Part shown: piece after piece, positions 1 to 63,300 of the stretch
Layout: each line of letters begins with the position of its first letter
How positions within the stretch are numbered: position 1 is the stretch's first letter
NCBI GenBank assembly: GCA_018060985.1
Contig: JAGOUZ010000005.1
Span: forward strand, 1-63,300
Source of the DNA: Minisyncoccota bacterium
GTDB taxonomy: Bacteria; Patescibacteriota; Minisyncoccia; Phycocordibacterales; SBAW01
Reading direction: 5' to 3'
DNA length: 63,300 nucleotides
Position numbers and translations under genes: made by a program
Notes under the pieces: model-generated
Seen by the model: only the letters and a program-made list of their open reading frames with translations
Database searches by the model: none
Told to the model about the DNA's origin: nothing

Positions 1-447
1 CACATCGGCAGGCTCGACGCCATGAAGAATCAGAAAATGTCGCTCGCCAAGGACGTCGGCGTCATCGTCAACCTACCGGACTCGGAAATCGAGTGGGCGG
101 AATGGTCTCCTGAACCTGCCGCCAGAACGCTCGCGCAGTGTCGCGACACTATCGACTACCTCTGCTTCAACGGAGGGGGTCGGCCGGATGCGGATTACAA
201 TCCGGAGTTCACGCGTACGTGGGTGTCGCATCTGCAGAAAAACGGCTCGTGCGGCATCTGCGTCGCGGGCAAGTTCTGCGAAGCGAGCGTCGAACGTCTC
301 CGGCCGCTGCTGCGGCAGTATCCCGAGACCAGCGTGATTGCCGGAAGGCGCTTGCGCGACGCAGACGGCACGCTCAACGTCGATCGCGCTCGCCGGTATC
401 TCGCATACGCTGGCGAGCTCTACGACCAGTACCTCGCTGCCGCGTAA
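1..447 (+). CDS. 5'-truncated hypothetical protein, possibly a TrpF/PRAI-like ribulose-phosphate-binding barrel (C-terminal part)
   Basis: The frame is open from base 1 (HIGRLDA-MKNQ...). The segments YLCFNGGGR, GICVAGKF and SVIAGRRLRDADGTLNVDRARRYL loosely resemble the LLD-SGG-G, LAGGL and S-D-ESGLR motifs of PRAI-like barrels; the match is degenerate. Confidence 0.35.
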   Translation, partial: HIGRLDAMKNQKMSLAKDVGVIVNLPDSEIEWAEWSPEPAARTLAQCRDTIDYLCFNGGGRPDADYNPEFTRTWVSHLQKNGSCGICVAGKFCEASVERLRPLLRQYPETSVIAGRRLRDADGTLNVDRARRYLAYAGELYDQYLAAA

Positions 448-543
448 CCTATGCGGTTTGCAACAGCCAAGGCATCAACTTTCGGTAACTTTTGTACCGC
501 GCCCGCGTTACCATAATGGGCAGGACAACAGGAGAGTCGCGTC

Positions 544-630
544 ATGAAAAAGCTTCTCAAGCTTTGGCAAAACCTTTGCGAAATTCCCCTGGAGTTTCGC
601 AGGTTCAAAGAAAATAACTGGCTTCGCTAA
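544..630 (+). CDS. 28-aa micro-ORF MKKLLKLWQNLCEIPLEFRRFKENNWLR (not in ORF track)
   Basis: AGGAG at 530-534, 9 nt before ATG 544; TAA at 628-630; CATAAT at 512-517; followed by a strong hairpin at 645-671. Confidence 0.45.
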   Translation: MKKLLKLWQNLCEIPLEFRRFKENNWLR

Positions 631-644
631 GGCCAGATACAATA

Positions 645-671
645 AGGCCCCGCACGTTACGTGCGGGGCCT
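645..671. terminator. 12-bp perfect hairpin between convergent genes, probable intrinsic terminator
   Basis: AGGCCCCGCACG-TTA-CGTGCGGGGCCT; U-tracts are weak. Confidence 0.65.
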
Positions 672-680
672 ACTTCTATT

Positions 681-1304
681 TCATGTCGCGGCTAGAGGCT
701 GCCGGCGCCTAGCCCCCGACAGTTCTTCGCTGATGATTGCGTCGAGTCGCAGACGTCGCATGTCGTGGCTTAACTTGCCGCCGAATATTGACCACATCAG
801 AGAAAGGGTGGCGACTAGTGTGACAGCTCCGCCGATGAGCGTGATGGGCCAACGCTCGCCCAGAAATACCAACCCACTGCCAGCGCATATGAGCAATGCT
901 GTCTTGAAGATGTAAGCATTTCCCAGTTGATTCATCTGGGCGATTGGCGTCCACTCAGTATTGTTCTTATCCGCCATCTGATAGAGGAGTGGGTTGTTCT
1001 CCGGCGAAGAAAAGTGCGTGCAGGGGATCACTCGGCCGGACTCGCTCACCGCCAGTACATAGAACACGTTCGAACGTTCGTCCGGGGCGGTGTAGAGCCG
1101 AATCTCCGTGTACTGCTTGTCGGTGTTGCAGTACGTGAGGCCGGCGATCACTGCCTCGAACTTCGACGGCCCAAGGAGTATGAGTTCGGGGATACCCCCA
1201 CCGCGGGAGTCTTTGGTGTAGAACGTCTGGCAGTTGAGATGCTTCATCGCCAAGAGCGCGATGTCGCCTATGTCTTGGCTAAGAGATGCAAAGGTCACCC
1301 GCAT
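681..1304 (-). CDS. hypothetical membrane protein, two C-terminal TM helices
   Basis: 207-aa ORF; GAGGG SD-like sequence upstream; hydrophobic TALLICAGSGLVFLG and ITLIGGAVTLVATLSLMWSIF; has its own promoter and terminator. Confidence 0.7.
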   Translation of the reverse strand: MRVTFASLSQDIGDIALLAMKHLNCQTFYTKDSRGGGIPELILLGPSKFEAVIAGLTYCNTDKQYTEIRLYTAPDERSNVFYVLAVSESGRVIPCTHFSSPENNPLLYQMADKNNTEWTPIAQMNQLGNAYIFKTALLICAGSGLVFLGERWPITLIGGAVTLVATLSLMWSIFGGKLSHDMRRLRLDAIISEELSGARRRQPLAAT

Positions 1305-1352
1305 GTCTAAACCCTCTTTATGATGGAGAGATTCTCCGTTGCGTCTTATTGC

Positions 1353-1380
1353 ACGATACAGTGGAAACTTATTTTGTCAA
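1353..1380 (-). promoter_or_regulatory. sigma70-type promoter for 681-1304
   Basis: Minus strand TTGACA-N16-TATCGT. Confidence 0.6.
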
Positions 1381-1386
1381 ACAAAA

Positions 1387-1413
1387 CACCGCCCCAACTA
1401 GATCGGGGCGGTG
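1387..1413 (-). terminator. intrinsic terminator
   Basis: CACCGCCCC/GGGGCGGTG stem followed on the minus strand by TTTTGTTT. Confidence 0.7.
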
Positions 1414-1420
1414 GGGAAGG

Positions 1421-1861
1421 TTATGATTGGCCTCCGGGTCGCATAAAACAGTAGATCGTACCTTTTTCTGAGTAGGCCCCATAGGAGTCAGCGCTCGAAT
1501 CTCTTTGCTCCGGCGGCACATACACAGGCGCACATACATGAGCGAGCTCTGTCATGCTGGTGCCGTCAAGTATTTTATTTTTAGGGACCTGCACCCACTC
1601 GCCATCGAGAATGACCCACCACTCGCCATTTCTATAATCAGCTTTGGTCGGACGGCAATCCTCGTTGCTGCAGCATCCGATCTCGGGAGAGTCCGGCTGC
1701 ATCCATTCTTCGTAATTTTCACCACCCGATAGGTGTCCGCTCGCATGCAGGTATCCGTGATCGCCCAGACGCTCCTCTGCCTGCACGGGTGCAGCATTGC
1801 TTACCATGAAAAGCAGAACTGCCGCGGCAAGCAGAGCAAACGCCGCTATAATTTTTTGCAT
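1421..1861 (-). CDS. secreted Cys/His-rich hypothetical protein
   Basis: Start moved to ATG 1861 (MQKIIAAF), which has AAGGAG upstream; signal peptide ending PVQA; motifs GCCSNEDCRP, AHVC and IYCF. Confidence 0.75.
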   Translation of the reverse strand: MQKIIAAFALLAAAVLLFMVSNAAPVQAEERLGDHGYLHASGHLSGGENYEEWMQPDSPEIGCCSNEDCRPTKADYRNGEWWVILDGEWVQVPKNKILDGTSMTELAHVCAPVYVPPEQRDSSADSYGAYSEKGTIYCFMRPGGQS

Positions 1862-1940
1862 ATCAGTTCTCCTTGTTGAACGTCTAAATTGCACCATACT
1901 GCGCAAAAAGAATGCCGTCAATTACTTTTTAAAAAGAAAT

Positions 1941-1964
1941 GCCGCCCCGGTAGGTTGGGGCGGC
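1941..1964 (-). terminator. intrinsic terminator
   Basis: GCCGCCCC/GGGGCGGC stem followed on the minus strand by ATTTCTTTTT. Confidence 0.7.
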
Positions 1965-1977
1965 GTGAGAAGGGAAG

Positions 1978-2622
1978 TCACTCGTGGCTGCCGTCGGCGG
2001 CGATAGAAACGAGCTGGTAGCAGTTGCTGCTGTAGTAGCCGCCATCCGTCTTCATCTTGAGGGCATTGTCGTATGCCTCGGAATACGAACCCGCAGCGGC
2101 AACCGCGATACCATCGTATTCCGTTGTAGAGGTTTCTTGGTCGCACTTTACCGCAACGATCCATTGAACGCCGGTATTGTTGGAAAATCCGGCGATCGTA
2201 ACGCACTTGTTCGGATAGTTGGATTTACTGTGGCACATACCTTGTGCAACGTTGTACGCATCGATGCCGGAGGTTCTGTTCCACGTTGCACCATAGCCCG
2301 CATCGACCGAAGCGCTGATTGCCCCCCACTTCATGCTTGTAGGGATGGGCAGTTCGATCAAATAATCGGCCTCTTCCTGCGTCAGGACACCGGTCACAGC
2401 GTGTTCGATGTTCTTCTGGAACTTCGCAATAGCCGTACGGGTATTGGGGCCGATCTTACCGTCTGGAAGTCCAACCACCGGATAACCCAATTCAAACAGT
2501 GTGAACTGGATTGAATAGATGTCGTCGGTTGAAAGGATTGCTTCAGAAGCAGATGCGGGCGGCGTGATGTTGAAAAAGAACATCAGAGTGAACAGAACGA
2601 GCCATGTACGGATCGCAGTCAT
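1978..2622 (-). CDS. secreted peptidoglycan-binding (PG_binding_1-like) plus DUF4189-like domain protein
   Basis: Signal peptide ending ASA; IQFTLFELGY...PDGKIGPNTRTAIAKFQ...TG-L is the PG-binding helix motif; WGAISA...A...C...C followed by a second A...AL...C repeat resembles DUF4189; AAGGAGG SD. Confidence 0.75.
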   Translation of the reverse strand: MTAIRTWLVLFTLMFFFNITPPASASEAILSTDDIYSIQFTLFELGYPVVGLPDGKIGPNTRTAIAKFQKNIEHAVTGVLTQEEADYLIELPIPTSMKWGAISASVDAGYGATWNRTSGIDAYNVAQGMCHSKSNYPNKCVTIAGFSNNTGVQWIVAVKCDQETSTTEYDGIAVAAAGSYSEAYDNALKMKTDGGYYSSNCYQLVSIAADGSHE

Positions 2623-2713
2623 CGGGTCCCTCCTTGGGCCTAGGTTGACTTGGCATTACATAACAAAAATTTTAAGAATAAGTCAACTGTGTTGTTGACT
2701 CACATACACAACA

Positions 2714-2779
2714 AGTTCCACAGTATTTTATAAACAGGTTATTAGACGTTTTCCACCAGTTACCCACAGGTTATCCCTA
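2714..2779 (+). repeat. approximately 11-bp-phased array of degenerate DnaA-box-like 9-mers
   Basis: AGTTCCACA 2714, TTATAAACA 2728, TTTTCCACC 2749, TTACCCACA 2760, TTATCCCTA 2771; each has 1-2 mismatches to TTWTNCACA and all are in one orientation. Confidence 0.35.
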
Positions 2780-2796
2780 GTGTTCTCCCCGGAATT

Positions 2797-3091
2797 ACCT
2801 ACACTTCGAAGTAGGTGCATCAGTCAGCGTGTTAGCGTATCGGCATCGCAACAAGTTTTCGTAAGAAAATTTTTTTGCGAGGTGAGTTCATTTTCCGGTT
2901 TTCAGAATAGATTAGTCATGGTGCAAAAACTCTTAGCCGCGCAAGGTGCGGAACCTTCTATAGTAGAAGGAATTTTTGCGTTGTAAGAGGTGAGTGCTGC
3001 TCAAGTGTTTTGGAAGCTATTGAAGAATGGTCTTCAGATAACTTTCAGGATACTTAGCGGCACTATAGAGGCACAGGGAAAAGGGCCGCTA
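2797..3091 (+). promoter_or_regulatory. putative structured 5' leader of the SipW/TasA-like operon
   Basis: Hairpins at 2797-2816, 2846-2880 (GTAA loop), 2923-2979 (three-way junction), 3012-3046 and 3055-3091; GAGGTGAGT repeated at 2879 and 2987. Confidence 0.45.
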
Positions 3092-3164
3092 GTGTGCGCA
3101 GACGATTATTAGCAGAGAACAGATTATTAGTGGGCGATTAAACGTAATTATTAAAAAGCAGAAT

Positions 3165-4343
3165 ATGAAGAAAATTCTTTTCAGCGGTGCGACGCTTCTT
3201 GTCGTTGGTGCGATGGTGGCAAGTGCAACGGGCGCGTTTTTTAGCGATACAGAAACATCAACAGGTAACACGTTTGCAGCGGGCGCTATTGACCTTAAAG
3301 TAGACAGTGAATCTCACTATGCAGGTTTGACTTGTGTTGAGGGCGTTTGGGTGGATGAAGAAAATGAAGCCTTCGGTCCAGTTACTCGCCCTGATCTTCT
3401 TGGCGATGACTGTGATGGCTCTTGGGCTCAAGCAGACCTTGGTCCAGAACACCAGTTCTTTAACCTGAGCGACATAAAGCCAGGCGATACTGGTGAGAAC
3501 ACCATTTCGCTTCATGTTATCGACAACGACGCGTGGATGTGTGCAGACGTAAAAATCACTTCAAACGACGATGAGTCAACAAACGAGCCTGAACTTGAGG
3601 CTGGGGATGTTGCAGAAGATGTAAACAACACTCTCGACGGCGAACTTGCTCAAAACCTTGAGTTTGCTGCATGGATTGACGACGGAAATGTTGATGGTTG
3701 GCAGGGTACTTCTACCGACTCTGGTGAAGGTGACAACCTTTTCCAGGAAGGAGAGGTTGCACTCTTTGCTCCGGGACCAGCTTCAAACATTCTTAATGGC
3801 ACCACTACTCTTGCGCTTGCCCAATCTGGTGATGCTCCGATTTCTGGTGGCGTGACTCACTATGTTGGTCTTGCTTGGTGTGCAGGCACATTCAATCCTG
3901 ACATGAGCTGTAACGGCGAGGCTATGGGCAACATTGCACAAACTGACTCTATGACAGCGGATATTAGCTTCCGCGCAGAACAGTCTCGCAATAACCCGAA
4001 CTTCACTTGCGGCAATGGTCCGGAAGTTGTTCAGACCACTCTTACTCTCGAAAAAGTCATTACTCAGGATCAGACTGATCCAGTGACTGAGGCAGCTTGG
4101 ACTCTTATGGCAGACGGGGTTACCACGGACCTCAGCGGTTCAGAAGGCCAGCCGGGTGTAACAAATGTTCAAGTTGAAGCAGGAGCATACGTGCTTTCTG
4201 AATCAGTCCTCGCAGGGTTTACACAGACTGATCTTCAGTGTGTAGGTGGAGTGCTTGATACCAATACAGACACAGTAACGGTTGCCGAAGGTGCAAATGT
4301 TACATGTACGTTCTTCAATACGGAGAACACTCTCATTGACTAG
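3165..4343 (+). CDS. SipW-cognate signal peptide protein, TasA/CalY-like fibre subunit with C-terminal prealbumin/SpaA-like Ig domain
   Basis: ATGA|FFSDTETSTGNTFAAGAIDLKVD N-terminus; NLSDIKPGD-GE-TISLHV; WIDDGN; LAWCAG; AQTDS-TADI-F; C-terminal TLTLEKVI...G-Y-LSES...C...V-CTFFN. Confidence 0.85.
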   Translation: MKKILFSGATLLVVGAMVASATGAFFSDTETSTGNTFAAGAIDLKVDSESHYAGLTCVEGVWVDEENEAFGPVTRPDLLGDDCDGSWAQADLGPEHQFFNLSDIKPGDTGENTISLHVIDNDAWMCADVKITSNDDESTNEPELEAGDVAEDVNNTLDGELAQNLEFAAWIDDGNVDGWQGTSTDSGEGDNLFQEGEVALFAPGPASNILNGTTTLALAQSGDAPISGGVTHYVGLAWCAGTFNPDMSCNGEAMGNIAQTDSMTADISFRAEQSRNNPNFTCGNGPEVVQTTLTLEKVITQDQTDPVTEAAWTLMADGVTTDLSGSEGQPGVTNVQVEAGAYVLSESVLAGFTQTDLQCVGGVLDTNTDTVTVAEGANVTCTFFNTENTLID

Positions 4344-4349
4344 TCTCTC

Positions 4350-4426
4350 CTAGCCGTTCACAGTCTCACTTCGGTGGGGCCGTGCGGGCTGGTAGGGAAT
4401 CCCAGTAGTAGAGCAGAGCTCTCTAC
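4350..4426 (+). other. intercistronic RNA hairpins
   Basis: GTCTCAC-TTCG-GTGGGGC (C-UUCG-G loop) extended by CTAGCC/GGCTGG; second stem GTAGAG/CTCTAC at 4408-4426. Confidence 0.55.
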
Positions 4427-4493
4427 GGGACACATGCTCCAGCGTCGTTGGGCAAATTACTAAGTTCACTTTATAAGTTTCCGAATTACAAAA

Positions 4494-6788
4494 ATGAAGC
4501 GCATACTTTTAGGGCTGATCACGATAGTAGGGGCTGCATCGGTTATGTACGTGGGTGTAACGGGTGCGTTTTTTAGCGACACAGAAACATCGACCGGCAA
4601 CACCTTTGCTGCAGGCGACATCGATTTAAAAATTGATAACGAGAGCTACTACAATGGTGTTGCCAACGAGGACACCAGCTGGGAGCTTGTCGACCTAACG
4701 GTTCAGAAGTTCTTTAACTTCCTCGACCTCAAGCCAGACGACTACGGCGAGGACACTATCTCAATACATGTAGACACCAACGACGCTTACATGTGCGCAG
4801 ACGTAACCCTAACTTCTAATGACGACAACGGCATTAACGAACCAGAGTCTTTGGTAGACCAAACCGACGGTGTAGGTAATGGCGAGCTCGCAAATCTTGT
4901 TAACTTTGTCTGGTGGGCAGACGATGGCGACAACGTGCTCGAGACTGACGAAACGCCGCTTCCAGGTGGGCCGCTCGGCGCGCTTGGTGTCGGTCAGACT
5001 ATGAGTCTTGCTCTTGCAGACTCTGCAACAAATATTTGGACAGGACAGGGCGGGCCAGTACCGGGCGATGAGACGCTCTACCTAGGTAAAGCATGGTGCT
5101 TTGGCAATATTGGTACAGCCCCTATTACGCAAGACGGCAGCGGTACGCTGATGTCTCCAGCCGGCAACAACAACGGTAACGAAGTTTCTGGCGAGCCAGA
5201 AGACGGCGGTATTACTTGCGATGGCAGCGCGCTCGGCAACGAAAGCCAGACCGATAAATTGACTGCCGACGTTACCTTTAACGCAGTACAGGCACGCAAC
5301 AACCCGAATTTCCTCTGTGCAGAAGGGGGCGCCTGCGAGTTTGACGCACAGGTAGATATCTTGGCAGCAAGTGCCAAGTTCGAGTCTCCTGAGGTAACTA
5401 CTGCGCAGCAGTGGGATGTCTTTGACTCGCCGGTAGACGGATGGAATGTCGAGTGGCGCGATGCTGGTACGACTACGTTTGGCCCGCAGAATCGCCCAGA
5501 AGTTGCTCACCTCGAGCTGCACGAAAATGTTCTTGGCCCTGCAGCAGAGGGCGACCAGTATGCAGAGCTCGACTCCGACTGGGGCGGTCCATCTGATGCT
5601 GGCACTGGCGAACCTGCGTCAGTAAGCATTTACCGCAGCTACGCCACCACTCCTGGAGCAAGCTACACCCTTAAGTACAGTTTTGCCGCACGTCCAAACA
5701 CGCCGGCTGCAGACAACAATCTCGAGGTGCGTGTAGAAGGCGCTGTGGTAGACACCACCGGTACAACCGCAGGCGGAGGAGGCATTGTGTGGGTAGAGCG
5801 CACGGTTAACTTTGTCGCAACTGACGCATCGACTGAGCTGCGCTTTACCGACCTTGGTACCAGCAACTCAGAAGGCACCTTCCTCGACAATGTCCGCCTC
5901 TACCAGATTAGCTGCCCAAATGGCGGTGGTGATCCTGAAGAGACAACCCTTACACTCCAAAAGACCGTTATCAACGACGACCTTGGCACCGCGGATGACA
6001 GCGACTTTACGCTGGTTGCAGACGGTCCGACAGATATCTCTGGTGTAGAAGGCGCTCCGGCAGTTACCAACGCTGTTGTGTTGCCAGGCAACTATGCGAT
6101 TAGCGAAAGTATCGCTCCTGGTTACAGCACTTCAGTAAGCTGCACTATTAACGGCGGCGCACCGGTAGCTGGAGCCAATGTTTCGATTGCAGAGGGCGAC
6201 AATGTTGTCTGCACCATCACCAACGACGACAACGAACCCGTGGCCTGCACTGTCCCGAACGTTCAATTTGCTGACGGTGTTGTTACTTCGAGCCAGGGTG
6301 TCCGCAAAAACGGCACCGCAGTACTTGCAGCACGTTCAAACCCCTTGGCTGGTATTGGCATCCCACAAACTGCAGGAAACTTCTATGACAATCCTCCCCC
6401 GGCAGATAACACTTTCTTTGCCCTTGGGTTTAAGAACAACGGTACAACGCCGGGAGGTTCGATCACTGTCGAGTTTACCAACAACGTCATTGTTAACGGC
6501 CCAGGTAACGACCTTAAAGTTTGGGAGGTTACCGGCGGCACGAGCTATCCAGACGAACACGTAAAGATCGACGTATCACAAGACGGTGTTAACTGGTTTA
6601 CCGTTGCAGCCGACCTCGTGCGCGACGCACAGGCAGACATCGCAAGCTCTGGTCTTGCATGGGCAAAGTTTGTTCGCATCACTGATGTGTCGCCAATTGC
6701 ACCCTTTGAGGCAACGGCAGACGGCTTTGACCTCGACACCTTTAGCGCCCTCAACTGTGCCGTACCACCAACTCAGCAGGTTCAGTAG
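4494..6788 (+). CDS. SipW-cognate TasA-like subunit with carbohydrate-binding-like, SpaA-like and cell-surface domains
   Basis: VTGA|FFSDTETSTGNTFAAGDIDLKID; TasA-like core paralogous to 3165; YAELDS...YTLKYSFAARP...ELRFTD...GTFLDNVRL (galactose-binding/DUF642-like); TLTLQKTVIND...CTITND; FALGF...GGSITVEF...GNDLKVWE...SQDG...VRITD...DGFDLD. Confidence 0.85.
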   Translation: MKRILLGLITIVGAASVMYVGVTGAFFSDTETSTGNTFAAGDIDLKIDNESYYNGVANEDTSWELVDLTVQKFFNFLDLKPDDYGEDTISIHVDTNDAYMCADVTLTSNDDNGINEPESLVDQTDGVGNGELANLVNFVWWADDGDNVLETDETPLPGGPLGALGVGQTMSLALADSATNIWTGQGGPVPGDETLYLGKAWCFGNIGTAPITQDGSGTLMSPAGNNNGNEVSGEPEDGGITCDGSALGNESQTDKLTADVTFNAVQARNNPNFLCAEGGACEFDAQVDILAASAKFESPEVTTAQQWDVFDSPVDGWNVEWRDAGTTTFGPQNRPEVAHLELHENVLGPAAEGDQYAELDSDWGGPSDAGTGEPASVSIYRSYATTPGASYTLKYSFAARPNTPAADNNLEVRVEGAVVDTTGTTAGGGGIVWVERTVNFVATDASTELRFTDLGTSNSEGTFLDNVRLYQISCPNGGGDPEETTLTLQKTVINDDLGTADDSDFTLVADGPTDISGVEGAPAVTNAVVLPGNYAISESIAPGYSTSVSCTINGGAPVAGANVSIAEGDNVVCTITNDDNEPVACTVPNVQFADGVVTSSQGVRKNGTAVLAARSNPLAGIGIPQTAGNFYDNPPPADNTFFALGFKNNGTTPGGSITVEFTNNVIVNGPGNDLKVWEVTGGTSYPDEHVKIDVSQDGVNWFTVAADLVRDAQADIASSGLAWAKFVRITDVSPIAPFEATADGFDLDTFSALNCAVPPTQQVQ

Positions 6789-6813
6789 CGTATAGCGTTC
6801 CCCAGACAACCTC

Positions 6814-7791
6814 ATGCAGAACAAAACCCACATAGGGGCGAGAGTACTCCTTATAGCAGGAGTCCTTTCGCTCGCCGTGGGTTTGTTGTATGTAAGGGCC
6901 GAGGAGCCAGGCATTACGTTTGCAACTGGCAATGGCCTCGACTTAAAAATAGATTCTAAAGCAACGTACAACGGCGTATTAGTGCCGAGCAGTACGTGGT
7001 CGCTTAAAGATCTTAAGCCCACTAAGGATAAGTTCTGGAACTTTAAAGACATCAAGCCGGGCGATCAGGGCGAAAACACGATAAGCATCCATGTAAACAA
7101 AGACGCCTGGATGTGTTTGGAGTTCTTAAACCTAAAAGAAAAAGAGAATGGCGAAAACGAGCCCGAAGGCCTCGAGGATGCCAGCGCCGTAAATGAAGGC
7201 GAGTTGGCAGATGAAATGGAGTTCTTTGCCTGGCACGACGATGGCGACAATATTTTTGAAGTGGGGGAGACGCCGATTTTTGGCACTTCGACCCAGAGTG
7301 CGGTGAAGGTTCTTAACAACACCGTGTACACGATTGCCGACTACAAGAGCGGCAACCCAATTCCTAAAAACACCACCAAATACTTTGGCATTCAGTGGTG
7401 CGCGGGCAACATGACCGTGAACGTTGCGACAGCAACTATTACGTGCGACGCGACTACTATGGGCAACGAAGCGCAGACCGACAGCATGACGGTAGACGTA
7501 CAGCTAGTAGCTGCCTCTGCCAAAGACGAAAAGAAGTTTAAGTGCAAAGACATCTATCTACCGCCGCCAGGTGAGCAGTGCGAGGTGGGTGAGGTCAAGA
7601 TTATCGTCAACAATAGCGGCTCGGTTACCAACACCTCGTCTTCAAGCTCTAACACCGGAGGCAACTCGGCAGGGAGCGGCGGTACGGTTATTACCGGCAA
7701 TGCCTCGTCAGTAACTAATACGACCAATGTTGTTAATACAACCAACATATCGATCGGATCATTGTTGCAGAATCTGTTCAAGAAAAAGTAA
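6814..7791 (+). CDS. TasA-like paralog lacking the FFSDTETS N-terminal strand
   Basis: GLDLKIDS...NFKDIKPGDQGENTISIHV...WHDDGDN...IQWCAG...AQTDSMT core; the N-terminus is YVRA|EEPG instead; Ser/Thr/Asn-rich tail. Confidence 0.8.
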   Translation: MQNKTHIGARVLLIAGVLSLAVGLLYVRAEEPGITFATGNGLDLKIDSKATYNGVLVPSSTWSLKDLKPTKDKFWNFKDIKPGDQGENTISIHVNKDAWMCLEFLNLKEKENGENEPEGLEDASAVNEGELADEMEFFAWHDDGDNIFEVGETPIFGTSTQSAVKVLNNTVYTIADYKSGNPIPKNTTKYFGIQWCAGNMTVNVATATITCDATTMGNEAQTDSMTVDVQLVAASAKDEKKFKCKDIYLPPPGEQCEVGEVKIIVNNSGSVTNTSSSSSNTGGNSAGSGGTVITGNASSVTNTTNVVNTTNISIGSLLQNLFKKK

Positions 7792-7794
7792 GCT

Positions 7795-8394
7795 ATGCAA
7801 ATCCTTTTCAAAATACTCTACGGCATGTTTGTAACGCTCCTCATCGGTGTGGCAGCGCTACTGTTAGTATCGCTTTTGCCTATAACCGGCAATGTCGAAC
7901 TTAAGATTGTTAAGTCGGGCTCAATGGAGCCGACTATTCCTACCGGTTCTATTGTGCTCGTCATGCCGAGCAAAGAGTACAAAGTAGGCGATGTCATTAC
8001 CTTTGGCAAAGATACTCGAAGCGAGATACCCACCACACACCGCATTGTAAGCATCCGCGAAAATGTGCAGGGCAACTTTTATACCACCAAGGGCGATGCC
8101 AACGAAGAGCAGGATCCTCGCGAAACTGCCGGTAAAGAGATCATAGGTAAAGTGCTCTTTCATGTGCCGTATGCAGGCTACATCTTAGACTTTGCCCGCC
8201 AGCCGCTTGGCTTCGGACTTCTCATTGGAGTACCGGCTGCTATGATCGTGCTCGATGAAAGCGTCAATATATATAGAGAGGTGGTTAGGCTTCGTCGCCG
8301 CAAGAAGGGCCAGTATGTACAAGGTCTCTTGCCGATACCGGTACCGCAGAAGCCAAAGTTCTACAGCGATGATGATCGGATACCGACTATATGA
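7795..8394 (+). CDS. sipW: signal peptidase I, SipW/Sec11-like (S26B)
   Basis: VKSGSMEPTI (Ser), GDVITF, TTHRIV (His), TKGDANEEQD, IIGKV...VPYAGY; N- and C-terminal TM segments. Confidence 0.9.
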   Translation: MQILFKILYGMFVTLLIGVAALLLVSLLPITGNVELKIVKSGSMEPTIPTGSIVLVMPSKEYKVGDVITFGKDTRSEIPTTHRIVSIRENVQGNFYTTKGDANEEQDPRETAGKEIIGKVLFHVPYAGYILDFARQPLGFGLLIGVPAAMIVLDESVNIYREVVRLRRRKKGQYVQGLLPIPVPQKPKFYSDDDRIPTI

Positions 8395-8849
8395 TTTTTA
8401 ACGCACACAAGACTCATCTCGTTCCTACCTTGCTGCTTCTTGCCGCAGCGGTTATTCCTCTGAGTCCGCTTGCTACGCTTGGCGCCTATGGCGACACCGA
8501 AACGTCTTCTGTGAATATAATGCAGGCGTCAGATGATTTTACGCCGCGCAACCAATTTAAAATTCTTCTTGATGAGGGGGGACCTGAAGCGGTTTCGTTT
8601 GCAGCTTTTACAGAAGGTGGAGAAGTTGCAGGAACCTCTACCGAGCCGGTTGTCGAGGTGAGTGAGCCGATAGTTGAGACTACGATTGACGAAGAGGAAG
8701 CAGAGACTCCTTCTGAAACACCAACAGAACCTGTCGTCGAAGTAGGTGAGCCTGTTGTAGAGATTACAACTCCTGACACTACAGAAGATACTTCAGAGCC
8801 AGAAGATGCTGATCCACAGCCTGAACCTACACCACAGGCAGAAGAATAA
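8391..8849 (+). CDS. small SipW-cognate-like secreted protein with acidic Glu/Pro/Thr tail
   Basis: LGA|YGDTETSSVNIMQA resembles the FFSDTETS motif; duplicated TEPVVEV-EP-VE; overlaps the sipW stop (ATGA). Confidence 0.65.
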   Translation: MIFNAHKTHLVPTLLLLAAAVIPLSPLATLGAYGDTETSSVNIMQASDDFTPRNQFKILLDEGGPEAVSFAAFTEGGEVAGTSTEPVVEVSEPIVETTIDEEEAETPSETPTEPVVEVGEPVVEITTPDTTEDTSEPEDADPQPEPTPQAEE

Positions 8850-8887
8850 AAAAACGCCCCAACCTGGTGTAGGTGGGGCGGTTTTTT
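8847..8887. terminator. bidirectional intrinsic terminator
   Basis: A-run, CGCCCC/GGGGCG stem, T-run; lies between convergent genes. Confidence 0.8.
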
Positions 8888-8898
8888 AATTGAAGTGC

Positions 8899-9489
8899 TT
8901 AGGGATTGAGTTCTGCATCCGGAACTTCTGGTGTGCCTTCAAGCTGCGTGCCGCCTGCAGCGCTACCTTCGATCGTTGTCTGTCCGGTAGCGATTACTGC
9001 CGCAGCAGTAAGCGAACGGGTTACGTTAAGAATGATGAAATCCAGTGACTGGCCCGTGCCAACGTCGCCGCGGGTTGTTGCAGCAGCCTGTGCAGCAAGT
9101 AGGGTCTGGCTTTGACGGCTAAGCACGCGGGCTACATCGGCGGCAAGAGTCTTGGCTTCATCGTCGCGGTCTTCGGCTTCAAGTTTGGTAATTGTGTCAG
9201 AGATGTTCTTCATGCGGTCGTTAAAGTCGGCAACGAGCGACGAATACACGTCTGCCTCAATGGTTCCTTTGCCTGCAGCTACCGATGCTTCTGTAAGACG
9301 GCGCTCTGCAAGCGTGATATCACGATCGGTGCGGGCGCTATCTGACATAGCGAGCATGTCGCCAACCTTCTCGTTGACGCTTAACTTATACCCATAGAGC
9401 ATGTCGCCCGGTACTGCCTGACTGGCAGCCAAAGATACGCCACCACCGAATACAATGACCGCTCCTAGTGCAATGATTATTTTTGACAT
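8899..9489 (-). CDS. DUF5667-like membrane-anchored helical protein
   Basis: TM then A-Q-AVPGDMLYGYKL-VNE...LAERRL-EA motif; start taken as ATG 9489 (MSKIII), ORF track starts at 9555. Confidence 0.7.
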   Translation of the reverse strand: MSKIIIALGAVIVFGGGVSLAASQAVPGDMLYGYKLSVNEKVGDMLAMSDSARTDRDITLAERRLTEASVAAGKGTIEADVYSSLVADFNDRMKNISDTITKLEAEDRDDEAKTLAADVARVLSRQSQTLLAAQAAATTRGDVGTGQSLDFIILNVTRSLTAAAVIATGQTTIEGSAAGGTQLEGTPEVPDAELNP

Positions 9490-9560
9490 ATATGCATGAT
9501 TAGACGCCCAGTAAGCTATTTTCTTACGAACTATTTCATGATACCCTGTAGGCATATTTT

Positions 9561-10343
9561 ATGGAAGAGGGCCTTCATATAGCGCTCGGGGCAGAGCGCC
9601 TCGGCGAACTGTACGGCATTCCTATCACAAACGCCCTTTTGGCTGGCTGGATAGTGACTATTTTTCTCGTGCTCGTTGCGGTACTTGTGGGACGCCGGGT
9701 ACGGCTTATCCCAGGCAGGGTACAGAACGTTTTTGAGCTCATTTTCGACTTTATGTTGGGGTATATGGAGACAGTGCTCGGCAGCCGGGCGCTTGCGATA
9801 CGCTATTTCCCGCTGATTTCGACACTCTTCCTCTTTATATTGTTTTCGAACCTATTCCACTTCCTGCCATTCATTTCTGCCATAACGTATACCGAACATG
9901 GCCATACCGCTCATTTGCTGCGTGCTTCAACGACTGACCTTAACTTTACGCTCGCTCTTGCCATCGTCGCGGTTATTTCTATTGAAGTAGCGGGCATCGC
10001 AGCACTCGGCTTCTTCCGCTACGGGTCTAAGTTCATCAACTTCTCTTCGCCGCTTAATTTTGTAGTGGGTATTATTGAACTGGTATCAGAGCTTTCGCGC
10101 TTTATCTCTTTTTCCTTCCGTCTCTTCGGTAACATTTTTGCGGGCGAGGTGCTGCTAGCGGTTATTGCGCTCTTTGTCCCGTATCTGTTGCCGGTGCCGC
10201 TTATGGCCTTTGAGCTGTTTGTGGCATTTATCCAGGCCACCGTATTTGCCATGCTCACCCTCTTTTTCATCAAACTTGCCATCGCGATGCCCCACGGGGC
10301 GGGCGAGCATGGAGATGGGCACAAAGAGGGCGCACACGCATAG
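9561..10343 (+). CDS. atpB: F0F1 ATP synthase subunit a
   Basis: IPG-VQN; FSFRLFGNIFAGE (essential Arg); FIQATVF. Confidence 0.97.
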   Translation: MEEGLHIALGAERLGELYGIPITNALLAGWIVTIFLVLVAVLVGRRVRLIPGRVQNVFELIFDFMLGYMETVLGSRALAIRYFPLISTLFLFILFSNLFHFLPFISAITYTEHGHTAHLLRASTTDLNFTLALAIVAVISIEVAGIAALGFFRYGSKFINFSSPLNFVVGIIELVSELSRFISFSFRLFGNIFAGEVLLAVIALFVPYLLPVPLMAFELFVAFIQATVFAMLTLFFIKLAIAMPHGAGEHGDGHKEGAHA

Positions 10344-10649
<306 letters not shown>

Positions 10650-10663
10650 CCTAACCTTCTCGC

Positions 10664-11113
10664 ATGGCAGAGCTGTTCCAAGCGTTCGGTATCGACTGGA
10701 AGATTCTGGTCATCAACCTCGTAAACTTCGGGGGCTTGGTGCTTGTGCTGTGGTACTTCCTCTACGGGCCAGTGGTTCGCATGCTTGAGGCCCGCCGGCA
10801 AAATATTGCCGAGGGTGTTGCTGCGGCAGAAAAGTCTAAGCAGGAGCTCGGGGAGATAGAGGGTGCTCGCGCTGGCATGCTTGCTAAGGCAGGCAAGGAG
10901 GCAGATGACGTGCTTTCGAGCGCTCGTGCCGCTGGTACAGAAAAGCAGCGCGAGATTATGAACACTGCAGAGGCTGCGGCACATCGCGTCCTTACTGAAG
11001 CGCAGGCTCAGGCTAAAGAGATGAAAGACACTGCTATGGCAGAAAGCAAGCAGGAAGTGGCTAAGCTCATCGTGCTCGGTATTGAAAAGACGCTAAAAGA
11101 GAAACGATCATGA
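10664..11113 (+). CDS. atpF: F0F1 ATP synthase subunit b
   Basis: FGIDWK...NF...LYGPV...RR; helical stalk. Confidence 0.95.
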   Translation: MAELFQAFGIDWKILVINLVNFGGLVLVLWYFLYGPVVRMLEARRQNIAEGVAAAEKSKQELGEIEGARAGMLAKAGKEADDVLSSARAAGTEKQREIMNTAEAAAHRVLTEAQAQAKEMKDTAMAESKQEVAKLIVLGIEKTLKEKRS

Positions 11114-11367
11114 CCTTAGCGAGGATGTATGCCGAGGCGCTGTACAAAGCGCAGCAGGGGAAGGCGACAAAAGAGCACAGTAAAAATTTAGCAGCAGCAC
11201 TGAAGCGCCGCGGACATCTCAAACTTCTCCCGCAGATTGCCGCAGAGTATGAAAAACTCCATGAGCGCCAAGAACGGTCGACGAAGTACAAAAAAGTAAC
11301 TCCCGAAAGCGAACAGACCCGAGTACTTTTAGAGCTCTATCAGAAACTTGTTTCAAACCATGGCTAA
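11110..11367 (+). CDS. atpH: short F1 delta subunit (85 aa)
   Basis: Position between atpF and atpA; YAEALY and [12 protein letters not shown]; C-terminal domain absent. Confidence 0.7.
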
Positions 11368-12919
11368 TTTTATCGAACAATTTAAAAAGGAGATCGAGGG
11401 CTTTGTTCCCAGCGAGCGCAAACAGGGCGGCGGCGTGGTAACACGCGTATCTGACGGTGTGGCCGAGATAGAGGGCTTGGAGGGAGTCGGCATGTCGGAG
11501 ATGTTGCGATTTAACATTGCACACGGCAAAAACCTTAAAGACGCTGTTGAGGGCCAGACGGAAGTCATGGGTCTTATTTTGAACCTTGAAGAGGAGTCGG
11601 TGCGCGCCATTATTTTGGGCGACGCAGGACTCGTTGCCGAGGGTATGCCTGTAGAGGCAACAGGCAAAACACTTTCTATCCCAGTGGGCGAAGCACTGCT
11701 TGGCCGCGTGGTTAGCCCGCTCGGCGAACCGGTAGACGGTCTTGGTGCTATTAAAGCAACCAAACACAACCCGATTGAGCGCGAAGCCTACGGCGTTATT
11801 GAGCGCCAGTCAGTTAACCAGCCCCTCCACACTGGCATTAAAGCTATCGACTCGATGATCCCGATTGGTCGCGGACAGCGCGAGCTTATCATTGGCGACC
11901 GCTATACCGGAAAAACGACCGTTGCTATCGACACGATTTTGAACCAGATGGCCGAGCCAAAAGAAACTCGCCCGATTTGTATCTATGTGTCTGTTGGTCA
12001 GAAAGAAAGTAAGACGGCCCGCCTGGTGGCGATGCTTAAAGAGCGTGGCGCGATGGACTACACCATTGTTGTGGACGCAGGTGCGTCAGCGCCGGCATCA
12101 CTCCAGTATCTAGCTCCGTTTGCAGGTGCTGCTATTGGGGAATTCTTTATGGAGCAGGGAAGAGATGCACTTGTTATTTATGACGACCTTTCTAAACACG
12201 CAGTAGCGTACCGCGCATTGTCACTCCTGTTGCGCCGCCCACCGGGCCGCGAGGCGTACCCAGGCGACGTGTTTTATCTCCACTCTCGTTTGCTTGAGCG
12301 CGCAGCCAAACTTTCTAAAGAAAATGGTGGCGGTTCGCTTACTGCGCTCCCAATTATCGAAACGCAGGAAGGCGACATCTCTGGTTACATCCCAACCAAC
12401 GTGATTTCTATCACCGACGGTCAGATATTCTTGGAGACCGACCTCTTTAACAAAGGTATGCGCCCAGCTATCAATGCCGGTAACTCGGTGTCTCGCGTAG
12501 GTTCTGCAGCGCAGACCAAGGCGATGAAGAAAGTTTCGGGCAAGATCAAGCTCGAGTTGGCCCAGTTCCGCGAACTTGAGGCCTTTATGCAGTTTGCTCA
12601 AGACCTTGACCCAGAAACCAAGAAGCGCATTGACCGCGGTCAGCGCATGATGGCAACGCTTCGTCAGAAAAACGGCGCGCCGATTGCCTTTGAGCGCCAA
12701 GCAGTAGTTATTTACGCCGCAGTAAACGGCTACTTGGAAAAAGTGCCGGTAGCAAAAGTACCTGAGTTTGAGGAAAAACTTCTTGCCTTTTTGGATTCAA
12801 GCGCGCCAGAAGTGCTCGAAAGCATCATTAATGCTCGCGACATCGTAAGTCAAACTGAACAAGAGCTCAAAGACCAGCTTAAGAAATTTGAAGAAACACA
12901 TCCGCAGCTGTTCGCGTAA
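11360..12919 (+). CDS. atpA: F1 alpha subunit
   Basis: [43 protein letters not shown]; start set at ATG 11360. Confidence 0.99.
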
Positions 12920-12925
12920 CCACTC

Positions 12926-15231
<2,306 letters not shown>

Positions 15232-15242
15232 TAACAAGTAGA

Positions 15243-15343
15243 GCTAAAATGTTTTTAAGAAAATAGTCTGGCCCGCGAGGCCGCCCCAAAGAGGGCGGCG
15301 CGAGACGGGAGATCCGAGGACTTTTTCGAGAAAATATTTTAGC
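15243..15343. repeat. about 100-nt imperfect palindrome between atpD and atpC
   Basis: GCTAAAATGTTTTT (15243-56) pairs with GAAAATATTTTAGC (15330-43); inner GAAAA-AGTC/GAC-TTTTTC and GCCGCCC/GGGCGGC stems. Confidence 0.65.
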
Positions 15344-15351
15344 GGCACACC

Positions 15352-15582
15352 ATGAAAGTAGTAATTGCAAAAGTTGATGAAAATTTGTACGACGGCGAAG
15401 CCGAGTCTTTGACCGTGCCCGGCGCAGCGGGGGAGATGACGGTTCTTGGCGAGCACATGCCGATTGTTACCACGCTTAAGGCAGGGACTATTACTGTGCG
15501 CGGGAGTGATGGCGAAAAAACTTTTGATATTACAGGCGGCGTCCTCGAAGTCCGCCGCGACGGCGCAACAGTGATTTTGTAA
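15352..15582 (+). CDS. atpC: F1 epsilon subunit, beta-sandwich domain only (76 aa)
   Basis: VPG-AGEMTVLGEH-P; GGVLEV; ends before the C-terminal helices. Confidence 0.92.
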   Translation: MKVVIAKVDENLYDGEAESLTVPGAAGEMTVLGEHMPIVTTLKAGTITVRGSDGEKTFDITGGVLEVRRDGATVIL

Positions 15583-15638
15583 CATTGCGCTCCCGCTTTT
15601 TGTTTACATAACTAGACCCACCAATAAAGGGCTCACTT

Positions 15639-15875
15639 ATGCCGTACGGTATGGTAGATGTCGTTAAACTTTGTAATTGGTGGGAAAATGAACTTCAGTC
15701 TGTCCCGCCGGAACTCGCCACTGATTTGCTGACTCTCCGCACAAAATACAATGGACAGGAAGTGCCGACTCGGGCCGACCAAATACCGGATGATGTCGCT
15801 ACAGTTCTGTGCCAGTGCATAAGACTCTGGTTCAAACAGCATCCGTATGGGGGAGTGCTGCATATACAGTTATAG
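15639..15875 (+). CDS. 78-aa hypothetical protein
   Basis: Fills the atpC-tRNA gap; AAAGGG upstream; terminator immediately after. Confidence 0.55.
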   Translation: MPYGMVDVVKLCNWWENELQSVPPELATDLLTLRTKYNGQEVPTRADQIPDDVATVLCQCIRLWFKQHPYGGVLHIQL

Positions 15876-15878
15876 AGA

Positions 15879-15909
15879 GGCCCCGCACTCGCGCGGGGCC
15901 GTTTCTTTT
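15879..15909 (+). terminator. intrinsic terminator
   Basis: GGCCCCGC/GCGGGGCC stem followed by GTTTCTTTT. Confidence 0.7.
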
Positions 15910-15929
15910 GATATAAATTTTATTGTATC

Positions 15930-16002
15930 GGGCCTGTAGCTCACTTGGTAGAGCGCTTCCATGGCATGGAAGAGGCAAGGGGTTCGAATCCCCTCAGGTC
16001 CA
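15930..16002 (+). tRNA. tRNA-Ala (anticodon GGC), CCA not encoded
   Basis: GGGCCTG/CAGGTCC acceptor stem with G3:U70; D-arm AGCTCACTTGGTAGAGC; anticodon stem CTTCC/GGAAG with loop ATGGCAT; T-loop GGTTCGAATCC. Confidence 0.97.
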
Positions 16003-16043
16003 CTTTAATTAAGTTTGGATTTGTTTACGAGTTCCTTGAGGGC

Positions 16044-16073
16044 TTGCATATGGCGCAAGAGTAGGAGTAAACT
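16044..16073 (+). promoter_or_regulatory. possible promoter giving a leaderless transcript of the island
   Basis: TTGCAT-N18-TAAACT with ATG 16080 six nt downstream. Confidence 0.45.
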
Positions 16074-16079
16074 CGCTTC

Positions 16080-17975
16080 ATGAAGTTAAATCGTGTAGAG
16101 ATAAAGAACTTTCGGTCGATAAAGGACAGTACTGTCACTTTCGACCCTTCTTGTCGGGTGCTAGTAGGGATCAACGAGTCGGGAAAAACAAACGTCCTTA
16201 AGGCCCTCAGGCTTTTAACTGGTAAGTACAAATCGTCAAAAGTAAACGACGTGAGAGAGAGGGTGGGGAGGGAAAAAGCGGTTACAGAGGCCTATGTACG
16301 GTTCATTTTTCGCTTGGAGAAACCGGACTCCGATTCAGTATTTAAGCATGCCTCAGCCATTGTTTTATCGAACGAAGCAGACCCTGAGATTGTGGTGGCT
16401 GGTACTGAGAAGATATCGCTAAGCGCCTTCTGCTCAAAGCGCAATGAGGGTCTTTATACAATAAATATTAGAGAACAGACTCGGCAAGCTCAGTACTGGA
16501 CTTTGAGTTCCGCTCACAAATTAGTGCCTGGGTGGAAGACTCCAAGTGCTGCTTGTCCGGAGGATTATTCGGTTGAGGTTGAAGGGGAGAATAAGAAGCT
16601 AAAGACGTTCCGACTGGTTCGCGCGGCTGACTTTCCAGATATCCCAAAGGAGTATCTGGAAGGCGTCACTATAGAGCCTCTTTCTGCAAACGTCGGAGGT
16701 ACCATTACCGGCCTTGTTGATAGTCAGCTCCCCGAAGTTGTGTTTTGGGAGTACGACGAAAATGACTTGTTGCCTAATACAGTCGAAATAGCCGCTTTTG
16801 CGGCAAATCCTGACTCATGCGTCCCGCTAAAGCACATGTTTGTCCTCGCAGGCATAGAGGAAGACAACATTAAAGAGACTATAGAAGGGGAGCTTAAAGG
16901 TACGCCCAACCAAATTCAAAACTTTTTGGACCAAATTGCTGAACAAACTACCGCGCATTTTCGAGAAGTGTGGGAAGAGTACCGCGACGTCTCTTTCTCT
17001 CTGCGCCTCAATGCGAACAACATGGTGCCGGGCGTAAAGGAAGCCAACACGCATGACTTCGATAAAAGAAGCGACGGCTTCAAGCGTTTTGTCACCTTCC
17101 TCCTGATGATCTCGGTAAAGGTAAAAACGGATCAGATGAAAAACTCCCTCCTGCTCATTGACGAGCCGGAGATAGGTCTCCACCCATCTGGAGCTCGCTA
17201 CCTACGTAACGAGCTGATTAAGATCGCAAAACAAAACTACGTTGTTTATAGTACCCACTCGATTTTTATGATCGATTCTGGTGATATTGCTCGACACTAT
17301 ATTGTCAAAAAGAAGGGGGAGATCACCACCCTCGAGGCTGCACAGGCTTCAAACATTGCAGAAGAGGAGGTGCTGTGGAACGCGCTCGGTTACTCGGCCT
17401 TTGAGGTTCTTAAGGAAAAGAACCTTATTTTTGAGGGGTGGAAAGATAAGTATCTGTTTCAGGTTGCCTTAGCGGCGGCATCCGATACGCTTAAGCGAAA
17501 GTTTGTAAACGTTGGTATATGTCATGGCAAGGGCGCTAGCTCTATTAAGGCCATAACCCCAATTATAGCGCTGGCACGACGTGACTGTATTATCGTGAGT
17601 GATGCTGATGCGCCAGCTCTTTCTGAACAGAAGCGCTACAAAGCTGACAAGGGTTACGGTACCTGGCTTACCTATAATGAAGTAGATACAAGTGTATCTG
17701 CGTTAACGGGAGAAGACTTTGTGAAAAAAGATTTCGTTGTCACAACGGTTAATAGTGTCCTTGCAGGGTCAAACATGCCGCAGTTTACCGAGACTGACCT
17801 TCCAAGCGACAACGGAAAACTTGCGGCCATTTCTACCTGGCTTACTACGAACGGCATGAGCCAAGAGCAAGCAAAGACACAGCTTGTCGCCATAAAAGAA
17901 AGTATTTTCGAGGACCTCGAAGCAAAAAATATAGAGGCCGAGTATACGAAACTCTTGAAGGGAATAAAGTTGTAA
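16080..17975 (+). CDS. OLD-family ABC-type ATPase fused to TOPRIM nuclease
   Basis: IKNFRSI; Walker A GINESGKT; signature-like RSDGFKR; Walker B LLIDEPEIGLHP; STHS; TOPRIM LIFEGWKD, HGKG, IVSDAD, TGEDF. Confidence 0.85.
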   Translation: MKLNRVEIKNFRSIKDSTVTFDPSCRVLVGINESGKTNVLKALRLLTGKYKSSKVNDVRERVGREKAVTEAYVRFIFRLEKPDSDSVFKHASAIVLSNEADPEIVVAGTEKISLSAFCSKRNEGLYTINIREQTRQAQYWTLSSAHKLVPGWKTPSAACPEDYSVEVEGENKKLKTFRLVRAADFPDIPKEYLEGVTIEPLSANVGGTITGLVDSQLPEVVFWEYDENDLLPNTVEIAAFAANPDSCVPLKHMFVLAGIEEDNIKETIEGELKGTPNQIQNFLDQIAEQTTAHFREVWEEYRDVSFSLRLNANNMVPGVKEANTHDFDKRSDGFKRFVTFLLMISVKVKTDQMKNSLLLIDEPEIGLHPSGARYLRNELIKIAKQNYVVYSTHSIFMIDSGDIARHYIVKKKGEITTLEAAQASNIAEEEVLWNALGYSAFEVLKEKNLIFEGWKDKYLFQVALAAASDTLKRKFVNVGICHGKGASSIKAITPIIALARRDCIIVSDADAPALSEQKRYKADKGYGTWLTYNEVDTSVSALTGEDFVKKDFVVTTVNSVLAGSNMPQFTETDLPSDNGKLAAISTWLTTNGMSQEQAKTQLVAIKESIFEDLEAKNIEAEYTKLLKGIKL

Positions 17976-17994
17976 TTTAATCTCCAAACTCCTT

Positions 17995-18810
17995 ATGAGC
18001 GACGTCCAGATAAAAGATAAGGCTTTGTATGCCGTGGCACTCATGGCAGCCTTTTTGGCCTTCAGCACTTTTAAGACGGAAATGAGTGCTATGTTTGTTC
18101 CTATAGGTTCATTTTCCTTCAGCCTTCTAAGCATCATGCTCTTTTTCGTCTTTCTCCTAACCCTTGCAGTGTATCTTTATGGTCTTGAGTATGTGAGATA
18201 TAGCTTCCCAAAGTATCAAAACTTCTTCTTGTTCAGGATGATAGTACCGGCTGCAAATTTTGTATACACCGTTGCAATAACTTTTCCGCTCCTAGTGTTT
18301 GTCATGTGGCTCATTTCTATCACCCCTCTCTATGCTTTGGCTAAAGAGCACACTTTCTGGGTGACGGTCTTTGATACCTTGGCTATCCTTGTCGCTCTCA
18401 TCGCGGGTGTATTTAACAGCTATTCCCTAAAGAGACAGACTTTGCGAAAGCACACTGAGATTATAGAACAGTTGCGCGGTAACTCGTTGCGGACCGCATT
18501 TAGCTTGTTTAAAAGCAAGCTCTATTCCGTGAGCATTTTTGAAGCCTATCGTGCTTTGGAGGCTCTGCTAAAAGAGATACTGCTGGAAAAAAAGGGTTTT
18601 ACTACCGAGCGACTGGATAGACAAGCCATTATAGACATGGCTATAAGGGAAGAGGTTATAGAATCAAAATTCATTCCAATTCTTAAGGAAATTAAGATTC
18701 AGAGGAACGCTGCGGTTCATGGATCGGAGGAGCGCACGGAGGAAGAAGCGAGAAATGTGCTTAATGCAGTAAAAAGCATCATCGAACACTATGCTCCCAC
18801 TGGTGAATGA
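17995..18810 (+). CDS. 4-TM membrane protein with C-terminal HEPN (DUF4145-like) domain
   Basis: Four hydrophobic segments in aa ~10-145; EAYRALEALLKE helix; Rx4H motif RNAAVH at 18703-18720. Confidence 0.75.
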   Translation: MSDVQIKDKALYAVALMAAFLAFSTFKTEMSAMFVPIGSFSFSLLSIMLFFVFLLTLAVYLYGLEYVRYSFPKYQNFFLFRMIVPAANFVYTVAITFPLLVFVMWLISITPLYALAKEHTFWVTVFDTLAILVALIAGVFNSYSLKRQTLRKHTEIIEQLRGNSLRTAFSLFKSKLYSVSIFEAYRALEALLKEILLEKKGFTTERLDRQAIIDMAIREEVIESKFIPILKEIKIQRNAAVHGSEERTEEEARNVLNAVKSIIEHYAPTGE

Positions 18811-18881
18811 GTTTAGCTCAGAGCTTGCAGAAAGGTAATAAATTTTTCTAGCCTTCAAAAATCCCGTGCTACAATTTTTAC

Positions 18882-19892
18882 ATGTCTTCTGGGGATTTAA
18901 TTCCGCTTGCTCTTTACCTAGTGCAGCAGCTCGGAATTATGCTCGGCGTGGGATCTGCCACAGTGCTCCTCATCTCGTACCTGGTGTCCATGCGCGATGG
19001 GTTGGTAGAAAACAAAGAAGCCCAGTTCTCGCGTGTAGTGCAGCATGTGCTCGAAATAGGGCTGGTATGCATCGTCCTCTCCGGCGCCATCATTACAGCC
19101 ATGCACACCATGGCAGGGCAGTACGACATAATTTCCTCGCCAGCCTACTTCTTTAAGTGGATTCTCGTTGCGTTTGTGAGCGTGGCGATTGTCATGCGTC
19201 GCGCTAAGCCGTTTATTTCTTCGTTAGGTGAGGGGTTTGTAGGTGCCACTTGGTACGCACTTTTTATACTCCATGTCGTTGCGCCGATTGCCTTCTGGAC
19301 GGACCTTCTCATTCTGTACTTTGTGTGGGTGGCGGGCTTTATGCTGCTCTGGATGTCGCTCTCCAAACTTATTACGGCTCGTGGTCCGGTTGTGGCCAAG
19401 TCCGCGCCTGTTGCGGTTAAAGCCGCTCTAGAGCCGGTTGTTAAGACTGCGACAATAGTGCTGGCTCCTAAGCCAGTCCCTCCTCCTGCTCCTAAAATGC
19501 AGCAGCCTGCACCGCCTCCTGTGCCAAAGCCGGCGCCCAAACCTCCGGTGCCTCCAGTAGTAGCTAAACCTGTACCGCCGCCACTCGCTATCAAGCCTAT
19601 TTTGCCGGTGGTTGCTCACGCCGAGCTTGCTGCGCCTCATGTAGCAGCCGCGCCAGCGCCTATCAAGGCTGCAGTACCAATTAAACCGCCTCCTCCGCCT
19701 GCTGGCGTAGCGCCGATCAAGCCAAAAGAGCTGGTGGTTGCAGAGCATGTCTCTATGCCGGTTCCCGGTAAGCCCGAGGTGCTGATAAAAAATACCGATG
19801 ATACCGATGACATTCCGCACATTTACGTTATGCCGCGCACTCCCGAGGATGCAGAAAAGCACCTGCGCTCAACTGAGTTACAATATACATAA
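18882..19892 (+). CDS. multi-pass membrane protein with Pro/Ala-rich cytoplasmic tail
   Basis: About 5 TM helices, then APKPVPPP-type low complexity; TGC-TACAAT six nt before ATG. Confidence 0.8.
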
Positions 19893-19897
19893 ATCAC

Positions 19898-20515
19898 ATG
19901 AAGTTTTTTAGCGACAGTAAACCCAAAAAGATTTTTATTTTGCTCGGCCATCCGGACTCATCGAGTGAGACGTTAACTGGGCAACTTGCTTTGCTGTACG
20001 AAACTGCCGCTAAGAATGCGGGGCACGAAGTTAAACGGTTAAATATTTATGACCTCTCGTTTGACCCGGTGCTGCATCATGGGTACCGCAGTATCCAGCA
20101 GCTCGAGCCCGATTTAGTTAAAGTGCAGGAGGCAATTAAGTGGGCCGACCACTTTGTAGTGCTCTACCCAATATGGTGGTCTGCCATGCCCGCGCAACTT
20201 AAAGGTATGTTTGATCGCATGTGGCTGCCCGCATTTGCCTACAATATGCGTAAGACTAAGCAGGGAACACCGGCTCTAGGTTGGCGCAAACGTCTTAAGG
20301 GCAAAACAGCCCGAGTTATAACGGTCTCTGGTACTCACCCCATGATGATATGGCTCTTATTTGGCGACTACACGAACGAGATTAAACGCGCCATCTTGTG
20401 GTTCGCAGGATTTAAAGTAAAGATGACGCGCTTCGGCCCATCAGAGATAGCTCCTGAGTGGAAGAAGAACGAATGGCGCCGTAAAGTAACGCGCCTTGGC
20501 AAATTGGGCGAATAA
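19898..20515 (+). CDS. NAD(P)H-dependent oxidoreductase, flavodoxin-like fold (Flavodoxin_2)
   Basis: [32 protein letters not shown]. Confidence 0.9.
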
Positions 20516-20519
20516 ATTT

Positions 20520-23500
20520 TTACTTAGCTGCTTTTGCGCGACGCTGTCGCTTGAGCTCGTGACGATACGATAGTACTGGGATGAGGACGAGTGTAAGAAG
20601 CGTGCCGTAGATTAGGCCGAAACCGATAGTAAACGCGAGCGGCGCCCACATTGCTGATACGAAGGTGAGCGGGATCATACCCACGACGGTGGTGATGGTG
20701 GTTAGCAAGATCGGGCGAATACGTTCGACTGAAGCATCGAGCACAAGCCCCATGGCGTCTTTGCCTGGCGTTGCGATCTGCATTTTATGCAGAACGTCGA
20801 GGAGGAGGATGCCGTGGTTGATGATAACGCCGCCAAGCGCGATGATTCCAAGAAACGCAGTAAAGGAGAGTGCTTGGCCCATGATAAAGAGGCCAAGAAG
20901 CACGCCCGTAAGCGAGAGCGGGATCGCAAGTAGGAGGCGTAGTGTGGTACGGAAGGCGTTAAACTCCAGCACCAGGATCGAGAACATAAGCACCATACCA
21001 GCTAGAAGGGCAACAATCATTTCCGTGAAGGTCCTCTGAATCTCTTCATCGTCGCCACCATAGGTAAGGCGCACGCCTTCCGGCAGCTGTAACTGATCTG
21101 CCTGTTCACGAACCGCTTTGGTTATTTCGATAGCGTTAACGCCCTCATCTACATAGGCAGAAACAGATCCAATGCGCGTACCATTTTCGTGAAAGATTGC
21201 AGAAGAGCTGCGTTCAGCCGTGATTTCCACAAAGGTGCCGAGTGGCACTGCGCCTCGTGAAGTAACAATCGGAATCCGGGCGAGTGCATCAGCGTCGGCC
21301 ATAGTCGTCTCTTCTGGCTGTATGAAGTCAGGGTTTAGGTCGAGAGAGATACGCACAGCGATGTCATCGCCATCGATACGTACTTTTGCGGCTTCTAGGC
21401 CTGCAACTGCTGCACGCAGCGTGCTTGCTACATCGGCCGCAGAGAGTCCGTAGTCGTTGGCCTTCTCGCGGTTAACAGATATTTGAAGCTCGGTACTGTC
21501 GTTTGAAAGTGAAGAGGTGATGTCGCGAGTGCCTGGTATATTTTCAATAAGACGCTCCACCATTTCTGTTGCAATGCCAAGATTGTCGAGGCTATCGCTC
21601 CAGAGTTTGACCACCACCGGGGCGCCGGACGGCGGTCCACCGAGGTTGTCCATGACACTGATGGTTGCGCCTTTGGTGCCTTGCAGTGGCGCGAGGTCGC
21701 GGCGCATCTGGTTAGCTATGTCGATAGATGATGCGTTGCCGCGATCCTTCTTCAAGTTGACTGTGATGTTGGCCAGTTTGCTGTTGCCGGAAGATCCGCC
21801 TCCCACGTCTCCAGAGAAGACTGAACTCCCGCCGACGGTCGTAAGGTATGAGGCGACGAATGGATTTTGTGCAACGACAGCTTCCACTGTGCGCGCAACC
21901 TTATCGGTCTCTGCCAAGGTAGACGCCTGAGGCAACTCCATTTCTACGTAGAAGAAGTCGATATCGGAGGGCGGGAAGAGAACCGACTTAAGGAGGCCGG
22001 TTACCGGAAGGGCGATAGCCACAGCAAACGAAATGCCGAGAAACGCAAAGAAGAGTCGCTGATAGCGGCGGCTGTTAAACAAGCGCTGCATGGTGTTGCG
22101 ATAGCGGGTGGAAATGAGGGCCCACATTTTTTCGCGATACGCGGCAAGCGGGCTCTCACTGTGCTTCAGTATGGCGAGCGCGAGTAGCGGCACAAACCCG
22201 AGCGACACGAGGATCGAAGCAAGGAGGACTGCGATGATAGTGAAGGGGATAGACTGAATAAATTCCCCGATAATACCCGACAAAAAGAAAAGCGGAACAA
22301 AGACCGCAATAGTGGTCATCGTGCCTGCAATGAGTGGCATGCTGTAACGGCGTACGGCATCTTGTGCCGCGGCAAGTTTGTCCATGCCGCGTTCGCGGTT
22401 GGTATGGATAGCTTCCACTACCACAATGCCCGAGTCGACGAGAATACCAATAGCGATAACGAGTGAGAAGAGCGAGATGAAGTTGATCGTGTTTCCAGTA
22501 ACCCACATACCAAGAAACGCGATAACGAAAGAAAACGGTATCGAGAGCGCTGCAACAACCGACTCGCGCCAGCCGATTGTGATAAGCAGCACAATCATAA
22601 CCAGAATAATAGTGTCGCGTCCGGCGTGAGTGAGCTCCGAAATACTGCGCTGCACCTCGTCGCCTGCGTCGTAGATTACGAGAGCCGAAGAGCCCGTAAG
22701 AGTAGTATCTTCAAGTTCGACGAGGCGTTCCTTTACACGGTTAGTTACTGAGAGAATGTTCGCGCCAGACGATTTATACACGTTAAGGGTCATCGCGTAT
22801 GAAGGCTCCTCACCGTTTTCTGCAAGGCGTGTAACGCTTGAGGTGCGCTCAAAGCCGTCAACAACCGTTGCAATGTCTCGCAGCAATACTTCGCCAGTCG
22901 CGAGAGGTATAGGTACCAAGCTGACGTCCTCGGCGTTTGAAATGCTTCCATTAAACTGGAGCGGATATTCAATAGTGTCGACTACGAGAGTACCTGCGGG
23001 AGCTGAGGCGTTGGCGCCTGAAAGCGCCGCGAGCACTTGCCTGATATTTAAATTGTGCCGAGCAAGGGCGTCACTGTGGAGGATTACAGATATCTCACGC
23101 CCTCGCACGCCAGAGAGTTCAACGCGAGATACCCCTTCAAGCGACTGAAGATCGTCTTTAAGGTTCTTGCCGAGCGTGTGGAGGGTCTCTGGTGTAAGGT
23201 CGCTTGATACGCCCACCATGAGAACTGGCTGATTTTGAAAGTCGACTTTGGTGACGGTTGGACTCTCGGCGTCGCTGGGGAGGTCGCGTTTTGATCCCTC
23301 GACCGCGTTGCGAAGGTCCTGGATTGCCGTCTCGATATCTGCCGAGGCAAGAAACTGCGCGCTAATGATGGAAACGCCCTGTACTGAGTGAGAGGTGACT
23401 AGGTCGATGTTTGGAACATTGCGAACCGCTGGTTCAAGTTTGTCCGTAACAAGACGCTCCACGTCGGCCGCGGTTGCGCCAGGAAGCACTGTTGTCACAA

Positions 23501-23639
23501 TACCAACAGGCACTACCACTTCGGGGGATGACTCTTTTGGCAGTGCAATCAGCGCAAACACACCCGCAATAAGGAACGCGGCCATTGCCAATATGGTGAA
23601 TGCGCGGCGTGTGAGAAAAAAGTTCCAGACAGAGTACAT
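20520..23639 (-). CDS. RND efflux permease (AcrB/AcrD/AcrF family)
   Basis: 1039 aa; LPKESSP; GILVDSGIVVVE; GGVIINHGILLLD; RIRPILLTTITTVVGMIPL. Confidence 0.95.
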   Translation of the reverse strand: MYSVWNFFLTRRAFTILAMAAFLIAGVFALIALPKESSPEVVVPVGIVTTVLPGATAADVERLVTDKLEPAVRNVPNIDLVTSHSVQGVSIISAQFLASADIETAIQDLRNAVEGSKRDLPSDAESPTVTKVDFQNQPVLMVGVSSDLTPETLHTLGKNLKDDLQSLEGVSRVELSGVRGREISVILHSDALARHNLNIRQVLAALSGANASAPAGTLVVDTIEYPLQFNGSISNAEDVSLVPIPLATGEVLLRDIATVVDGFERTSSVTRLAENGEEPSYAMTLNVYKSSGANILSVTNRVKERLVELEDTTLTGSSALVIYDAGDEVQRSISELTHAGRDTIILVMIVLLITIGWRESVVAALSIPFSFVIAFLGMWVTGNTINFISLFSLVIAIGILVDSGIVVVEAIHTNRERGMDKLAAAQDAVRRYSMPLIAGTMTTIAVFVPLFFLSGIIGEFIQSIPFTIIAVLLASILVSLGFVPLLALAILKHSESPLAAYREKMWALISTRYRNTMQRLFNSRRYQRLFFAFLGISFAVAIALPVTGLLKSVLFPPSDIDFFYVEMELPQASTLAETDKVARTVEAVVAQNPFVASYLTTVGGSSVFSGDVGGGSSGNSKLANITVNLKKDRGNASSIDIANQMRRDLAPLQGTKGATISVMDNLGGPPSGAPVVVKLWSDSLDNLGIATEMVERLIENIPGTRDITSSLSNDSTELQISVNREKANDYGLSAADVASTLRAAVAGLEAAKVRIDGDDIAVRISLDLNPDFIQPEETTMADADALARIPIVTSRGAVPLGTFVEITAERSSSAIFHENGTRIGSVSAYVDEGVNAIEITKAVREQADQLQLPEGVRLTYGGDDEEIQRTFTEMIVALLAGMVLMFSILVLEFNAFRTTLRLLLAIPLSLTGVLLGLFIMGQALSFTAFLGIIALGGVIINHGILLLDVLHKMQIATPGKDAMGLVLDASVERIRPILLTTITTVVGMIPLTFVSAMWAPLAFTIGFGLIYGTLLTLVLIPVLSYRHELKRQRRAKAAK

Positions 23640-23645
23640 ACAGGC

Positions 23646-24932
23646 TTATTGTTCGATAATTACAACAGCTTCTCCGCTTTTCAGACCGCGTACATCCTTG
23701 ACGATTTGCTCCGATCCATCGAGACCTTCAACCGAAATACTGTTTGCAGTCACGAGACCGGTTTGTACTTCGCGCGATTCAAGTATTCCCTCTGCGTTTA
23801 CGAGAAAGACAAAGGCGCCTGCCGGAGAGTACTTTACGGCAGAGAGTGGAAGTGCAAAGGAACGTGTCGTTTCAACTCCTTCTTTGGGAGTGATGATGGC
23901 AATATCGCTTCCGGTTGAAATAACGTCACCTGCGCGCACGTTAACTGCTACAAGCGTACCTGCAAAAGGTGCGCGTATGATGGTCTTTGCGTACGAGCTG
24001 CGCACGGCTTCAAGTGCACCAAGGGCCTGCTTCACTACCGCCTGTGCAGATGCGCTGCCTGTGTTTGATGCATTGGCGATTGCCGTGCGAGCAGAGTCTA
24101 CATCTGCCTGAAGTGCGGTAATGCTGGCGCGAGCAGTACCAAGGCTCGTCGCATCGTCGGTGCGATCGCTTTCTGAATAGGTGCCTGAGATTTCCTGGCG
24201 TGGAATAAGAGCAGCAATGCGATCGACAAGAGTGCCAATCTGCGCGAGGTCGCCAGAGAGCTCGTTGAGTTTAGCTGAACTGTTTGACTCATTTATTTGA
24301 TCAGTCTCCCAGCGGTCAAAGATTTTTTCGACTGCCGTACGTGCGGTATTGAATTCATCTGCTGCGCCGAATGCCTGCAGTTTAAAGCCGCTCGCACCCT
24401 GAGAGCTGCGCACGTCACCATAGAAGATGTCGATCGACGATCGTATCGTTTTAGCCGCTGCAACGGTCGCAGAGGTCCACGTACGAACCGCTCCCTTCTG
24501 TGCAGCCTCCTGCGAATTCGCATTTCCACCAGAGGCAGCAACTGCTGCCTCATAGGCACCCTCAGCCTGAGTAAGTGCGGCTTGCTGAGCGCTGCTTTCA
24601 AGCTGGGCGACAATCGTACCTTGCGCCACTGCACCTGTTTGGGCAGCGCGAGTAATTTTGCCTCCTGCTTCAGCGCGGATTACGAATGAGTTACCGTTTG
24701 CGGTGGGAACCGCTACACCAAGCGCTCCTTTAGCGTAGGCGCCAACAGAGACTACTTCAACTTGGGGGAGGCCTGCCTCTGCCTCGGGTTCAGCCTTGTT
24801 ACTACCTAGGAGAAAGAAGCCAATAACGGCAAGGATGACTAACACTACAACTACCAACGTGCGGCGTGAGCGCAGTTTCCATCCAGAAAATATCTTCGCG
24901 ATCGAGTTTTTGATCATAGTTAAGGCAGACAT
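23646..24932 (-). CDS. RND adaptor (membrane fusion protein) with long coiled coil
   Basis: N-terminal TM; IRAEAGGKI; IIRAPFAGTL...V-GD; LP-SAV; VFLV...REVQTGL. Confidence 0.9.
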   Translation of the reverse strand: MSALTMIKNSIAKIFSGWKLRSRRTLVVVVLVILAVIGFFLLGSNKAEPEAEAGLPQVEVVSVGAYAKGALGVAVPTANGNSFVIRAEAGGKITRAAQTGAVAQGTIVAQLESSAQQAALTQAEGAYEAAVAASGGNANSQEAAQKGAVRTWTSATVAAAKTIRSSIDIFYGDVRSSQGASGFKLQAFGAADEFNTARTAVEKIFDRWETDQINESNSSAKLNELSGDLAQIGTLVDRIAALIPRQEISGTYSESDRTDDATSLGTARASITALQADVDSARTAIANASNTGSASAQAVVKQALGALEAVRSSYAKTIIRAPFAGTLVAVNVRAGDVISTGSDIAIITPKEGVETTRSFALPLSAVKYSPAGAFVFLVNAEGILESREVQTGLVTANSISVEGLDGSEQIVKDVRGLKSGEAVVIIEQ

Positions 24933-25045
24933 ATAAATAAACCCCGTATTCCTTTATAATATACCCCATTTTAACAAATATGTCTATAACAAAGTCGTTT
25001 GTTTACGTATGATAGCCATGCTATATTAACCTCCACTTGTAAAGT

Positions 25046-26008
25046 ATGGCATTAAGTATTGGCATCGTAGGGCTCCCAAACGTGGGGAAGTCGACTCTTT
25101 TTAACGCGCTCACCAAAAAGAGCGTGCTCGTTGCTAACTACCCGTTTGCAACTATCGACCCGAGCGTTGGCGTTGTAGCCGTACCCGACGAGCGTCGCGA
25201 AAAGTTAGCTCAATTTTCAAATTCTAAAAAAGATGTTCCAGCGGCGGTGGAGTTTGTAGACATTGCCGGTTTGGTTAAGGGCGCCAGTGAGGGCGAAGGC
25301 CTTGGCAATGAATTTTTACAGAATATCCGCGAGGTAGACGCTATTGCCCATGTGGTGCGCATTTTCGACAACCCAAACATCGGCCATGTTGAAGGCCGCG
25401 TAGACCCAGTCTCTGATATTGAGCTTATTAACACCGAGCTCGAGCTTGCCGATATAGAAAAGGACTCAAAAAAGAAGGCTACAACTCAGCTACCGCCTAA
25501 ACTGTCTGAAAAGCCAGTGTTGTACGTGCTCAACAAAGAAGCGGGTGGCCACAACCTGGATGAAATGAAAGATGAGCGCTGGGATCGCCTTATGGAGTTT
25601 CTTGCTGACAAAATGTGGGTAATTGTAGACGCCAATGTAGAAAGTGACCTCCGTGAGCTCCACAAAGATGACAAACAGCAGTTTAGACAAGAGTACGGCG
25701 TCTTTGAGGACGGTATTAATCAGCTTATCCGCAAGGGCTACGAACTACTCGGCCTTATAAGTTTTTTTACAACCGGCGAGGACGAGACCCGCGCATGGAC
25801 TATTGTTAATGGGTCGACGGCTCCTAAAGCGGGCGCAGCTATTCACAGTGATTTTGAAACAAAGTTTATCCGTGCCGAAGTAGTGGAGTGGCAGAAACTG
25901 CTTGAAGCAGGTTCTCGCGCTGCCGCAAGAGAAAAGGGTTGGATTCGCACTGAGGGCAAAGAATATATTGTAAAAGACGGCGATGTTATAGAGTTTCTCC
26001 ACTCATAA
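25046..26008 (+). CDS. ychF: YchF/Obg-like ATPase with shortened helical domain
   Basis: GIVGLPNVGKSTLFNALT, ANYPFATIDP, DIAGLVKGASEGEGLGN, TGS-domain FIRAEV...GKEYIVKDGD. Confidence 0.97.
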   Translation: MALSIGIVGLPNVGKSTLFNALTKKSVLVANYPFATIDPSVGVVAVPDERREKLAQFSNSKKDVPAAVEFVDIAGLVKGASEGEGLGNEFLQNIREVDAIAHVVRIFDNPNIGHVEGRVDPVSDIELINTELELADIEKDSKKKATTQLPPKLSEKPVLYVLNKEAGGHNLDEMKDERWDRLMEFLADKMWVIVDANVESDLRELHKDDKQQFRQEYGVFEDGINQLIRKGYELLGLISFFTTGEDETRAWTIVNGSTAPKAGAAIHSDFETKFIRAEVVEWQKLLEAGSRAAAREKGWIRTEGKEYIVKDGDVIEFLHS

Positions 26009-26012
26009 GAAA

Positions 26013-26046
26013 AAGCGCTGCGGTCCCTGGGGGACACACAGCGCTT
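26013..26046. terminator. hairpin between convergent ychF and micro-ORF
   Basis: AAGCGCTG/CAGCGCTT with inner GTCCC/GGGAC; the A-run upstream gives a minus-strand U-tract. Confidence 0.6.
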
Positions 26047-26060
26047 CGATCGGCCGGGGG

Positions 26061-26174
26061 CTAGCTGTTGACGATGATGCCGCCGCCGATGAAAAAGATC
26101 GCCCCCATGATGCACCAGGCCATCACCCGGTTGACCATCTGCTTCGTCTCGTCTTTCGCGGTGCTGCTGCTCAC
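26061..26174 (-). CDS. 37-aa single-TM micro-protein MSSSTAKDETKQMVNRVMAWCIMGAIFFIGGGIIVNS (not in ORF track)
   Basis: GTG start with TAGGAG SD 8 nt upstream; TAG stop; own promoter and terminator. Confidence 0.65.
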   Translation of the reverse strand: MSSSTAKDETKQMVNRVMAWCIMGAIFFIGGGIIVNS

Positions 26175-26210
26175 GGTACTGTCTCCTATAAGGGAACTGT
26201 CTACCTGTAT

Positions 26211-26240
26211 ATCATAACATACATATAGTGTATCTGTCAA
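26211..26240 (-). promoter_or_regulatory. sigma70-type promoter for the 37-aa ORF
   Basis: Minus strand TTGACA-N18-TATGAT with extended TGn. Confidence 0.65.
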
Positions 26241-26282
26241 GCGCTGCCAGGCCCTAAAAAACGTTGTACTATTAACGTATAT

Positions 26283-27227
26283 ATGGAACGAGCTAAAACA
26301 ACACCCAAGGACTTCTTCCTATGGGCAGGGGCAATGGTCTCTTTATACGCGGGGATAGTGGCGTTTATTACGCTTCTTTTTAACTATATTAATTTCACCT
26401 TTCCTGACCCGCTACAGTATTTGGGCGATCCGTACTCCAGCGGCATTCCGTATCAGATGGCGACGCTCATTGTGCTTACGCCAGTGTTTTTGGTATTGAT
26501 GCGCGTAATTCGCAAAGAGATTGAGGTTGACCCATCGCGCGCTCAGATCTGGGTTCGCCGTTGGGCATTGTTCCTTACGGTGTTTGTGGCAGGGGCATCC
26601 ATCGTTGTTGACCTCATTGTTCTCCTCACAACGTTCTTGAGCGGCGAGTCTTTGACTACCGCCTTTCTTCTTAAGGTGGCAGTAGTGCTCTTGGTAGCTA
26701 GTGCGGGCTTTATGCACTTTTTGGCGGACCTGTGGGGCTTTTGGCATCAGTACCCGGCACGTGCCCGCACGGTTAATTGGGGAGTGGGGCTCTTGGTCAT
26801 ACTTACTATCCTCGCAGGATTTCTTATTGTTGGTACGCCGCAGCAGGCACGCATGTTCCGTCTCGACCAGCAAAAGGTAAATGACCTTCAGAATATTCAG
26901 TGGCAGATCATTAACTTCTGGCAGAAGAAACAAACCCTTCCTGAAGCTCTCGATGAACTTACTGATCCTCTAAGCGGATATACCGTGCCAGTAGATACTG
27001 AAAGCGGCGAAGCGTATGACTACAACCGTATCTCACTAACCTCGTTCACCTTGTGTGCAACCTTTAACCTTGCGGGCGGGGGACAGGAATTTGGGAGAGA
27101 AATCTCCTACCCAGCCACTGTTGGAGGCAAAGGTATGGACACCTGGGAGCATACGGCGGGCGAGACCTGCTTTGAGCGCACGATAGATCCAGATCTCTAT
27201 CCTCCATTTACCAAACCAGGAATGTAG
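26283..27227 (+). CDS. DUF5671-like membrane protein with pilin-like C-terminal globular domain
   Basis: KDFFL...SLY; LIV-TPVF; RRWALFLTVF...DLI-LL--FL-GE; then RLDQQKV-DLQ-I...LPE-L-EL...D-E-GE-Y-Y...FTLCATF. Confidence 0.7.
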   Translation: MERAKTTPKDFFLWAGAMVSLYAGIVAFITLLFNYINFTFPDPLQYLGDPYSSGIPYQMATLIVLTPVFLVLMRVIRKEIEVDPSRAQIWVRRWALFLTVFVAGASIVVDLIVLLTTFLSGESLTTAFLLKVAVVLLVASAGFMHFLADLWGFWHQYPARARTVNWGVGLLVILTILAGFLIVGTPQQARMFRLDQQKVNDLQNIQWQIINFWQKKQTLPEALDELTDPLSGYTVPVDTESGEAYDYNRISLTSFTLCATFNLAGGGQEFGREISYPATVGGKGMDTWEHTAGETCFERTIDPDLYPPFTKPGM

Positions 27228-27242
27228 ATTAGATTCGAGTGA

Positions 27243-29624
27243 ATGGCCGCTTACGATCATAAAACAGTAGAACAAAAGTGGCAGAAGCGATGGGAAGAAT
27301 CGCAGGCCTTTAAAGCCCCCTACAACCCAAAGAAAAAACTGTATGTGCTTGATATGTTTCCGTACCCGTCTGGCTCGGGGCTGCATGTGGGTCACGTCGA
27401 GGGTTATACTGGGACTGATATTTATAGCCGCTTTAAGCGCATGCAGGGCTTCGACGTACTCCACCCTATGGGTTGGGACTCGTTTGGCCTGCCAGCAGAA
27501 AACTACGCTGTTAAGACTGGTATTCCGCCTGCACAAACGACGAACGAGGCTATTACGACCTTCCGTGCACAGATAAAGCGCCTCGGACTTTCCTATGACT
27601 GGAGCAGGGAGGTGGGAGCTCATACGCCCGAATACTACAAGTGGACTCAGTGGCTCTTTCTCTTTTTGTATAAAAACGGCCTCGCAGAGAAGAAGCTTTC
27701 TAAAGTTAACTGGTGCCCTAAAGATCAGACCGTACTTGCTAACGAGCAGGTAGTTAATGGCGCCTGCGAGCGCTGTGGTACTGCAGTGGTGCAAAAAGAC
27801 TTGGAGCAGTGGTTTTTTAAGATCACCGAATACGCCGATGCACTTGTTGACGATTTGGACTCTGTGGATTGGCCGGAATCCACAAAAATTAACCAGCGCA
27901 ATTGGATTGGCCGTAGCCAGGGCGCAGAAATAGACTTTACGATTCTATTTAAAATAGATCCAAAGAATAACGATTGGCACGACGAGGCAGGGAAGCCAGC
28001 TCATGTAACGGTGTTTACCACGCGACCGGATACTATTTTTGGTGCTACGTATGTGGTATTGGCGCCGGAACATCCATGGGTAGCAGGAGCGCTACAGTAT
28101 AACCGCACCGTGTTTGAAAATGCCGATGAAGTAGAGGCCTACGTGCAGGCAACTAAAAACCGGACTGATCTTGAACGCCAGGAAGGGCAGAAAGACAAAA
28201 CCGGCGTAGAACTCAAGGGTATTAAAGCGGTCAATCCTGCCAATAACGAAGAGGTTCCGGTCTGGATATCAGACTTTGTGCTAGGTAGTTATGGCACCGG
28301 GGCCCTAATGGCCGTGCCCGCACACGACGAGCGCGATAGAGAGTTTGCAGAGAAATTCAGCCTTCCTATAAAAGACATTGAGCTGGAGGACCCAAAAAAG
28401 ATTACAGAAAAAGTGGGGGGTCGGTTAGTAAAAAAATATCGTCTACGCGACTGGCTCATTTCGCGCCAGCGCTATTGGGGTGCACCTATACCGGTTGTGT
28501 ATGATCCTGACGGTAAAGCACATCCGGTGCCCGAAGAGCATTTGCCATGGCTCTTGCCAACCGACGTAGAGTTTAAGCCAACCGGCACATCGCCGCTCGG
28601 GCAATCTAAAGAACTGCTGGAACGTACAGAAAAGATTTTTGGTAAAGGCTGGAAGCCGGAAATAGATACTATGGACACATTTATGTGCTCGTCGTGGTAC
28701 TTCTTTAGGTTTGCCGACCCGCAAAACACAGAAGAATTTGCCTCAAAAGAAGCTATACAAAAGTGGCTTCCGGTAGACCTATACGTTGGCGGCGCCGAGC
28801 ACACGGTGCTGCACCTTATGTATGCCCGCTTCTTTACCAAAGTGCTTCAAAAACACGGGTTTATAAGCTTCGGAGAGCCATTTCAGAAGCTTCGCCACCA
28901 GGGGACTATCCTTGCAGAAGACGGCACCAAAATGAGCAAGTCAAAAGGCAACGTTATTAACCCCGACGACGTGATCGAACGCTATGGAGCAGACACCTTG
29001 AGGCTCTACGAAATGTTTATGGGTCCATTTGAGGCAATGAAGCCCTGGAATACGAACAATATTTTGGGCGTACGCCGCTTTTTGGAGAGGGTGTGGAAAC
29101 TCGGCGAATCCTTCGGCTCCGGAGAGATGAACACGACCTCTACTCCTACGCCAAAGGATATCGCCTCGTCTTTAGACACACTTCTCCATCAAACTATTAA
29201 GAAAGTTACTGACAATCTTGAGGGCTTAAAGTTCAATACCGCAGTTTCTGCACTCATGATTTTGCTTAACGAACTTGAAAGTCTTCCAAGTGTGCCTAAA
29301 GACGCCTATACCGTATTTTTGCAGTTACTCGCGCCTCTCGCGCCTCATATAACATCTGAGCTCGCAGAGGTGAAAGGAGTGTCTATTGAAGGATGGCCTC
29401 AGGCCGACAGCTCAAAACTAGCTAGTGCCACGGTTAAAGTGGCTGTGCAGGTCAATGGCAAAGTACGCGCCACCCTAGAGCTTGCTAGCGATATGGGTGA
29501 GGGGGAGGCTCTAGATGCTGCCCGGGCCGATGCTACGGTGGCCAAGTGGTTAGCCCTTGGCAAAGAGATTAAGGCGGTGTATGTTCCTGGCAAGGTCATA
29601 AATTTCGTGATTAGGGAAGTTTGA
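27243..29624 (+). CDS. leuS: leucine--tRNA ligase
   Basis: LDMFPYPSGSGLHVGH, CP1 TTRPDT and GTGA-MAVPAHD-RD, DW-ISRQRYWG, KMSKS. Confidence 0.98.
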   Translation: MAAYDHKTVEQKWQKRWEESQAFKAPYNPKKKLYVLDMFPYPSGSGLHVGHVEGYTGTDIYSRFKRMQGFDVLHPMGWDSFGLPAENYAVKTGIPPAQTTNEAITTFRAQIKRLGLSYDWSREVGAHTPEYYKWTQWLFLFLYKNGLAEKKLSKVNWCPKDQTVLANEQVVNGACERCGTAVVQKDLEQWFFKITEYADALVDDLDSVDWPESTKINQRNWIGRSQGAEIDFTILFKIDPKNNDWHDEAGKPAHVTVFTTRPDTIFGATYVVLAPEHPWVAGALQYNRTVFENADEVEAYVQATKNRTDLERQEGQKDKTGVELKGIKAVNPANNEEVPVWISDFVLGSYGTGALMAVPAHDERDREFAEKFSLPIKDIELEDPKKITEKVGGRLVKKYRLRDWLISRQRYWGAPIPVVYDPDGKAHPVPEEHLPWLLPTDVEFKPTGTSPLGQSKELLERTEKIFGKGWKPEIDTMDTFMCSSWYFFRFADPQNTEEFASKEAIQKWLPVDLYVGGAEHTVLHLMYARFFTKVLQKHGFISFGEPFQKLRHQGTILAEDGTKMSKSKGNVINPDDVIERYGADTLRLYEMFMGPFEAMKPWNTNNILGVRRFLERVWKLGESFGSGEMNTTSTPTPKDIASSLDTLLHQTIKKVTDNLEGLKFNTAVSALMILLNELESLPSVPKDAYTVFLQLLAPLAPHITSELAEVKGVSIEGWPQADSSKLASATVKVAVQVNGKVRATLELASDMGEGEALDAARADATVAKWLALGKEIKAVYVPGKVINFVIREV

Positions 29625-29648
29625 CAGGAGTTCATAGTGTGATATATT
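29621..29648 (+). promoter_or_regulatory. sigma70-type promoter overlapping the leuS stop
   Basis: TTGACA-N16-TATATT with TGn. Confidence 0.55.
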
Positions 29649-29663
29649 AGAACACACAAAAGT

Positions 29664-30707
29664 ATGCCACAAACGGCCGATAAAACCGGGTTCAAACCGA
29701 AGGCTATAGTTAAGAAGTTGCTTACGAGCCTCCCTGAACGTTCACGCACCGTACTCGAGGCGCGCTTTGGCCTTGGTCAAAGTGCTGAACGCGTTACCCT
29801 CGAGTCTATCGGCAAGCGCTGGGGCATTACCCGCGAACGTGTTCGTCAGATTGAGAACCACGCTCTCGCGGCTCTTAAAAAGTCTCCTGCATTTGGTGAA
29901 GCGCATGCTGCGTTTACAGAGCTCGAACGTATCGTCGACAGTCTCGGCGGCATTGTATGCGAAAGCGATCTCCTCAACTTTATTACGAAGGATCCGAGCA
30001 TGCAGAACCACATTTACTTCCTCCTCGTACTTGGTGACCCATTTAAATACCGCAAAGAAGATGATGAGGTGGAACGCTGCTGGTATGTAGACCAGGCGCT
30101 TGCCAAAAAGGTTGAAGATGCTCTTACGCGCCTCTACCAAGGCCTTTCAGACGAAGATTTGATCCCAGAAGGAGAGATGATAGACCGCTTTTTGAAGGAA
30201 CTTCAGGACATCAACGACAAACACCGCAATCAGGAGGTTCTTAAACGTTGGCTCTCAATTTCTAAGAAAATCGGAAAGAATCCGCTTGGTGAGTGGGGTC
30301 ACTCGGCATCACCGAATGTTAAGACTAAGGGTGTACGTGACTACGCATACTTGGCAGTTAAGAAGCATGGAAGCCCGCTCCACTTCCGCGAAGTCGCTAA
30401 GATCATCGAAAAGATGTTCAACCGCGCAGCGCATGTAGCTACCACACACAACGAACTCATTAAAGACGACCGCTTTGTACTCGTGGGTCGTGGTATGTAC
30501 GCTCTTAAAGAGTGGGGATACGCTTCAGGCGTGGTCCGCGATGTCATCCGCAATGTACTGCGCGAAAGTGGCCCTATGACTAAAGAACAGATAATCGACA
30601 AGGTCCTCAAAGAGCGCCATGTAAAGCCCGGCACCGTGGTGGTGAACCTCCAAAATCAGAAATACTTCAAACGCGGCAAGGACGGAAAATTTGTTCTCGT
30701 AAAATAA
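29664..30707 (+). CDS. sigma70 region-4-like HTH plus C-terminal HARE-HTH-like winged helices
   Basis: VLEARFGL...TLESIGKRWGITRERVRQIE; YLAVKKHGSPLHFREV; THNELIKDDRFVLVGRGMYALKEW. Confidence 0.8.
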   Translation: MPQTADKTGFKPKAIVKKLLTSLPERSRTVLEARFGLGQSAERVTLESIGKRWGITRERVRQIENHALAALKKSPAFGEAHAAFTELERIVDSLGGIVCESDLLNFITKDPSMQNHIYFLLVLGDPFKYRKEDDEVERCWYVDQALAKKVEDALTRLYQGLSDEDLIPEGEMIDRFLKELQDINDKHRNQEVLKRWLSISKKIGKNPLGEWGHSASPNVKTKGVRDYAYLAVKKHGSPLHFREVAKIIEKMFNRAAHVATTHNELIKDDRFVLVGRGMYALKEWGYASGVVRDVIRNVLRESGPMTKEQIIDKVLKERHVKPGTVVVNLQNQKYFKRGKDGKFVLVK

Positions 30708-30733
30708 AGGGCTTCCAGTGACTTAAGAAAAGA

Positions 30734-30760
30734 GCTCCTGATTAGGAGCCTTTTTCTTTT
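30734..30760 (+). terminator. intrinsic terminator
   Basis: GCTCCT-GATT-AGGAGC followed by CTTTTTCTTTT. Confidence 0.7.
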
Positions 30761-31101
30761 TTTGCGTAGAAACGTAATGCCCACTGCAGTATAAAAAGAG
30801 TTATAAGCAGGGTGGTGGCGAGTCCTATCCCTCGTGGCCACTCGCCCCCAGTTAGGAGAGCTCCTATCCATCGAACTACTTCCCAGATCGAAAAGAAGAA
30901 TACTAAGAGCAGAAAGGCCCACACTACGCGTATGCGGGAGTGCAGGAGGAAGTCGTCATTACCGTTGAGGGTAAAAAGATACAAAACGCTTGAGAGAAAT
31001 CCGCGAAGAAAAACCAAAAATACTATAACTGCAAGAAAGCTTAGTGCAGCACCAATAATAGGAAGGGGATTGTATAAAACATTTACTATAAATGCATCCA
31101 T
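30742..31101 (-). CDS. small 3-TM protein, possibly VirB2/TrbC-like CPR pilin family
   Basis: Hydrophobic helix, NGNDD loop, R--VVWA-LLL-FFFSIWE-V pattern. Confidence 0.5.
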   Translation of the reverse strand: MDAFIVNVLYNPLPIIGAALSFLAVIVFLVFLRGFLSSVLYLFTLNGNDDFLLHSRIRVVWAFLLLVFFFSIWEVVRWIGALLTGGEWPRGIGLATTLLITLFILQWALRFYAKKEKGS

Positions 31102-31139
31102 ATCCTGAGAAACTTCATGTATACTATATCATACCAGCT

Positions 31140-32522
31140 ATGTTTCTTTACGAAACTGCAAAGCAGCTTGAATTAAGGATGAGGAAGATGGCCTTCAATC
31201 CTATATGGCTGTCTTTTATTTTTATGCCGCTTTTCGCGGTAGCGGTCTATGTAACAGACCCCGACGCACTCATTGCATTCCTCACGGCATTTGCGGCCCT
31301 TTCGCCAGTATGGCTTCCTGTCATTTTGCTCGGATACCTGTGGATCTCCTGGATACATTACGCTCGTCATATTTACTGGTTTGGTATCGACAACATTCTG
31401 CTTGAGATCCAGTTGCCGCCTGAAATAGAAAAATCGCCTATGGGCATAGAGCTTTTTCTAAGTTCTATCTTTCACACGGGTTCAGAGACGACGTTTATTA
31501 ATCGTATTTGGCAGGGCAAATTTAGGAATACATGGTCACTCGAGATTGCGTCTATAGAAGGGCATATTGGATTTTATATCCATTGTCGTCGTGCCTGGCG
31601 GAATTCTGTGGAGGGCAGAATTTATGGTCAATACCCAGAAGCGAAAATTATTGAAGTTGAAGACTATATTTCGAAGATTCCATACAATAATACTGACTAT
31701 GACATGTGGTGTGGAGAGTATGGAAAGCCAGGCAAAGCCTGGATCGCCCCCATTCGCACCTATGAGGAGTTTGAATTGACCGAGGAGCTTGATGAGCCTA
31801 AGAGCCGCACAGACCCTATCACCAACTTGCTCGAAGTGTTTGCCTTGATGGGCAAAGGAGAGGCTGTTTGGATGCAGATTATAATGCGCGCCCATGCCAA
31901 AGAAGACTGGTTTGGCATGTTTAAGTTTGGCGATGCAATGGTAAAAAATGCACATGATCGTATACATTCAATAGTTGCAGAAGCGGCTGAGCGCGCTAAA
32001 CATATTGCCGAGCACGAACTCAAATTTAAAGAAGAGGCTGCAGCACAGGTGGCCGGTCGCGGTATGACCATGCTGACAGATGAGGAAAAAGAGGAGATTA
32101 AGCTCATCGAAAAGAATTTGGGCAAATTTATTTATGAGTGCGGCATACGCGTAGTATATGTAGCCAAGAAAGAGAAGTTCAAGGGTATTAATGGCGCGTT
32201 TCTTTTCAGACTTTTTGATGCCTATAGAGGGCCTTTTAATCGCATAGCGGGTATTGGAGGTCGCGGACTGATCGGCTTTGACTATCCGTGGGAAGACCCG
32301 TTGGGTTTTATAAAGAACCGCACTAAAGACCTTTTTTACTTCCACTCGAAGCATCGAGCATTCTTTTACGTGCCGTATGACCAAAAGCCGGAATTTATGT
32401 CGACTGAAGAGCTTGCAACGATATGGCACTTCCCGAACACAGGCGTAGACACCCCGGGTCTTAACCGTGTGGCTGCCAAGGTAGCTGAGGCACCGCACAA
32501 CCTCCCATCGCTGCCACACTAA
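31140..32522 (+). CDS. conserved CPR-type membrane-anchored hypothetical protein
   Basis: Two N-terminal TMs; LLEIQLP; WSLEIAS-EG-I-FY...VEG-IYGQYPEA-I-EVEDY; ELATIWHFP. Start set at ATG 31140, seven nt after TATCAT. Confidence 0.75.
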   Translation: MFLYETAKQLELRMRKMAFNPIWLSFIFMPLFAVAVYVTDPDALIAFLTAFAALSPVWLPVILLGYLWISWIHYARHIYWFGIDNILLEIQLPPEIEKSPMGIELFLSSIFHTGSETTFINRIWQGKFRNTWSLEIASIEGHIGFYIHCRRAWRNSVEGRIYGQYPEAKIIEVEDYISKIPYNNTDYDMWCGEYGKPGKAWIAPIRTYEEFELTEELDEPKSRTDPITNLLEVFALMGKGEAVWMQIIMRAHAKEDWFGMFKFGDAMVKNAHDRIHSIVAEAAERAKHIAEHELKFKEEAAAQVAGRGMTMLTDEEKEEIKLIEKNLGKFIYECGIRVVYVAKKEKFKGINGAFLFRLFDAYRGPFNRIAGIGGRGLIGFDYPWEDPLGFIKNRTKDLFYFHSKHRAFFYVPYDQKPEFMSTEELATIWHFPNTGVDTPGLNRVAAKVAEAPHNLPSLPH

Positions 32523-32525
32523 TGT

Positions 32526-33521
32526 ATGCAGATTGCACTTAACGTTAAGCACACTCTTCAGAGGTTTTATAGGCGCCGGCGCAGGCTTATAGTGCCTGGG
32601 TTTTTTACCGTACTTGCAGCCTTTGTGGTGTATGGTGCCCTGTTTGCGCCGCCACGCATGTTTTCGACAGACTCATATGTACGCGTGACACAAGGGGAGA
32701 GTGTATCTGAAATTGCTGAGGATCTTAAAGAGCAATCATTTATCCGCTCAAGAACCGTATTTAATCTCATAGCAAAGCTATACGGCGATAGAAGTGTAAT
32801 AGCTGGTGAATATTATTTTTCACATCCGCAAAGTGCGCTCACTATAGTGCGTCGCCTGGTGAACGGTACTTTTGAAGTTGAACCAATAAAAATTACTATT
32901 CCAGAAGGTACGAGCTCGTACGGTATTAGTCAGATGCTTACAGCGGTGCCGGACTTTGATACAGAGGCGTTTTACGAACTTGCTTCGACCAAAGAGGGGA
33001 GGCTCTTCCCCGATACGTATTACATCTTGCCTGGTGCAGATCCTGCTTCAGTTGTCTCTATGATGGAAGATAACTTCAGAAAACAAGTTTCGCAGGGAAA
33101 TATCACGCTCTCAGTTGCGTCTTTTGGTAAGTCATTTAACGACGTTCTTGTAATGGCGTCACTGCTCGAAAAAGAGGCCAATAACTCCCGTGACCGTCGC
33201 ATGATTGCAGGCATACTATGGAATCGAATTAAAAACGGAATGTTGTTGCAAGTTGATGCGGTATTTCCGTACATTATCGGTAAAAATACTTATAATATTA
33301 CAAAAAAAGAACTTCTTACTGACTCTCCTTACAACACCTATACCAACAAAGGGCTTCCTCCCGCACCGATTACTAACCCTGGCGTAGATGCTATTTTAGA
33401 TGCCGTTACTCCGATAGATACTGACTATGTGTATTATCTGTCTGACCAAAATGGAACTATGTACTACAGCGTTACCTATGAACAGCATTTGCAGAACAAA
33501 GCAAAATATATTGGGAGTTAG
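32526..33521 (+). CDS. mltG: endolytic transglycosylase MltG
   Basis: TIPEG, EGRLFPDTY, ASLLEKE, GMLLQVDA, SPYNTY-N-GLPP-PI-NPG. Confidence 0.95.
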   Translation: MQIALNVKHTLQRFYRRRRRLIVPGFFTVLAAFVVYGALFAPPRMFSTDSYVRVTQGESVSEIAEDLKEQSFIRSRTVFNLIAKLYGDRSVIAGEYYFSHPQSALTIVRRLVNGTFEVEPIKITIPEGTSSYGISQMLTAVPDFDTEAFYELASTKEGRLFPDTYYILPGADPASVVSMMEDNFRKQVSQGNITLSVASFGKSFNDVLVMASLLEKEANNSRDRRMIAGILWNRIKNGMLLQVDAVFPYIIGKNTYNITKKELLTDSPYNTYTNKGLPPAPITNPGVDAILDAVTPIDTDYVYYLSDQNGTMYYSVTYEQHLQNKAKYIGS

Positions 33522-33551
33522 TATGATATACTTTTAGAAGGTTAGACGCAT

Positions 33552-34163
33552 ATGATAAATCCTCAGCTTCTTAATTATGTTCGCGCTCAGCGACAGGCTG
33601 GCGTACCAAGAGAAGAAATCATAAAAGCCCTCGCAGGAGGTGGCTGGAGTGCTACCGATGCGCAGGATGCTTTTGCTGCTATTGAGGGCGTACAGGTGCC
33701 ACCTGTCGCACCAAAACCCATTCCTCCTCCTATGACTACTCCAGCGCCAACTCCGGCTCCTCAGCCACGGCCAATACAGCCTATAGTTCAGCCGATGGCT
33801 CAGCCTGTTGCACAACCAGTACAGATGAGCACCCGCATTCAGCCTCAGCCTGTGGTGCAGCGTCAACCCGTTTATGCACAGGTCAAAAAGCGTTCCGTTG
33901 GACCTTGGATTTTTATGTTGTTCCTATTTTTGATTATTGGTTTTGCAGCAGGAGCGTACACGGCGGTGGCTGTTCCGGTTGTGCACGATATTGCAGTTGA
34001 ACTTAAAAATATGATCTCGCCACCGACGCTCGAGCCAGTAGTCGTGGAAGAGAAGCCTGAAAATACGTCGCCGCTGCCGTCATTTATGCCCACCTTCCCG
34101 CCACTGGGAAGCAACGCGACCACTACTTCTGGTACTACTACCGCTTCGACAACGACACGCTAA
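33552..34163 (+). CDS. Pro/Gln-rich single-TM hypothetical protein
   Basis: N-terminal L-NYVR...I-KAL-GGGW helix, PQ-rich linker, TM at aa ~120-142. Confidence 0.75.
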   Translation: MINPQLLNYVRAQRQAGVPREEIIKALAGGGWSATDAQDAFAAIEGVQVPPVAPKPIPPPMTTPAPTPAPQPRPIQPIVQPMAQPVAQPVQMSTRIQPQPVVQRQPVYAQVKKRSVGPWIFMLFLFLIIGFAAGAYTAVAVPVVHDIAVELKNMISPPTLEPVVVEEKPENTSPLPSFMPTFPPLGSNATTTSGTTTASTTTR

Positions 34164-34180
34164 CAAGCTATAACGGGTAG

Positions 34181-35251
34181 GTGCAAAATCCTGGCGAGCA
34201 ACAGAATAAAAAAGCATTTGTAGGCCTTTCCGGAGGCGTTGATTCTGCTGTCTCTGCCGCCCTGCTTAAAAGCCATGGATACGATGTAACAGGCGTTTTT
34301 ATACGTATCGCTATCTCAGGTTACCCCTGCCCAGCAGCGCAAGACAGAATAGATGCCATGCGGGTAGCGGCGCATCTCAAAATCCCCTTTAAAGAAGTAG
34401 ATTTATCGAAAGAGTATGAACAAGAGGTTTTTAGACCCTCGATAGAAGAATTTGCAAAAGGTCGTACCCCAAACCCAGACACGCTTTGCAACGAAAAGAT
34501 TAAGTTCGGCATCTTTTTTGCCTACTGTATGCAGGAGGGTGCAGACTTTGTTGCTACGGGACACTACGCGCAAACAAAAAACGGAAACCTGTATGTTTCT
34601 GCTGATTCCAATAAAGACCAGAGCTATTTTTTGTGGGCCGTTCCTGAAACAGTGCTTAGTAAAACGTTGTTTCCCGTCGGGGGCTTACACAAGCCAGACG
34701 TTCGAAAGCTTGCCGAGAAATTTGGCCTACCAAATTCTGACCGCCCCGACAGTCAGGGACTCTGTTTTTTGGGCGATATCGGCCTTGATGACATGCTTGC
34801 ACGCGAAGTGCCCCAACAGCCAGGTTCTGTATTAAATGAGCAGGGCGAGAGTGTGGGCACTCATCGTGGGGCGATCCACTACACGGTGGGGCAGCGTCAT
34901 GGCTTTGAGCTCACTATTCACACCTCAACTGAAGTGCCGCACTTTGTCGTATCTAAAGATAGTAAAGCCAACACGATTACGGTCTCGACTGAAAGGTTTC
35001 CCAAGCATAAACATGCAGCGAAAGTGATTCTTATAGATACAAACTGGATCGGCGAGTTGGAGGAGGGTCCTTGCGAGGCACGCTTTCGCTACAGGCAAAA
35101 ACTGATTCCTGCCGAGATTACTAAGGCAGGAGATGTTTGGCAGGTAACACTTAAGGAGCCGCATTTTGTTCCGGAAGGGCAGTCGCTCGTTCTGTATCGT
35201 GGGGATCGCTGCCTTGGCGGAGGAGTTATAGCCAGTGCTACACTGGAGTAA
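34181..35251 (+). CDS. mnmA: tRNA 2-thiouridylase MnmA
   Basis: GLSGGVDS, TPNPDTLCN, ATGHYA, KDQSYFL, DSQGLCF, TVGQRHG. Confidence 0.97.
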   Translation: MQNPGEQQNKKAFVGLSGGVDSAVSAALLKSHGYDVTGVFIRIAISGYPCPAAQDRIDAMRVAAHLKIPFKEVDLSKEYEQEVFRPSIEEFAKGRTPNPDTLCNEKIKFGIFFAYCMQEGADFVATGHYAQTKNGNLYVSADSNKDQSYFLWAVPETVLSKTLFPVGGLHKPDVRKLAEKFGLPNSDRPDSQGLCFLGDIGLDDMLAREVPQQPGSVLNEQGESVGTHRGAIHYTVGQRHGFELTIHTSTEVPHFVVSKDSKANTITVSTERFPKHKHAAKVILIDTNWIGELEEGPCEARFRYRQKLIPAEITKAGDVWQVTLKEPHFVPEGQSLVLYRGDRCLGGGVIASATLE

Positions 35252-36054
35252 TGTTAATCGCAAAAGCTGATGGCAAGACGGAGCCCTTTGATCCAAAAAA
35301 ATTAGTAGCATCACTAAGACGTGCGGGTGCAAAAGAGAGTGTCGCAGAGCAGGTAGAGCGCGACCTCGAAAAGGAAATGTGGGAAGGTATTTCCACTCAG
35401 GAGATTTACTCGCGAGCGTTTGCGATGCTGCATGAGGCGCGACACGAAGTTGCTGCGCGGTACAGTCTTAAGCGCGCCTTACTCGAATTCGGCCCTTCTG
35501 GCTTTCCCTTTGAAGATTATATTGGTGAACTTTTTCGCGCCGAGGGAAAACAGGCACGCGTTCGTCAAATAGTTAAGGGTAAATGCGTTGAGCACGAAGT
35601 AGACGTGGTTATTGATGGCCCAGGAGAAAAAATTTTTGTGGAAGCAAAGTTCCATAACGCCGCAGGCTTTAAGAGCGACCTGAAAGTTGTTCTGTATGTG
35701 CAAGCGCGCATTGACGATATAGGCCAGGGAAGAGGTATGGTGGTTACTAATACCAAGTTTACTGACCGGGCTATTGAGTACTCCAGCTGCAAAGGTCTGG
35801 AGCTTCTCGCGTGGGATTATCCCCAGGGTAAGACACTGCAGGATCGTATTGAGGCAGCAGGCCTATACCCCGTAACGGCGCTTACCTCACTTACCAAGTC
35901 TGAAAAAATGGCTTTATTAAGCCAGCAAGTAGTACTCTGTAATGACTTGGCCGACAAGGGCGATGTTTTGAAACGGGCAGGAGTCACCGGAGGTAAAGCT
36001 GATACGGTGCTCGAGGAGGTTGGTGCATTGTGTGTCCCCGGTAAGGCGGTATGA
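35251..36054 (+). CDS. ATP-cone plus restriction-endonuclease-like (Mrr-like PD-(D/E)xK) protein
   Basis: I-KADG-TE-FD-KK (ATP cone); GPSGFPFE; HEVDV...VEAKFHN; VTNTKFT-RA. Confidence 0.85.
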   Translation: MLIAKADGKTEPFDPKKLVASLRRAGAKESVAEQVERDLEKEMWEGISTQEIYSRAFAMLHEARHEVAARYSLKRALLEFGPSGFPFEDYIGELFRAEGKQARVRQIVKGKCVEHEVDVVIDGPGEKIFVEAKFHNAAGFKSDLKVVLYVQARIDDIGQGRGMVVTNTKFTDRAIEYSSCKGLELLAWDYPQGKTLQDRIEAAGLYPVTALTSLTKSEKMALLSQQVVLCNDLADKGDVLKRAGVTGGKADTVLEEVGALCVPGKAV

Positions 36055-36093
36055 TAGACGCATGGTCTATTAACAGTTTTATTTTAGGGATGT

Positions 36094-36822
36094 ATGGCAG
36101 ACAATAATCAGTCAACTCAGGGAAATCAGCAGGGCAGTACTAACAATAAACCAGCAGGACTTTCGTGGTCTCAGCCACAAAAGCCAGTTACTTCGCCACT
36201 TCTTGGGGCAAGTACGTCAAAGTTTTCTTCTTCAGCGTCTACGCCGAAGATGCAGCCAGCAAAAACAGCAACAGTAGCTAATACAAATGGCAGAGGGAGA
36301 CTTTTCGCCCTCTTTCTTTCTGGTGCAATAGTGGGCGCAGTTCTTACCTGGGGTTACTACACACTTAATCCGCAGGAAGAGATCGCTCAAAATACTGAAA
36401 CCGAAAATACTCCTACAGTTCAGAATACGGGAACTACGGTTGCCGGAGGCACTACTCTTCCTCAGACTGGTTCTACCGGTACGACACCAGTTCCAACTAC
36501 AGGCGCTACTGGAGGAATAGTACTTGCAACGACACAGACCGCTGGTCTTAAAGTAGATATTACGAGCGCGCCAGTAACAGTACCAACGTGGGTAGTTGTG
36601 TATGAAGTGGTTAACGGTCAGCGCGGTAATGCGCTTGGTGCTGGTTACTTTACTTCAACCACAGGCGCTCGCAGCATCAACTTGCTGCGCCCAACCATTG
36701 CAGGTCAGAAATATTGGGTGGGTAAACGTGTCGATAATGGCGATAAAGACTTTACGTCGGCAGATCAGGCAGTACTCAATGCTGCAGGACAGCCACTCTT
36801 CGTCGAATTCACCGCACGTTAA
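36094..36822 (+). CDS. single-TM hypothetical protein with C-terminal beta-sandwich
   Basis: Ser/Gln-rich N-terminus, TM LFALFLSGAIVGAVLTWGYY, Thr/Gly linker, WVVVYE...GNALGA. Confidence 0.75.
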   Translation: MADNNQSTQGNQQGSTNNKPAGLSWSQPQKPVTSPLLGASTSKFSSSASTPKMQPAKTATVANTNGRGRLFALFLSGAIVGAVLTWGYYTLNPQEEIAQNTETENTPTVQNTGTTVAGGTTLPQTGSTGTTPVPTTGATGGIVLATTQTAGLKVDITSAPVTVPTWVVVYEVVNGQRGNALGAGYFTSTTGARSINLLRPTIAGQKYWVGKRVDNGDKDFTSADQAVLNAAGQPLFVEFTAR

Positions 36823-36856
36823 GACTGATTCTGTTAAAAAATGGTAGGATAGTTCG

Positions 36857-37729
36857 GTGAGTAGCTTCTACAAACCAAATCGCAAGCCCGATTGGAATTA
36901 CGGCGGGCCCAAGTGGCGTCTCTCACGGTCAAAAATTGACCTGTTTGTGAGTTGTCCGCGATGTTTCTACATCGACAACAAACTTGGTGTTGCACGGCCG
37001 CCGGGATTTCCGTTTAACCTAAACAGCGCGGTTGATGCCCTGCTAAAAAAAGAGTTCGACATACATCGTGCCGACGGTTCAGCGCATCCGCTCATGCAGG
37101 CCTATGGGCTTGAGGCAAAGCCGTTCTCACATCCAAACATGGATGTGTGGCGCGAGAACTTTAAAGGAGTGGAGTGCAAGCATGCCGCAACCGGGTTTAC
37201 GGTCTCTGGTGCCGTAGACGATATCTGGATTAACCCGAAGGGCGAGCTTATGGTTGTGGACTATAAGTCGACCAGTAAGGACGAAAAGATCGAGGCGCTC
37301 GATAAAGACTGGCACGATGGCTACAAACGCCAGATGGAGATCTATCAGTGGCTCTTGCGTCAACACGGCTTTACTGTCTCGGACACCGGCTACTTTGTGT
37401 ATGCCAACGCATCTAAAGACAGAGCGGCGTTTGACGGCAAACTTGAGTTTGAGGTAACGCTAATACCGTACACAGGCAGTGCAAACTGGATAGAGGCCGT
37501 CTTAGGCGATATTAAAACGTGCCTTGATGCTGGTGTAGTGCCAGAGAAGGGTGCTGATTGCGACTACTGCACCTACCGCGAGGCGGCGGGGGCGGTGCTC
37601 CAGCAAGCATACAGCGGAGCACCTGCTCCTGTTCATGCCCCCACTCCTGCCCCAAAGCCCATAACCCCGCTTAAAAAAAGATTAGCGAAAAATGATAATG
37701 AAGAATCACCCACCGCTCAACTTTTCTAA
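36857..37729 (+). CDS. PD-(D/E)xK nuclease family protein (AddB/Cas4-like, Cys-containing)
   Basis: LSRSKID-F-SCPRCFY; GAVDD-W...VVDYKST; QMEIYQ; CDYC. Confidence 0.85.
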   Translation: MSSFYKPNRKPDWNYGGPKWRLSRSKIDLFVSCPRCFYIDNKLGVARPPGFPFNLNSAVDALLKKEFDIHRADGSAHPLMQAYGLEAKPFSHPNMDVWRENFKGVECKHAATGFTVSGAVDDIWINPKGELMVVDYKSTSKDEKIEALDKDWHDGYKRQMEIYQWLLRQHGFTVSDTGYFVYANASKDRAAFDGKLEFEVTLIPYTGSANWIEAVLGDIKTCLDAGVVPEKGADCDYCTYREAAGAVLQQAYSGAPAPVHAPTPAPKPITPLKKRLAKNDNEESPTAQLF

Positions 37730-37970
37730 AAAGGTCTACGATGTCGTGAGTAAGATCCCAAAAGGGGAGGTTATGACCTATGCAGAAGTCGCTGCCAAAG
37801 CAGGCAACAAGGGAGCCTCGCGCGCTGTTGGGTATTGGATGTCTAAAAACTACGACCCAAAGATCCCATGCCACAGGGTAGTGCGTAGCGATGGAAAAAT
37901 AGGCGAGTACAACCGCGGCGGCCCTAAAAAGAAGTTTGAGCTTCTGCATCAGGAAGGATATCGCGGCTAA
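37692..37970 (+). CDS. ogt: methylated-DNA--protein-cysteine methyltransferase (MGMT, DNA-binding domain only)
   Basis: IPKGEVMTY, ASRAVG, IPCHRVV active site, K-LL-QEG. Confidence 0.85.
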   Translation: MIMKNHPPLNFSKKVYDVVSKIPKGEVMTYAEVAAKAGNKGASRAVGYWMSKNYDPKIPCHRVVRSDGKIGEYNRGGPKKKFELLHQEGYRG

Positions 37971-37974
37971 ATCC

Positions 37975-38646
37975 ATGAAGGACGTCAAAATCCATCCGTC
38001 GTGGCAGGAGCATTTGAAGGATGAGTTCGATCAGCCGTACTTTGCCGAGCTGGCAGCCTTTGTAAAAAAAGAATATGTAGACGAAGTGATATATCCGCCG
38101 CCGAAACACGTCTTTCGCGCCTTCGATCTGGCGCCATTTGAAGAAGTAAAAGTAGTTATCTTAGGCCAAGACCCATATCACGGCCCGAAACAGGCTAATG
38201 GTCTGTGCTTTGCCGTAGAAGAGGGGATACGCCTGCCGCCCAGCCTTCAAAATATTTTTAAAGAGATAGAGGCCGAGTTTGGCGAAAAGATGAAGAATAC
38301 GGGTGGCGATTTAAGCCGCTGGGCAAAACAGGGTGTATTGCTTTTAAACGCCACACTAACAGTGCGGGCGCACTTGGCGGGCTCGCATCAAAACAAAGGC
38401 TGGGAGAAGTTTACCGATGCAGCTATAAAAGCGCTTTCAGATGAGCGTGAGGGACTAGTGTTTATACTGTGGGGCAACTATGCGCGGCAAAAAGGAGCGC
38501 ACATAGAGCGCACTAAACACTTGGTCTTAGAGTCGCCGCATCCATCACCGTTCTCTGCCTACAACGGTTTTTTTGGCAACGGCCACTTCAAAAAAGCGAA
38601 CGAGTATTTAGAATCGCATGGCAAGACTCCTATTGATTGGCTTTAG
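37975..38646 (+). CDS. ung: uracil-DNA glycosylase family 1
   Basis: GQDPYHG, PPSLQNI, GVLLLN, HPSPFS; start ATG 37975. Confidence 0.97.
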   Translation: MKDVKIHPSWQEHLKDEFDQPYFAELAAFVKKEYVDEVIYPPPKHVFRAFDLAPFEEVKVVILGQDPYHGPKQANGLCFAVEEGIRLPPSLQNIFKEIEAEFGEKMKNTGGDLSRWAKQGVLLLNATLTVRAHLAGSHQNKGWEKFTDAAIKALSDEREGLVFILWGNYARQKGAHIERTKHLVLESPHPSPFSAYNGFFGNGHFKKANEYLESHGKTPIDWL

Positions 38647-40617
38647 CTACCAAATATAAGATCTATCTTTTGGATCGCGATATAGTTTATCTGTTTTAGT
38701 GACGCCATACGCTTCGTAGAACGGCGTAAAGTGGGCAAGAGGGCCGTTGATGCGGCACTCGGGCGGCGAATGTGGGTCAGTAAGCGTGCGGGTTTTAATT
38801 GCTTCAGGCCTATTTAGTTCCTGCTCTGCTTGAGCAAAGCCTAAGAAGAAGCGCTGTTCTGGAGTAAATCCGGCGATATCTTTACGCCCAGTTTTCTTTA
38901 GATGGCGCTGATGCGCTTCGTAGCCGATTACTAGGCCGCCCAGGTCGGCAATATTTTCGCCCAGTGTCAGCCCTCCATTTACGTGCACACCATCTGCCAC
39001 AGTAAAGGCGTCATACTGTTTAACTACTACTTTGCCCTTCTGTTCGAACTTCTTTTTATCAACAGGTGTCCACCACAATTTTAAGTTGCCCTTGTGGTCA
39101 AACTTGGCGCCTTGGTCGTCAAAGCCGTGGGTGATCTCGTGGCCAATGACCGCGCCAATACCGCCGTAGTTAAAGGCATCATCTGCATCGAAGTTAAAGA
39201 ATGGCGGCTGGAGTATTGCCGCAGGGAAGACGATTTCGTTCATCGTTGGGTGGAAGTAGGCATTCACTGTCTGCGGATACATAAACCACTCCTCACGGTC
39301 GATGCTTTTACGCACGAGCTTCTTCATTTCGCGCTGACGTTCGTACTCGGTAACGCGCAGAATGTTGCCAAAGTAATCGGCAGGTTTAATAACCAGGCCT
39401 TTGTAGCCCTTCCATACACGCGGGTATCCTATCTTGCGCTGCATGGTCTTAAGCTTTGCAAGGGCCTTCTTTTTTGTTGCGCTGCTCATCCAGTCGAGGT
39501 TTTTAATACGCTCTCCGTACACAACAAACAGGTCGCTTACGAGCTGGTCCATTTTGCGCTTTTTAGCTTGATCAAAATGTTTAGTGACATACACTTTGCC
39601 AAGCGCCTCGCCTAAGGAGCCGTTAACCACACCAAGCGTGCGACGCCAGAGCGGCTTCATCTTTTTATTGCCGGAGAGCACTTGAGAAAAGGCAAAGTTA
39701 ACTTTAACAAAGTCTTCGCTCAAAAATCCGGAGGCATCGTCGGCCAAGTGCCACTCCAAATACACCTTCCAGTCTGCAAGCGGGACAGTGGTGAGTAGCT
39801 TACCAGTAGCCTTAAGAAACTCTGGCTGCATAGCAATCACATACGGAACTTTGGGAACCCCGGCATCTTTAAAGTATTTCTGCCACGCCACCTCGGGTAC
39901 CTGTTTTTGCAATTCCGAAATAGTGCGCTTGTTGTACACCTTGTCTGCGTCGCGAGTGTCGACTTTGTCCATCGAGATCTTTGCCAAGCGAGTCTCTATA
40001 TTCATTACTACTTCGGTGCGCCTCAATGCTTCTTTAGTATCGTAGCCAAGCAAGCGGAAAATCCGAATCAGGTGATCTACATATGCTTTCCGCACGCGCA
40101 CAAACTCCGGCTCGTCTTTTATATAATAGTCACGGTCGGGGAGCCCCAAGCCGCTCTGATATATATGGAGCGCGTAGCGAGCGCTGTTTTTTGAGTCTTG
40201 GTCTATGATCGTACCCCACGGCACTGCGATACCGAGCTTATGAAAGCGGGCGAGCAGGTCTAAGAAGTCTTTGGTGTTGGATAGATCCTCTATTTCTTTG
40301 CGGTAGGTATCTAGTGGCTTGGCTTTAAGTCTATTGCGAGTTGCCATATCCATACCCGAGCGATACAAATCGCCTACCAACTGCTCTACGCTTCCGGCAG
40401 CAGCTTTTTTGGCCGCGAGCTCATCAACTATTTTTTTGAGATTATGCTCTGCCTCGTAGCGCAGGATGATAAAGCTGCCCCAACGGCTTTCGTCGGCCGG
40501 AATTTTGTTCTTTTTAAGCCAGCCGCCATTGGCGTAGTGGTAAAAATCATCCTGAGGGCGGACTGTTTTGTCGATATTTTTTACATCAAAGCCTTTTAGT
40601 GCGCTGCTTGTTTTCAT
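38647..40617 (-). CDS. pepO: M13 family metallopeptidase (PepO/neprilysin-like)
   Basis: PQDDFY, VNAYF, NEIVFPAAILQPPF, GHEITHGFDDQG, GENIADLGG, DPHSP; start at 40617 or 40629. Confidence 0.93.
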   Translation of the reverse strand: MKTSSALKGFDVKNIDKTVRPQDDFYHYANGGWLKKNKIPADESRWGSFIILRYEAEHNLKKIVDELAAKKAAAGSVEQLVGDLYRSGMDMATRNRLKAKPLDTYRKEIEDLSNTKDFLDLLARFHKLGIAVPWGTIIDQDSKNSARYALHIYQSGLGLPDRDYYIKDEPEFVRVRKAYVDHLIRIFRLLGYDTKEALRRTEVVMNIETRLAKISMDKVDTRDADKVYNKRTISELQKQVPEVAWQKYFKDAGVPKVPYVIAMQPEFLKATGKLLTTVPLADWKVYLEWHLADDASGFLSEDFVKVNFAFSQVLSGNKKMKPLWRRTLGVVNGSLGEALGKVYVTKHFDQAKKRKMDQLVSDLFVVYGERIKNLDWMSSATKKKALAKLKTMQRKIGYPRVWKGYKGLVIKPADYFGNILRVTEYERQREMKKLVRKSIDREEWFMYPQTVNAYFHPTMNEIVFPAAILQPPFFNFDADDAFNYGGIGAVIGHEITHGFDDQGAKFDHKGNLKLWWTPVDKKKFEQKGKVVVKQYDAFTVADGVHVNGGLTLGENIADLGGLVIGYEAHQRHLKKTGRKDIAGFTPEQRFFLGFAQAEQELNRPEAIKTRTLTDPHSPPECRINGPLAHFTPFYEAYGVTKTDKLYRDPKDRSYIW

Positions 40618-40710
40618 AGATGTATACACCTTACAGGTTTTTAATGGCTGGCGCTAGAAAATCTTGGGTGTATTATGCCCGCAGGCAGTAAATGTGAGCG
40701 AGGTGCTACC

Positions 40711-40995
40711 ATGATCGATCTTGATGCGGTGTGCCTCAACACATTTGGGGACGCTGCACGTAATTGGGACTTTATGAGGAAGATTCGGAACGTTTTGCAG
40801 GTCCAAAAGATGGATCCGGTCCAAAGTGTCCGACGGTTACGCTACGAAGTAATGGAAGTCGTCGGCGGCAACCCTATCAAGACAATCCACATCGGACGAA
40901 CGCCTACAGGTGTTGCAGCAGTCGAACGACCCACTCTTCCCACGGGCACAGTGCTCAAATTGGTTCCGATCAACCGTGGCGACAATGCCTCCTAG
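40711..40995 (+). CDS. 94-aa hypothetical protein
   Basis: GAGGTG SD six nt before ATG 40711; TG-TATTAT upstream; own terminator. Confidence 0.6.
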   Translation: MIDLDAVCLNTFGDAARNWDFMRKIRNVLQVQKMDPVQSVRRLRYEVMEVVGGNPIKTIHIGRTPTGVAAVERPTLPTGTVLKLVPINRGDNAS

Positions 40996-41018
40996 ATCAG
41001 CCCGTCACCCAAATGCAC

Positions 41019-41053
41019 AGGCCGCGCAGAATATCGCGCGGCCTTTTCTTTTT
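41019..41053 (+). terminator. intrinsic terminator
   Basis: AGGCCGCGC/GCGCGGCCT followed by TTTCTTTTT. Confidence 0.75.
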
Positions 41054-41079
41054 GTCAAAAAAACGCTACTTTTATTGCA

Positions 41080-43023
41080 ATGACCCTCAACGAGGTGCGC
41101 GAGAAATATTTGGCCTTTTTTCAGGCTCAGGGACATACGGTACTACCAAGCTCTAGCTTGGTGCCCGAGAACGACCCTACAACACTTTTTACGGGATCTG
41201 GTATGCAGCCGCTCGTGCCGTACTTGCTGGGCAAGAATCATCCGGCCGGGACGCGCCTGGTAGACAGCCAGAAGTGTTTCCGTTCAATGGATATAGAAGA
41301 GGTGGGGGATAATCGCCACACGACCTTCTTTGAGATGCTTGGTAACTGGTCACTCGGCGACTACTTTAAACAAGAGCAACTTCCGTGGTTTTTTGAATTC
41401 CTCGTTGGCCAGGTAGGGCTAGATCCGAACAAGCTGTACGTCACTACATTTATTGGCGATGAAAATAATAACGTACCCCGCGACACCGAGTCGGCAGAAA
41501 TTTGGAAGCGGCTGTTTGATGAACAGGGGATAGATAACAAGGTAGTGGATATCGGGAGCGAGGAAAACGGCTACCAGGTGGGAATGCAGGGTGGACGCAT
41601 CTTTTACTACGATGCAAAGAAAAACTGGTGGTCCCGCGCAGGAGTGCCGGAAAAGATGCCTGCAGGAGAGCCGGGCGGTCCAGACTCAGAGGTATTTTAT
41701 GACTTTGGTACACCGCACGACCCTAAGTGGGGTCCGGAGTGCCACCCTAACTGCGACTGTGGCCGCTTCCTCGAGATCGGCAACTCTGTCTTTATGCAGT
41801 ACATCAAAAAAGAAGATGGTTCTTTTGCTTTGCTACCTAAACAAAATGTGGACTTTGGTGGTGGTCTTGAACGCATTGCCGCTGTATTAAGAAATGAGTC
41901 AGATGTTTTTAATATTGATGTATTTGATAAAGCTAAAGAAGTGATATTCAGCTTGTGTGGAACTCCTTACTACGACGAAGGGAATCCGAACGGCTTTGTG
42001 GTTGCAAAAAGTGGAGGAATGTTTCCCTCTGAAATGAGATACATGTATCGCGTGATACTTGATCATATTAGAGCCGCAACTTTTTTGATCGGGGATAGTG
42101 TACTACCCAATAATAAAGATCAGGGATACTTCGTCCGCCGCCTCATACGGCGAGCGGTTAGATTTGGTCATAAATTAGGAATAGATTCAAATTTTACCGC
42201 GCAAGTTGCCAAAACCTTTATAGATACATATGAAAATTCTTATCCAGAACTTAAAAAACGTGCTGAGACTATTCAAAATGAGTTAACAAAAGAAGAAGAG
42301 AAATTTCGGGAAACTCTTGCTCGTGGAATTAAAGAACTGGAGCGCTTTACTGGAGATGCCGTTTTTGATAAAAACGGCTTAACTGCTCAGTATATATTTC
42401 AGCTGGTGACGACCTACGGCTTCCCACTCGAGCTTATTTTAGAAGAGGCGGGAGAGAAGGGTATCAAACAGATAGATATAGAGGGTTTTAAAGACCTGCT
42501 TAAACAGCATCAAGACCTTTCTCGTGCAGGTTCTGAACAAAAGTTCAAAGGCGGTTTAGCTGACACGTCTGAGAAGACTACGCGCCTGCACACCGCACAC
42601 CACTTACTCCTTAAGGCACTCCAGCAGGTGTTGGGACCAGAGGTACACCAGCGCGGCAGCAATATCACCCAAGAGCGTTTACGCATCGACTTTAGCTGGG
42701 GGGCAAAGATGACTGATGGGCAGAAAAAAGAGGTAGAGAAAATAGTAAACGAAAAGATTAACGAAGACTTGCCGGTAGTTCGTACCGAAATGGCTAAAGA
42801 AGAGGCCGAGAAGCTTGGTGCAGAGCACGAGTTTGGCGCCAAATACCCTGACAAAGTATCTGTTTATTCCGTCGGGCCGCTCGATAGCGCATTTTCTATA
42901 GAGTTTTGTGGCGGGCCGCATGTGGAGCACACAGGAGAAATTTCAAAGTCGGGTATGTTCAAAATCCAGAAAGAAGAAGCGGTTGCACAAGGGGTTCGTA
43001 GAATCAAAGCAGTGCTTCAGTGA
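41080..43023 (+). CDS. alaS: alanine--tRNA ligase, C-Ala domain absent (647 aa)
   Basis: DPTTLFTGSGM, HTTFFEMLGN, EIGNSVFMQY, DFGGGLER; editing motifs HTAHHLL and CGGPH. Confidence 0.97.
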   Translation: MTLNEVREKYLAFFQAQGHTVLPSSSLVPENDPTTLFTGSGMQPLVPYLLGKNHPAGTRLVDSQKCFRSMDIEEVGDNRHTTFFEMLGNWSLGDYFKQEQLPWFFEFLVGQVGLDPNKLYVTTFIGDENNNVPRDTESAEIWKRLFDEQGIDNKVVDIGSEENGYQVGMQGGRIFYYDAKKNWWSRAGVPEKMPAGEPGGPDSEVFYDFGTPHDPKWGPECHPNCDCGRFLEIGNSVFMQYIKKEDGSFALLPKQNVDFGGGLERIAAVLRNESDVFNIDVFDKAKEVIFSLCGTPYYDEGNPNGFVVAKSGGMFPSEMRYMYRVILDHIRAATFLIGDSVLPNNKDQGYFVRRLIRRAVRFGHKLGIDSNFTAQVAKTFIDTYENSYPELKKRAETIQNELTKEEEKFRETLARGIKELERFTGDAVFDKNGLTAQYIFQLVTTYGFPLELILEEAGEKGIKQIDIEGFKDLLKQHQDLSRAGSEQKFKGGLADTSEKTTRLHTAHHLLLKALQQVLGPEVHQRGSNITQERLRIDFSWGAKMTDGQKKEVEKIVNEKINEDLPVVRTEMAKEEAEKLGAEHEFGAKYPDKVSVYSVGPLDSAFSIEFCGGPHVEHTGEISKSGMFKIQKEEAVAQGVRRIKAVLQ

Positions 43024-43066
43024 GTTTGATATACTCGCTCCAGAGCGGTCTCTAAAGGAGAGAACG

Positions 43067-43252
43067 ATGCCTGATCTTGGTCTCAAATACCTTATGGAAG
43101 TCATAAGGGGGAGGCGTCCGCAGCCAAAGCCTCGGCCAGAGTTGCGGGCTGTCTATGTATCAGTTGCGGCAACGGCTCGCCTGCAACCAGACCGTATGGT
43201 CGATCATATTCTGAATCGCATCAAGAAAGAAAACGCGCTACCCACCAAGTAA
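43067..43252 (+). CDS. 61-aa basic hypothetical protein
   Basis: AAGGAG SD; TGA-TATACT upstream; start ATG 43067. Confidence 0.55.
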   Translation: MPDLGLKYLMEVIRGRRPQPKPRPELRAVYVSVAATARLQPDRMVDHILNRIKKENALPTK

Positions 43253-43338
43253 TCTTGACAGAAAAATAAATAGTGGGAGTATTACGACGAACGGCGTTCT
43301 TTCGTTCAAATATGTTTTCTCGAGACGGAGGGAGACTA

Positions 43339-43425
43339 ATGACCAAGTCCATTCCTGGCTTCTGGCTGCACGCGGGTCTCGTCGTGATCCTCCTGATTGC
43401 TGGCTTCGGCCAGCACTTGATCTAG
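43339..43425 (+). CDS. 28-aa hydrophobic micro-protein MTKSIPGFWLHAGLVVILLIAGFGQHLI (not in ORF track)
   Basis: GGAGGGAG SD; TTGACA at 43255-60; TAG stop; terminator follows. Confidence 0.6.
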   Translation: MTKSIPGFWLHAGLVVILLIAGFGQHLI

Positions 43426-43439
43426 ACCTATTCAGCCTT

Positions 43440-43476
43440 GCCCGGACGCACTTTGCGCCCGGGCCTTTTTATTTTC
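43440..43476 (+). terminator. intrinsic terminator
   Basis: GCCCGG/CCGGGC stem followed by CTTTTTTATTTT. Confidence 0.7.
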
Positions 43477-43492
43477 GTTGTATACTTTTGTC

Positions 43493-44488
43493 ATGTCCGC
43501 GCTCTTTAAGCGTAAAAAGGAAGAGGGGAATACGGTACTTCTCCTCGATGTAGAGAACGGCAGCGTGGGTTCTGCGCTCGTTCGGCTTTCTCCGCATGAA
43601 GCGCCGCGTCTTTTTGGTGAGACGCGGGTGCAAATTCCACTTCTTAAAACACATGCACCGGGATCAATCACTAAAGAGATAGAGCAGGCCGCTCGCCATG
43701 CCCTTGACCATGTGGCGCAAGTTGCCGCTCGGGTGCGTGTGCATTCATCAGAGTCTGTGGGCACGGTTGCCCACACGGCGGTGTTTATGTCGCCGCCATG
43801 GGCAACGCTAAATCTTGGCTATGACACTGTCCCGCACCCGATTACGCAAAGTATCTATAATTCGCTAGTTACGTTACTTGGGCCGGCAGTATCAACCTCG
43901 TTCCATCCATTTGCTACAGCCACGGCCCACATGGTTCCCTCACTTTTTCCACACGAAGAGCGCTACCTGCTGTGTGTCGTAAGCGGGGAAGTAATGGAAA
44001 TGATCGCGCTTGAACGTTCGGAGTGGGACAGCCAGGTGCTTGGCCATGCAACGATCCCATTTGGACGCAACTCGATTATGCGGACGCTTAAGGCCCATGG
44101 CGGATTAAGTGTGGGTGAGGCACTGTCAGCTCTTAAGCTTGTCCGGCACGGGCATATGTCGCCCATGCATGAGCCGCTTACATCGCTCGCTGTGCACATT
44201 GGGGCAGAGTTTGATGAAGTAGCGCGCGAACTGGCAACAGGCGGCACGTTGCGCTCGGTGTTCGTTGTAGCAGAGGAGCCCGTAGGCGAGTGGTTTGCTC
44301 GTTCGCTTGCGGATCATGCGTCGCTAGAAACTCTGTTTCCAGAAGGTGGTACGGTGCGCGCAGTGCGGGGAAGTCATATTTCCCCTTTTATTGCGATACA
44401 CGCACATAAGCCGGACATAGCGTTATTATTGGAGGCCCTGTTTATAGATGCCAGGCTGCCCAAAGCTAAAGTCGAGGCAATTAGATAA
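43493..44488 (+). CDS. degenerate actin-like (FtsA/PilM-like) fold hypothetical protein
   Basis: LLDVENGSVGSALV resembles the phosphate-1 motif; IPFGRN-I resembles FtsA. Confidence 0.5.
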   Translation: MSALFKRKKEEGNTVLLLDVENGSVGSALVRLSPHEAPRLFGETRVQIPLLKTHAPGSITKEIEQAARHALDHVAQVAARVRVHSSESVGTVAHTAVFMSPPWATLNLGYDTVPHPITQSIYNSLVTLLGPAVSTSFHPFATATAHMVPSLFPHEERYLLCVVSGEVMEMIALERSEWDSQVLGHATIPFGRNSIMRTLKAHGGLSVGEALSALKLVRHGHMSPMHEPLTSLAVHIGAEFDEVARELATGGTLRSVFVVAEEPVGEWFARSLADHASLETLFPEGGTVRAVRGSHISPFIAIHAHKPDIALLLEALFIDARLPKAKVEAIR

Positions 44489-44509
44489 TTTTGCTATATA
44501 ATCCTTTGT

Positions 44510-45781
44510 ATGCGTGACATGGTCCCTCGTGACGATCGTTCAATTAGAAATATCCCCGTACCCGCAACCCACCACAAGCGGGCTCCGCAGTCGTATGAAG
44601 ATGAGCAGCAATCACCGGCTCCTCGGGGTGAGTACCGTCAACCGCCTCGCCCACGAGGCAAGGGGAAGCGTCGCCTGCTGATTTTAGGAGTAGCGATCGT
44701 TATTATCTGTGCCGTTGGAGGTTTACTCCTTTCTACACTATTTGCCGGAGCTACCATTACAGTCTATCCGCGTGAGGCGCAGGTTGCCGTGCCGGCTTCT
44801 CTTTCGGCTCAGCCTAATGCACCAATAGGAACGCTTTCATATGAAGTCATGACCGTTACTCGCTCTGCTTCTACTACGGTGCAGGCAACGGGCAGTAAAA
44901 ATGTAAGTCGTGCCGCTTCCGGTACGGTTACTATTTACAACTCTTTTGGTACAGAGACCCAGCGTCTTATTGCCAACACTCGTTTTGAGGCACCCGATGG
45001 CAAAATCTACCGCGTGCGAGACTCGGTGGTTGTTCCGGGCATGAAAGGCACTACTCCTGGCACGGCTACCGTAACGGTATTTGCCGACAGTGCAGGCGCT
45101 TCGTATAACCGCAGCGAAAAAACTCGTTTTACCGTGCCAGGGTTTAAAGGCGACCCACGCTATGAAAAGTTTTATGCAGAAACCTCGTCAATTGTCGGTG
45201 GGTACGTAGGCCCTGAGCCAACGGTGGCAGCCGCCGACCTTACCAAGGCGCGCGAGGCGCTCCAACAAGGGCTTGCACAGGCAGCACAAACTTCTCTCGG
45301 TTCACAAATTCCAACAGGTTACTTGCCGGTTCCGGGCACGCTGCAGGTTACCTATAGCGAAATTTCTCAGGCGCCAGGTCAGGAAAGTACCGCGATACTT
45401 GGTCAGAGCGCTACGATGAGTGCCGCGATAGTCTCGCAGGAGATGCTTGCGAGTGTTATTGCAAAACAAACTGTTCAAGATTACCAAGGAGAACCCGTCA
45501 TGATTAAAGACCCTAGTTCAGTTATCATGTCTGTCGCATCTTCGACGCAGCTCTCCGCTGGTCGCATTACTATTGATCTGCAAGGTTCGCCCACACTCGT
45601 ATGGCGCTATGACAGCGAAAAGCTTGTAACGTCGCTCCTTGGAAAAAACAAAGGGGAGTTTGAATCTATTATTGAATCTTTTGCCCCAGCCATTATGCGC
45701 GCCGAGGCCAAATTGCGGCCGTTTTGGGACACTTCCTTCCCAAGTGAGCGTGAGAAGGTAAAGATTGAAGAGGGGAAATGA
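44510..45781 (+). CDS. single-TM protein with baseplate-J/gp47-like extracellular domain
   Basis: ASGTVTIYN...LIANTRFEAPDGKIY...VPG...V-AD-AG-SYN...FT-PG pattern. Confidence 0.65.
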   Translation: MRDMVPRDDRSIRNIPVPATHHKRAPQSYEDEQQSPAPRGEYRQPPRPRGKGKRRLLILGVAIVIICAVGGLLLSTLFAGATITVYPREAQVAVPASLSAQPNAPIGTLSYEVMTVTRSASTTVQATGSKNVSRAASGTVTIYNSFGTETQRLIANTRFEAPDGKIYRVRDSVVVPGMKGTTPGTATVTVFADSAGASYNRSEKTRFTVPGFKGDPRYEKFYAETSSIVGGYVGPEPTVAAADLTKAREALQQGLAQAAQTSLGSQIPTGYLPVPGTLQVTYSEISQAPGQESTAILGQSATMSAAIVSQEMLASVIAKQTVQDYQGEPVMIKDPSSVIMSVASSTQLSAGRITIDLQGSPTLVWRYDSEKLVTSLLGKNKGEFESIIESFAPAIMRAEAKLRPFWDTSFPSEREKVKIEEGK

Positions 45782-45789
45782 GCCCTTGG

Positions 45790-45818
45790 TTGACACTCAT
45801 AAACGCCTCTGCTAGTAT
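45790..45818 (+). promoter_or_regulatory. promoter of the infA-rpsI operon
   Basis: TTGACA-N17-TAGTAT with TGn. Confidence 0.75.
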
Positions 45819-45836
45819 TGGGTACGCTCATTGCTG

Positions 45837-46046
45837 ATGGATATTAAAGAAGGTGAAGTACAGGCAGTTGTCGATGAGGCGCTGCCAAACGCTCTTTTCC
45901 GAATCACTACAGATTCAGGAGAGAGGCTTATTGCATATCTGGCAGGCAAAATGCGATTGCACCGTATTAAAGTGCTCGTAGGGGATAAAGTTTTAGTAAA
46001 ACTTGACCCGTATGGAGGCAAAGGGCGGATCACAAGACGTCTGTAA
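45837..46046 (+). CDS. infA: translation initiation factor IF-1
   Basis: EALPNALF, AYLAGKMR-HRIKVL-GD-V, GRI. Confidence 0.95.
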   Translation: MDIKEGEVQAVVDEALPNALFRITTDSGERLIAYLAGKMRLHRIKVLVGDKVLVKLDPYGGKGRITRRL

Positions 46047-46053
46047 TTTTTGA

Positions 46054-46167
46054 ATGAAAGTTAAAGCATCAATCAAAACCCGTTGTGCTAACTGCAAAAT
46101 GGTTCGGCGCAAAGGCCGGATATATGTTACGTGCTCGAACCCTCGCCATAAGCAGCGCCAAGGCTAA
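46054..46167 (+). CDS. rpmJ: 50S ribosomal protein L36 (Zn-binding form; not in ORF track)
   Basis: [37 protein letters not shown]. Confidence 0.97.
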
Positions 46168-46175
46168 TCATTTCT

Positions 46176-46553
46176 ATGCGTATCTCAGGTATTACACTTC
46201 CTAATAAAAGAATTGCGTACGCGCTCCTCGAGCTCTACGGTATTGGTCAGCCACGCGCCCGCATGATCTGTGCGGAAGCAAAGGTTGATCCGATGAAGAA
46301 AGCTAACGAGCTTACTCCGGAAGAAGAGAACCGCATCCGCGGCATTATCGAAACCTTTAAGATCGAGGGTGATTTGAAGCGCGAAGTATCTCAAAACATC
46401 AAACGCCTTAAAGATATCGGTGCTTACCGTGGTACGCGCCATCAGCGCCGCCTACCAGTTCGTGGCCAGCGCACTAAGACCAACTCACGCACCGTCCGTG
46501 GCAACGTTCGTAAGACCATGGGCTCCGGTCGTCGTAAGGTTGAAAAGACTTAA
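46176..46553 (+). CDS. rpsM: 30S ribosomal protein S13
   Basis: YGIG, EGDLKRE, YRG-RH-R-LPVRGQRTKTNSRT. Confidence 0.98.
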   Translation: MRISGITLPNKRIAYALLELYGIGQPRARMICAEAKVDPMKKANELTPEEENRIRGIIETFKIEGDLKREVSQNIKRLKDIGAYRGTRHQRRLPVRGQRTKTNSRTVRGNVRKTMGSGRRKVEKT

Positions 46554-46583
46554 AATTTGTTGTAATCTACTGACTTAATACCT

Positions 46584-47012
46584 ATGGGTAAGAAACGAAT
46601 AGTCAAAAAGGGAGGGGATGAGGGATCTGGAGGCCGTTCGGCTTCGGGACGCTCTTCTCGCCGTAAACTCGAGTCCGGCATTGTATATGTCGAGGCTACC
46701 TACAATAATACAAAGATGGGTCTCGCTGATCCTATGGGCAATGTTATTGTCTGGTCTTCAAGCGGCTCACTCGGTTTTGCTGGAGCTAAAAAGGGTACTC
46801 CTTTTGCAGCGGCAAAGGTCGGTGAACTCCTTGGCGACAAGGCAACTGAAATGGGTATGAAGGAGGTGGCTGTGGTAGTGAAGGGTGTTGGTGCTGGCCG
46901 CGAGTCTTCTATCCGCGCATTTTCATCAAAGGGTATCCAGATCGCCTCTATTAAGGACATGACGCCGGTGCCTCACAATGGGCCTCGTCCGCCACGCCCA
47001 CGCCGCGTGTAA
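46584..47012 (+). CDS. rpsK: 30S ribosomal protein S11
   Basis: ATYNNT, KKGTPFAA, G-GAGRES, D-TPVPHNG. Confidence 0.98.
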   Translation: MGKKRIVKKGGDEGSGGRSASGRSSRRKLESGIVYVEATYNNTKMGLADPMGNVIVWSSSGSLGFAGAKKGTPFAAAKVGELLGDKATEMGMKEVAVVVKGVGAGRESSIRAFSSKGIQIASIKDMTPVPHNGPRPPRPRRV

Positions 47013-47026
47013 CCAATCATTTATAT

Positions 47027-47638
47027 ATGCAAATCGGACCAAAATATAAAATTTGTAAACGCCTCGGTGCCTCGGTATTTGAAAAATGCCAGACACAGAA
47101 GTTTCAGCTTGCGGAGGCACGTGCTCCTCGCAAGACCAAAGGTCGCCGCGGCGGCGCTTCGGACTACGGCGCTCAGTTGCTTGAAAAGCAGAAGGCGCGC
47201 TTTACCTACGGTTTGTCTGAAAGCCAGTTTGCTCGCTACGTCAATGAAGCCATTGAAAAGAAGGGTGCCGACTCAGTACAGGGTCTTGTTTCCCGCCTTG
47301 AGGGACGCCTCGACAACTCGGTCTTCCGCGCAGGCTTTGTTAAAACCCGTCGCGCAGCACGCCAGCTCGTCTCACACGGTCACGTTACTGTTAACGGACG
47401 CCGCGTTACCATCCCTTCATACTCGGTAAAGCAGGGTGACGAGGTAGGTATCCGCACCGAAAGCCGCACCAGCCCACTTTTTGCTAACCGCGCAGAAGTT
47501 TCTACCGAAACCCGCCTTCCTACATGGCTCGAAGCTCAACCTGACCACTTTTCAGTAAAGGTAGGAAGCGTGCCGAAGGTGGAGGAGACGGAACTGCCGT
47601 TCAATGCGCCGGTTATTATCCAATTTTACAGCCGTTAA
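47027..47638 (+). CDS. rpsD: 30S ribosomal protein S4
   Basis: SDYG-QL-EKQK, LEGRLDN, RRAARQLVSHGH. Confidence 0.98.
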   Translation: MQIGPKYKICKRLGASVFEKCQTQKFQLAEARAPRKTKGRRGGASDYGAQLLEKQKARFTYGLSESQFARYVNEAIEKKGADSVQGLVSRLEGRLDNSVFRAGFVKTRRAARQLVSHGHVTVNGRRVTIPSYSVKQGDEVGIRTESRTSPLFANRAEVSTETRLPTWLEAQPDHFSVKVGSVPKVEETELPFNAPVIIQFYSR

Positions 47639-47667
47639 TTTTAATAAGTAACCCTGGGAAAACGTTT

Positions 47668-48621
47668 ATGATGGAATATTCAATTACATTACCAAGCAAG
47701 CCACGCATCGTTAATGAAGACGAGATGGAGGGCACATACGAAATAGACGGGCTCTACCCGGGCTATGGCCACACGCTTGGCAACTCACTTCGCCGCATCA
47801 TCCTCGCCTCTATTCCAGGCGCCGCAATCACAAGCGTAAAGATCGAAGGCGTTGAACACGAGTTTTCTACTATGACGGGTGTTAAAGAAGACATCGTTAC
47901 GATCCTTCTTAACCTTAAAAAGCTCCGCTTCGAAATTATCGGTGGCGAAGGCCAGACGGTAAAACTCTCAGTTAAGAGCGCACAGAAAGTTACTGGCGCA
48001 GACCTTGAGCTCCCAGGCCAGGTACGCCTTCTTAACCCAAACTCGTATATTTGCGAGGTAACCGACAAGATTTCTTTTGATGCAGAGTTTCGTGTCGAGC
48101 GCGGCCTCGGCTATGTTGCTCGCGAACAGCTCAAGAAAGACCGTGTTGAGATCGGCGAGATCTCAGTTGATGCAAGCTTTTCTCCTATCCGCCGTGCAAA
48201 CTACGAGGTAGAAAACATGCGCGTAGGCGACCGCACAGACTTTAACCGTCTCCGCATTGCTATCGAGACCGACGGTACTATCAGCCCACGCAAGGCGCTT
48301 GAGGCTGCTATCGAGATCATGATCACTCAGCTCAAGTCTATTATCGGCTTCCGTGAGGAAGAAGTTGCAGAGGCAGCTGCAGTACCGGGCGAAGTTGAAG
48401 CTCAGAACCCGGAAAACAGCACCGAGGTTATGAAGACCCGCATCGAAGATCTTGAACTCTCAAGCCGCACTGTTTCCGCTCTTGAAAAGGAGGGGATCCG
48501 CACGGTAGGAGGCCTTGCCCGCAAACGCGAGCAGGATCTTGTGGACATTGAAGGTCTTGGACCGAAGTCGATACAGGAAATCAAGCGTGCACTTGCTAAC
48601 TTCGGCATAATCCTGAAATAA
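47668..48621 (+). CDS. rpoA: RNA polymerase alpha subunit
   Basis: GYGHTLGNSLRR, FSPI-R-NYEVEN-RVG, CTD IEDLELS-RT...LG-KS. Confidence 0.98.
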   Translation: MMEYSITLPSKPRIVNEDEMEGTYEIDGLYPGYGHTLGNSLRRIILASIPGAAITSVKIEGVEHEFSTMTGVKEDIVTILLNLKKLRFEIIGGEGQTVKLSVKSAQKVTGADLELPGQVRLLNPNSYICEVTDKISFDAEFRVERGLGYVAREQLKKDRVEIGEISVDASFSPIRRANYEVENMRVGDRTDFNRLRIAIETDGTISPRKALEAAIEIMITQLKSIIGFREEEVAEAAAVPGEVEAQNPENSTEVMKTRIEDLELSSRTVSALEKEGIRTVGGLARKREQDLVDIEGLGPKSIQEIKRALANFGIILK

Positions 48622-48639
48622 TCTGAATTTGTAACCTTT

Positions 48640-48987
48640 ATGCGTCACGGAAATCACAACCGAAAATTTGGCAGAGAAAAAGGGCAGCGCGTTGCGCTCA
48701 AGCGCTCTTTGCTCCGCTCACTTGCGCTTAAAGGACGCATTCAGACCACTGAGGCTAAGGCTAAAGAAATCCGTCCGATGATGGAGAAGCTCGTTACTCG
48801 CGCTAAGAATCCTACTCTCGCAAACCGCCGCTTCCTTATCTCCGCTATTGGCGATGAGGCTGCTGCAAAGAAGGTTATTACCGCAGCAGAAGGGTATAAA
48901 GAGCGCCCAGGTGGTTACTTGCGCATCGTAAAGATGGTAGAGCGCAAAGGCGACGCTGCTAAGATGGCTCTGATTGAATTTGTATAA
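48640..48987 (+). CDS. rplQ: 50S ribosomal protein L17
   Basis: MRHG...I-TTEAKAKE...RPGGY-RI-K. Confidence 0.98.
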   Translation: MRHGNHNRKFGREKGQRVALKRSLLRSLALKGRIQTTEAKAKEIRPMMEKLVTRAKNPTLANRRFLISAIGDEAAAKKVITAAEGYKERPGGYLRIVKMVERKGDAAKMALIEFV

Positions 48988-48994
48988 AAACTGT

Positions 48995-49336
48995 ATGATT
49001 ACCATTGACGCACAAAATAAGACGGTAGGCCGCGTAGCAAGCGAAGCGGCAAAGATACTCCTCGGTAAGCACAAGCCTACCTTTGTTAAGAATGCCGTTA
49101 TGGGCGAGGAGGTGAAGATCATCAACTCTTCTAAAGTTAAGATCTCCGGCGCAAAAAAGACCGACAAGAAGTACATCCGCTACTCTGGCTACCCAGGTGG
49201 GCAAAAGGAGGAGTCCTATGCTATGTTGGTAGCTCGCCGTGGGGAAGGAGAGGCGCTTCGTCGCGCAATCCTCGGCATGCTTCCTAAAAACAAGCTTCAG
49301 ACCAAGCGCATCAAGTTGCTCACAATCGAAAAATAA
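48995..49336 (+). CDS. rplM: 50S ribosomal protein L13 (N-terminally short)
   Basis: IDA--K-VGRVAS--A-ILLGKHKP, RYSGYPGG, AI-GMLPKNKL. Confidence 0.95.
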   Translation: MITIDAQNKTVGRVASEAAKILLGKHKPTFVKNAVMGEEVKIINSSKVKISGAKKTDKKYIRYSGYPGGQKEESYAMLVARRGEGEALRRAILGMLPKNKLQTKRIKLLTIEK

Positions 49337-49337
49337 T

Positions 49338-49748
49338 ATGGTTACTGCTAAAAAAGAAGAGCGTTATATCGAGACTGTAGGCCGCCGCAAGACGGCTATT
49401 GCCCGTGTACGCCTTACCCCATCAACCCGCACGATGGTGTTTATAAACAAGAAGGAGGTGAACGACTATTTTCCTACCGAACCGCTTCGCGTTGCTGCGC
49501 TTGAAGCTTTTCTTAAAGTATCGCTCCCAGTTCAGTTTGAAGTAAGCGTGGTAGTAAGCGGCGGCGGTATTGCAGGCCAGGCGGTAGCTGTGCGCCACGC
49601 TATCTCTCGCGCACTCGTTGAGTACCAGGCGGATCTCCGCGGTGTCCTCAAGAAAGAGGGCTTCCTCAAGCGCGATCCTCGTGCCAAAGAGCGCCGCAAG
49701 TTCGGCCTCAAGAAGGCTCGCAAACGTGCTCAGTGGAGCAAACGCTAA
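49338..49748 (+). CDS. rpsI: 30S ribosomal protein S9
   Basis: GRRKTA-ARV, GGGIAGQA-A, RD-R-KERRKFGLKKARKRAQWSKR. Confidence 0.98.
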   Translation: MVTAKKEERYIETVGRRKTAIARVRLTPSTRTMVFINKKEVNDYFPTEPLRVAALEAFLKVSLPVQFEVSVVVSGGGIAGQAVAVRHAISRALVEYQADLRGVLKKEGFLKRDPRAKERRKFGLKKARKRAQWSKR

Positions 49749-49754
49749 AGAAGA

Positions 49755-49775
49755 ACCGCCGCAAGGCGGTTTTTT
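49755..49775 (+). terminator. terminator of the ribosomal operon
   Basis: ACCGCC-GCAA-GGCGGT followed by TTTTT. Confidence 0.85.
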
Positions 49776-49776
49776 C

Positions 49777-49804
49777 TTGATTTAATTTAAAAATCTGCTA
49801 TAAT
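49777..49804 (+). promoter_or_regulatory. grpE promoter (leaderless geometry)
   Basis: TTGATT-N16-TATAAT with TGn; ATG seven nt downstream. Confidence 0.65.
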
Positions 49805-49811
49805 ACGCGCC

Positions 49812-50327
49812 ATGTCGGACGATAACTTTGAAGAAGAGTTCGTCCCCGAAGAGGAGGCCGAACAAGGACCCGCACTTATCAAGCGTTTGCGTGATCGTCT
49901 TAAGAAGGCAACAGAGGAGCGGCAAGAATATTTAGAAGGATGGCAGCGCTCGAGGGCCGACTTTGCCAACTTTAAGCGCGAAGAGGCGCTTATGAACGAG
50001 CACAAAGAGGTTCGTGTCAAAGCCGGCTTAGTAGAGGACCTCATTCCTGTCTTAGATTCGTTTGAAATGATGCTTAAACACGCTCAGACGAAAGAAATGA
50101 ACTTGGTTCATAAACAATTTCTTGATGCACTTCGTAAAATGGATATCCTCTACTACGGCAAAAAGGGGGACACCTTTGATCCGTATAAATATGAAGCGCT
50201 ACGCGAAGTGGCGGTAGAAACTCCAGAAGACGATCAAAAAGTTGTATCGGTTGAACGCAGTGGGTATAGTATTGGCGAACATATTATTAGACCCGCCCAA
50301 GTAACAGTGGGCGCATATCAGAAATAA
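49812..50327 (+). CDS. grpE: nucleotide exchange factor GrpE
   Basis: QR-RADF-NFKR, FDPY-YEAL, GY-IG---IRPA-V-V. Confidence 0.95.
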
Positions 50328-50341
50328 TCTATAACTATTGT

Positions 50342-52234
50342 ATGGCAAAAATTCTAGGTATCGATTTGGGCACTACAAACTCCGCAATGGCCGTTATGCG
50401 CGGCGGCGAGCCTCAGATTATTGATAACTCAGAAGGTGCCCGCACGACCCCCTCGGTCGTTGCAACCTCTAAAACGAATGAGCGTCTCGTTGGCCTTATT
50501 GCGCGCCGCCAAGCGGTAACCAATCCTAAAAATACGGTCTACCAGATAAAGCGCTTCATTGGCCACACCTTCGACGAAGCTAATGTGCAGAAGGACAAGG
50601 CAGTAGTGCCGTTTGAAATGCGTAAGGCACAAAACGGCGGTATCGAGGTACAAATGGGCGACAAGTGGTACCGGCCAGAAGAAGTGTCTGCGATGATCCT
50701 CCAGAAGCTAAAGGCGGATGCGGAAAAGCGCCTGGGCGAGACTATCACCGAGGCAGTTATTACCGTCCCAGCCTACTTTAACGACGCTCAGCGCGCCGCT
50801 ACGCGCGATGCCGGTAAGATTGCCGGCCTTGAGGTCAAGCGCATCATCAACGAGCCTACGGCTGCAGCGCTTGCCTACGGATTCAACAAAAAGAAAGATG
50901 AAAAAGTAGTCGTATTCGACTTCGGAGGCGGCACCTTCGACATTTCAGTGCTTGAGGTAGTAATGGCTGGTGGGGAAGAAGGCTCTATCGAAGTGCGTTC
51001 TACTGACGGCGACGCCCACCTTGGTGGCAAAGACATTGACCAGAAGATTATCGACTGGCTCGCGACCGAATTTCAGAAAGAAAGCGGCATAGACATCCGC
51101 ACCGACGCTCTTGCCCGCCAGCGCCTCGACGAAGCCGCAGAAAAAGCAAAGATAGAACTCTCAACCGCAGTTGATACCGAAGTAAATATTCCATTCATCA
51201 CCTCAGACGCATCCGGCCCGCGTCACCTGTTGGTTAAGATGACTCGCGCAAAACTTGAGGAGCTTGCTGCGGAGTTTATTGACCGCGCACTCGCTATCAC
51301 CAAACGCGCTATGGAAGCGTCGCCATTTAAGACTACTGACATTCAGGAAGTTATTCTGGTCGGCGGCCAAACTCGCATGCCGGCTATGCAAGCAGCGGTA
51401 GAAAAATACTTCGGCAAGAAGCCAAACATGTCTGTTAACCCCGACGAAGTGGTGGCGATTGGCGCCGCTATCCAAGGCGGTATTCTTGGCGGCGAGGTAC
51501 GCGACGTACTTCTCCTCGACGTTATTCCGCTTTCGCTTGGCATTGAGACCATGGGCGGCGTTGCAACCAAGGTTATTGAGCGCAACACAACGATCCCAAC
51601 CAGTCGCTCACAAGTATTTTCTACTGCCGCTGACAACCAGACCTCGGTAGAGATACACATCACTCAGGGCGAGCGCGCTATGGCTAGCGACAACAAATCG
51701 CTCGGTCGTTTTGTGCTCGATGGTATACCGCCAGCACCGCGCGGCCTCCCGCAAGTTGAAGTTACCTTCGATGTAGACGCTAACGGTATTCTGACCGTTA
51801 AGGCTAAAGATAAAGCTACCAACAAAGAACAGAGTATTCGTATTGAAGGCTCGTCCGGCCTCTCTGAAGTGGACATTGAGCGCATGCGCAAAGATGCCGA
51901 TGCAAACGCAGCAACTGATAAGGAAAAAATGGAGCTTGCCGAGGCACGTAACATTGCCGAGCAGACGGTGTACAGCGCTAAAAAATCCTTGAGCGATAAC
52001 AAAGATAAGATTCCGGCCGAACTTGGGACAGAGATTAGCGGAAAAATCTCTGCTGTTGAGGCCGTTAAAAACGGTGACGATGCATCTAAGATAAAAGCAG
52101 CAACCGAAGACCTTTCGAAGGAACTTTCTAAGGTCTACGAAGCCGTGCAAAAGGCAGGAGGTGGACAACCGAGCGGTAGTGACCAGCAAGCGCCAGAAAA
52201 TGGCGAAGCCACTCAAGGCGGCGAGCAAAAATAG
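50342..52234 (+). CDS. dnaK: chaperone DnaK
   Basis: [43 protein letters not shown]. Confidence 0.99.
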
Positions 52235-52251
52235 AGGTGAAGGATTCAGTC

Positions 52252-52278
52252 TGCGGGGTTTACACACCCCGCATTTCT
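52252..52278 (+). terminator. hairpin between dnaK and dnaJ (partial terminator)
   Basis: TGCGGGG/CCCCGCA followed by TTTCT. Confidence 0.55.
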
Positions 52279-52300
52279 GATAGACTGATCAACATAAATT

Positions 52301-53392
52301 ATGGCTACTAAACGAGACTATTACGAAGTGCTAGGCGTGCAAAAAGGCGCGTCAAAAGACGAAATAAAAAAAGCATTTCACAAGCTCGCACACAAACTCC
52401 ACCCCGACAAAGGCACCGGTGATGCAGAAAAATTTAAAGAAGTTTCTGAGGCGTACTCAATCTTGAGTGACGACAAACGTCGCGCGGAGTACGACAGCTA
52501 CGGACGCGTATTTGGCGGCGGTGCACAGCAGCCAGGAGCCGGCTTTGGCGGGCAGGGAAGTAACTTCGACTTTTCGCAATTCCAAGATGCGTTCCAAAAC
52601 GGGTTTGGCTTTGACTTTAGTGATGTATTTAGCGACTTCTTTAGCGGCAATGCACAGGGCACTCGCGCGCGCCGTGGCCGCGACATCTCTATCGACCTTG
52701 AAATCAGCTTTAAAGACTCGGTCTTTGGCACCAAGCGCACAGTACTCCTTGCCAAAACAGCGCAGTGCGAAACCTGCAAAGGCTCGGGCGCCGCTCCTAA
52801 AAGCGAGCTTATAACCTGTACGCACTGCAACGGCGCTGGCAAAGTGCACGAAACCTCGCAATCATTCTTTGGCGCTATTACCATGGTGCAGCAGTGTCGC
52901 TACTGCCGTGGCTCTGGCAAAGTACCTAAAGAAAAGTGTCCGACCTGCCGTGGTGATGGTGTCTATAAGAAACAAGAGGAGATCGAGATTACCGTACCAG
53001 CGGGTATTGAAGGCGGCGAGATGATCCGTCTTACGAGCGCTGGCGAAGCCGTCTCCGGAGGCCAGTCGGGCGACCTCTATGTAAAAATCCACGTCACCCC
53101 AGACCCACGCTTTAAGAAAGAGGGGGTAAACCTTGTAACTGATCTTTCAGTAAAACTTTCAGATGCACTTCTTGGCGCAGAATACACACTCCAAACACTT
53201 GAGGGAGAAGAAAAGGTGTCAGTGCCGCAGGGCGTTAGCCATGGTGAGGTACTCCATGTGCGCGGCAGAGGCGTACCACAAGGCAAAGGCCGCCGCGGCG
53301 ACCTCCTCATAAAGGTCAAAATAACTCTACCTAACAAACTCTCCCGCAGTGCAAAAGGGCTGGTAGAAAAATTGAGAGAAGAGGGAATATAG
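52301..53392 (+). CDS. dnaJ: chaperone DnaJ
   Basis: J domain with HPD, G/F-rich region, four CxxCxGxG repeats. Confidence 0.98.
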
Positions 53393-53407
53393 GCTACTAT
53401 ATCCCTC

Positions 53408-54343
53408 ATGAAGCGCTTACTTACTGGCCTACAACCATCTGGCCAGCTGCATATTGGCAACTACTTTGGCGCGCTTAAACCGTTTGCCGATACCTACCAA
53501 GACTACGAAAGTTTTTTGATGGTCGCCGACTATCACTCACTCACGAGCCTTAAAGACCCTAAAGCACTCCGCGAAAATATTATAGAAATAGTGCGCGGCT
53601 ACTTGGCCGCTGGAGTAGACCCGGAGAAAGCAGTAATCTTTAAACAATCTGATGTGCAGGAGCACACCGAACTTGCGTGGATATTTGAGTGTTTGGTAAC
53701 GGTACCATTTCTTGAACTATCGCACGCATATAAAGACAAGCTAGCAAAAGGACTTGAGGCAAATGCCGGCCTCTTTAACTACCCGATGCTTATGGCGGCA
53801 GATATCTTGCTGTACGACACTGAAGTGGTGCCGGTAGGGAAAGACCAGCAACAGCATGTGGAATATGCACGCGAAGCGGCTAACAAATTTAATAATGCGT
53901 ACGGCCAAACTTTTAAAGAACCGGAAGCCAAGATTTTGGAAACAGTAGCAACTGTGCCTGGTGTTGATGGCCAAAAGATGAGCAAGAGTTACAAAAATAC
54001 GATCCCGCTCTTTGGCTCTAAAGACGATATTGCTAAAGCCGTGATGAGTATTGTTACCGACTCTTCGGGAGATAGGCCGGCTAACGTGTACTCTATCCAC
54101 CAACTCTTTAAGACCGATGCAGAACTTGCACCGGTGTACGAGCAAAACAAAGGGAGCTACAAGGCACTTAAAGAAGCTTTGATTGCTGATATTGAAGCCA
54201 TGGTTGTACCGATGCGGGACAAGTATGACTCTATTTCAGAACAAGAAGTTAAGGATGTGTTAGCCAAAGGCGCGGAGCGTGCAAAAGCAATCGCATCTGC
54301 TAAGATGGCCGACGTACGCAAGAAGGTAGGCGTATCTATTTAA
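53408..54343 (+). CDS. trpS: tryptophan--tRNA ligase
   Basis: QPSG-LHIGNY, YPMLMAADILLY, VG-DQ-QH, KMSKS. Confidence 0.98.
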   Translation: MKRLLTGLQPSGQLHIGNYFGALKPFADTYQDYESFLMVADYHSLTSLKDPKALRENIIEIVRGYLAAGVDPEKAVIFKQSDVQEHTELAWIFECLVTVPFLELSHAYKDKLAKGLEANAGLFNYPMLMAADILLYDTEVVPVGKDQQQHVEYAREAANKFNNAYGQTFKEPEAKILETVATVPGVDGQKMSKSYKNTIPLFGSKDDIAKAVMSIVTDSSGDRPANVYSIHQLFKTDAELAPVYEQNKGSYKALKEALIADIEAMVVPMRDKYDSISEQEVKDVLAKGAERAKAIASAKMADVRKKVGVSI

Positions 54344-54347
54344 ATAT

Positions 54348-55664
54348 ATGGACCGGACATTAATTAAAGACTTGGGTGGCAAGGTGGGGGAGCGGGTCTT
54401 GATACAAGGCTCTGTTTCAGTGCGTCGCGACCAGGGCAAGATGGTGTTTTTTGACTTTCGCGACCGTTCGGGCGCGGTACAGGGCGTGGTGCTGCCAAAG
54501 AGCGAGGCGATAGAAAACGCTAAAGAAACTCGTGCTGAGTTTATTGTGAGCGTTGAAGGTACGGTTAATAAACGCCCAGAGAAAAATATTAACGCCGAGG
54601 TTCAAAACGGCGACATCGAGCTCGAGGTCCACACACTCGACATACTTTCTAAAGCAGAGATCCCGTTTGAACTTGGGTCTGATGTAAACCTCGACACTCA
54701 CCTAGACCATCTGCCGTTTACACTCCGCAGTGAGCGCTCAAAAAATATTTTTAAAGTACAGGCCACAATTGCAGAAGCCTTTCGTGAAGCAATGCGCCAA
54801 GAGGACTTTACTGAATTTCAGTCCCCATCACTTGTGGGCGGCGATGCCGAGGGAGGTGCAGCAGCCTTTAAGGTTGATTACTACTACGACCAGAAGGCCT
54901 TTCTTGCTACATCACCCCAACTCTACAAGCAGATGCTTGCAGGCGTCTTTGAGCGTGCGTTTACCGTTGCAAAGATCTTCAGGGGAGAGAAGCACGCAAC
55001 GACTCGCCACCTGAGCGAGGCCGTATGTATGGACTTCGAAATGGCGTTTGTTAAAGACCATACGGATGTGATGGATATGCTTGAGAAGACCATAAAACAC
55101 ATGGTCAACAAAGTAGATGAGAAGCATGGCGACGTCTTTGCTACATTTGCTACAGAGAAGCCGCTGGTGCCGGAGAAGATCCCGGTACTTAAACTCCGCG
55201 AGGCGCAGGAAATACTTGGTGTATCTACCGACGAGCCGGACCTTGAGCCAGAACATGAGAAAAAGTTGTGGGAGTGGGCAAAGAAGGAGCACAACAGCGA
55301 CTTTGTGTTTGTAACGCACTTTCCGCTAAGTAAGCGCCCGTTCTACACCTACGAAGATGAAAATGATAAGGGCTACACCAAATACTTTGACCTCCTCTTC
55401 CGCGGGCTCGAGATCAACTCGGGCGGCCAGCGCGTACATAACCATGACGAATTGGTTGAAAGAATTAAGGCCAAAGGCCTAGACCCAGAGAAGTTTAGCT
55501 TCTACCTAGAAGCCTTTAAAACCGGTATGCCTCCGCACGGCGGCTGCTCAACCGGTCTTGAGCGCATGACTGCCCGCATGCTCAACCTTCCTAACGTTAA
55601 AGAGGCAACACTCTTTCCCCGCGACCTCAACCGCATCGACACCCTCCTTTCGACTGATAAATAG
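54348..55664 (+). CDS. aspS: aspartate--tRNA ligase, short archaeal/eukaryote-type (probably non-discriminating)
   Basis: 438 aa without GAD insert; FLATSPQLYKQ, FRGEKH-TTRHL-E, LEI-SGGQR, GMPPHGG---GLER. Confidence 0.93.
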   Translation: MDRTLIKDLGGKVGERVLIQGSVSVRRDQGKMVFFDFRDRSGAVQGVVLPKSEAIENAKETRAEFIVSVEGTVNKRPEKNINAEVQNGDIELEVHTLDILSKAEIPFELGSDVNLDTHLDHLPFTLRSERSKNIFKVQATIAEAFREAMRQEDFTEFQSPSLVGGDAEGGAAAFKVDYYYDQKAFLATSPQLYKQMLAGVFERAFTVAKIFRGEKHATTRHLSEAVCMDFEMAFVKDHTDVMDMLEKTIKHMVNKVDEKHGDVFATFATEKPLVPEKIPVLKLREAQEILGVSTDEPDLEPEHEKKLWEWAKKEHNSDFVFVTHFPLSKRPFYTYEDENDKGYTKYFDLLFRGLEINSGGQRVHNHDELVERIKAKGLDPEKFSFYLEAFKTGMPPHGGCSTGLERMTARMLNLPNVKEATLFPRDLNRIDTLLSTDK

Positions 55665-55716
55665 TTTCGTGTTATAAGTTTTTTAGAGTATTCAACATAC
55701 GTAGCGAGGTGACGCC

Positions 55717-55953
55717 GTGGATGAAAAAACGGTAACCGGAACAATCGTCTCGACCTGCTGCGAGGGCGCGTGTGCGCATGTAAGGCTCGACGAGAAGGTG
55801 AACGGAAGGCAGTTTGCCATTATCGACGACCGCACGGCTGGCAGAAAACGTCTGATGAAGTCATCGGGCGGGAAGCTTGACCTCAACGCACGCATCACGG
55901 TCAAAGATACGACCGTTGTCGGTGCCGACATGGTGGTGACGCTGATCGAATAA
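55717..55953 (+). CDS. 78-aa hypothetical beta-rich (OB-like) protein
   Basis: GAGGTG SD before GTG start; CCxxxCxH cluster; own terminator. Confidence 0.6.
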   Translation: MDEKTVTGTIVSTCCEGACAHVRLDEKVNGRQFAIIDDRTAGRKRLMKSSGGKLDLNARITVKDTTVVGADMVVTLIE

Positions 55954-55959
55954 AGGGAG

Positions 55960-55982
55960 GGCCGCGGGAAACTGCGGCCTTT
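55960..55982 (+). terminator. intrinsic terminator
   Basis: GGCCGCGG-GAAA-CTGCGGCC followed by TTT. Confidence 0.7.
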
Positions 55983-56019
55983 AAATTTACATACTTTTGT
56001 GGTACGGTATCGTCCACTT

Positions 56020-57414
56020 ATGAAGATCACTTCTGTAACGGCAGCGCCAGAGGGTTCGGTCAAAATCCGCCTTATTTCGGGCTCTATTTCAAAGTTTGTA
56101 GAGAAGGATGGGGTGCAGGAACTCCACATTGGCTACGGTGCCAAGAAGAGCATCGGTCAGCGCAAAGCAACTCTTTTCTTGCGCAAAATTATCGTTGTAG
56201 GCAAGCAGTACAAGCTCAAAAACATTACGCTCGAGTGGAAGGAGCTCCGCTCGCTTGTTGCTAAGGACGTTACCGACAAAAAGTTGGGAGAGATTGCTGC
56301 CATTGCCTTCGAGATGGCGAACTTCGAATTTAATGTTTACAAAAAGGAGCCTGAGGGCGGTTTTGACAGTGTTGAGGATATCTCTCTTGTAGGTGCGCCG
56401 GATATTGCACAAGATGGCATCAACCGTGGCATTATTGTCGCAACCGAAGTAAATTCCTGCCGCGCACTTGCTAACACACCAGGTGGCGACATGACTCCAC
56501 GCGTTTTGGCTGAATGTGCTAAGACAATTGCTAAAGGCACGAAGGTACAAGTTGAGATATTAGGCCGTCAGGAGATGAAGAAAGAGGGCATGGGCGCCGT
56601 GCTTGGCATAGCCAAAGGCTCTGAACACGAACCGCAGTTTATTGTGATGGAGTATTGGGGCGCCGCTAAAAACAAAAAACCGGTTACCTTGCTTGGCAAA
56701 GGCGTTACGTTTGATACGGGCGGCCTCCAGGTTAAACCAGGAGACAGCATGTACGAGATGCATATGGATATGTCGGGCGGAGCAGCCGTTATGCATGCCA
56801 TTGTGCTTGCAGCAAAGCTCGAGCTCAAAGTAAACGTGGTTGCGCTTATCCCGGCGGTAGAAAACTCGCCATCAGGCACCGCAGTTCGCCCTGGCGATAT
56901 TCTTACCTCGCTTTCTGGCCGAACAATCGAGATTCTCCACACCGATGCCGAGGGCCGCGTTATTTTGGCCGACGCTATTACGTACTCAAAACGCTTTGAC
57001 CCTAAAATTGTTGTAGACGTGGCCACACTTACCGGTGCAGCGCTTGTGGCGCTTGGCCAACAGGCAAATGCCTTTATGACCAACAAAGACGCGCTCATTC
57101 CTGCCATGCAACAGATTGGCGAAGAAACAGGCGACTATATGTGGCCATTCCCGGCGTGGGAGGAGTACGAAGACATGACCAAAGGCACCTTTGGCGACAT
57201 TCCCAACATCTCGACCGCAGGCAACTCCCGCTACGGCGGTGTTATTGCAGGCGGCATGTTCCTCCGCGAATTTGCTAAAGACCTTGAATGTCCGTGGGTG
57301 CATATCGACATGGCGCCACGCATGACCTCAGTAGCAGGCGAATTCCTCACTAAAGGTGCGGTAGGGGCGCCAGTTCGCCTTTTGCTTGGTATTATTGAAG
57401 GGTACGGACGCTAA
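56020..57414 (+). CDS. pepA: leucyl aminopeptidase (M17)
   Basis: GKGVTFDTGG, MH-DMSGGA, PAVEN, HTDAEGR-ILAD, DVATLTGA; start ATG 56020. Confidence 0.96.
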   Translation: MKITSVTAAPEGSVKIRLISGSISKFVEKDGVQELHIGYGAKKSIGQRKATLFLRKIIVVGKQYKLKNITLEWKELRSLVAKDVTDKKLGEIAAIAFEMANFEFNVYKKEPEGGFDSVEDISLVGAPDIAQDGINRGIIVATEVNSCRALANTPGGDMTPRVLAECAKTIAKGTKVQVEILGRQEMKKEGMGAVLGIAKGSEHEPQFIVMEYWGAAKNKKPVTLLGKGVTFDTGGLQVKPGDSMYEMHMDMSGGAAVMHAIVLAAKLELKVNVVALIPAVENSPSGTAVRPGDILTSLSGRTIEILHTDAEGRVILADAITYSKRFDPKIVVDVATLTGAALVALGQQANAFMTNKDALIPAMQQIGEETGDYMWPFPAWEEYEDMTKGTFGDIPNISTAGNSRYGGVIAGGMFLREFAKDLECPWVHIDMAPRMTSVAGEFLTKGAVGAPVRLLLGIIEGYGR

Positions 57415-57504
57415 AACGGGGAACACAGTATAGCCGCTCGAGCCGGCCGCTCGAGGCCGCTAGGCTAAGGTTTACCGTCTCTCGCGGCTACACTGTATTC
57501 CTTT

Positions 57505-58227
57505 ATGCCCATCAATGTAAAAACATCTGTTTACGAAGGGCCACTCGACCTACTCCTTGAACTCATCGAGAAGCGGAAGCTCTTAATTAACGATATTTCG
57601 CTCGCCACCGTAACCGACGAGTATATTGCGCGTATTAACGCCATGGACGAGCTCCCGGTGGGGGAGACGGCCGACTTTGTGGCGCTTGCAGCCACCCTTC
57701 TTCTTATTAAATCGCGTTCGCTCCTCCCAACGCTCGAGATTAGCGACGACGAGTCTCGCGACATTAAAGAGCTCGAGTATCGTCTTGCAGTATTTCAAAT
57801 TATTAAGGAGGCGGCGATTGGTCTACGCAACGAATTCAAAAAACCGCCCTTATACGAAGGCGTTACCAAAGACCAGGAGCCACTTTTTGTACCGGACCCT
57901 ACCGTTACGCAGCAAAGTCTGCGCGATGCAGCTCACGCCCTGATACAAAGCTTCCCACAATTCGCTAGCCTTCCCAAAGTCGTAGTCAAAAAAATAGTTT
58001 CGCTTGAAGAGATGATAAACACCTTAAGTACCCGCGTTTCAAACGCCATGAGGCTTTCATTTAAGGAGTTCTCCGGCCACGGAAAGAGGGAGAAAGCTGA
58101 AGTGGTTGTAAGTTTTTTGGCTCTGCTCGAGCTTGTAAAGCAGGGTATAATCAAGGCAACCCAGTCGAATCAGTTTGGGGATATTGTGCTTGAGGCGGAC
58201 CAAGTTTCAACACCATCGTATGAATAA
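57505..58227 (+). CDS. scpA: segregation and condensation protein A
   Basis: YEGPLDLLL-LI, AATLLLIKSRSLLP, FLALLEL-K. Confidence 0.95.
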   Translation: MPINVKTSVYEGPLDLLLELIEKRKLLINDISLATVTDEYIARINAMDELPVGETADFVALAATLLLIKSRSLLPTLEISDDESRDIKELEYRLAVFQIIKEAAIGLRNEFKKPPLYEGVTKDQEPLFVPDPTVTQQSLRDAAHALIQSFPQFASLPKVVVKKIVSLEEMINTLSTRVSNAMRLSFKEFSGHGKREKAEVVVSFLALLELVKQGIIKATQSNQFGDIVLEADQVSTPSYE

Positions 58228-58771
58228 CGGGGAATTATCACTACAGATAGAGGCGCTGCTTTTTGCCCTTGGACGGCCGCTGTCCCGTAAAGAACTCGTG
58301 GGCATACTTGATGCTGATGAGGGTGCACTCAATGATGCTATTGCAACGCTTGTGTCTGATCTCAAAGAGCGCGGGATTGTTTGTGTGGATGACGGCAAAG
58401 AAGTAGAGCTCCGTATTTCAGGCAAGGCAGCTGCACTGATTGAAGAAATCCGCAAAGAAGAGTTTAACCGCGAGATAGGGAGGGCGGGAGCAGAGACATT
58501 GGCGGCAATTTTGTATCGTGGCCCGCTTACAAGGAGCGAAATAGACTTTATACGCGGTGTTAACTCGTCTCAAACGGTCCGCACGCTCTTGATGCGGGGA
58601 TTTATCCGCAAGGTACCGAACCCTCGGGATGAGCGCTCATTTTTGTACGAAGCCACGACAGAACTGCTTGGCGAGATAGGCGCACAACATCAGGACGAAC
58701 TACCGGAGTACGCATCTGTGCGGCAAAAATTGAGTGAGCTTGAGGCCGCCTATAAAGAAAAAGAGGTATGA
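58220..58771 (+). CDS. scpB: segregation and condensation protein B
   Basis: IEALLFA, ETLA-I-Y-GP-TR-EID-IRGVNS; start ATG 58220. Confidence 0.95.
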   Translation: MNNGELSLQIEALLFALGRPLSRKELVGILDADEGALNDAIATLVSDLKERGIVCVDDGKEVELRISGKAAALIEEIRKEEFNREIGRAGAETLAAILYRGPLTRSEIDFIRGVNSSQTVRTLLMRGFIRKVPNPRDERSFLYEATTELLGEIGAQHQDELPEYASVRQKLSELEAAYKEKEV

Positions 58772-59664
58772 AATTCCCCAGTATAACTACCATCATTTCG
58801 CATATGGTTGCAGGAAGCCTCGCTTCTGCAGTATTAACACTTGGTCTTGGCGTGTTGTACTGGCCTCAAACCCAGGCAGCGCCAGCGCCAGTCGTTGCAG
58901 AGCAGGCTGTATGGCCAAAGCCGCTCTCATTTGACGGAGCGCTTCTTACTGCGAGGGCAGCCGTGGTGTATGACCCGGTATCTGGCGCGGTACTATTTTC
59001 AAAAAATGCGCGCGAGACGCTTCCGCTCGCTTCGCTCACCAAGCTTATGTCAGCCGAAGCCGTGCTTACCCGCACAGAGCAAAAGAGCCGCGTTACAATT
59101 ACTCCAAATGACTTAGCGCCAGAAGGCGACTGGAATTTTATTCTTGGCGAGAGTTGGTCCATAGGCGACCTGCTACGGTTTGGCCTAGTAGCATCCTCTA
59201 ACGACGCGATGGCAGCTGCGGCGAGCGCGCTCGGTGTAGACCCGGCAGAAGTCATGAACTCTGAAGCTCAAACGTTGGGTCTTGAACAGAGCTATTTCCT
59301 TAATCCGACAGGGCTTGATGTAGATCTTACGACGGCTGGTGGCTATGGATCTGCGATAGATATAGCACGACTCGCAGGAGTGTTTGTACGAGAGTATCCT
59401 GAACTTTTTGCCGCTACTGTTGCACCTAGCATTACTATTGGGTACGGCGAACGAGCTCTTACTGCAGACTCTACGGCCGCCCCGCTTCTAACCATCCCGG
59501 GACTTCTGGGAGCTAAAACCGGCTTTACCGATCTTGCAGGCGGCAATTTGGTAGCGGCATTTGACCTTGAGCTCGGCCGACCAGTTATTATTGCGGTACT
59601 TGGCTCAACTCGCGAGGGACGGTTTGAGGATGTTAAAAAGCTCCTAAACGCACTCCGTAACTAA
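58768..59664 (+). CDS. D-alanyl-D-alanine carboxypeptidase (S11)
   Basis: SxxK (SLTK), SSN and KTG motifs; N-terminal TM. Confidence 0.92.
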   Translation: MKFPSITTIISHMVAGSLASAVLTLGLGVLYWPQTQAAPAPVVAEQAVWPKPLSFDGALLTARAAVVYDPVSGAVLFSKNARETLPLASLTKLMSAEAVLTRTEQKSRVTITPNDLAPEGDWNFILGESWSIGDLLRFGLVASSNDAMAAAASALGVDPAEVMNSEAQTLGLEQSYFLNPTGLDVDLTTAGGYGSAIDIARLAGVFVREYPELFAATVAPSITIGYGERALTADSTAAPLLTIPGLLGAKTGFTDLAGGNLVAAFDLELGRPVIIAVLGSTREGRFEDVKKLLNALRN

Positions 59665-59665
59665 T

Positions 59666-60718
59666 ATGTTTACCGTCGACACTATGCGCATATTTCTTCC
59701 CGCGCTCATTACGTTTTTAATCGGGCTCGGTATTACTCCCGTCGTTGCGCATTTTCTATACAAATATAAATTCTGGAAACCAAAAGGCGGCAAAGTTGCA
59801 CTCGATGGGGAAGCTGCTGCAGAGTTTAACCGCCTCCACGAGAAAAAAGAGGTTGGCACACCGCGCGCGGGTGGCATTGTGGTATGGGGCAGCATTGCTC
59901 TGTGCGCGCTCTTATTGCAAACGCTTGCTAAAGCATACCCCGACATGTTTGCCTCAATAGACTTCATAAGCCGCAGCCAAACATGGGTGCCACTTGCCGC
60001 ACTTTTTTTTGGCGCATTCATTGGGTTCTTTGATGACCTCTTTGAGGTGCGCGGGCAAGGTGGCATGAGGCTACGCACTCGCCTGATTGTAGTATTTTTA
60101 GTTTCCGGCCTCTGTGCGTGGTGGTTTTACGACAAGCTCGATGTCTCAAGCGTGTCGCTCTTTACCTTTGGCACTCTAGAGCTCGGCATGCTTTTGATTC
60201 CGGCTTTTATTTTAGTGGCTCTCGCACTCTACGCTGGGGCAGTAATTGACGGCATCGACGGACTTGGCGGCGGTATTTACAGTATTATCTTTGCGGCCTA
60301 CGCGGGAATTGCCTTTTTCCAGCATCAGTACGACATTGCAGGCCTCTGCGCTGCAATAACGGGCGGCCTCTTGGCATTTTTATGGTTCAATGTTCCACCA
60401 GCGCGCTTTTATTTATCAGAAACAGGAACTATGGCGCTCACGTTGGCGCTCGTGTCCGTAGCCTTCTTGACCGACGTACGTGGAGAGGGGATAGGAGTCT
60501 CCGTATTGCCGATTATTGCTCTCCCGCTTGTTGTGACCGTACTTTCTGTCATGGCTCAGCTTGCAAGCAAAAAGTTTTTTGGCCGCAAACTACTCCGCGT
60601 TGCACCACTCCACCATCACTTTGAAGCTATCGGTTGGCCCGCTCCTAAAGTAACGATGCGGTACTGGATCGTAGGCTTGGTCGCGGCAATTATAGGCATG
60701 AGTATTGCGCTTTTGTGA
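59666..60718 (+). CDS. mraY: phospho-N-acetylmuramoyl-pentapeptide transferase
   Basis: GTP--GG, GFFDD, DG-DGL, WFN-PPARFY, APLHHHFE-GW. Confidence 0.93.
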   Translation: MFTVDTMRIFLPALITFLIGLGITPVVAHFLYKYKFWKPKGGKVALDGEAAAEFNRLHEKKEVGTPRAGGIVVWGSIALCALLLQTLAKAYPDMFASIDFISRSQTWVPLAALFFGAFIGFFDDLFEVRGQGGMRLRTRLIVVFLVSGLCAWWFYDKLDVSSVSLFTFGTLELGMLLIPAFILVALALYAGAVIDGIDGLGGGIYSIIFAAYAGIAFFQHQYDIAGLCAAITGGLLAFLWFNVPPARFYLSETGTMALTLALVSVAFLTDVRGEGIGVSVLPIIALPLVVTVLSVMAQLASKKFFGRKLLRVAPLHHHFEAIGWPAPKVTMRYWIVGLVAAIIGMSIALL

Positions 60719-61824
60719 AAAAAGAAAAAGGCGGCGTAGATATACCATTTCTGCTCGTACTCGTAGCGCTGGTCTCATTTGGCCTGGTTATTTTTACCTC
60801 GGCGGCGCTCGGCCTTATGGCTCGCGAAAACGGCGCAACGTTTAACTCCGTTGCTGCATCTCAGTTACTCTTGGGGCTATTGTGCGGCAGTATTGCCTGT
60901 GTCTTTTTTGCCAAGTTCGACTACCGCCGCTGGCGCACCCTTACCCCATATTTCTTCGGCTTTGCAGTAGTTCTGACCTTACTGGTGTTTGTGCCGGGGA
61001 TCGGTCTTGAACTTAAGGGCGCTCATCGCTGGATCGCTATCGGGCCAATAACCTTCCAACCAGAGGAGGTGCTGCGCTTTGCAACGATTGCCTTCCTTGC
61101 CGCTATGTATGCAGCGCGTTACAAGACAATCAGCACCTGGCGTGGTGGTTTGTTGCCGCTCTTTGCGATCGTAGGCCCCGTTGCCGGCATCATGCTCCTC
61201 CAGCCAAACACCGACAGCGTTGCCATTATTGGTCTTGCTGCTATTGCGATGCTCTACGCAGGAGGCGGACGCATTGTGCACCTCTTTATTATTTTCCTCC
61301 TTGCTGTTGGGGTAATAGGTATTGCGGCAATGACCTACAGCCACGTGCAAGATCGCATCCAAACATATCTCCACCAAGCGAGCGACCCTCAGGGTGCAGG
61401 CTACCAGATCCAACAGTCGCTTATTGCGGTTGGCTCCGGGGGTCTCACCGGCCGCGGGCTGGGACAGGGCGTCGAGAAGTTTTCCTATCTTCCTGAGCCT
61501 ATTGGCGACTCTATCTTTGCCGTTGCGGCAGAAGAGTTTGGCTTTATAGGCAGTACCGCGCTTGTATTACTTTTTGTTGTCTTTGCACTGCTTGGCTTGC
61601 GTATTGCCGGACGGGCACCCGACCCCTTTGGAGGACTGATGGTCGTGGGACTTGTTATACTTATTGTCGGGCAATCATTTGTAAACATTGCCTCAACCCT
61701 AGGCTTAGTTCCGCTTGTTGGTGTCCCGCTGATCTTTGTGTCCCACGGCGGTACGGCGCTGGCCTTGGCACTTGCGGAGTGCGGCGTTATTTTAAATGTC
61801 TCGCGCAGAATGAAGCATAAATAA
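60715..61824 (+). CDS. ftsW: SEDS peptidoglycan polymerase FtsW/RodA
   Basis: A-RWI-IG--TFQP-E, YQ-QQS-IA-GSGG, LPE--GD-IFA--AEEFG, PL--V-HGG. Confidence 0.93.
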   Translation: MKKEKGGVDIPFLLVLVALVSFGLVIFTSAALGLMARENGATFNSVAASQLLLGLLCGSIACVFFAKFDYRRWRTLTPYFFGFAVVLTLLVFVPGIGLELKGAHRWIAIGPITFQPEEVLRFATIAFLAAMYAARYKTISTWRGGLLPLFAIVGPVAGIMLLQPNTDSVAIIGLAAIAMLYAGGGRIVHLFIIFLLAVGVIGIAAMTYSHVQDRIQTYLHQASDPQGAGYQIQQSLIAVGSGGLTGRGLGQGVEKFSYLPEPIGDSIFAVAAEEFGFIGSTALVLLFVVFALLGLRIAGRAPDPFGGLMVVGLVILIVGQSFVNIASTLGLVPLVGVPLIFVSHGGTALALALAECGVILNVSRRMKHK

Positions 61825-61841
61825 TTACAGAGATCTGATTT

Positions 61842-62972
61842 ATGAAAATACTTTTCACCGGCGGCGGATCAGGAGGACACTTTTATCCAATTATTGCAGT
61901 TGCCGAAGCCTTTAACGACCTTTCGCGCGAGCAGAAAATCTTAGAGCCTAAGCTGTACTACGCGGCACCCGACCCATACGACCGCGAACTATTGGTTGCT
62001 AACAACATTACGTTTGTACAGACCTCGGCGGGTAAGATGCGCCACTATTTTTCTATTCTGAACTTCTTTGGCCTCTTCCAAACCGGGTGGGGAATTATCC
62101 GTTCGGTATTCAGAATATTTTTCTTATATCCGGATGTTGTGTTTGGGTCGGGAGGATATGCATCCTTTCCTACGCTGCTTGCAGCAAAGATCTTTCGCAT
62201 CCCGGTGCTGATTTATGCGACCGACACGGTGCCGAGCCGCGTTAACCGCTGGGCGGGACGATTTGCCAAAAAGATCGCCATCTCCTTCCCCGAAGCAGCA
62301 GAATTCTTTCCTAAAGACAAAGTGGCGCTTACCGGAAATCCGGTGCGTAAGGCGGCTATGCTCCCAGCGCGCGAAGGCACTCACGAGTTCTTAAAACTCA
62401 AACATGAGCTCCCAATAGTACTGGTGGTGGGAGGCTCGCAGGGCTCTCAAGCGATAAATGATGCCATTCTTGACGCACTACCGCGATTGCTCGAAAAATA
62501 TCAGATTGTGCACCAGACAGGCGAACGTAATCTAAAAGAAGTTGAGGGGAGGGCAAAGATAGTGTTGGGGGACTCCCCGCTAGCTGAGCGGTACAAAACC
62601 TTTGGGTATTTGAACGACCTCGCAACCCGTATGTCAGCGGGCGCAGCGGCGCTAGTTATTGCGCGCGCCGGTGCGGGAACTATTTTTGAGGTAGCAACGT
62701 GGGGTCTGCCTTCAATTCTTATTCCTCTCCCTGACGCTATTTCGCACGACCAAACGACCAACGCGTTTGCATACGCACGTGCAGGCGCTGCTACGGTGAT
62801 AGAACAGAACAATTTAACGCCGGGTGTGCTCGTTTCGGAAGTAGATCGTATTTTAAGTAACAAAGAGCTCTCGCATAGCATGGGGGAGAAGGCACGCGGC
62901 TTTTCCCGCCCCGATGCAGGCAAGGCAATCGCCACCGCCCTTATGGAGATCGCACTTAGCCACGAGGAGTAA
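61842..62972 (+). CDS. murG: MurG N-acetylglucosaminyltransferase
   Basis: TGGGSGGHFYP, GSGGYAS, TGNPVR, GGSQGS, RAGAGT. Confidence 0.96.
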   Translation: MKILFTGGGSGGHFYPIIAVAEAFNDLSREQKILEPKLYYAAPDPYDRELLVANNITFVQTSAGKMRHYFSILNFFGLFQTGWGIIRSVFRIFFLYPDVVFGSGGYASFPTLLAAKIFRIPVLIYATDTVPSRVNRWAGRFAKKIAISFPEAAEFFPKDKVALTGNPVRKAAMLPAREGTHEFLKLKHELPIVLVVGGSQGSQAINDAILDALPRLLEKYQIVHQTGERNLKEVEGRAKIVLGDSPLAERYKTFGYLNDLATRMSAGAAALVIARAGAGTIFEVATWGLPSILIPLPDAISHDQTTNAFAYARAGAATVIEQNNLTPGVLVSEVDRILSNKELSHSMGEKARGFSRPDAGKAIATALMEIALSHEE

Positions 62973-62990
62973 CTCTGCTATAGTCTCCGT

Positions 62991-63300
62991 ATGTCAGACG
63001 TCGTAACCCGCATAGCACCGAGCCCCACGGGGGAGATGCATATTGGCACAGTCCGTACTGCGCTTTTTAACTATCTTTTTGCTAAGCAGAAGGGCGGTAC
63101 ATATTTTGTCCGCGTAGAAGATACCGACAAAGAGCGCAACAAGGCTGAGTGGGTAGATGCAATTTGGCGCGATTTTGAGTGGTGTGGCCTCACTCCGGAC
63201 AAAAAATATATTCAGTCTGAACATCTTGCACGCCACCAGGAGCTGCTAAAAAAATAGGTTGCAGAAGATAAAGCCTACAGTTCAAAAGAGCCGAAAAAAA
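62991..63300 (+). CDS. gltX: glutamate--tRNA ligase, 5' part, with in-frame TAG at 63255-63257; runs off the window
   Basis: TRIAPSPTG-MHIG--RTALFNY, RVEDTD-ER; after the TAG the same frame continues VAEDKAYSSKEP, which looks like GluRS. Confidence 0.85.

Follow-up and report, generated by a model that had tools for sequence, protein, structure and literature searches.

How should seven short open reading frames (ORFs), dispersed among the core genes of a bacterial genome and each equipped with expression signals, be explained? From the sequence alone, the window (the whole analysed stretch of 63,300 nucleotides) had been read as carrying a population of self-contained expression units, representing either a hidden small proteome or the product of a cassette-insertion route. 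All seven frames are indeed open, ORF3 on the minus strand with its start at 26174. They are listed here with strengths of the Shine-Dalgarno (SD)-like motif, which are duplex energies in kcal/mol against the canonical anti-SD, the host 16S rRNA itself being without CCUCC:

544..630, plus strand: ORF1, 28 aa, basic and amphipathic; SD-like duplex of -7.4 kcal/mol
15639..15875, plus strand: ORF2, 78 aa, between atpC (15352-15582) and tRNA-Ala
26061..26174, minus strand: ORF3, 37 aa, GTG start, C-terminal half hydrophobic; SD AGGAGA (-7.3)
40711..40995, plus strand: ORF4, 94 aa, of a small family of unknown function
43067..43252, plus strand: ORF5, 61 aa, basic, 43 nt past the alaS stop; SD AAGGAG (-8.7)
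43339..43425, plus strand: ORF6, 28 aa, single hydrophobic helix; SD GGAGGG (-10.0), the strongest of the seven
55717..55953, plus strand: ORF7, 78 aa, GTG start, after the Asn/Asp-tRNA synthetase gene

Their shared anatomy is less uniform than the sequence-only reading had proposed. Single placement between core genes applies to four of them; ORF5 and ORF6 occupy one common gap, and are therefore not single, whereas ORF1 lies in an accessory, species-specific stretch, since its neighbour (681-1304, minus strand) has no homologue in 40 same-genus genomes. An SD-like motif at or below -7.2 kcal/mol precedes six of the seven ORFs, but ORF2 reaches only -4.4; the motif upstream of the start is of the GGAG type in six of seven. 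The six direct GC-rich hairpins were all recovered, after ORF1, 2, 3, 4, 6 and 7, with a weak one only after ORF5. Those of ORF1 and ORF3 are common to convergent larger genes and thus offer no independent evidence for these two frames. Clear TTGACA-type promoter elements, called individually by eye, stand before ORF3 and ORF6, but a consensus scan found promoter-like sites overall no more often than expected from shuffles (18 versus 13.9 ± 4.0). A coding model scored most of the seven near zero or negative, ORF7 being the best (+12.2).

The three middle ORFs of the plus strand share the stretch from the M13 peptidase gene to the core gene at 43478, on either side of alaS:

40630..40710, plus strand: upstream region common to ORF4 and the minus-strand M13 peptidase gene; it holds a -10 box (TATTAT) and an SD-like motif (GAGGTG)
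41019..41044, plus strand: intrinsic terminator of ORF4, 9-bp stem with 8 GC pairs and a T-run, top-scoring in the scan
43255..43285, plus strand: TTGACA-type promoter of ORF6, 17-19 nt to an AGTATT or TATTAC box (by eye, coordinates counted)
43440..43464, plus strand: terminator closing the alaS/43478 slot, -17.2 kcal/mol, beyond which lie the -10 box and start of the core gene at 43478

Upstream of ORF4, the DNA is ~90% identical to that of the sister species G050 until ~20 nt before the start and then diverges, and past this point both sequences retain a G-rich purine motif. DNA similarity resumes at 41020, and the terminator immediately precedes alaS (41080), which is apparently leaderless. 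In a set of 1.84 billion proteins, the ORF4 family has six representatives, 89-94 aa long; it was found only in G000 and G050 among 80 genomes of the genus and is absent from ~394 further genomes sampled across the rest of the order. An AF2 model of ORF4 (pLDDT 76) has two helices and four strands, with no significant match in the PDB. ORF5 has a homologue directly after alaS in a second genome of the genus, G021, with a common, conserved C-terminal motif of 16 residues, and its family was seen in these two genomes only; it lacks a strong terminator of its own, a weak hairpin occurring at 43289-43307. For ORF6 the homologue search returned none, and the matching slot of G050 holds a different ORF of 243 aa; the hairpin, T-run, -10 box and start before the 43478 gene are conserved in G050 despite this different content.

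Such an arrangement recalls cis-regulatory leaders, in which the ORFs and hairpins would act as leader peptides and attenuators for alaS, the 43478 gene, the 55999 gene and tRNA-Ala. The terminator of each unit does stand just upstream of the next gene, and ORF4 directly precedes an aminoacyl-tRNA synthetase gene. However, ORF4 is 94 aa long, is not rich in alanine and forms part of a protein family, the units are missing in most relatives that retain the downstream genes, neither a T-box nor any other Rfam leader was found, and a separate -10 box stands next to the start of the downstream genes, so that we regard this reading as very unlikely.

At the slots of ORF2 and ORF7, the features are as follows:

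15875..15904, plus strand: intrinsic terminator of ORF2, -20.1 kcal/mol with a T-run
15930-16003: tRNA-Ala(GGC), downstream of the ORF2 terminator
55959..55978, plus strand: terminator hairpin of ORF7, -17.8 to -19.7 kcal/mol with a T-rich tail (coordinates counted)

ORF2 has a homologue at the same place in the same-genus genome G001 (45% identity over 73 aa, E 3e-18), where the order of SD, ORF, terminator and tRNA-Ala is that seen around ORF2. The hairpin, spacer and tRNA (15884-16003) are 92.6% identical to G001 over ~120 nt, whereas the body of ORF2 is unalignable. Its SD is weak, and with a -10-like box so near the ATG, its leader may be short or missing altogether. The ORF7 homologue in G050 shows 38% pairwise identity, with a Cys-x3-Cys motif in both proteins. 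The AF2 model of ORF7 (pLDDT 66) predicts a five-strand, OB-like barrel, whose top Foldseek match is CspA (TM 0.67/0.74, E 2e-3). Searches of 5.8 billion proteins returned only the self-match for either ORF2 or ORF7.

ORF2, 4, 5 and 7 (61-94 aa) each have a homologue in a single other same-genus species, at or near the same place. Because these homologues keep frame and length at the protein level while the DNA is unalignable, sequence comparison identifies the four as protein-coding, real genes. Moreover, a G-rich motif before the start is kept in all four pairs, although the surrounding bases differ.

For the three remaining frames, the features at hand are the following:

~26013-26046: hairpin past ORF3, common to the convergent ychF gene
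26211..26240, minus strand: ORF3 promoter TTGACA-N18-TATGAT, with a leader of ~30 nt (coordinates by counting)
645..671, no strand assigned: GC-rich hairpin, a perfect palindrome, -25.3 kcal/mol, 10 nt past the stop of the 681-1304 (minus) gene
1421..1861, minus strand: an extra class member absent from the earlier list, 146 aa, signal-peptide-like N-terminus

ORF3 (third-position G+C, GC3, of 0.95, P 6e-7; a doubtful possible relative in G050, E 0.17) and ORF6 (GC3 0.83, P 0.004) are probable small membrane peptides. Both are short (37 and 28 aa) and have a single hydrophobic helix, a strong motif resembling a ribosome-binding site, a promoter and terminator to themselves and a spread restricted to the lineage, which could indicate toxin-like peptides checked by antisense RNA. 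Small size, a single helix and strong expression signals are shared with type I toxins and other small membrane proteins. For neither ORF, however, was an antisense promoter or RNA identified, known toxin families show no homology to them, and many other kinds of small membrane protein have the same appearance; this interpretation, which covers only two of the seven ORFs, is thus unlikely. ORF1 as a gene is unproven: its coding score is -5.3 and its GC3 0.55, neither a homologue nor a supporting signal was found for it, a rival ORF of 41 aa (492-617) overlaps it, and the palindrome at 645..671 is a two-way terminator common to ORF1 and the convergent gene. The additional frame at 1421..1861 has an SD of -8.5, a terminator of -21.5 kcal/mol and a TTGACG-N17-TATGGT promoter, and its protein has no match in Pfam or PHROG.

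Are these units a peculiarity of the window? Genome-wide, with genes called by a simple purpose-made caller rather than an established one and with dinucleotide shuffles as controls, 141 SD-led ORFs were counted in gaps versus 73 ± 6 in shuffles, an excess of ~70, and 63 of the 141 have a hairpin and T-run downstream. The excess resides in the longer frames: 39 versus 9.5 ± 3.1 at 60-99 aa (the size class of ORF2, 4, 5 and 7) and 16 versus 1.8 at 100 aa or more. Frames of at least 60 aa are 4-9 times commoner than in shuffles, have a higher third-position G+C and are the only ones with a GGAG/GAGG peak at -12 to -10. The 31 units with both SD and terminator have a GC3 of 0.66 versus 0.53 in core genes, and their codon usage is unlike that of core genes. 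The same SD-led excess recurs across 116 loci from related genomes, and is present in many genomes of the genus. The proposed population of self-contained small expression units therefore holds genome-wide and genus-wide, four of the seven being protein-coding by their homologues. A hidden proteome below 40 aa, however, finds no support at the class level: SD-led frames of 25-39 aa (the class of ORF1, 3 and 6) number 52 versus 43 ± 8.5, at the level of the shuffles, and lack the GGAG peak.

This last result, together with the overlapped ORF1 and the hairpins of ORF1 and ORF3 that serve neighbour genes, favours the notion that the majority of the seven, and especially the three below 40 aa, are chance frames in spacers whose real content would be promoters, terminators and perhaps small RNAs. 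We consider this quite improbable in view of the homologues of ORF2, 4, 5 and 7, the six-member family of ORF4 and the GC3 values of ORF3 and ORF6; moreover, the alaS and asnS gaps gave no Rfam match at E up to 1. Most of the small stand-alone units appear instead to be real, fast-changing orphan genes.

As to how they arrived, five of the six gaps holding the ORFs are flanked by conserved genes. In most genomes of the genus these slots measure 0-80 nt; in the others they are 250-1300 nt long and hold different contents. Some 30 genomes share the order M13 peptidase - alaS - 43478 gene, with gaps mostly of 10-80 nt and some of 200-1000 nt, and the asnS and ychF slots vary alike. Against both G050 and G001, slot borders are conserved and contents unalignable. 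The borders are conserved between sister species, while the contents have been gained, lost, replaced or diverged past DNA recognition, and the presence or absence of units does differ between relatives, with filled slots in some and empty ones in others.

Slots that are empty in most relatives and hold other genes in others, along with the uniform outer anatomy of the units, would suit cassettes that are mobilized by a dedicated, site-specific system, whether integron-like or novel. The cassettes of integrons (IntI, attI, attC) likewise consist of small ORFs, for the most part orphans, with an inverted repeat after each, and their content varies between relatives. However, the gaps contain no shared DNA repeats or attC-like sites, nor does their DNA recur at other places in the genome; the hairpins, simple GC stems with T-runs, have no core in common; and no protein family recurs among slot ORFs, other slots or genomes. 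The sole tyrosine recombinase found is on contig C4, not on the contig of the ORFs, no reverse transcriptase was found in the genome, and no integron integrase or array accompanies the units, which are scattered over the genome and mostly have promoters of their own. With no repeats, common families or linked recombinase, the cassette-insertion machine is without support, and a dedicated mobile system seems highly improbable.

The main oddity of these units, overlooked in the earlier reading, is that they carry an SD-like motif although neither the core genes nor the 16S rRNA of this genome makes use of one. Core gene starts carry an SD in 4.0% of cases versus 3.5% at random positions, i.e., without enrichment. 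A TANNNT peak at -12 is present in 51 of 324 well-defined starts (~28% including -13 and -14), as expected for leaderless genes, and many core genes look leaderless by this signal. The full-length 16S rRNA ends in GGAUCAAUUCAAAU, with the tail AAUUCAAAU where CCUCC would be expected. Among 21 further 16S matches in the genus, 20 carry this non-CCUCC tail or a slight variant of it, mostly AAUUCAAAU and in a few cases AAUUCAAUG or AAUUCACAU. The ribosomal protein uL1 was searched for in the genome and not found. Both features fit a published subgroup of Parcubacteria without the anti-SD motif and uL1 (Tsurumaki et al. 2022, RNA 28:1041, PMC9297842); the passages of that paper cited here treat loss only, and contain neither a gene class with SD motifs nor leaderless core genes.

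What, then, is the motif doing there? It is possible, though in our view doubtful, that it is a non-functional relic, and that the units are a trickle of recent imports from SD-reading donors (other bacteria, other CPR lineages or their phages), translated poorly or by another route. The raised GC3 and deviant codon usage would agree with this, and so would the patchy spread of ORF4 (two of 80 genomes) and ORF5 (two genomes) and the phage gp30.3 domain in one SD-led protein elsewhere in the genome. ORF4 is moreover nearer to metagenome members of its family (41% and 36% identity) than to its same-place sister homologue (25%), as expected from outside replacement. Nevertheless, no donor was found, ORF2 and ORF7 having only self-matches, viral contigs hold no relatives and PHROG matches are zero. 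The retention of the G-rich motif in four of four homologue pairs also speaks against a relic, and an excess throughout a genus in which nearly every 16S found lacks the anti-SD argues for maintenance rather than decay of the motif.

Other genomes offer partial parallels. In the GeneMarkS-2 scheme, SD sites reportedly belong to genes inside operons, with the anti-SD intact; the SD-like sites described here mark stand-alone accessory genes instead, and the anti-SD is gone. What the two have in common are two start-site grammars per genome, as in mixed leaderless/SD-led genomes, and a minority of "atypical genes" of deviant composition, as modelled by GeneMarkS-2 (PMC6028130). A likeness in layout is provided by phage "morons" (reviewed in PMC3594210), self-contained units of promoter, gene and terminator that lie between conserved phage genes: they too are small genes that occur singly, with a promoter and terminator to themselves, wedged between genes adjacent in relatives, with a base composition off from their neighbours and a patchy spread. 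In contrast, our units reside in a bacterial chromosome among housekeeping genes rather than in a phage or prophage, have no phage homologues, and carry a motif that cannot pair with the host rRNA.

These observations lead us to propose a scheme for the typical unit. It would start with a sigma-70-type promoter and a leader of 25-45 nt, in which a GGAG-type purine motif lies a few bases before the start; this motif would have the composition and place of an SD site, though the readable same-genus 16S rRNAs are without a CCUCC tail. Next would come a short ORF, with a raised third-position G+C and a codon usage that differs from that of the core genes, and a strong GC-rich intrinsic terminator would insulate the unit, so that the next core gene, leaderless-looking, may restart from its own promoter. 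The contents of the slots could derive from ordinary horizontal transfer and recombination, or from origin in place with very fast divergence, neither of which would imply a dedicated recombinase. The seven ORFs would then not be one system; they are probably members of a flexible pool that spans the genome and the genus and is made up of small, autonomous genes specific to the lineage; this pool likely sits at transcription-unit borders between the conserved, syntenic housekeeping genes of this ultra-small, Adlerbacteria-like member of the Parcubacteria.

The window makes up the whole of contig C9 in a genome of 722 kb (12 contigs, 97.7% complete), whose closest relatives in public databases go by the names Candidatus Adlerbacteria, Parcubacteria or Paceibacteria. 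Its housekeeping genes include the ATP synthase operon, ychF, alaS, a gene for Asn/Asp-tRNA synthetase and a cluster for ribosomal proteins. The seven short ORFs noticed there in a sequence-only reading are all open:

ORF1: 544-630, plus strand, 28 aa
ORF2: 15639-15875, plus strand, 78 aa
ORF3: 26061-26174, minus strand, 37 aa
ORF4: 40711-40995, plus strand, 94 aa
ORF5: 43067-43252, plus strand, 61 aa
ORF6: 43339-43425, plus strand, 28 aa
ORF7: 55717-55953, plus strand, 78 aa

They had been described as sitting singly between core genes, which does not hold for ORF5 and ORF6, lodged in one common gap, nor for ORF1, which lies in a species-specific stretch where no homologue of the adjacent 207-aa gene turned up in 40 same-genus genomes. 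A purine-rich Shine-Dalgarno-like (SD) motif had been claimed for all seven; six carry one (-7.2 kcal/mol or better against the canonical anti-SD), that of ORF2 being weak (-4.4 kcal/mol). As had been noticed, GC-rich hairpins follow six of the ORFs (ORF1, 2, 3, 4, 6 and 7); their tails are T-rich. Those 3' of ORF1 and ORF3 also terminate convergent larger genes, and ORF5 lacks a strong terminator. The promoter elements attributed to most of them, predicted and read by eye, are clear for ORF3 and ORF6 (both TTGACA-type) and weaker for the others.

Several other features of the window deserve mention. Its first 263 nt are 99% identical to the reverse complement of contig C12:1-263, so that both contigs probably abut or share a repeat. 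Window 1-3164 is an accessory stretch of raised G+C (0.554 over 1-2000), which includes 681-1304 on the minus strand, without homologue in the genus, and 1978-2622 on the minus strand, with a weak endolysin-like PHROG match. The atpC gene (15232-15582 region) encodes a short product of 76 aa, with no domain besides the beta-sandwich, and a 113-aa ORF at 15244-15585 on the minus strand was rejected as a gene, being the antisense shadow of atpC at 15352-15582. The atpD-atpC spacer (120 nt) is GC-rich and structured, and a 29-nt piece of it recurs on contig C11, its 18-nt core also on C3. Directly 3' of tRNA-Ala(GGC), window 16080-18810 encodes a 631-aa OLD/AriA/GajA-like AAA-Toprim ATPase and then a 271-aa partner, two genes that probably form a pair for defence against phages at a tRNA hot spot.

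Our own 3-periodic Markov model, trained on long genes, scored only ORF7 as gene-like (+12.2), and the values for the other six (-7 to +3) indicate a composition unlike that of core genes. The comparative evidence for coding, which is the stronger of the two, shows at the level of sequence that ORF2, ORF4, ORF5 and ORF7 are genes. A homologue of ORF2 occupies the same place in the same-genus genome G001 (45% identity, E 3e-18), and the order motif, ORF, terminator and tRNA-Ala is shared by both genomes. ORF4 has a same-place homologue in the sister species G050 (93 vs 94 aa, with a common C-terminal motif) and belongs to a family for which an exhaustive profile search recovered six representatives of 89-94 aa. 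Its identity is 25% to the G050 homologue and 41% and 36% to two metagenome members of the family, a pattern compatible with replacement and with very fast divergence alike. The homologue of ORF5 in another genome of the genus, G021, lies directly 3' of alaS and shares a conserved 16-residue motif; its NCBI annotation begins at an internal start, an example of how gene callers trained on core genes will misplace or miss such units. ORF7 shares a Cys-x3-Cys motif with a homologue in the same slot of G050, where a 269-aa gene stands between the synthetase gene and that homologue, and its modelling gives an OB-like barrel of five strands (pLDDT 66; TM 0.67/0.74 to CspA).

ORF3 and ORF6, for which no sure homologue was found, are probable genes: each encodes one hydrophobic helix and has the full set of signals, and third-position G+C reaches 0.95 in ORF3 (P 6e-7) and 0.83 in ORF6 (P 0.004). 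ORF1 is unproven, since it has no support besides its motif and is overlapped by a rival frame. None of the seven matched Pfam, PHROGs or PADLOC; ORF2 and ORF7 recovered only themselves in large protein searches, and ORF7 had no usable match in the ESM Atlas. Several RelE/ParE toxin chains aligned with ORF4 at E about 1 and TM about 0.3, which is not significant, and its best VIA-align hit (Z = 4.5) was to unrelated folds.

The gaps that house these genes vary among relatives. The order M13 peptidase, alaS, 43478 gene and 44510 gene is conserved in about 30 same-genus genomes, and the gaps flanking alaS measure about 450 nt on each side in our genome vs 10-80 nt in most species; a minority, mainly the nearest relatives, have gaps of 200-1000 nt there with other contents. 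For the slots 3' of the Asn/Asp-tRNA synthetase gene and of ychF, lengths within the genus go from 0 to above 1300 nt. Presence or absence in relatives had been proposed as a check by the sequence-only reading; all the ORFs save ORF1 lie between genes that are adjacent in related genomes, most members of the genus having only 0-80 nt there vs 270-450 nt here. DNA similarity to G050 and G001 (72-93%) covers the flanking genes, the shared upstream region and the terminators, and ends at the ORF bodies. The 43478 gene keeps its start and -10 box in G050, as well as the hairpin and T-run before it, despite a different ORF, of 243 aa, in the slot. A metagenome scan with AlaRS for strain-level relatives gave a best match of only 72% identity.

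The core genes themselves show some irregularities. Many genomes of the genus show ychF as two separate matches (residues 1-150 and 152-320) inside one longer open frame, and alaS of related genomes matches in pieces 1-145 and 167-647, which suggests lineage-specific insertions within both. Identity to G050 is uneven (93-95% for Asn/Asp-tRNA synthetase and YchF, 79% for AlaRS), and that of the Asn/Asp-tRNA synthetase runs from 51 to 93% within the genus, hinting that some core genes may have been replaced or be paralogous.

Units of this kind occur throughout the genome. We counted ORFs of at least 25 aa in gaps of at least 90 nt whose SD-like duplex reached at least -7 kcal/mol in strength, the core genes being called by our own model (a terminator-anchored gene set was dropped because it chose rival frames for micro-ORFs), and found 141 vs 73 ± 6 in dinucleotide shuffles.

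SD-led gap ORFs by length, observed and in dinucleotide shuffles
25-39 aa: 52 observed, 43 ± 8.5 in shuffles
40-59 aa: 34 observed, 21.5 ± 4.4 in shuffles
60-99 aa: 39 observed, 9.5 ± 3.1 in shuffles
100 aa or more: 16 observed, 1.8 in shuffles

The proposed population of self-contained small units is therefore upheld by a genome-wide excess, largest from 60 aa upwards, but ORFs of 25-39 aa stay near the shuffles. A GGAG/GAGG peak at -12 to -10 is likewise confined to gap ORFs of at least 60 aa, and a hairpin with a T-run follows 63 of the 141. The same excess was found across 116 loci of related genomes (60-99 aa, 16 vs 3.5 ± 1.3). Thirty-one units with SD, terminator and at least 50 aa have a GC of 0.558 and a GC3 of 0.658 vs 0.507 and 0.530 in 344 core genes, the deviation among the seven being marked for ORF3, ORF6 and ORF7 only. 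At curated Pfam thresholds, 19 of 20 units tested had no domain, the exceptions being a phage gp30.3-like protein and a plainly metabolic enzyme, a 2-hydroxyacid dehydrogenase. The former, at C11:4448-5029, has 194 aa and a domain like gp30.3 of phage T4 (PF08010, E 2e-26); an SD precedes its gene and a terminator comes after it.

An unknown cassette-insertion route had also been proposed for these units. Integrons comprise a tyrosine recombinase (the integrase) and an attI site with a promoter, beside a tandem array of promoterless cassettes, each followed by an attC site, an imperfect inverted repeat whose core sites are shared among cassettes. The units here differ in that they are scattered over at least six gaps of the contig, several with their own promoter, and the single PF00589 match of the genome is on contig C4, away from the window. 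Nor do they have attC sites: their hairpins are simple GC stems with T-runs, and the gaps have no sequence in common with one another or with the rest of the genome. ORF bodies are not repeated elsewhere in the genome either. Bar one tandem pair, no family recurs among the 141 SD-led ORFs and the ORFs taken from different slots and genomes. With no shared repeats, families or linked recombinase found, the seven units are, as far as their sequences tell, not a cassette-insertion system. Variation driven by a diversity-generating retroelement was rejected as well, as the genome has no reverse transcriptase match (PF00078) and no ORF body is repeated in it.

Leader-peptide attenuators combine a tiny ORF that has many codons for the cognate amino acid with alternative terminator and antiterminator structures, conserved together with the regulated gene. 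This reading is improbable for ORF4, a 94-aa member of a protein family that is missing from 78 of the 80 genomes of the genus that retain alaS; the gaps contain no Rfam families, and no T-box or other leader RNA even at E up to 1. Type I toxin-antitoxin systems pair a small hydrophobic toxin peptide with an overlapping or adjacent antisense RNA; ORF3 and ORF6 resemble such toxins in being small hydrophobic peptides, without PADLOC or Pfam matches. The units resemble phage morons in several respects: a predicted promoter and terminator around one gene (ORF5 without a strong terminator), a position wedged between genes adjacent in relatives (except for ORF1), and a base composition unlike the surrounding genome (the 31 units vs the 344 core genes). 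Unlike morons, they stand beside alaS, asnS, ychF and the ATP synthase operon, not in a phage or prophage, and lack PHROG matches and viral-contig relatives (none for the ORF5 family, ORF7 or the ORF4-family member P0009). The pool is real and extends over the whole genome, and consists of moron-like mini-genes that stand alone, lodged in variable slots.

The SD-like motif of these genes is at odds with the rest of the genome. Among 324 well-defined core starts, only 4.0% have an SD (-7 kcal/mol) vs 3.5% of random positions. A TANNNT box peaks 12 nt 5' of the start in 51 of them (e.g., window 41065-41082 and 43465-43496) and G is depleted from -12 to -6, as expected of leaderless first genes, and core genes appear to be leaderless. 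The single 16S gene (end at C7:52096-52146, the Rfam SSU model matching end to end) has the 3' end GGAUCAAUUCAAAU, a different tail in place of the canonical anti-SD, and no CCUCC anywhere in the gene. The same or a near-identical non-CCUCC tail was found in 20 of 21 other same-genus 16S matches, conserved with small variants next to a variable spacer. The remaining match, on a short contig of a same-genus MAG (G047:C81), ends with the canonical CCUCCUU, differs in helix 45 and probably stems from a contaminating organism. The complement of the altered tail is not enriched 5' of genes, core genes included. uL1 (PF00687), present in all 14 control genomes, was not found in this 97.7%-complete genome. 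According to PMC9297842, anti-SD loss characterizes a Parcubacteria subgroup without uL1, which our genome resembles on both counts, and is taken as the end of SD helix formation there. We found no paper that connects this loss with a class of genes bearing SD motifs.

A distinct set of genes here still bears well-placed SD-like motifs despite the loss of the anti-SD. In all four homologue pairs the G-rich motif 5' of the start is retained, the surrounding bases differing, and such retention between diverged sequences favours its maintenance; recurrent import from donors that use SD sites would be another explanation. That the GGAG-type motif is a working translation signal, read by some other component in a lineage without the anti-SD tail, is a possibility that we put forward only tentatively. 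Its reader could be another rRNA or protein contact, or a trans-acting RNA, which would be used selectively for leadered accessory mini-genes, the core genome being translated leaderless. Core and accessory genes would then follow two different grammars of translation initiation.

The genes that carry the motif are small, stand-alone and fast-changing, have GC-rich third positions and are lodged between housekeeping genes. If the motif is functional, these organisms would possess an undescribed component of translation initiation; if it is not, the units would be a visible tracer of gene influx into genomes thought to be streamlined and static.

What the first reader, a model, noticed from the sequence alone, without database searches (positions are those of the whole stretch)
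3165..8849. Complete SipW/TasA-type secreted fibre operon in a CPR-like genome
Seen: five co-oriented genes closed by one terminator, comprising three paralogs sharing a Cys-containing TasA/CalY-like core, a SipW-type peptidase and a fourth small putative substrate. Genes 1 and 2 share the mature N-terminus FFSDTETSTGNTFAAG. Known: Bacillus TasA (tapA-sipW-tasA), B. cereus CalY and archaeal bundling pili are SipW-processed subunits that polymerise by donor-strand exchange. Inference: this is a dedicated non-type-IV pilus or matrix fibre in which the 392-aa gene is the shaft and the 764-aa gene a decorated adhesin. For an episymbiont this is a plausible host-attachment or bundling system that I am not aware has been characterised in CPR.
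Basis: partly seen in the sequence, partly recalled or inferred. Interest (0 to 1): 0.78.

Follow-up and report, generated by a model that had tools for sequence, protein, structure and literature searches.

The report
TasA-like fibre gene cassette in Patescibacteria
Five adjacent genes in an uncultured ultra-small wastewater bacterium most likely build a secreted protein fibre related to the Bacillus biofilm fibre TasA, and comparison with about 80 related genomes shows a conserved kit (two chain subunits, a subunit that cannot extend the chain, a dedicated signal peptidase, and a small protein carrying only the linking strand) that had not been described.

Summary
Window 3165-8849 has five co-oriented genes closed by a strong bidirectional terminator. 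They encode three paralogous Cys-containing beta-sandwich proteins, an ER/archaeal-type (SipW-like) signal peptidase, and a small secreted protein.

The fibre interpretation is supported by homology and anatomy, but it was not tested directly.
- The AlphaFold core has the TasA fibre (8AUR) as its best PDB match, though the TM-score is only 0.33-0.37.
- Sequence similarity to TasA/camelysin covers only the signal peptide and the N-terminal strand.

Comparison with 80 Patescibacteria loci adds new detail. The cassette is self-contained and conserved, with three paralogue classes.
- Classes A and B (genes 1 and 2) carry the strand FFSDTETSTGN.
- Class C (gene 3) always lacks it.
- The module after the peptidase (gene 5) carries a strand-like motif but no core. 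In about half of the relatives it is fused to the peptidase behind an extra membrane helix.

I read this as a polar donor-strand fibre: gene 5 starts it (TapA-like logic), genes 1 and 2 extend it, and gene 3 ends it. TasA homologues in Patescibacteria were already noted in a 2022 survey and in NCBI names. This is therefore a new variant of a known kind. Confidence in fibre formation is about 0.6.

The parts
3165..4343 (+). g1, class A subunit (392 aa). Signal peptide about res 1-24 (3165-3236). Putative donor strand FFSDTETSTGNTFAAG, res 25-40 (3237-3284). Cys-rich TasA-like beta-sandwich core to about res 290 (to 4034). C-terminal SpaA_2 prealbumin-like domain, res 291-382.
   Evidence: ORF. 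PF12389 22.6 bits on res 12-49 only, and SpaA_2 63 bits. TIGR04088 18.5 bits against a cut-off of 19. AF2 models: pLDDT 86 and 88, N-terminal strand below 50. Foldseek top hit is the TasA fibre. More than 2133 homologues. Class A is the best-conserved class and usually the first gene.
4344..4493 (+). 150-nt structured spacer after the class A gene, with no T-run. Possibly an attenuator or mRNA-stabilising element that sets the g1:g2 ratio (inference).
   Evidence: MFE -55.1 kcal/mol, z = -4.4. Spacers after class A genes in relatives are long (median about 90 nt) and structured in 40 of 43 cases, but spacers after B/C genes are also often structured (21 of 32).
4494..6788 (+). g2, class B subunit (764 aa). 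Same signal peptide and donor strand as g1, then core (to about res 285), a DUF642/choice-of-anchor-C-like domain (about 372-468), a SpaA_2 domain (483-575), and an unassigned C-terminal domain (about 580-764).
   Evidence: Sub-threshold hits to DUF642, CBM_6 and F5/8 type C. Assigned to class B.
6814..7791 (+). g3, class C subunit (325 aa). Signal segment, no donor strand (LLYVRAEEPG replaces AFFSDTETSTGN), conserved core with four Cys, and a conserved Asn/Ser/Thr/Gly-rich tail ending in LFKKK.
   Evidence: 37% identity to g1. No Pfam or NCBIfam hit. Class C is separated from A/B by at least 84 bits and always lies directly upstream of the peptidase. The donor-strand HMM matches only from position 12 or later in 30/30 and 116/120 members. 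The tail is conserved in orthologues.
7795..8394 (+). g4, ER/archaeal-type (SipW-like) signal peptidase I (199 aa). N-terminal and C-terminal membrane segments, catalytic S43/H82/D101, and a basic cytoplasmic tail.
   Evidence: TIGR02228 106.7 bits (cut-off 51.85); NF046067 108.7 bits (cut-off 190). SEC11A/C in the PDB at E about 1e-10. Motifs invariant in 121 sequences. Hydrophobic segments at 1-35 and 136-154. Present in the cassette in 68 fetched loci.
8391..8849 (+). g5, class D module (152 aa). Signal segment, donor-strand-like motif AYGDTETSSVNIMQA, then an acidic Pro/Glu/Thr/Val-rich tail with no core domain.
   Evidence: No family hit. Donor-strand HMM 7.7 bits; 0 of 2430 unrelated ORFs reach that score. 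Positional equivalents sit after, or fused to, the peptidase in most of the fetched related loci. hhalign of the D family against the core family gives E 6e-10 over 33 columns only. Orthologues are 60% identical, with the motif block invariant.
8850..8887 (.). Bidirectional intrinsic terminator that closes the cassette and the convergent gene 8899-9555.
   Evidence: Sequence. Fold -21.9 kcal/mol, z = -4.0.

Best explanation
The locus is a self-contained five-gene cassette for a TasA-like extracellular fibre of a Paceibacteria-type (Parcubacteria) CPR bacterium.

Shown:
- It encodes three paralogous secreted Cys-containing beta-sandwich proteins, a dedicated ER-type signal peptidase, and a small secreted protein.
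- The same kit, in the same order, is conserved across Patescibacteria.

Inferred mechanism:
1. All four non-enzyme proteins are exported by Sec and cut by g4 just before the conserved N-terminal segment. For g1 and g2 this is ...TGA|FFSDTETSTGNTF...
2. That freed N-terminal segment acts as a donor beta-strand. It completes the beta-sandwich of the next subunit, as residues 28-38 of TasA do.
3. g1 (class A) and g2 (class B, carrying extra lectin-like and SpaA-type domains) have both strand and acceptor core, so they can extend a chain. g1 is probably the bulk subunit and g2 a decorated minor subunit.
4. g3 (class C) has the acceptor core but no strand. It can accept a strand but cannot pass one on, so it would occupy one end of the fibre as a terminator or tip.
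5. g5 (class D) has a strand but no core. It would fill the acceptor groove of the first subunit and so nucleate or hold the other end, as proposed for the N-terminus of TapA in B. subtilis.
6. In about half of the relatives, D is fused to the C-terminus of the peptidase through a basic cytoplasmic linker and a third membrane helix. This places the strand next to the catalytic domain on the outer face, which argues that nucleation or holding happens at the membrane beside the processing enzyme.

The biological role (host attachment, cell-cell bundling or matrix) is not determined.
For: Components and conservation:
- Gene set and family hits.
- In 80 GTDB loci, nearly every contig that reaches far enough has 2-5 co-oriented core genes followed by the peptidase. 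The commonest order is A-B-C-S(+D).
- No other flanking gene family recurs in more than 11 of 77 loci.

TasA relationship:
- PF12389 matches the signal peptide plus strand.
- For the core-only AF2 model, the top PDB hit of 350,542 chains is the TasA fibre 8aur_A (E 2.2e-4, probability 1.00, 217 columns of a 233-residue target). AbpA ranks third.
- The N-terminal 16 mature residues are unpacked in both models. This is the behaviour reported for other donor-strand subunits.
- In TasA, residues 28-38 are the donor strand, and the TapA N-terminus resembles it.

End pieces:
- Donor-strand HMM medians: A 61.7 bits, B 55.5, C 0.3 (n = 30). For 120 further class C proteins the median is 4.3, and the match starts at position 12 or later in 116 of 120.
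- D modules match from HMM position 1-5, with a median of about 11-12 bits; no unrelated ORF reaches g5's 7.7 bits, so the background is 0 of 2430.
- The D family resembles the core family only over g1 residues 20-52 (hhalign E 6e-10).

Fusions and coupling:
- 26 of 29 distinct fusions have three hydrophobic segments and a basic linker (median 67.5 aa, 13.5 K+R). The motif starts within -1 to +11 residues of the third segment in 22 of 26.
- g4 and g5 overlap by ATGA, and the median gap between C and the peptidase gene is 1 nt.
- Donor strands of A and B from one operon are more alike than those from different operons (0.774 against 0.720; 0 of 2000 permutations). The same holds for A and D (0.458 against 0.435; 14 of 2000).
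- Peptidase catalytic motifs are invariant.
Against: - No multimer model, no transcript or protein data, and no image of a fibre. No RNA run holds the locus.
- TM-scores to TasA and AbpA are only 0.33-0.37 and 0.25-0.33. A profile of the family finds nothing in PDB sequences.
- The Pfam and TIGRFAM hits sit at their cut-offs and cover only the N-terminus.
- The conserved N-terminal motif could instead be a recognition element for the peptidase. The within-operon matching fits that reading too.
- g5's own score on the strand HMM is weak (7.7 bits) and covers only part of the motif.
- Cleavage sites are inferred from the -3/-1 rule and from analogy with TasA. Whether C or D stay membrane-anchored is unknown, so the polarity of the model could be reversed.
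- No anchoring device (sortase, LPXTG) is present.
Confidence: 0.6

Rival explanations
1. The proteins are non-polymerising secreted or surface proteins (adhesins, or matrix or wall-associated proteins) that share a dedicated export and processing route. The conserved N-terminal motif is the recognition element of the SipW-like peptidase, or a short propeptide, and not a donor strand. The beta-sandwich core may bind a ligand peptide or glycan, as MSCRAMM adhesins do by strand complementation with host peptides.
For: - Foldseek also returns MSCRAMM adhesin domains (SdrE 5wtb_B, E 1e-3; FnBPA 4b5z, probability 0.96) and yeast Epa lectins at similar TM-scores.
- g1 and g2 carry adhesin-type SpaA_2 domains and carbohydrate-binding-like domains.
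- Similarity to TasA is weak.
- The within-operon matching of the motif would also follow from adaptation to one peptidase.
Against: - It does not explain why one conserved paralogue class keeps the core and signal segment but has lost exactly the roughly 12-residue segment.
- It does not explain why a module made of that segment alone is conserved next to, or fused with, the peptidase.
- The motif is conserved for about 20 residues past the predicted cut site. I take that, without testing it, to be more than signal peptidase recognition needs.
- TasA fibre is the single best PDB match.
Confidence: 0.2
2. The same strand-swapping subunits build a two-dimensional surface layer or sheath around the cell, rather than long free fibres.
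For: - Several paralogues with large surface domains and conserved disulfide cysteines would suit a coat on cells that lack an outer membrane.
- The family is very abundant in Paceibacteria.
Against: - A single N-terminal strand per subunit gives a linear chain. A terminator-type subunit and a nucleator-type module point to a polar, one-dimensional polymer.
- No lattice-forming S-layer domain (SLH or similar) was found.
Confidence: 0.1
3. The proteins are secreted camelysin-type (M73) metalloproteases or other enzymes.
For: The Pfam family that matches is named Peptidase_M73 (camelysin).
Against: - The match covers only profile positions about 4-51 of 196, that is the signal peptide and N-terminal strand, in g1, g2 and ten relatives.
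- No protease fold appears among the structural matches.
Confidence: 0.03

Closest known systems
Bacillus subtilis tapA-sipW-tasA (TasA fibre, PDB 8AUR; Böhning et al. 2022, PMC9674648; Roske et al. 2023, PMC10151520)
   Same: - A dedicated ER-type signal peptidase is encoded with its substrates.
- The subunit has a beta-sandwich core whose best PDB match is TasA.
- A conserved mature N-terminus has the pattern F-x-D...T-F-A-x-G-x-(I/L)-D-L, which PF12389 recognises.
- An accessory protein shares only the donor-strand-like N-terminus (TapA there, g5/D here). Its gene overlaps the peptidase gene.
   Different: - Gene order differs: subunits first, then peptidase, then accessory.
- There are three specialised paralogue classes, including a strand-less one with no described TasA counterpart.
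- The core is larger (about 250 aa) with two or three conserved Cys pairs and long insertions.
- Subunits carry SpaA-type and lectin-like C-terminal domains.
- The accessory module is fused to the peptidase in about half of the relatives.
- g5 has no TapA-like folded domain. In relatives D carries a lamin-tail domain.
- Sequence similarity beyond the N-terminus is undetectable.
Bacillus cereus group sipW-tasA-calY (camelysin/CalY, Pfam PF12389)
   Same: - Several TasA-like paralogues are encoded next to sipW.
- NCBI names some CPR homologues 'CalY family protein' or 'TasA family protein'.
   Different: I did not check whether it has a strand-less paralogue.
- The CPR proteins match PF12389 only over the first 50 or so profile positions.
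Archaeal bundling pili AbpA/AbpB of Pyrobaculum calidifontis (PDB 7UEG; Wang et al. 2022, PMC9245690)
   Same: - Donor-strand-complemented jelly-roll pilin, structurally related to TasA.
- It ranks third among PDB matches of the g1 core.
- A second, larger protein (AbpB) is proposed to provide the first strand and act as adhesin.
   Different: - No dedicated peptidase is found near the ABP operon.
- The structural match is weaker (E 3.3e-3, TM 0.25-0.33).
Chaperone-usher pili (Fim/Pap) of diderm bacteria
   Same: Same logic of a polar donor-strand polymer: the distal tip adhesin lacks the N-terminal extension, and a non-subunit strand (from the chaperone) occupies the groove at the growing base. 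In the present model, C and D would play those two parts.
   Different: - Unrelated proteins, and no chaperone or usher here.
- These are monoderm-type cells.
- This is an analogy only. It rests on established knowledge of that pathway.
Sortase-assembled Gram-positive pili (SpaA, RrgB)
   Same: The C-terminal domains of g1 and g2 match SpaA_2 (63 and 70 bits). They draw Foldseek hits to RrgB and isopeptide-bonded adhesins. A Lys/Glu/Asn triad is conserved.
   Different: - No LPXTG-type sorting signal or C-terminal membrane anchor is present in g1-g3 (read from the translations).
- No sortase-like gene family recurs beside the cassette.

Membership tests
TasA/camelysin family (Pfam PF12389 Peptidase_M73) | Whole-protein score at or above the Pfam gathering cut-off (22.5 bits) | tested here: inconclusive
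   g1 and g2 score 22.6 bits, just above the cut-off, but only on residues about 2-50 (profile 4-50 of 196). g3 has no hit. Ten relatives score 25-36 bits, again over the N-terminus only.
TasA/camelysin family (Pfam PF12389 Peptidase_M73) | Jelly-roll/beta-sandwich core superposable on TasA (5OF1, 8AUR) | tested here: inconclusive
   The top PDB hit of the core-only model is 8aur_A (E 2.2e-4, probability 1.00, 217 columns). However, TM is 0.33/0.37 and rmsd 7.3 Å, and monomeric TasA is not among the 50 listed hits. A sequence profile finds no PDB chain.
TasA/camelysin family (Pfam PF12389 Peptidase_M73) | Polymerisation by insertion of the mature N-terminal strand into the next subunit | not testable with these tools
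   No multimer prediction was available. Indirect evidence only: the N-terminus is unpacked in monomer models, and the paralogue classes are strand-less and strand-only.
SipW-dependent-type signal peptide proteins (TIGR04088) | Score at or above the curated cut-off (19 bits) | tested here: not met
   g1 and g2 score 18.5 bits, 0.5 bit short. g3 and g5 have no hit. JGI and NCBI nevertheless name many homologues this way.
SipW-dependent-type signal peptide proteins (TIGR04088) | Encoded next to an ER-type signal peptidase | tested here: met
   g4 lies within the cassette, and the peptidase is found in the cassette in 68 of the fetched loci.
ER/archaeal-type signal peptidase I (TIGR02228; SipW/Sec11 type) | Model score above cut-off; Ser/His(/Asp) catalytic motifs rather than Ser/Lys | tested here: met
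   106.7 bits against 51.85. SEC11A/C at E 2e-10 to 8e-10. SGSMEP, THR and KGDAN are invariant in 121 sequences. That these are the catalytic boxes comes from established knowledge of Sec11/SipW.
Bacillus SipW equivalog (NF046067) | Score at or above the equivalog cut-off (190 bits) | tested here: not met
   108.7 bits. g4 is the same type of enzyme but not an ortholog-level match.
TapA (TasA anchoring/assembly protein) | Homology to TapA beyond the N-terminal strand | tested here: not met
   g5 has no Pfam or NCBIfam hit at all. D modules of relatives carry lamin-tail domains instead. Only the logic is shared: a strand-like N-terminus, and a gene coupled to the peptidase gene.
Sortase-dependent pilins (SpaA type) | C-terminal LPXTG sorting signal with membrane anchor; sortase gene in the cluster | tested here: not met
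   g1 ends ...NTENTLID and g2 ends ...PPTQQVQ, with no C-terminal hydrophobic segment. No recurrent flanking family was found.
Type IV pilins | Class III signal peptide: short basic leader, G|F/M cleavage, then a hydrophobic helix with Glu5 | tested here: not met
   In g1-g3 and g5 the hydrophobic segment precedes the conserved motif, and the mature N-terminus is polar.

The most novel reading that the evidence does not exclude
The module after the peptidase (g5 here, fused to the peptidase in about half of the relatives) is a membrane-sited assembly platform. Its strand occupies the acceptor groove of the basal subunit, right beside the catalytic site that releases new subunits. Each newly cut subunit displaces it, so the fibre grows from the base. 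This would be a two-protein, monoderm counterpart of chaperone-usher logic. The strand-less class C protein would then be the first-made distal tip. That would make it a distinct assembly mode within the TasA superfamily, and the main non-type-IV surface fibre of Paceibacteria.
Probability: 0.2. Interest if true: 0.8.

Novelty: new variant of a known kind. Interest (0 to 1): 0.6.

Why it matters
Most Patescibacteria outside the Saccharibacteria are uncultured. How they attach to hosts or to each other is largely unknown, and type IV pili are the only surface fibres studied in the group so far.

This cassette is widespread. There are more than 2,000 homologues of g1 and about 1,100 clusters at 50% identity with E ≤ 1e-30. 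It is self-contained and small enough to express heterologously, so it is a concrete candidate for a second fibre system.

The natural variants are useful for the TasA field. The strand-less class C, the strand-only class D, and the peptidase-D fusions amount to a ready-made set of genetic dissections of how donor-strand fibres are started, ended and kept at the cell. That question is still open for TasA and TapA.

Class C proteins are annotated only as 'hypothetical protein' and have no Pfam family. A new profile would improve the annotation of thousands of genes.

Tried and rejected
- Sequence bridge to solved structures: g1 alone and a 73-sequence profile found no TasA or AbpA chain in PDB sequences, even at E ≤ 10.
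- Full-length Foldseek search was dominated by SpaA-type pilins and adhesins through the C-terminal domain. I therefore re-modelled the core alone.
- A tandem or linker construct to imitate a dimer was considered but not submitted.
- Expression: no RNA run holds the locus.
- Promoter scan: nothing above the shuffled expectation (4 found, 5.5 expected), so I name no promoter.
- The terminator scan missed the real terminator. It was recovered by reading and folding.
- A search for further conserved partners (sortase, chaperone, glycosyltransferase) around 77 loci found none in more than 11 loci.
- D tail as a diverged TasA core: hhalign aligns only 33 columns, so this was rejected on present evidence.
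- g2 C-terminal domain: only sub-threshold hints (F5/8 type C, E 0.12).
- The representative-library count is inflated by giant SpaA-repeat proteins, because the profile kept the SpaA columns. It is used only as a rough family size.
- Structured spacer after class A as a specific attenuator: spacers after B and C genes are also often structured, and the control used only mononucleotide shuffles. This is kept as a weak observation.

Full report
1. What is in the sequence

Window 3165-8849 holds five co-oriented ORFs:
- g1, 3165-4343 (392 aa)
- g2, 4494-6788 (764 aa)
- g3, 6814-7791 (325 aa)
- g4, 7795-8394 (199 aa)
- g5, 8391-8849 (152 aa)

g2 to g5 are tightly packed. The gaps are 25 nt and 3 nt, and g4-g5 overlap by ATGA. 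g1 and g2 are separated by a 150-nt spacer that folds far better than shuffles (z = -4.4) but has no T-run.

Directly after g5 lies a bidirectional intrinsic terminator at 8850-8887 (-21.9 kcal/mol, z = -4.0). The pattern scan missed it because of a bulge in the stem. The next gene (8899-9555, DUF5667) converges on it, and an ATP synthase operon follows.

An independent Logan contig carries the same arrangement. Two related genomes keep the five genes in the same neighbourhood. No other copy of these gene types occurs in the 63-kb window.

2. The proteins

g1, g2 and g3 are paralogues, at 48% and 37% identity to g1. Four cysteines are invariant. g1 and g2 share an identical FFSDTETSTGNTFAAG stretch after the signal segment.

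Family hits for g1 and g2:
- PF12389 (camelysin/TasA): 22.6 bits against a cut-off of 22.5, matching residues about 2-50 only.
- TIGR04088 (SipW-cognate signal peptide): 18.5 bits against 19.
- Clear C-terminal SpaA_2 domains: 63 and 70 bits.

g2 also has a DUF642/choice-of-anchor-C-like domain and an unassigned C-terminal domain. Both have only sub-threshold lectin-like hints.

g3 and g5 match no family.

g4 is an ER/archaeal-type signal peptidase I:
- TIGR02228 scores 106.7 bits against a cut-off of 51.85.
- The Bacillus SipW equivalog model scores 108.7 bits, below its cut-off of 190.
- Human SEC11A/C are the only solved relatives.
- SGSMEP, THR and KGDAN are invariant in 121 homologues.
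- It has hydrophobic segments at both ends.

3. Whose genome

All close homologues of g1, g3 and g4 come from Patescibacteria MAGs. The nearest named ones are Adlerbacteria, at 62-68% identity. The 80 loci recovered from GTDB species representatives are almost all titled Patescibacteria, Paceibacterota or Parcubacteria lineages.

The rest of the window holds housekeeping genes (LeuRS, AlaRS, RpoA, S4, DnaK, YchF, MnmA). It also holds DUF5667 and DUF5671, which I recall as typical of this group; this was not checked here. The runs that hold the sequence are wastewater metagenomes.

4. Relationship to TasA

At sequence level the link is thin. PF12389 matches only the signal peptide, the following strand and the first core strand. 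This holds for g1, g2 and ten relatives. A 73-sequence profile finds no PDB chain.

At structure level the evidence is better.
- The AlphaFold model of g1 is confident (pLDDT 86.2). The core-only model is better still (pLDDT 88.1, pTM 0.82).
- In both models the mature N-terminal 16 residues are the only unpacked part.
- The core-only model's best match among 350,542 PDB chains is the TasA fibre subunit 8aur_A (E 2.2e-4, probability 1.00, 217 aligned columns of a 233-residue target). It is the only match with E ≤ 0.001.
- The archaeal bundling pilin AbpA (7ueg_A) ranks third.
- TM-scores are modest (0.33-0.37). The core is roughly the length of the whole TasA chain and has long Cys-containing insertions.

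I therefore treat this as remote homology supported by several independent lines. It is not clean family membership.

In TasA, residues 28-38 of the mature N-terminus are the donor strand that completes the next subunit. The TapA N-terminus resembles that strand and is thought to provide the first one.

5. What the relatives add

I called ORFs in the 80 loci and searched them with HMMs built from the g1 family core, its SpaA domain and the peptidase family.

- Nearly every contig that extends far enough has 2-5 co-oriented core genes followed by the peptidase.
- The core genes fall into three classes: A (g1-like, n = 105), B (g2-like, n = 80) and C (g3-like, n = 30).
- Class C is separated from the others by at least 84 bits and always lies directly upstream of the peptidase, with a median gap of 1 nt.
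- The commonest order is A-B-C-peptidase.
- No other flanking gene family recurs in more than 11 of 77 loci, so the cassette is self-contained.

An HMM of the strand region (g1 residues 20-48) gives these scores:

| Class | n | Median bits | Where the match starts |
|---|---|---|---|
| A | 105 | 61.7 | not tabulated per class; A/B consensus keeps the full strand |
| B | 80 | 55.5 | not tabulated per class; A/B consensus keeps the full strand |
| C | 30 | 0.3 | position 12 or later |
| C (further set) | 120 | 4.3 | position 12 or later in 116 of 120 |

Class C therefore keeps TFATG...LKIDS but lacks AFFSDTETSTGN. All 120 further class C proteins are annotated 'hypothetical protein'.

6. The fifth gene

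In about half of the loci the peptidase ORF is 340-730 aa long. After the peptidase domain and its second membrane segment come three further parts:
- a basic linker (median 67.5 aa, 13.5 Lys+Arg),
- a third hydrophobic segment,
- and immediately after it a motif such as GGTISYFSDIERSIGNVFRAG or GSTVSYFNDIESS..N.L.A..LDF.

This holds for 26 of 29 distinct fusions. The motif starts within -1 to +11 residues of the third segment in 22 of 26.

In most other loci a separate gene directly after the peptidase starts with a signal segment and the same motif. These D modules match the strand HMM from positions 1-5, with a median of about 11-12 bits.

g5 scores 7.7 bits on AYGDTETSSVNIMQA. Among 2433 other ORFs of at least 80 aa in these loci, only three reach that score. 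All three are D modules that I had missed, lying right after the peptidase in L009, L015 and L048.

Profile-profile comparison of the D family with the core family is significant (probability 96.6%, E 6e-10). It covers only 33 columns, equal to g1 residues 20-52. The rest of D is unrelated to the core. In relatives it often contains a lamin-tail domain. In the window and its close relatives it is an acidic Pro/Glu/Thr/Val-rich tail.

g5 orthologues in two related genomes are 60% identical, with the block SPL.T..AYGDTETSS.N..QA invariant. So g5 is a real, constrained gene.

7. Most likely mechanism

Shown: the parts list and its conservation.

Inferred: a polar donor-strand polymer.
- g4 cuts the precursors before the conserved segment. 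This follows from analogy with TasA and the -3/-1 rule.
- A and B have both strand and acceptor core, so they extend chains.
- C can accept a strand but cannot donate one, so it can only sit at one end.
- D can donate but cannot accept, so it can only sit at the other end. That is the part proposed for the N-terminus of TapA.

The fusion of D to the peptidase has a topology that puts the strand on the same face as the catalytic domain. This suggests that starting or holding the chain happens at the membrane next to processing.

Whether D is cut off or stays tethered is not known. The same is true of C, so the polarity relative to the cell could be either way.

g1 is probably the bulk subunit:
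- it is the first gene,
- its class is the most conserved,
- it is followed by a long structured spacer, as in 40 of 43 relatives (spacers after other genes are also often structured).

g2 would be a decorated minor subunit.

Donor strands of A and B from the same operon are slightly but significantly more alike than those from different operons (0.774 against 0.720; 0 of 2000 permutations). The same holds for A and D (14 of 2000). This fits co-adaptation to a shared groove, but equally to a shared peptidase.

8. Rivals

- The main rival is a set of non-polymerising surface or secreted adhesins, whose N-terminal motif serves peptidase recognition. MSCRAMM adhesin domains do appear among the weaker structural matches. 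This rival does not explain the strand-less class or the strand-only module.
- A two-dimensional coat is possible but fits a one-strand-per-subunit design less well.
- A protease role has no support beyond the Pfam family name.

9. Novelty

Wang et al. 2022 listed Patescibacteria among the phyla with PF12389 homologues. NCBI and JGI already name some members 'TasA family', 'CalY family' or 'SipW-dependent-type signal peptide-containing protein'. So the presence of TasA-like genes in CPR is known.

I found no paper that treats SipW or TasA-like fibres in CPR. Nothing I found describes the three paralogue classes, the strand-less class, the strand-only module or its fusion to the peptidase.

I rate this a new variant of a known kind.

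10. Limits

- No multimer modelling, expression data or imaging was possible here.
- Cleavage sites, disulfides and the isopeptide triad are inferred.
- TM-scores to TasA are low.
- Taxonomic labels of some loci (section 'noticed in passing') were not checked.

Noticed in passing
window 7534-7788 (g3 tail); L083:10100-10438: The Asn/Ser/Thr/Gly-rich C-terminal tail of g3 (VNNSGSVTNTSSSSSNTGGNSAG..TVITG..NVVNTTNISIGSLLQNLFKKK) is as conserved as the core in orthologues. So it is a functional module and not random low complexity. A similar module (36% identity, E 2e-8) forms a separate 112-aa secreted protein encoded just after D in two related genomes, and is absent from the window.
   Followed up: partly
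window 4035-4340 and 5940-6220 (SpaA_2 domains of g1, g2): Lys297, Glu346 and Asn378 (g1 numbering) are conserved in 47, 49 and 45 of 56 SpaA_2-type domains of the family. The full-length model draws Foldseek hits to isopeptide-bonded adhesins and pilins (5u6f, RrgB). This may be an intramolecular isopeptide bond, but the geometry was not checked.
   Followed up: partly
L001:524-2149; L084:1-1533; L083:1-159 (just upstream of the window's left end): Genes for COX3, COX4_pro and UbiA (haem O synthase type) lie a few kb upstream of the cassette in the same contig and in two relatives. To my knowledge, terminal oxidase genes are uncommon in Patescibacteria.
   Followed up: no
window 1-2622: This region has higher G+C (55%) than the cassette (48-53%). 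It holds small minus-strand ORFs without family hits, plus a PG_binding_1 + DUF4189 protein at 1978-2622. The junction is not an assembly artefact, because the Logan contig and the relatives keep it.
   Followed up: partly
window 20520-23639 (-), 23646-24932 (-): A full-length AcrB/RND-type transporter (603 bits) lies next to a 428-aa protein with no family hit. An RND pump is odd in a lineage thought to lack an outer membrane.
   Followed up: no
window 16080-18810; 35251-37729: Defence-like genes: an OLD/AAA_15-type ATPase followed by a HEPN/DUF4145 protein; an ATP-cone + Mrr_cat nuclease; and a PD-(D/E)XK nuclease.
   Followed up: no
window 11110-11367: The ORF in the position of the ATP synthase delta subunit is only 85 aa long and has no recorded family hit. 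Relatives have 88 aa.
   Followed up: no
L078; L011, L027, L028, L030, L031, L036: One locus with a class A gene and a peptidase-D fusion is titled 'Candidatus Nanoarchaeia archaeon'. Six others are titled Gammaproteobacteria, Pseudomonadales or Bdellovibrionales MAGs. This could be mislabelling, mis-binning or transfer; it was not checked.
   Followed up: no
L080:6372-7760 and eight other loci: A further secreted protein family of about 460 aa recurs directly after the D gene in 9 of 77 loci. It is absent from the window.
   Followed up: no
L083:4907-7969; L084:3948-6954 against window 3165-6788: In the two closest genomes, class A is 479-502 aa and class B is 481-484 aa. In the window they are 392 and 764 aa. 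So the C-terminal decoration of the subunits is swapped between near relatives, while C, the peptidase and D stay constant.
   Followed up: no
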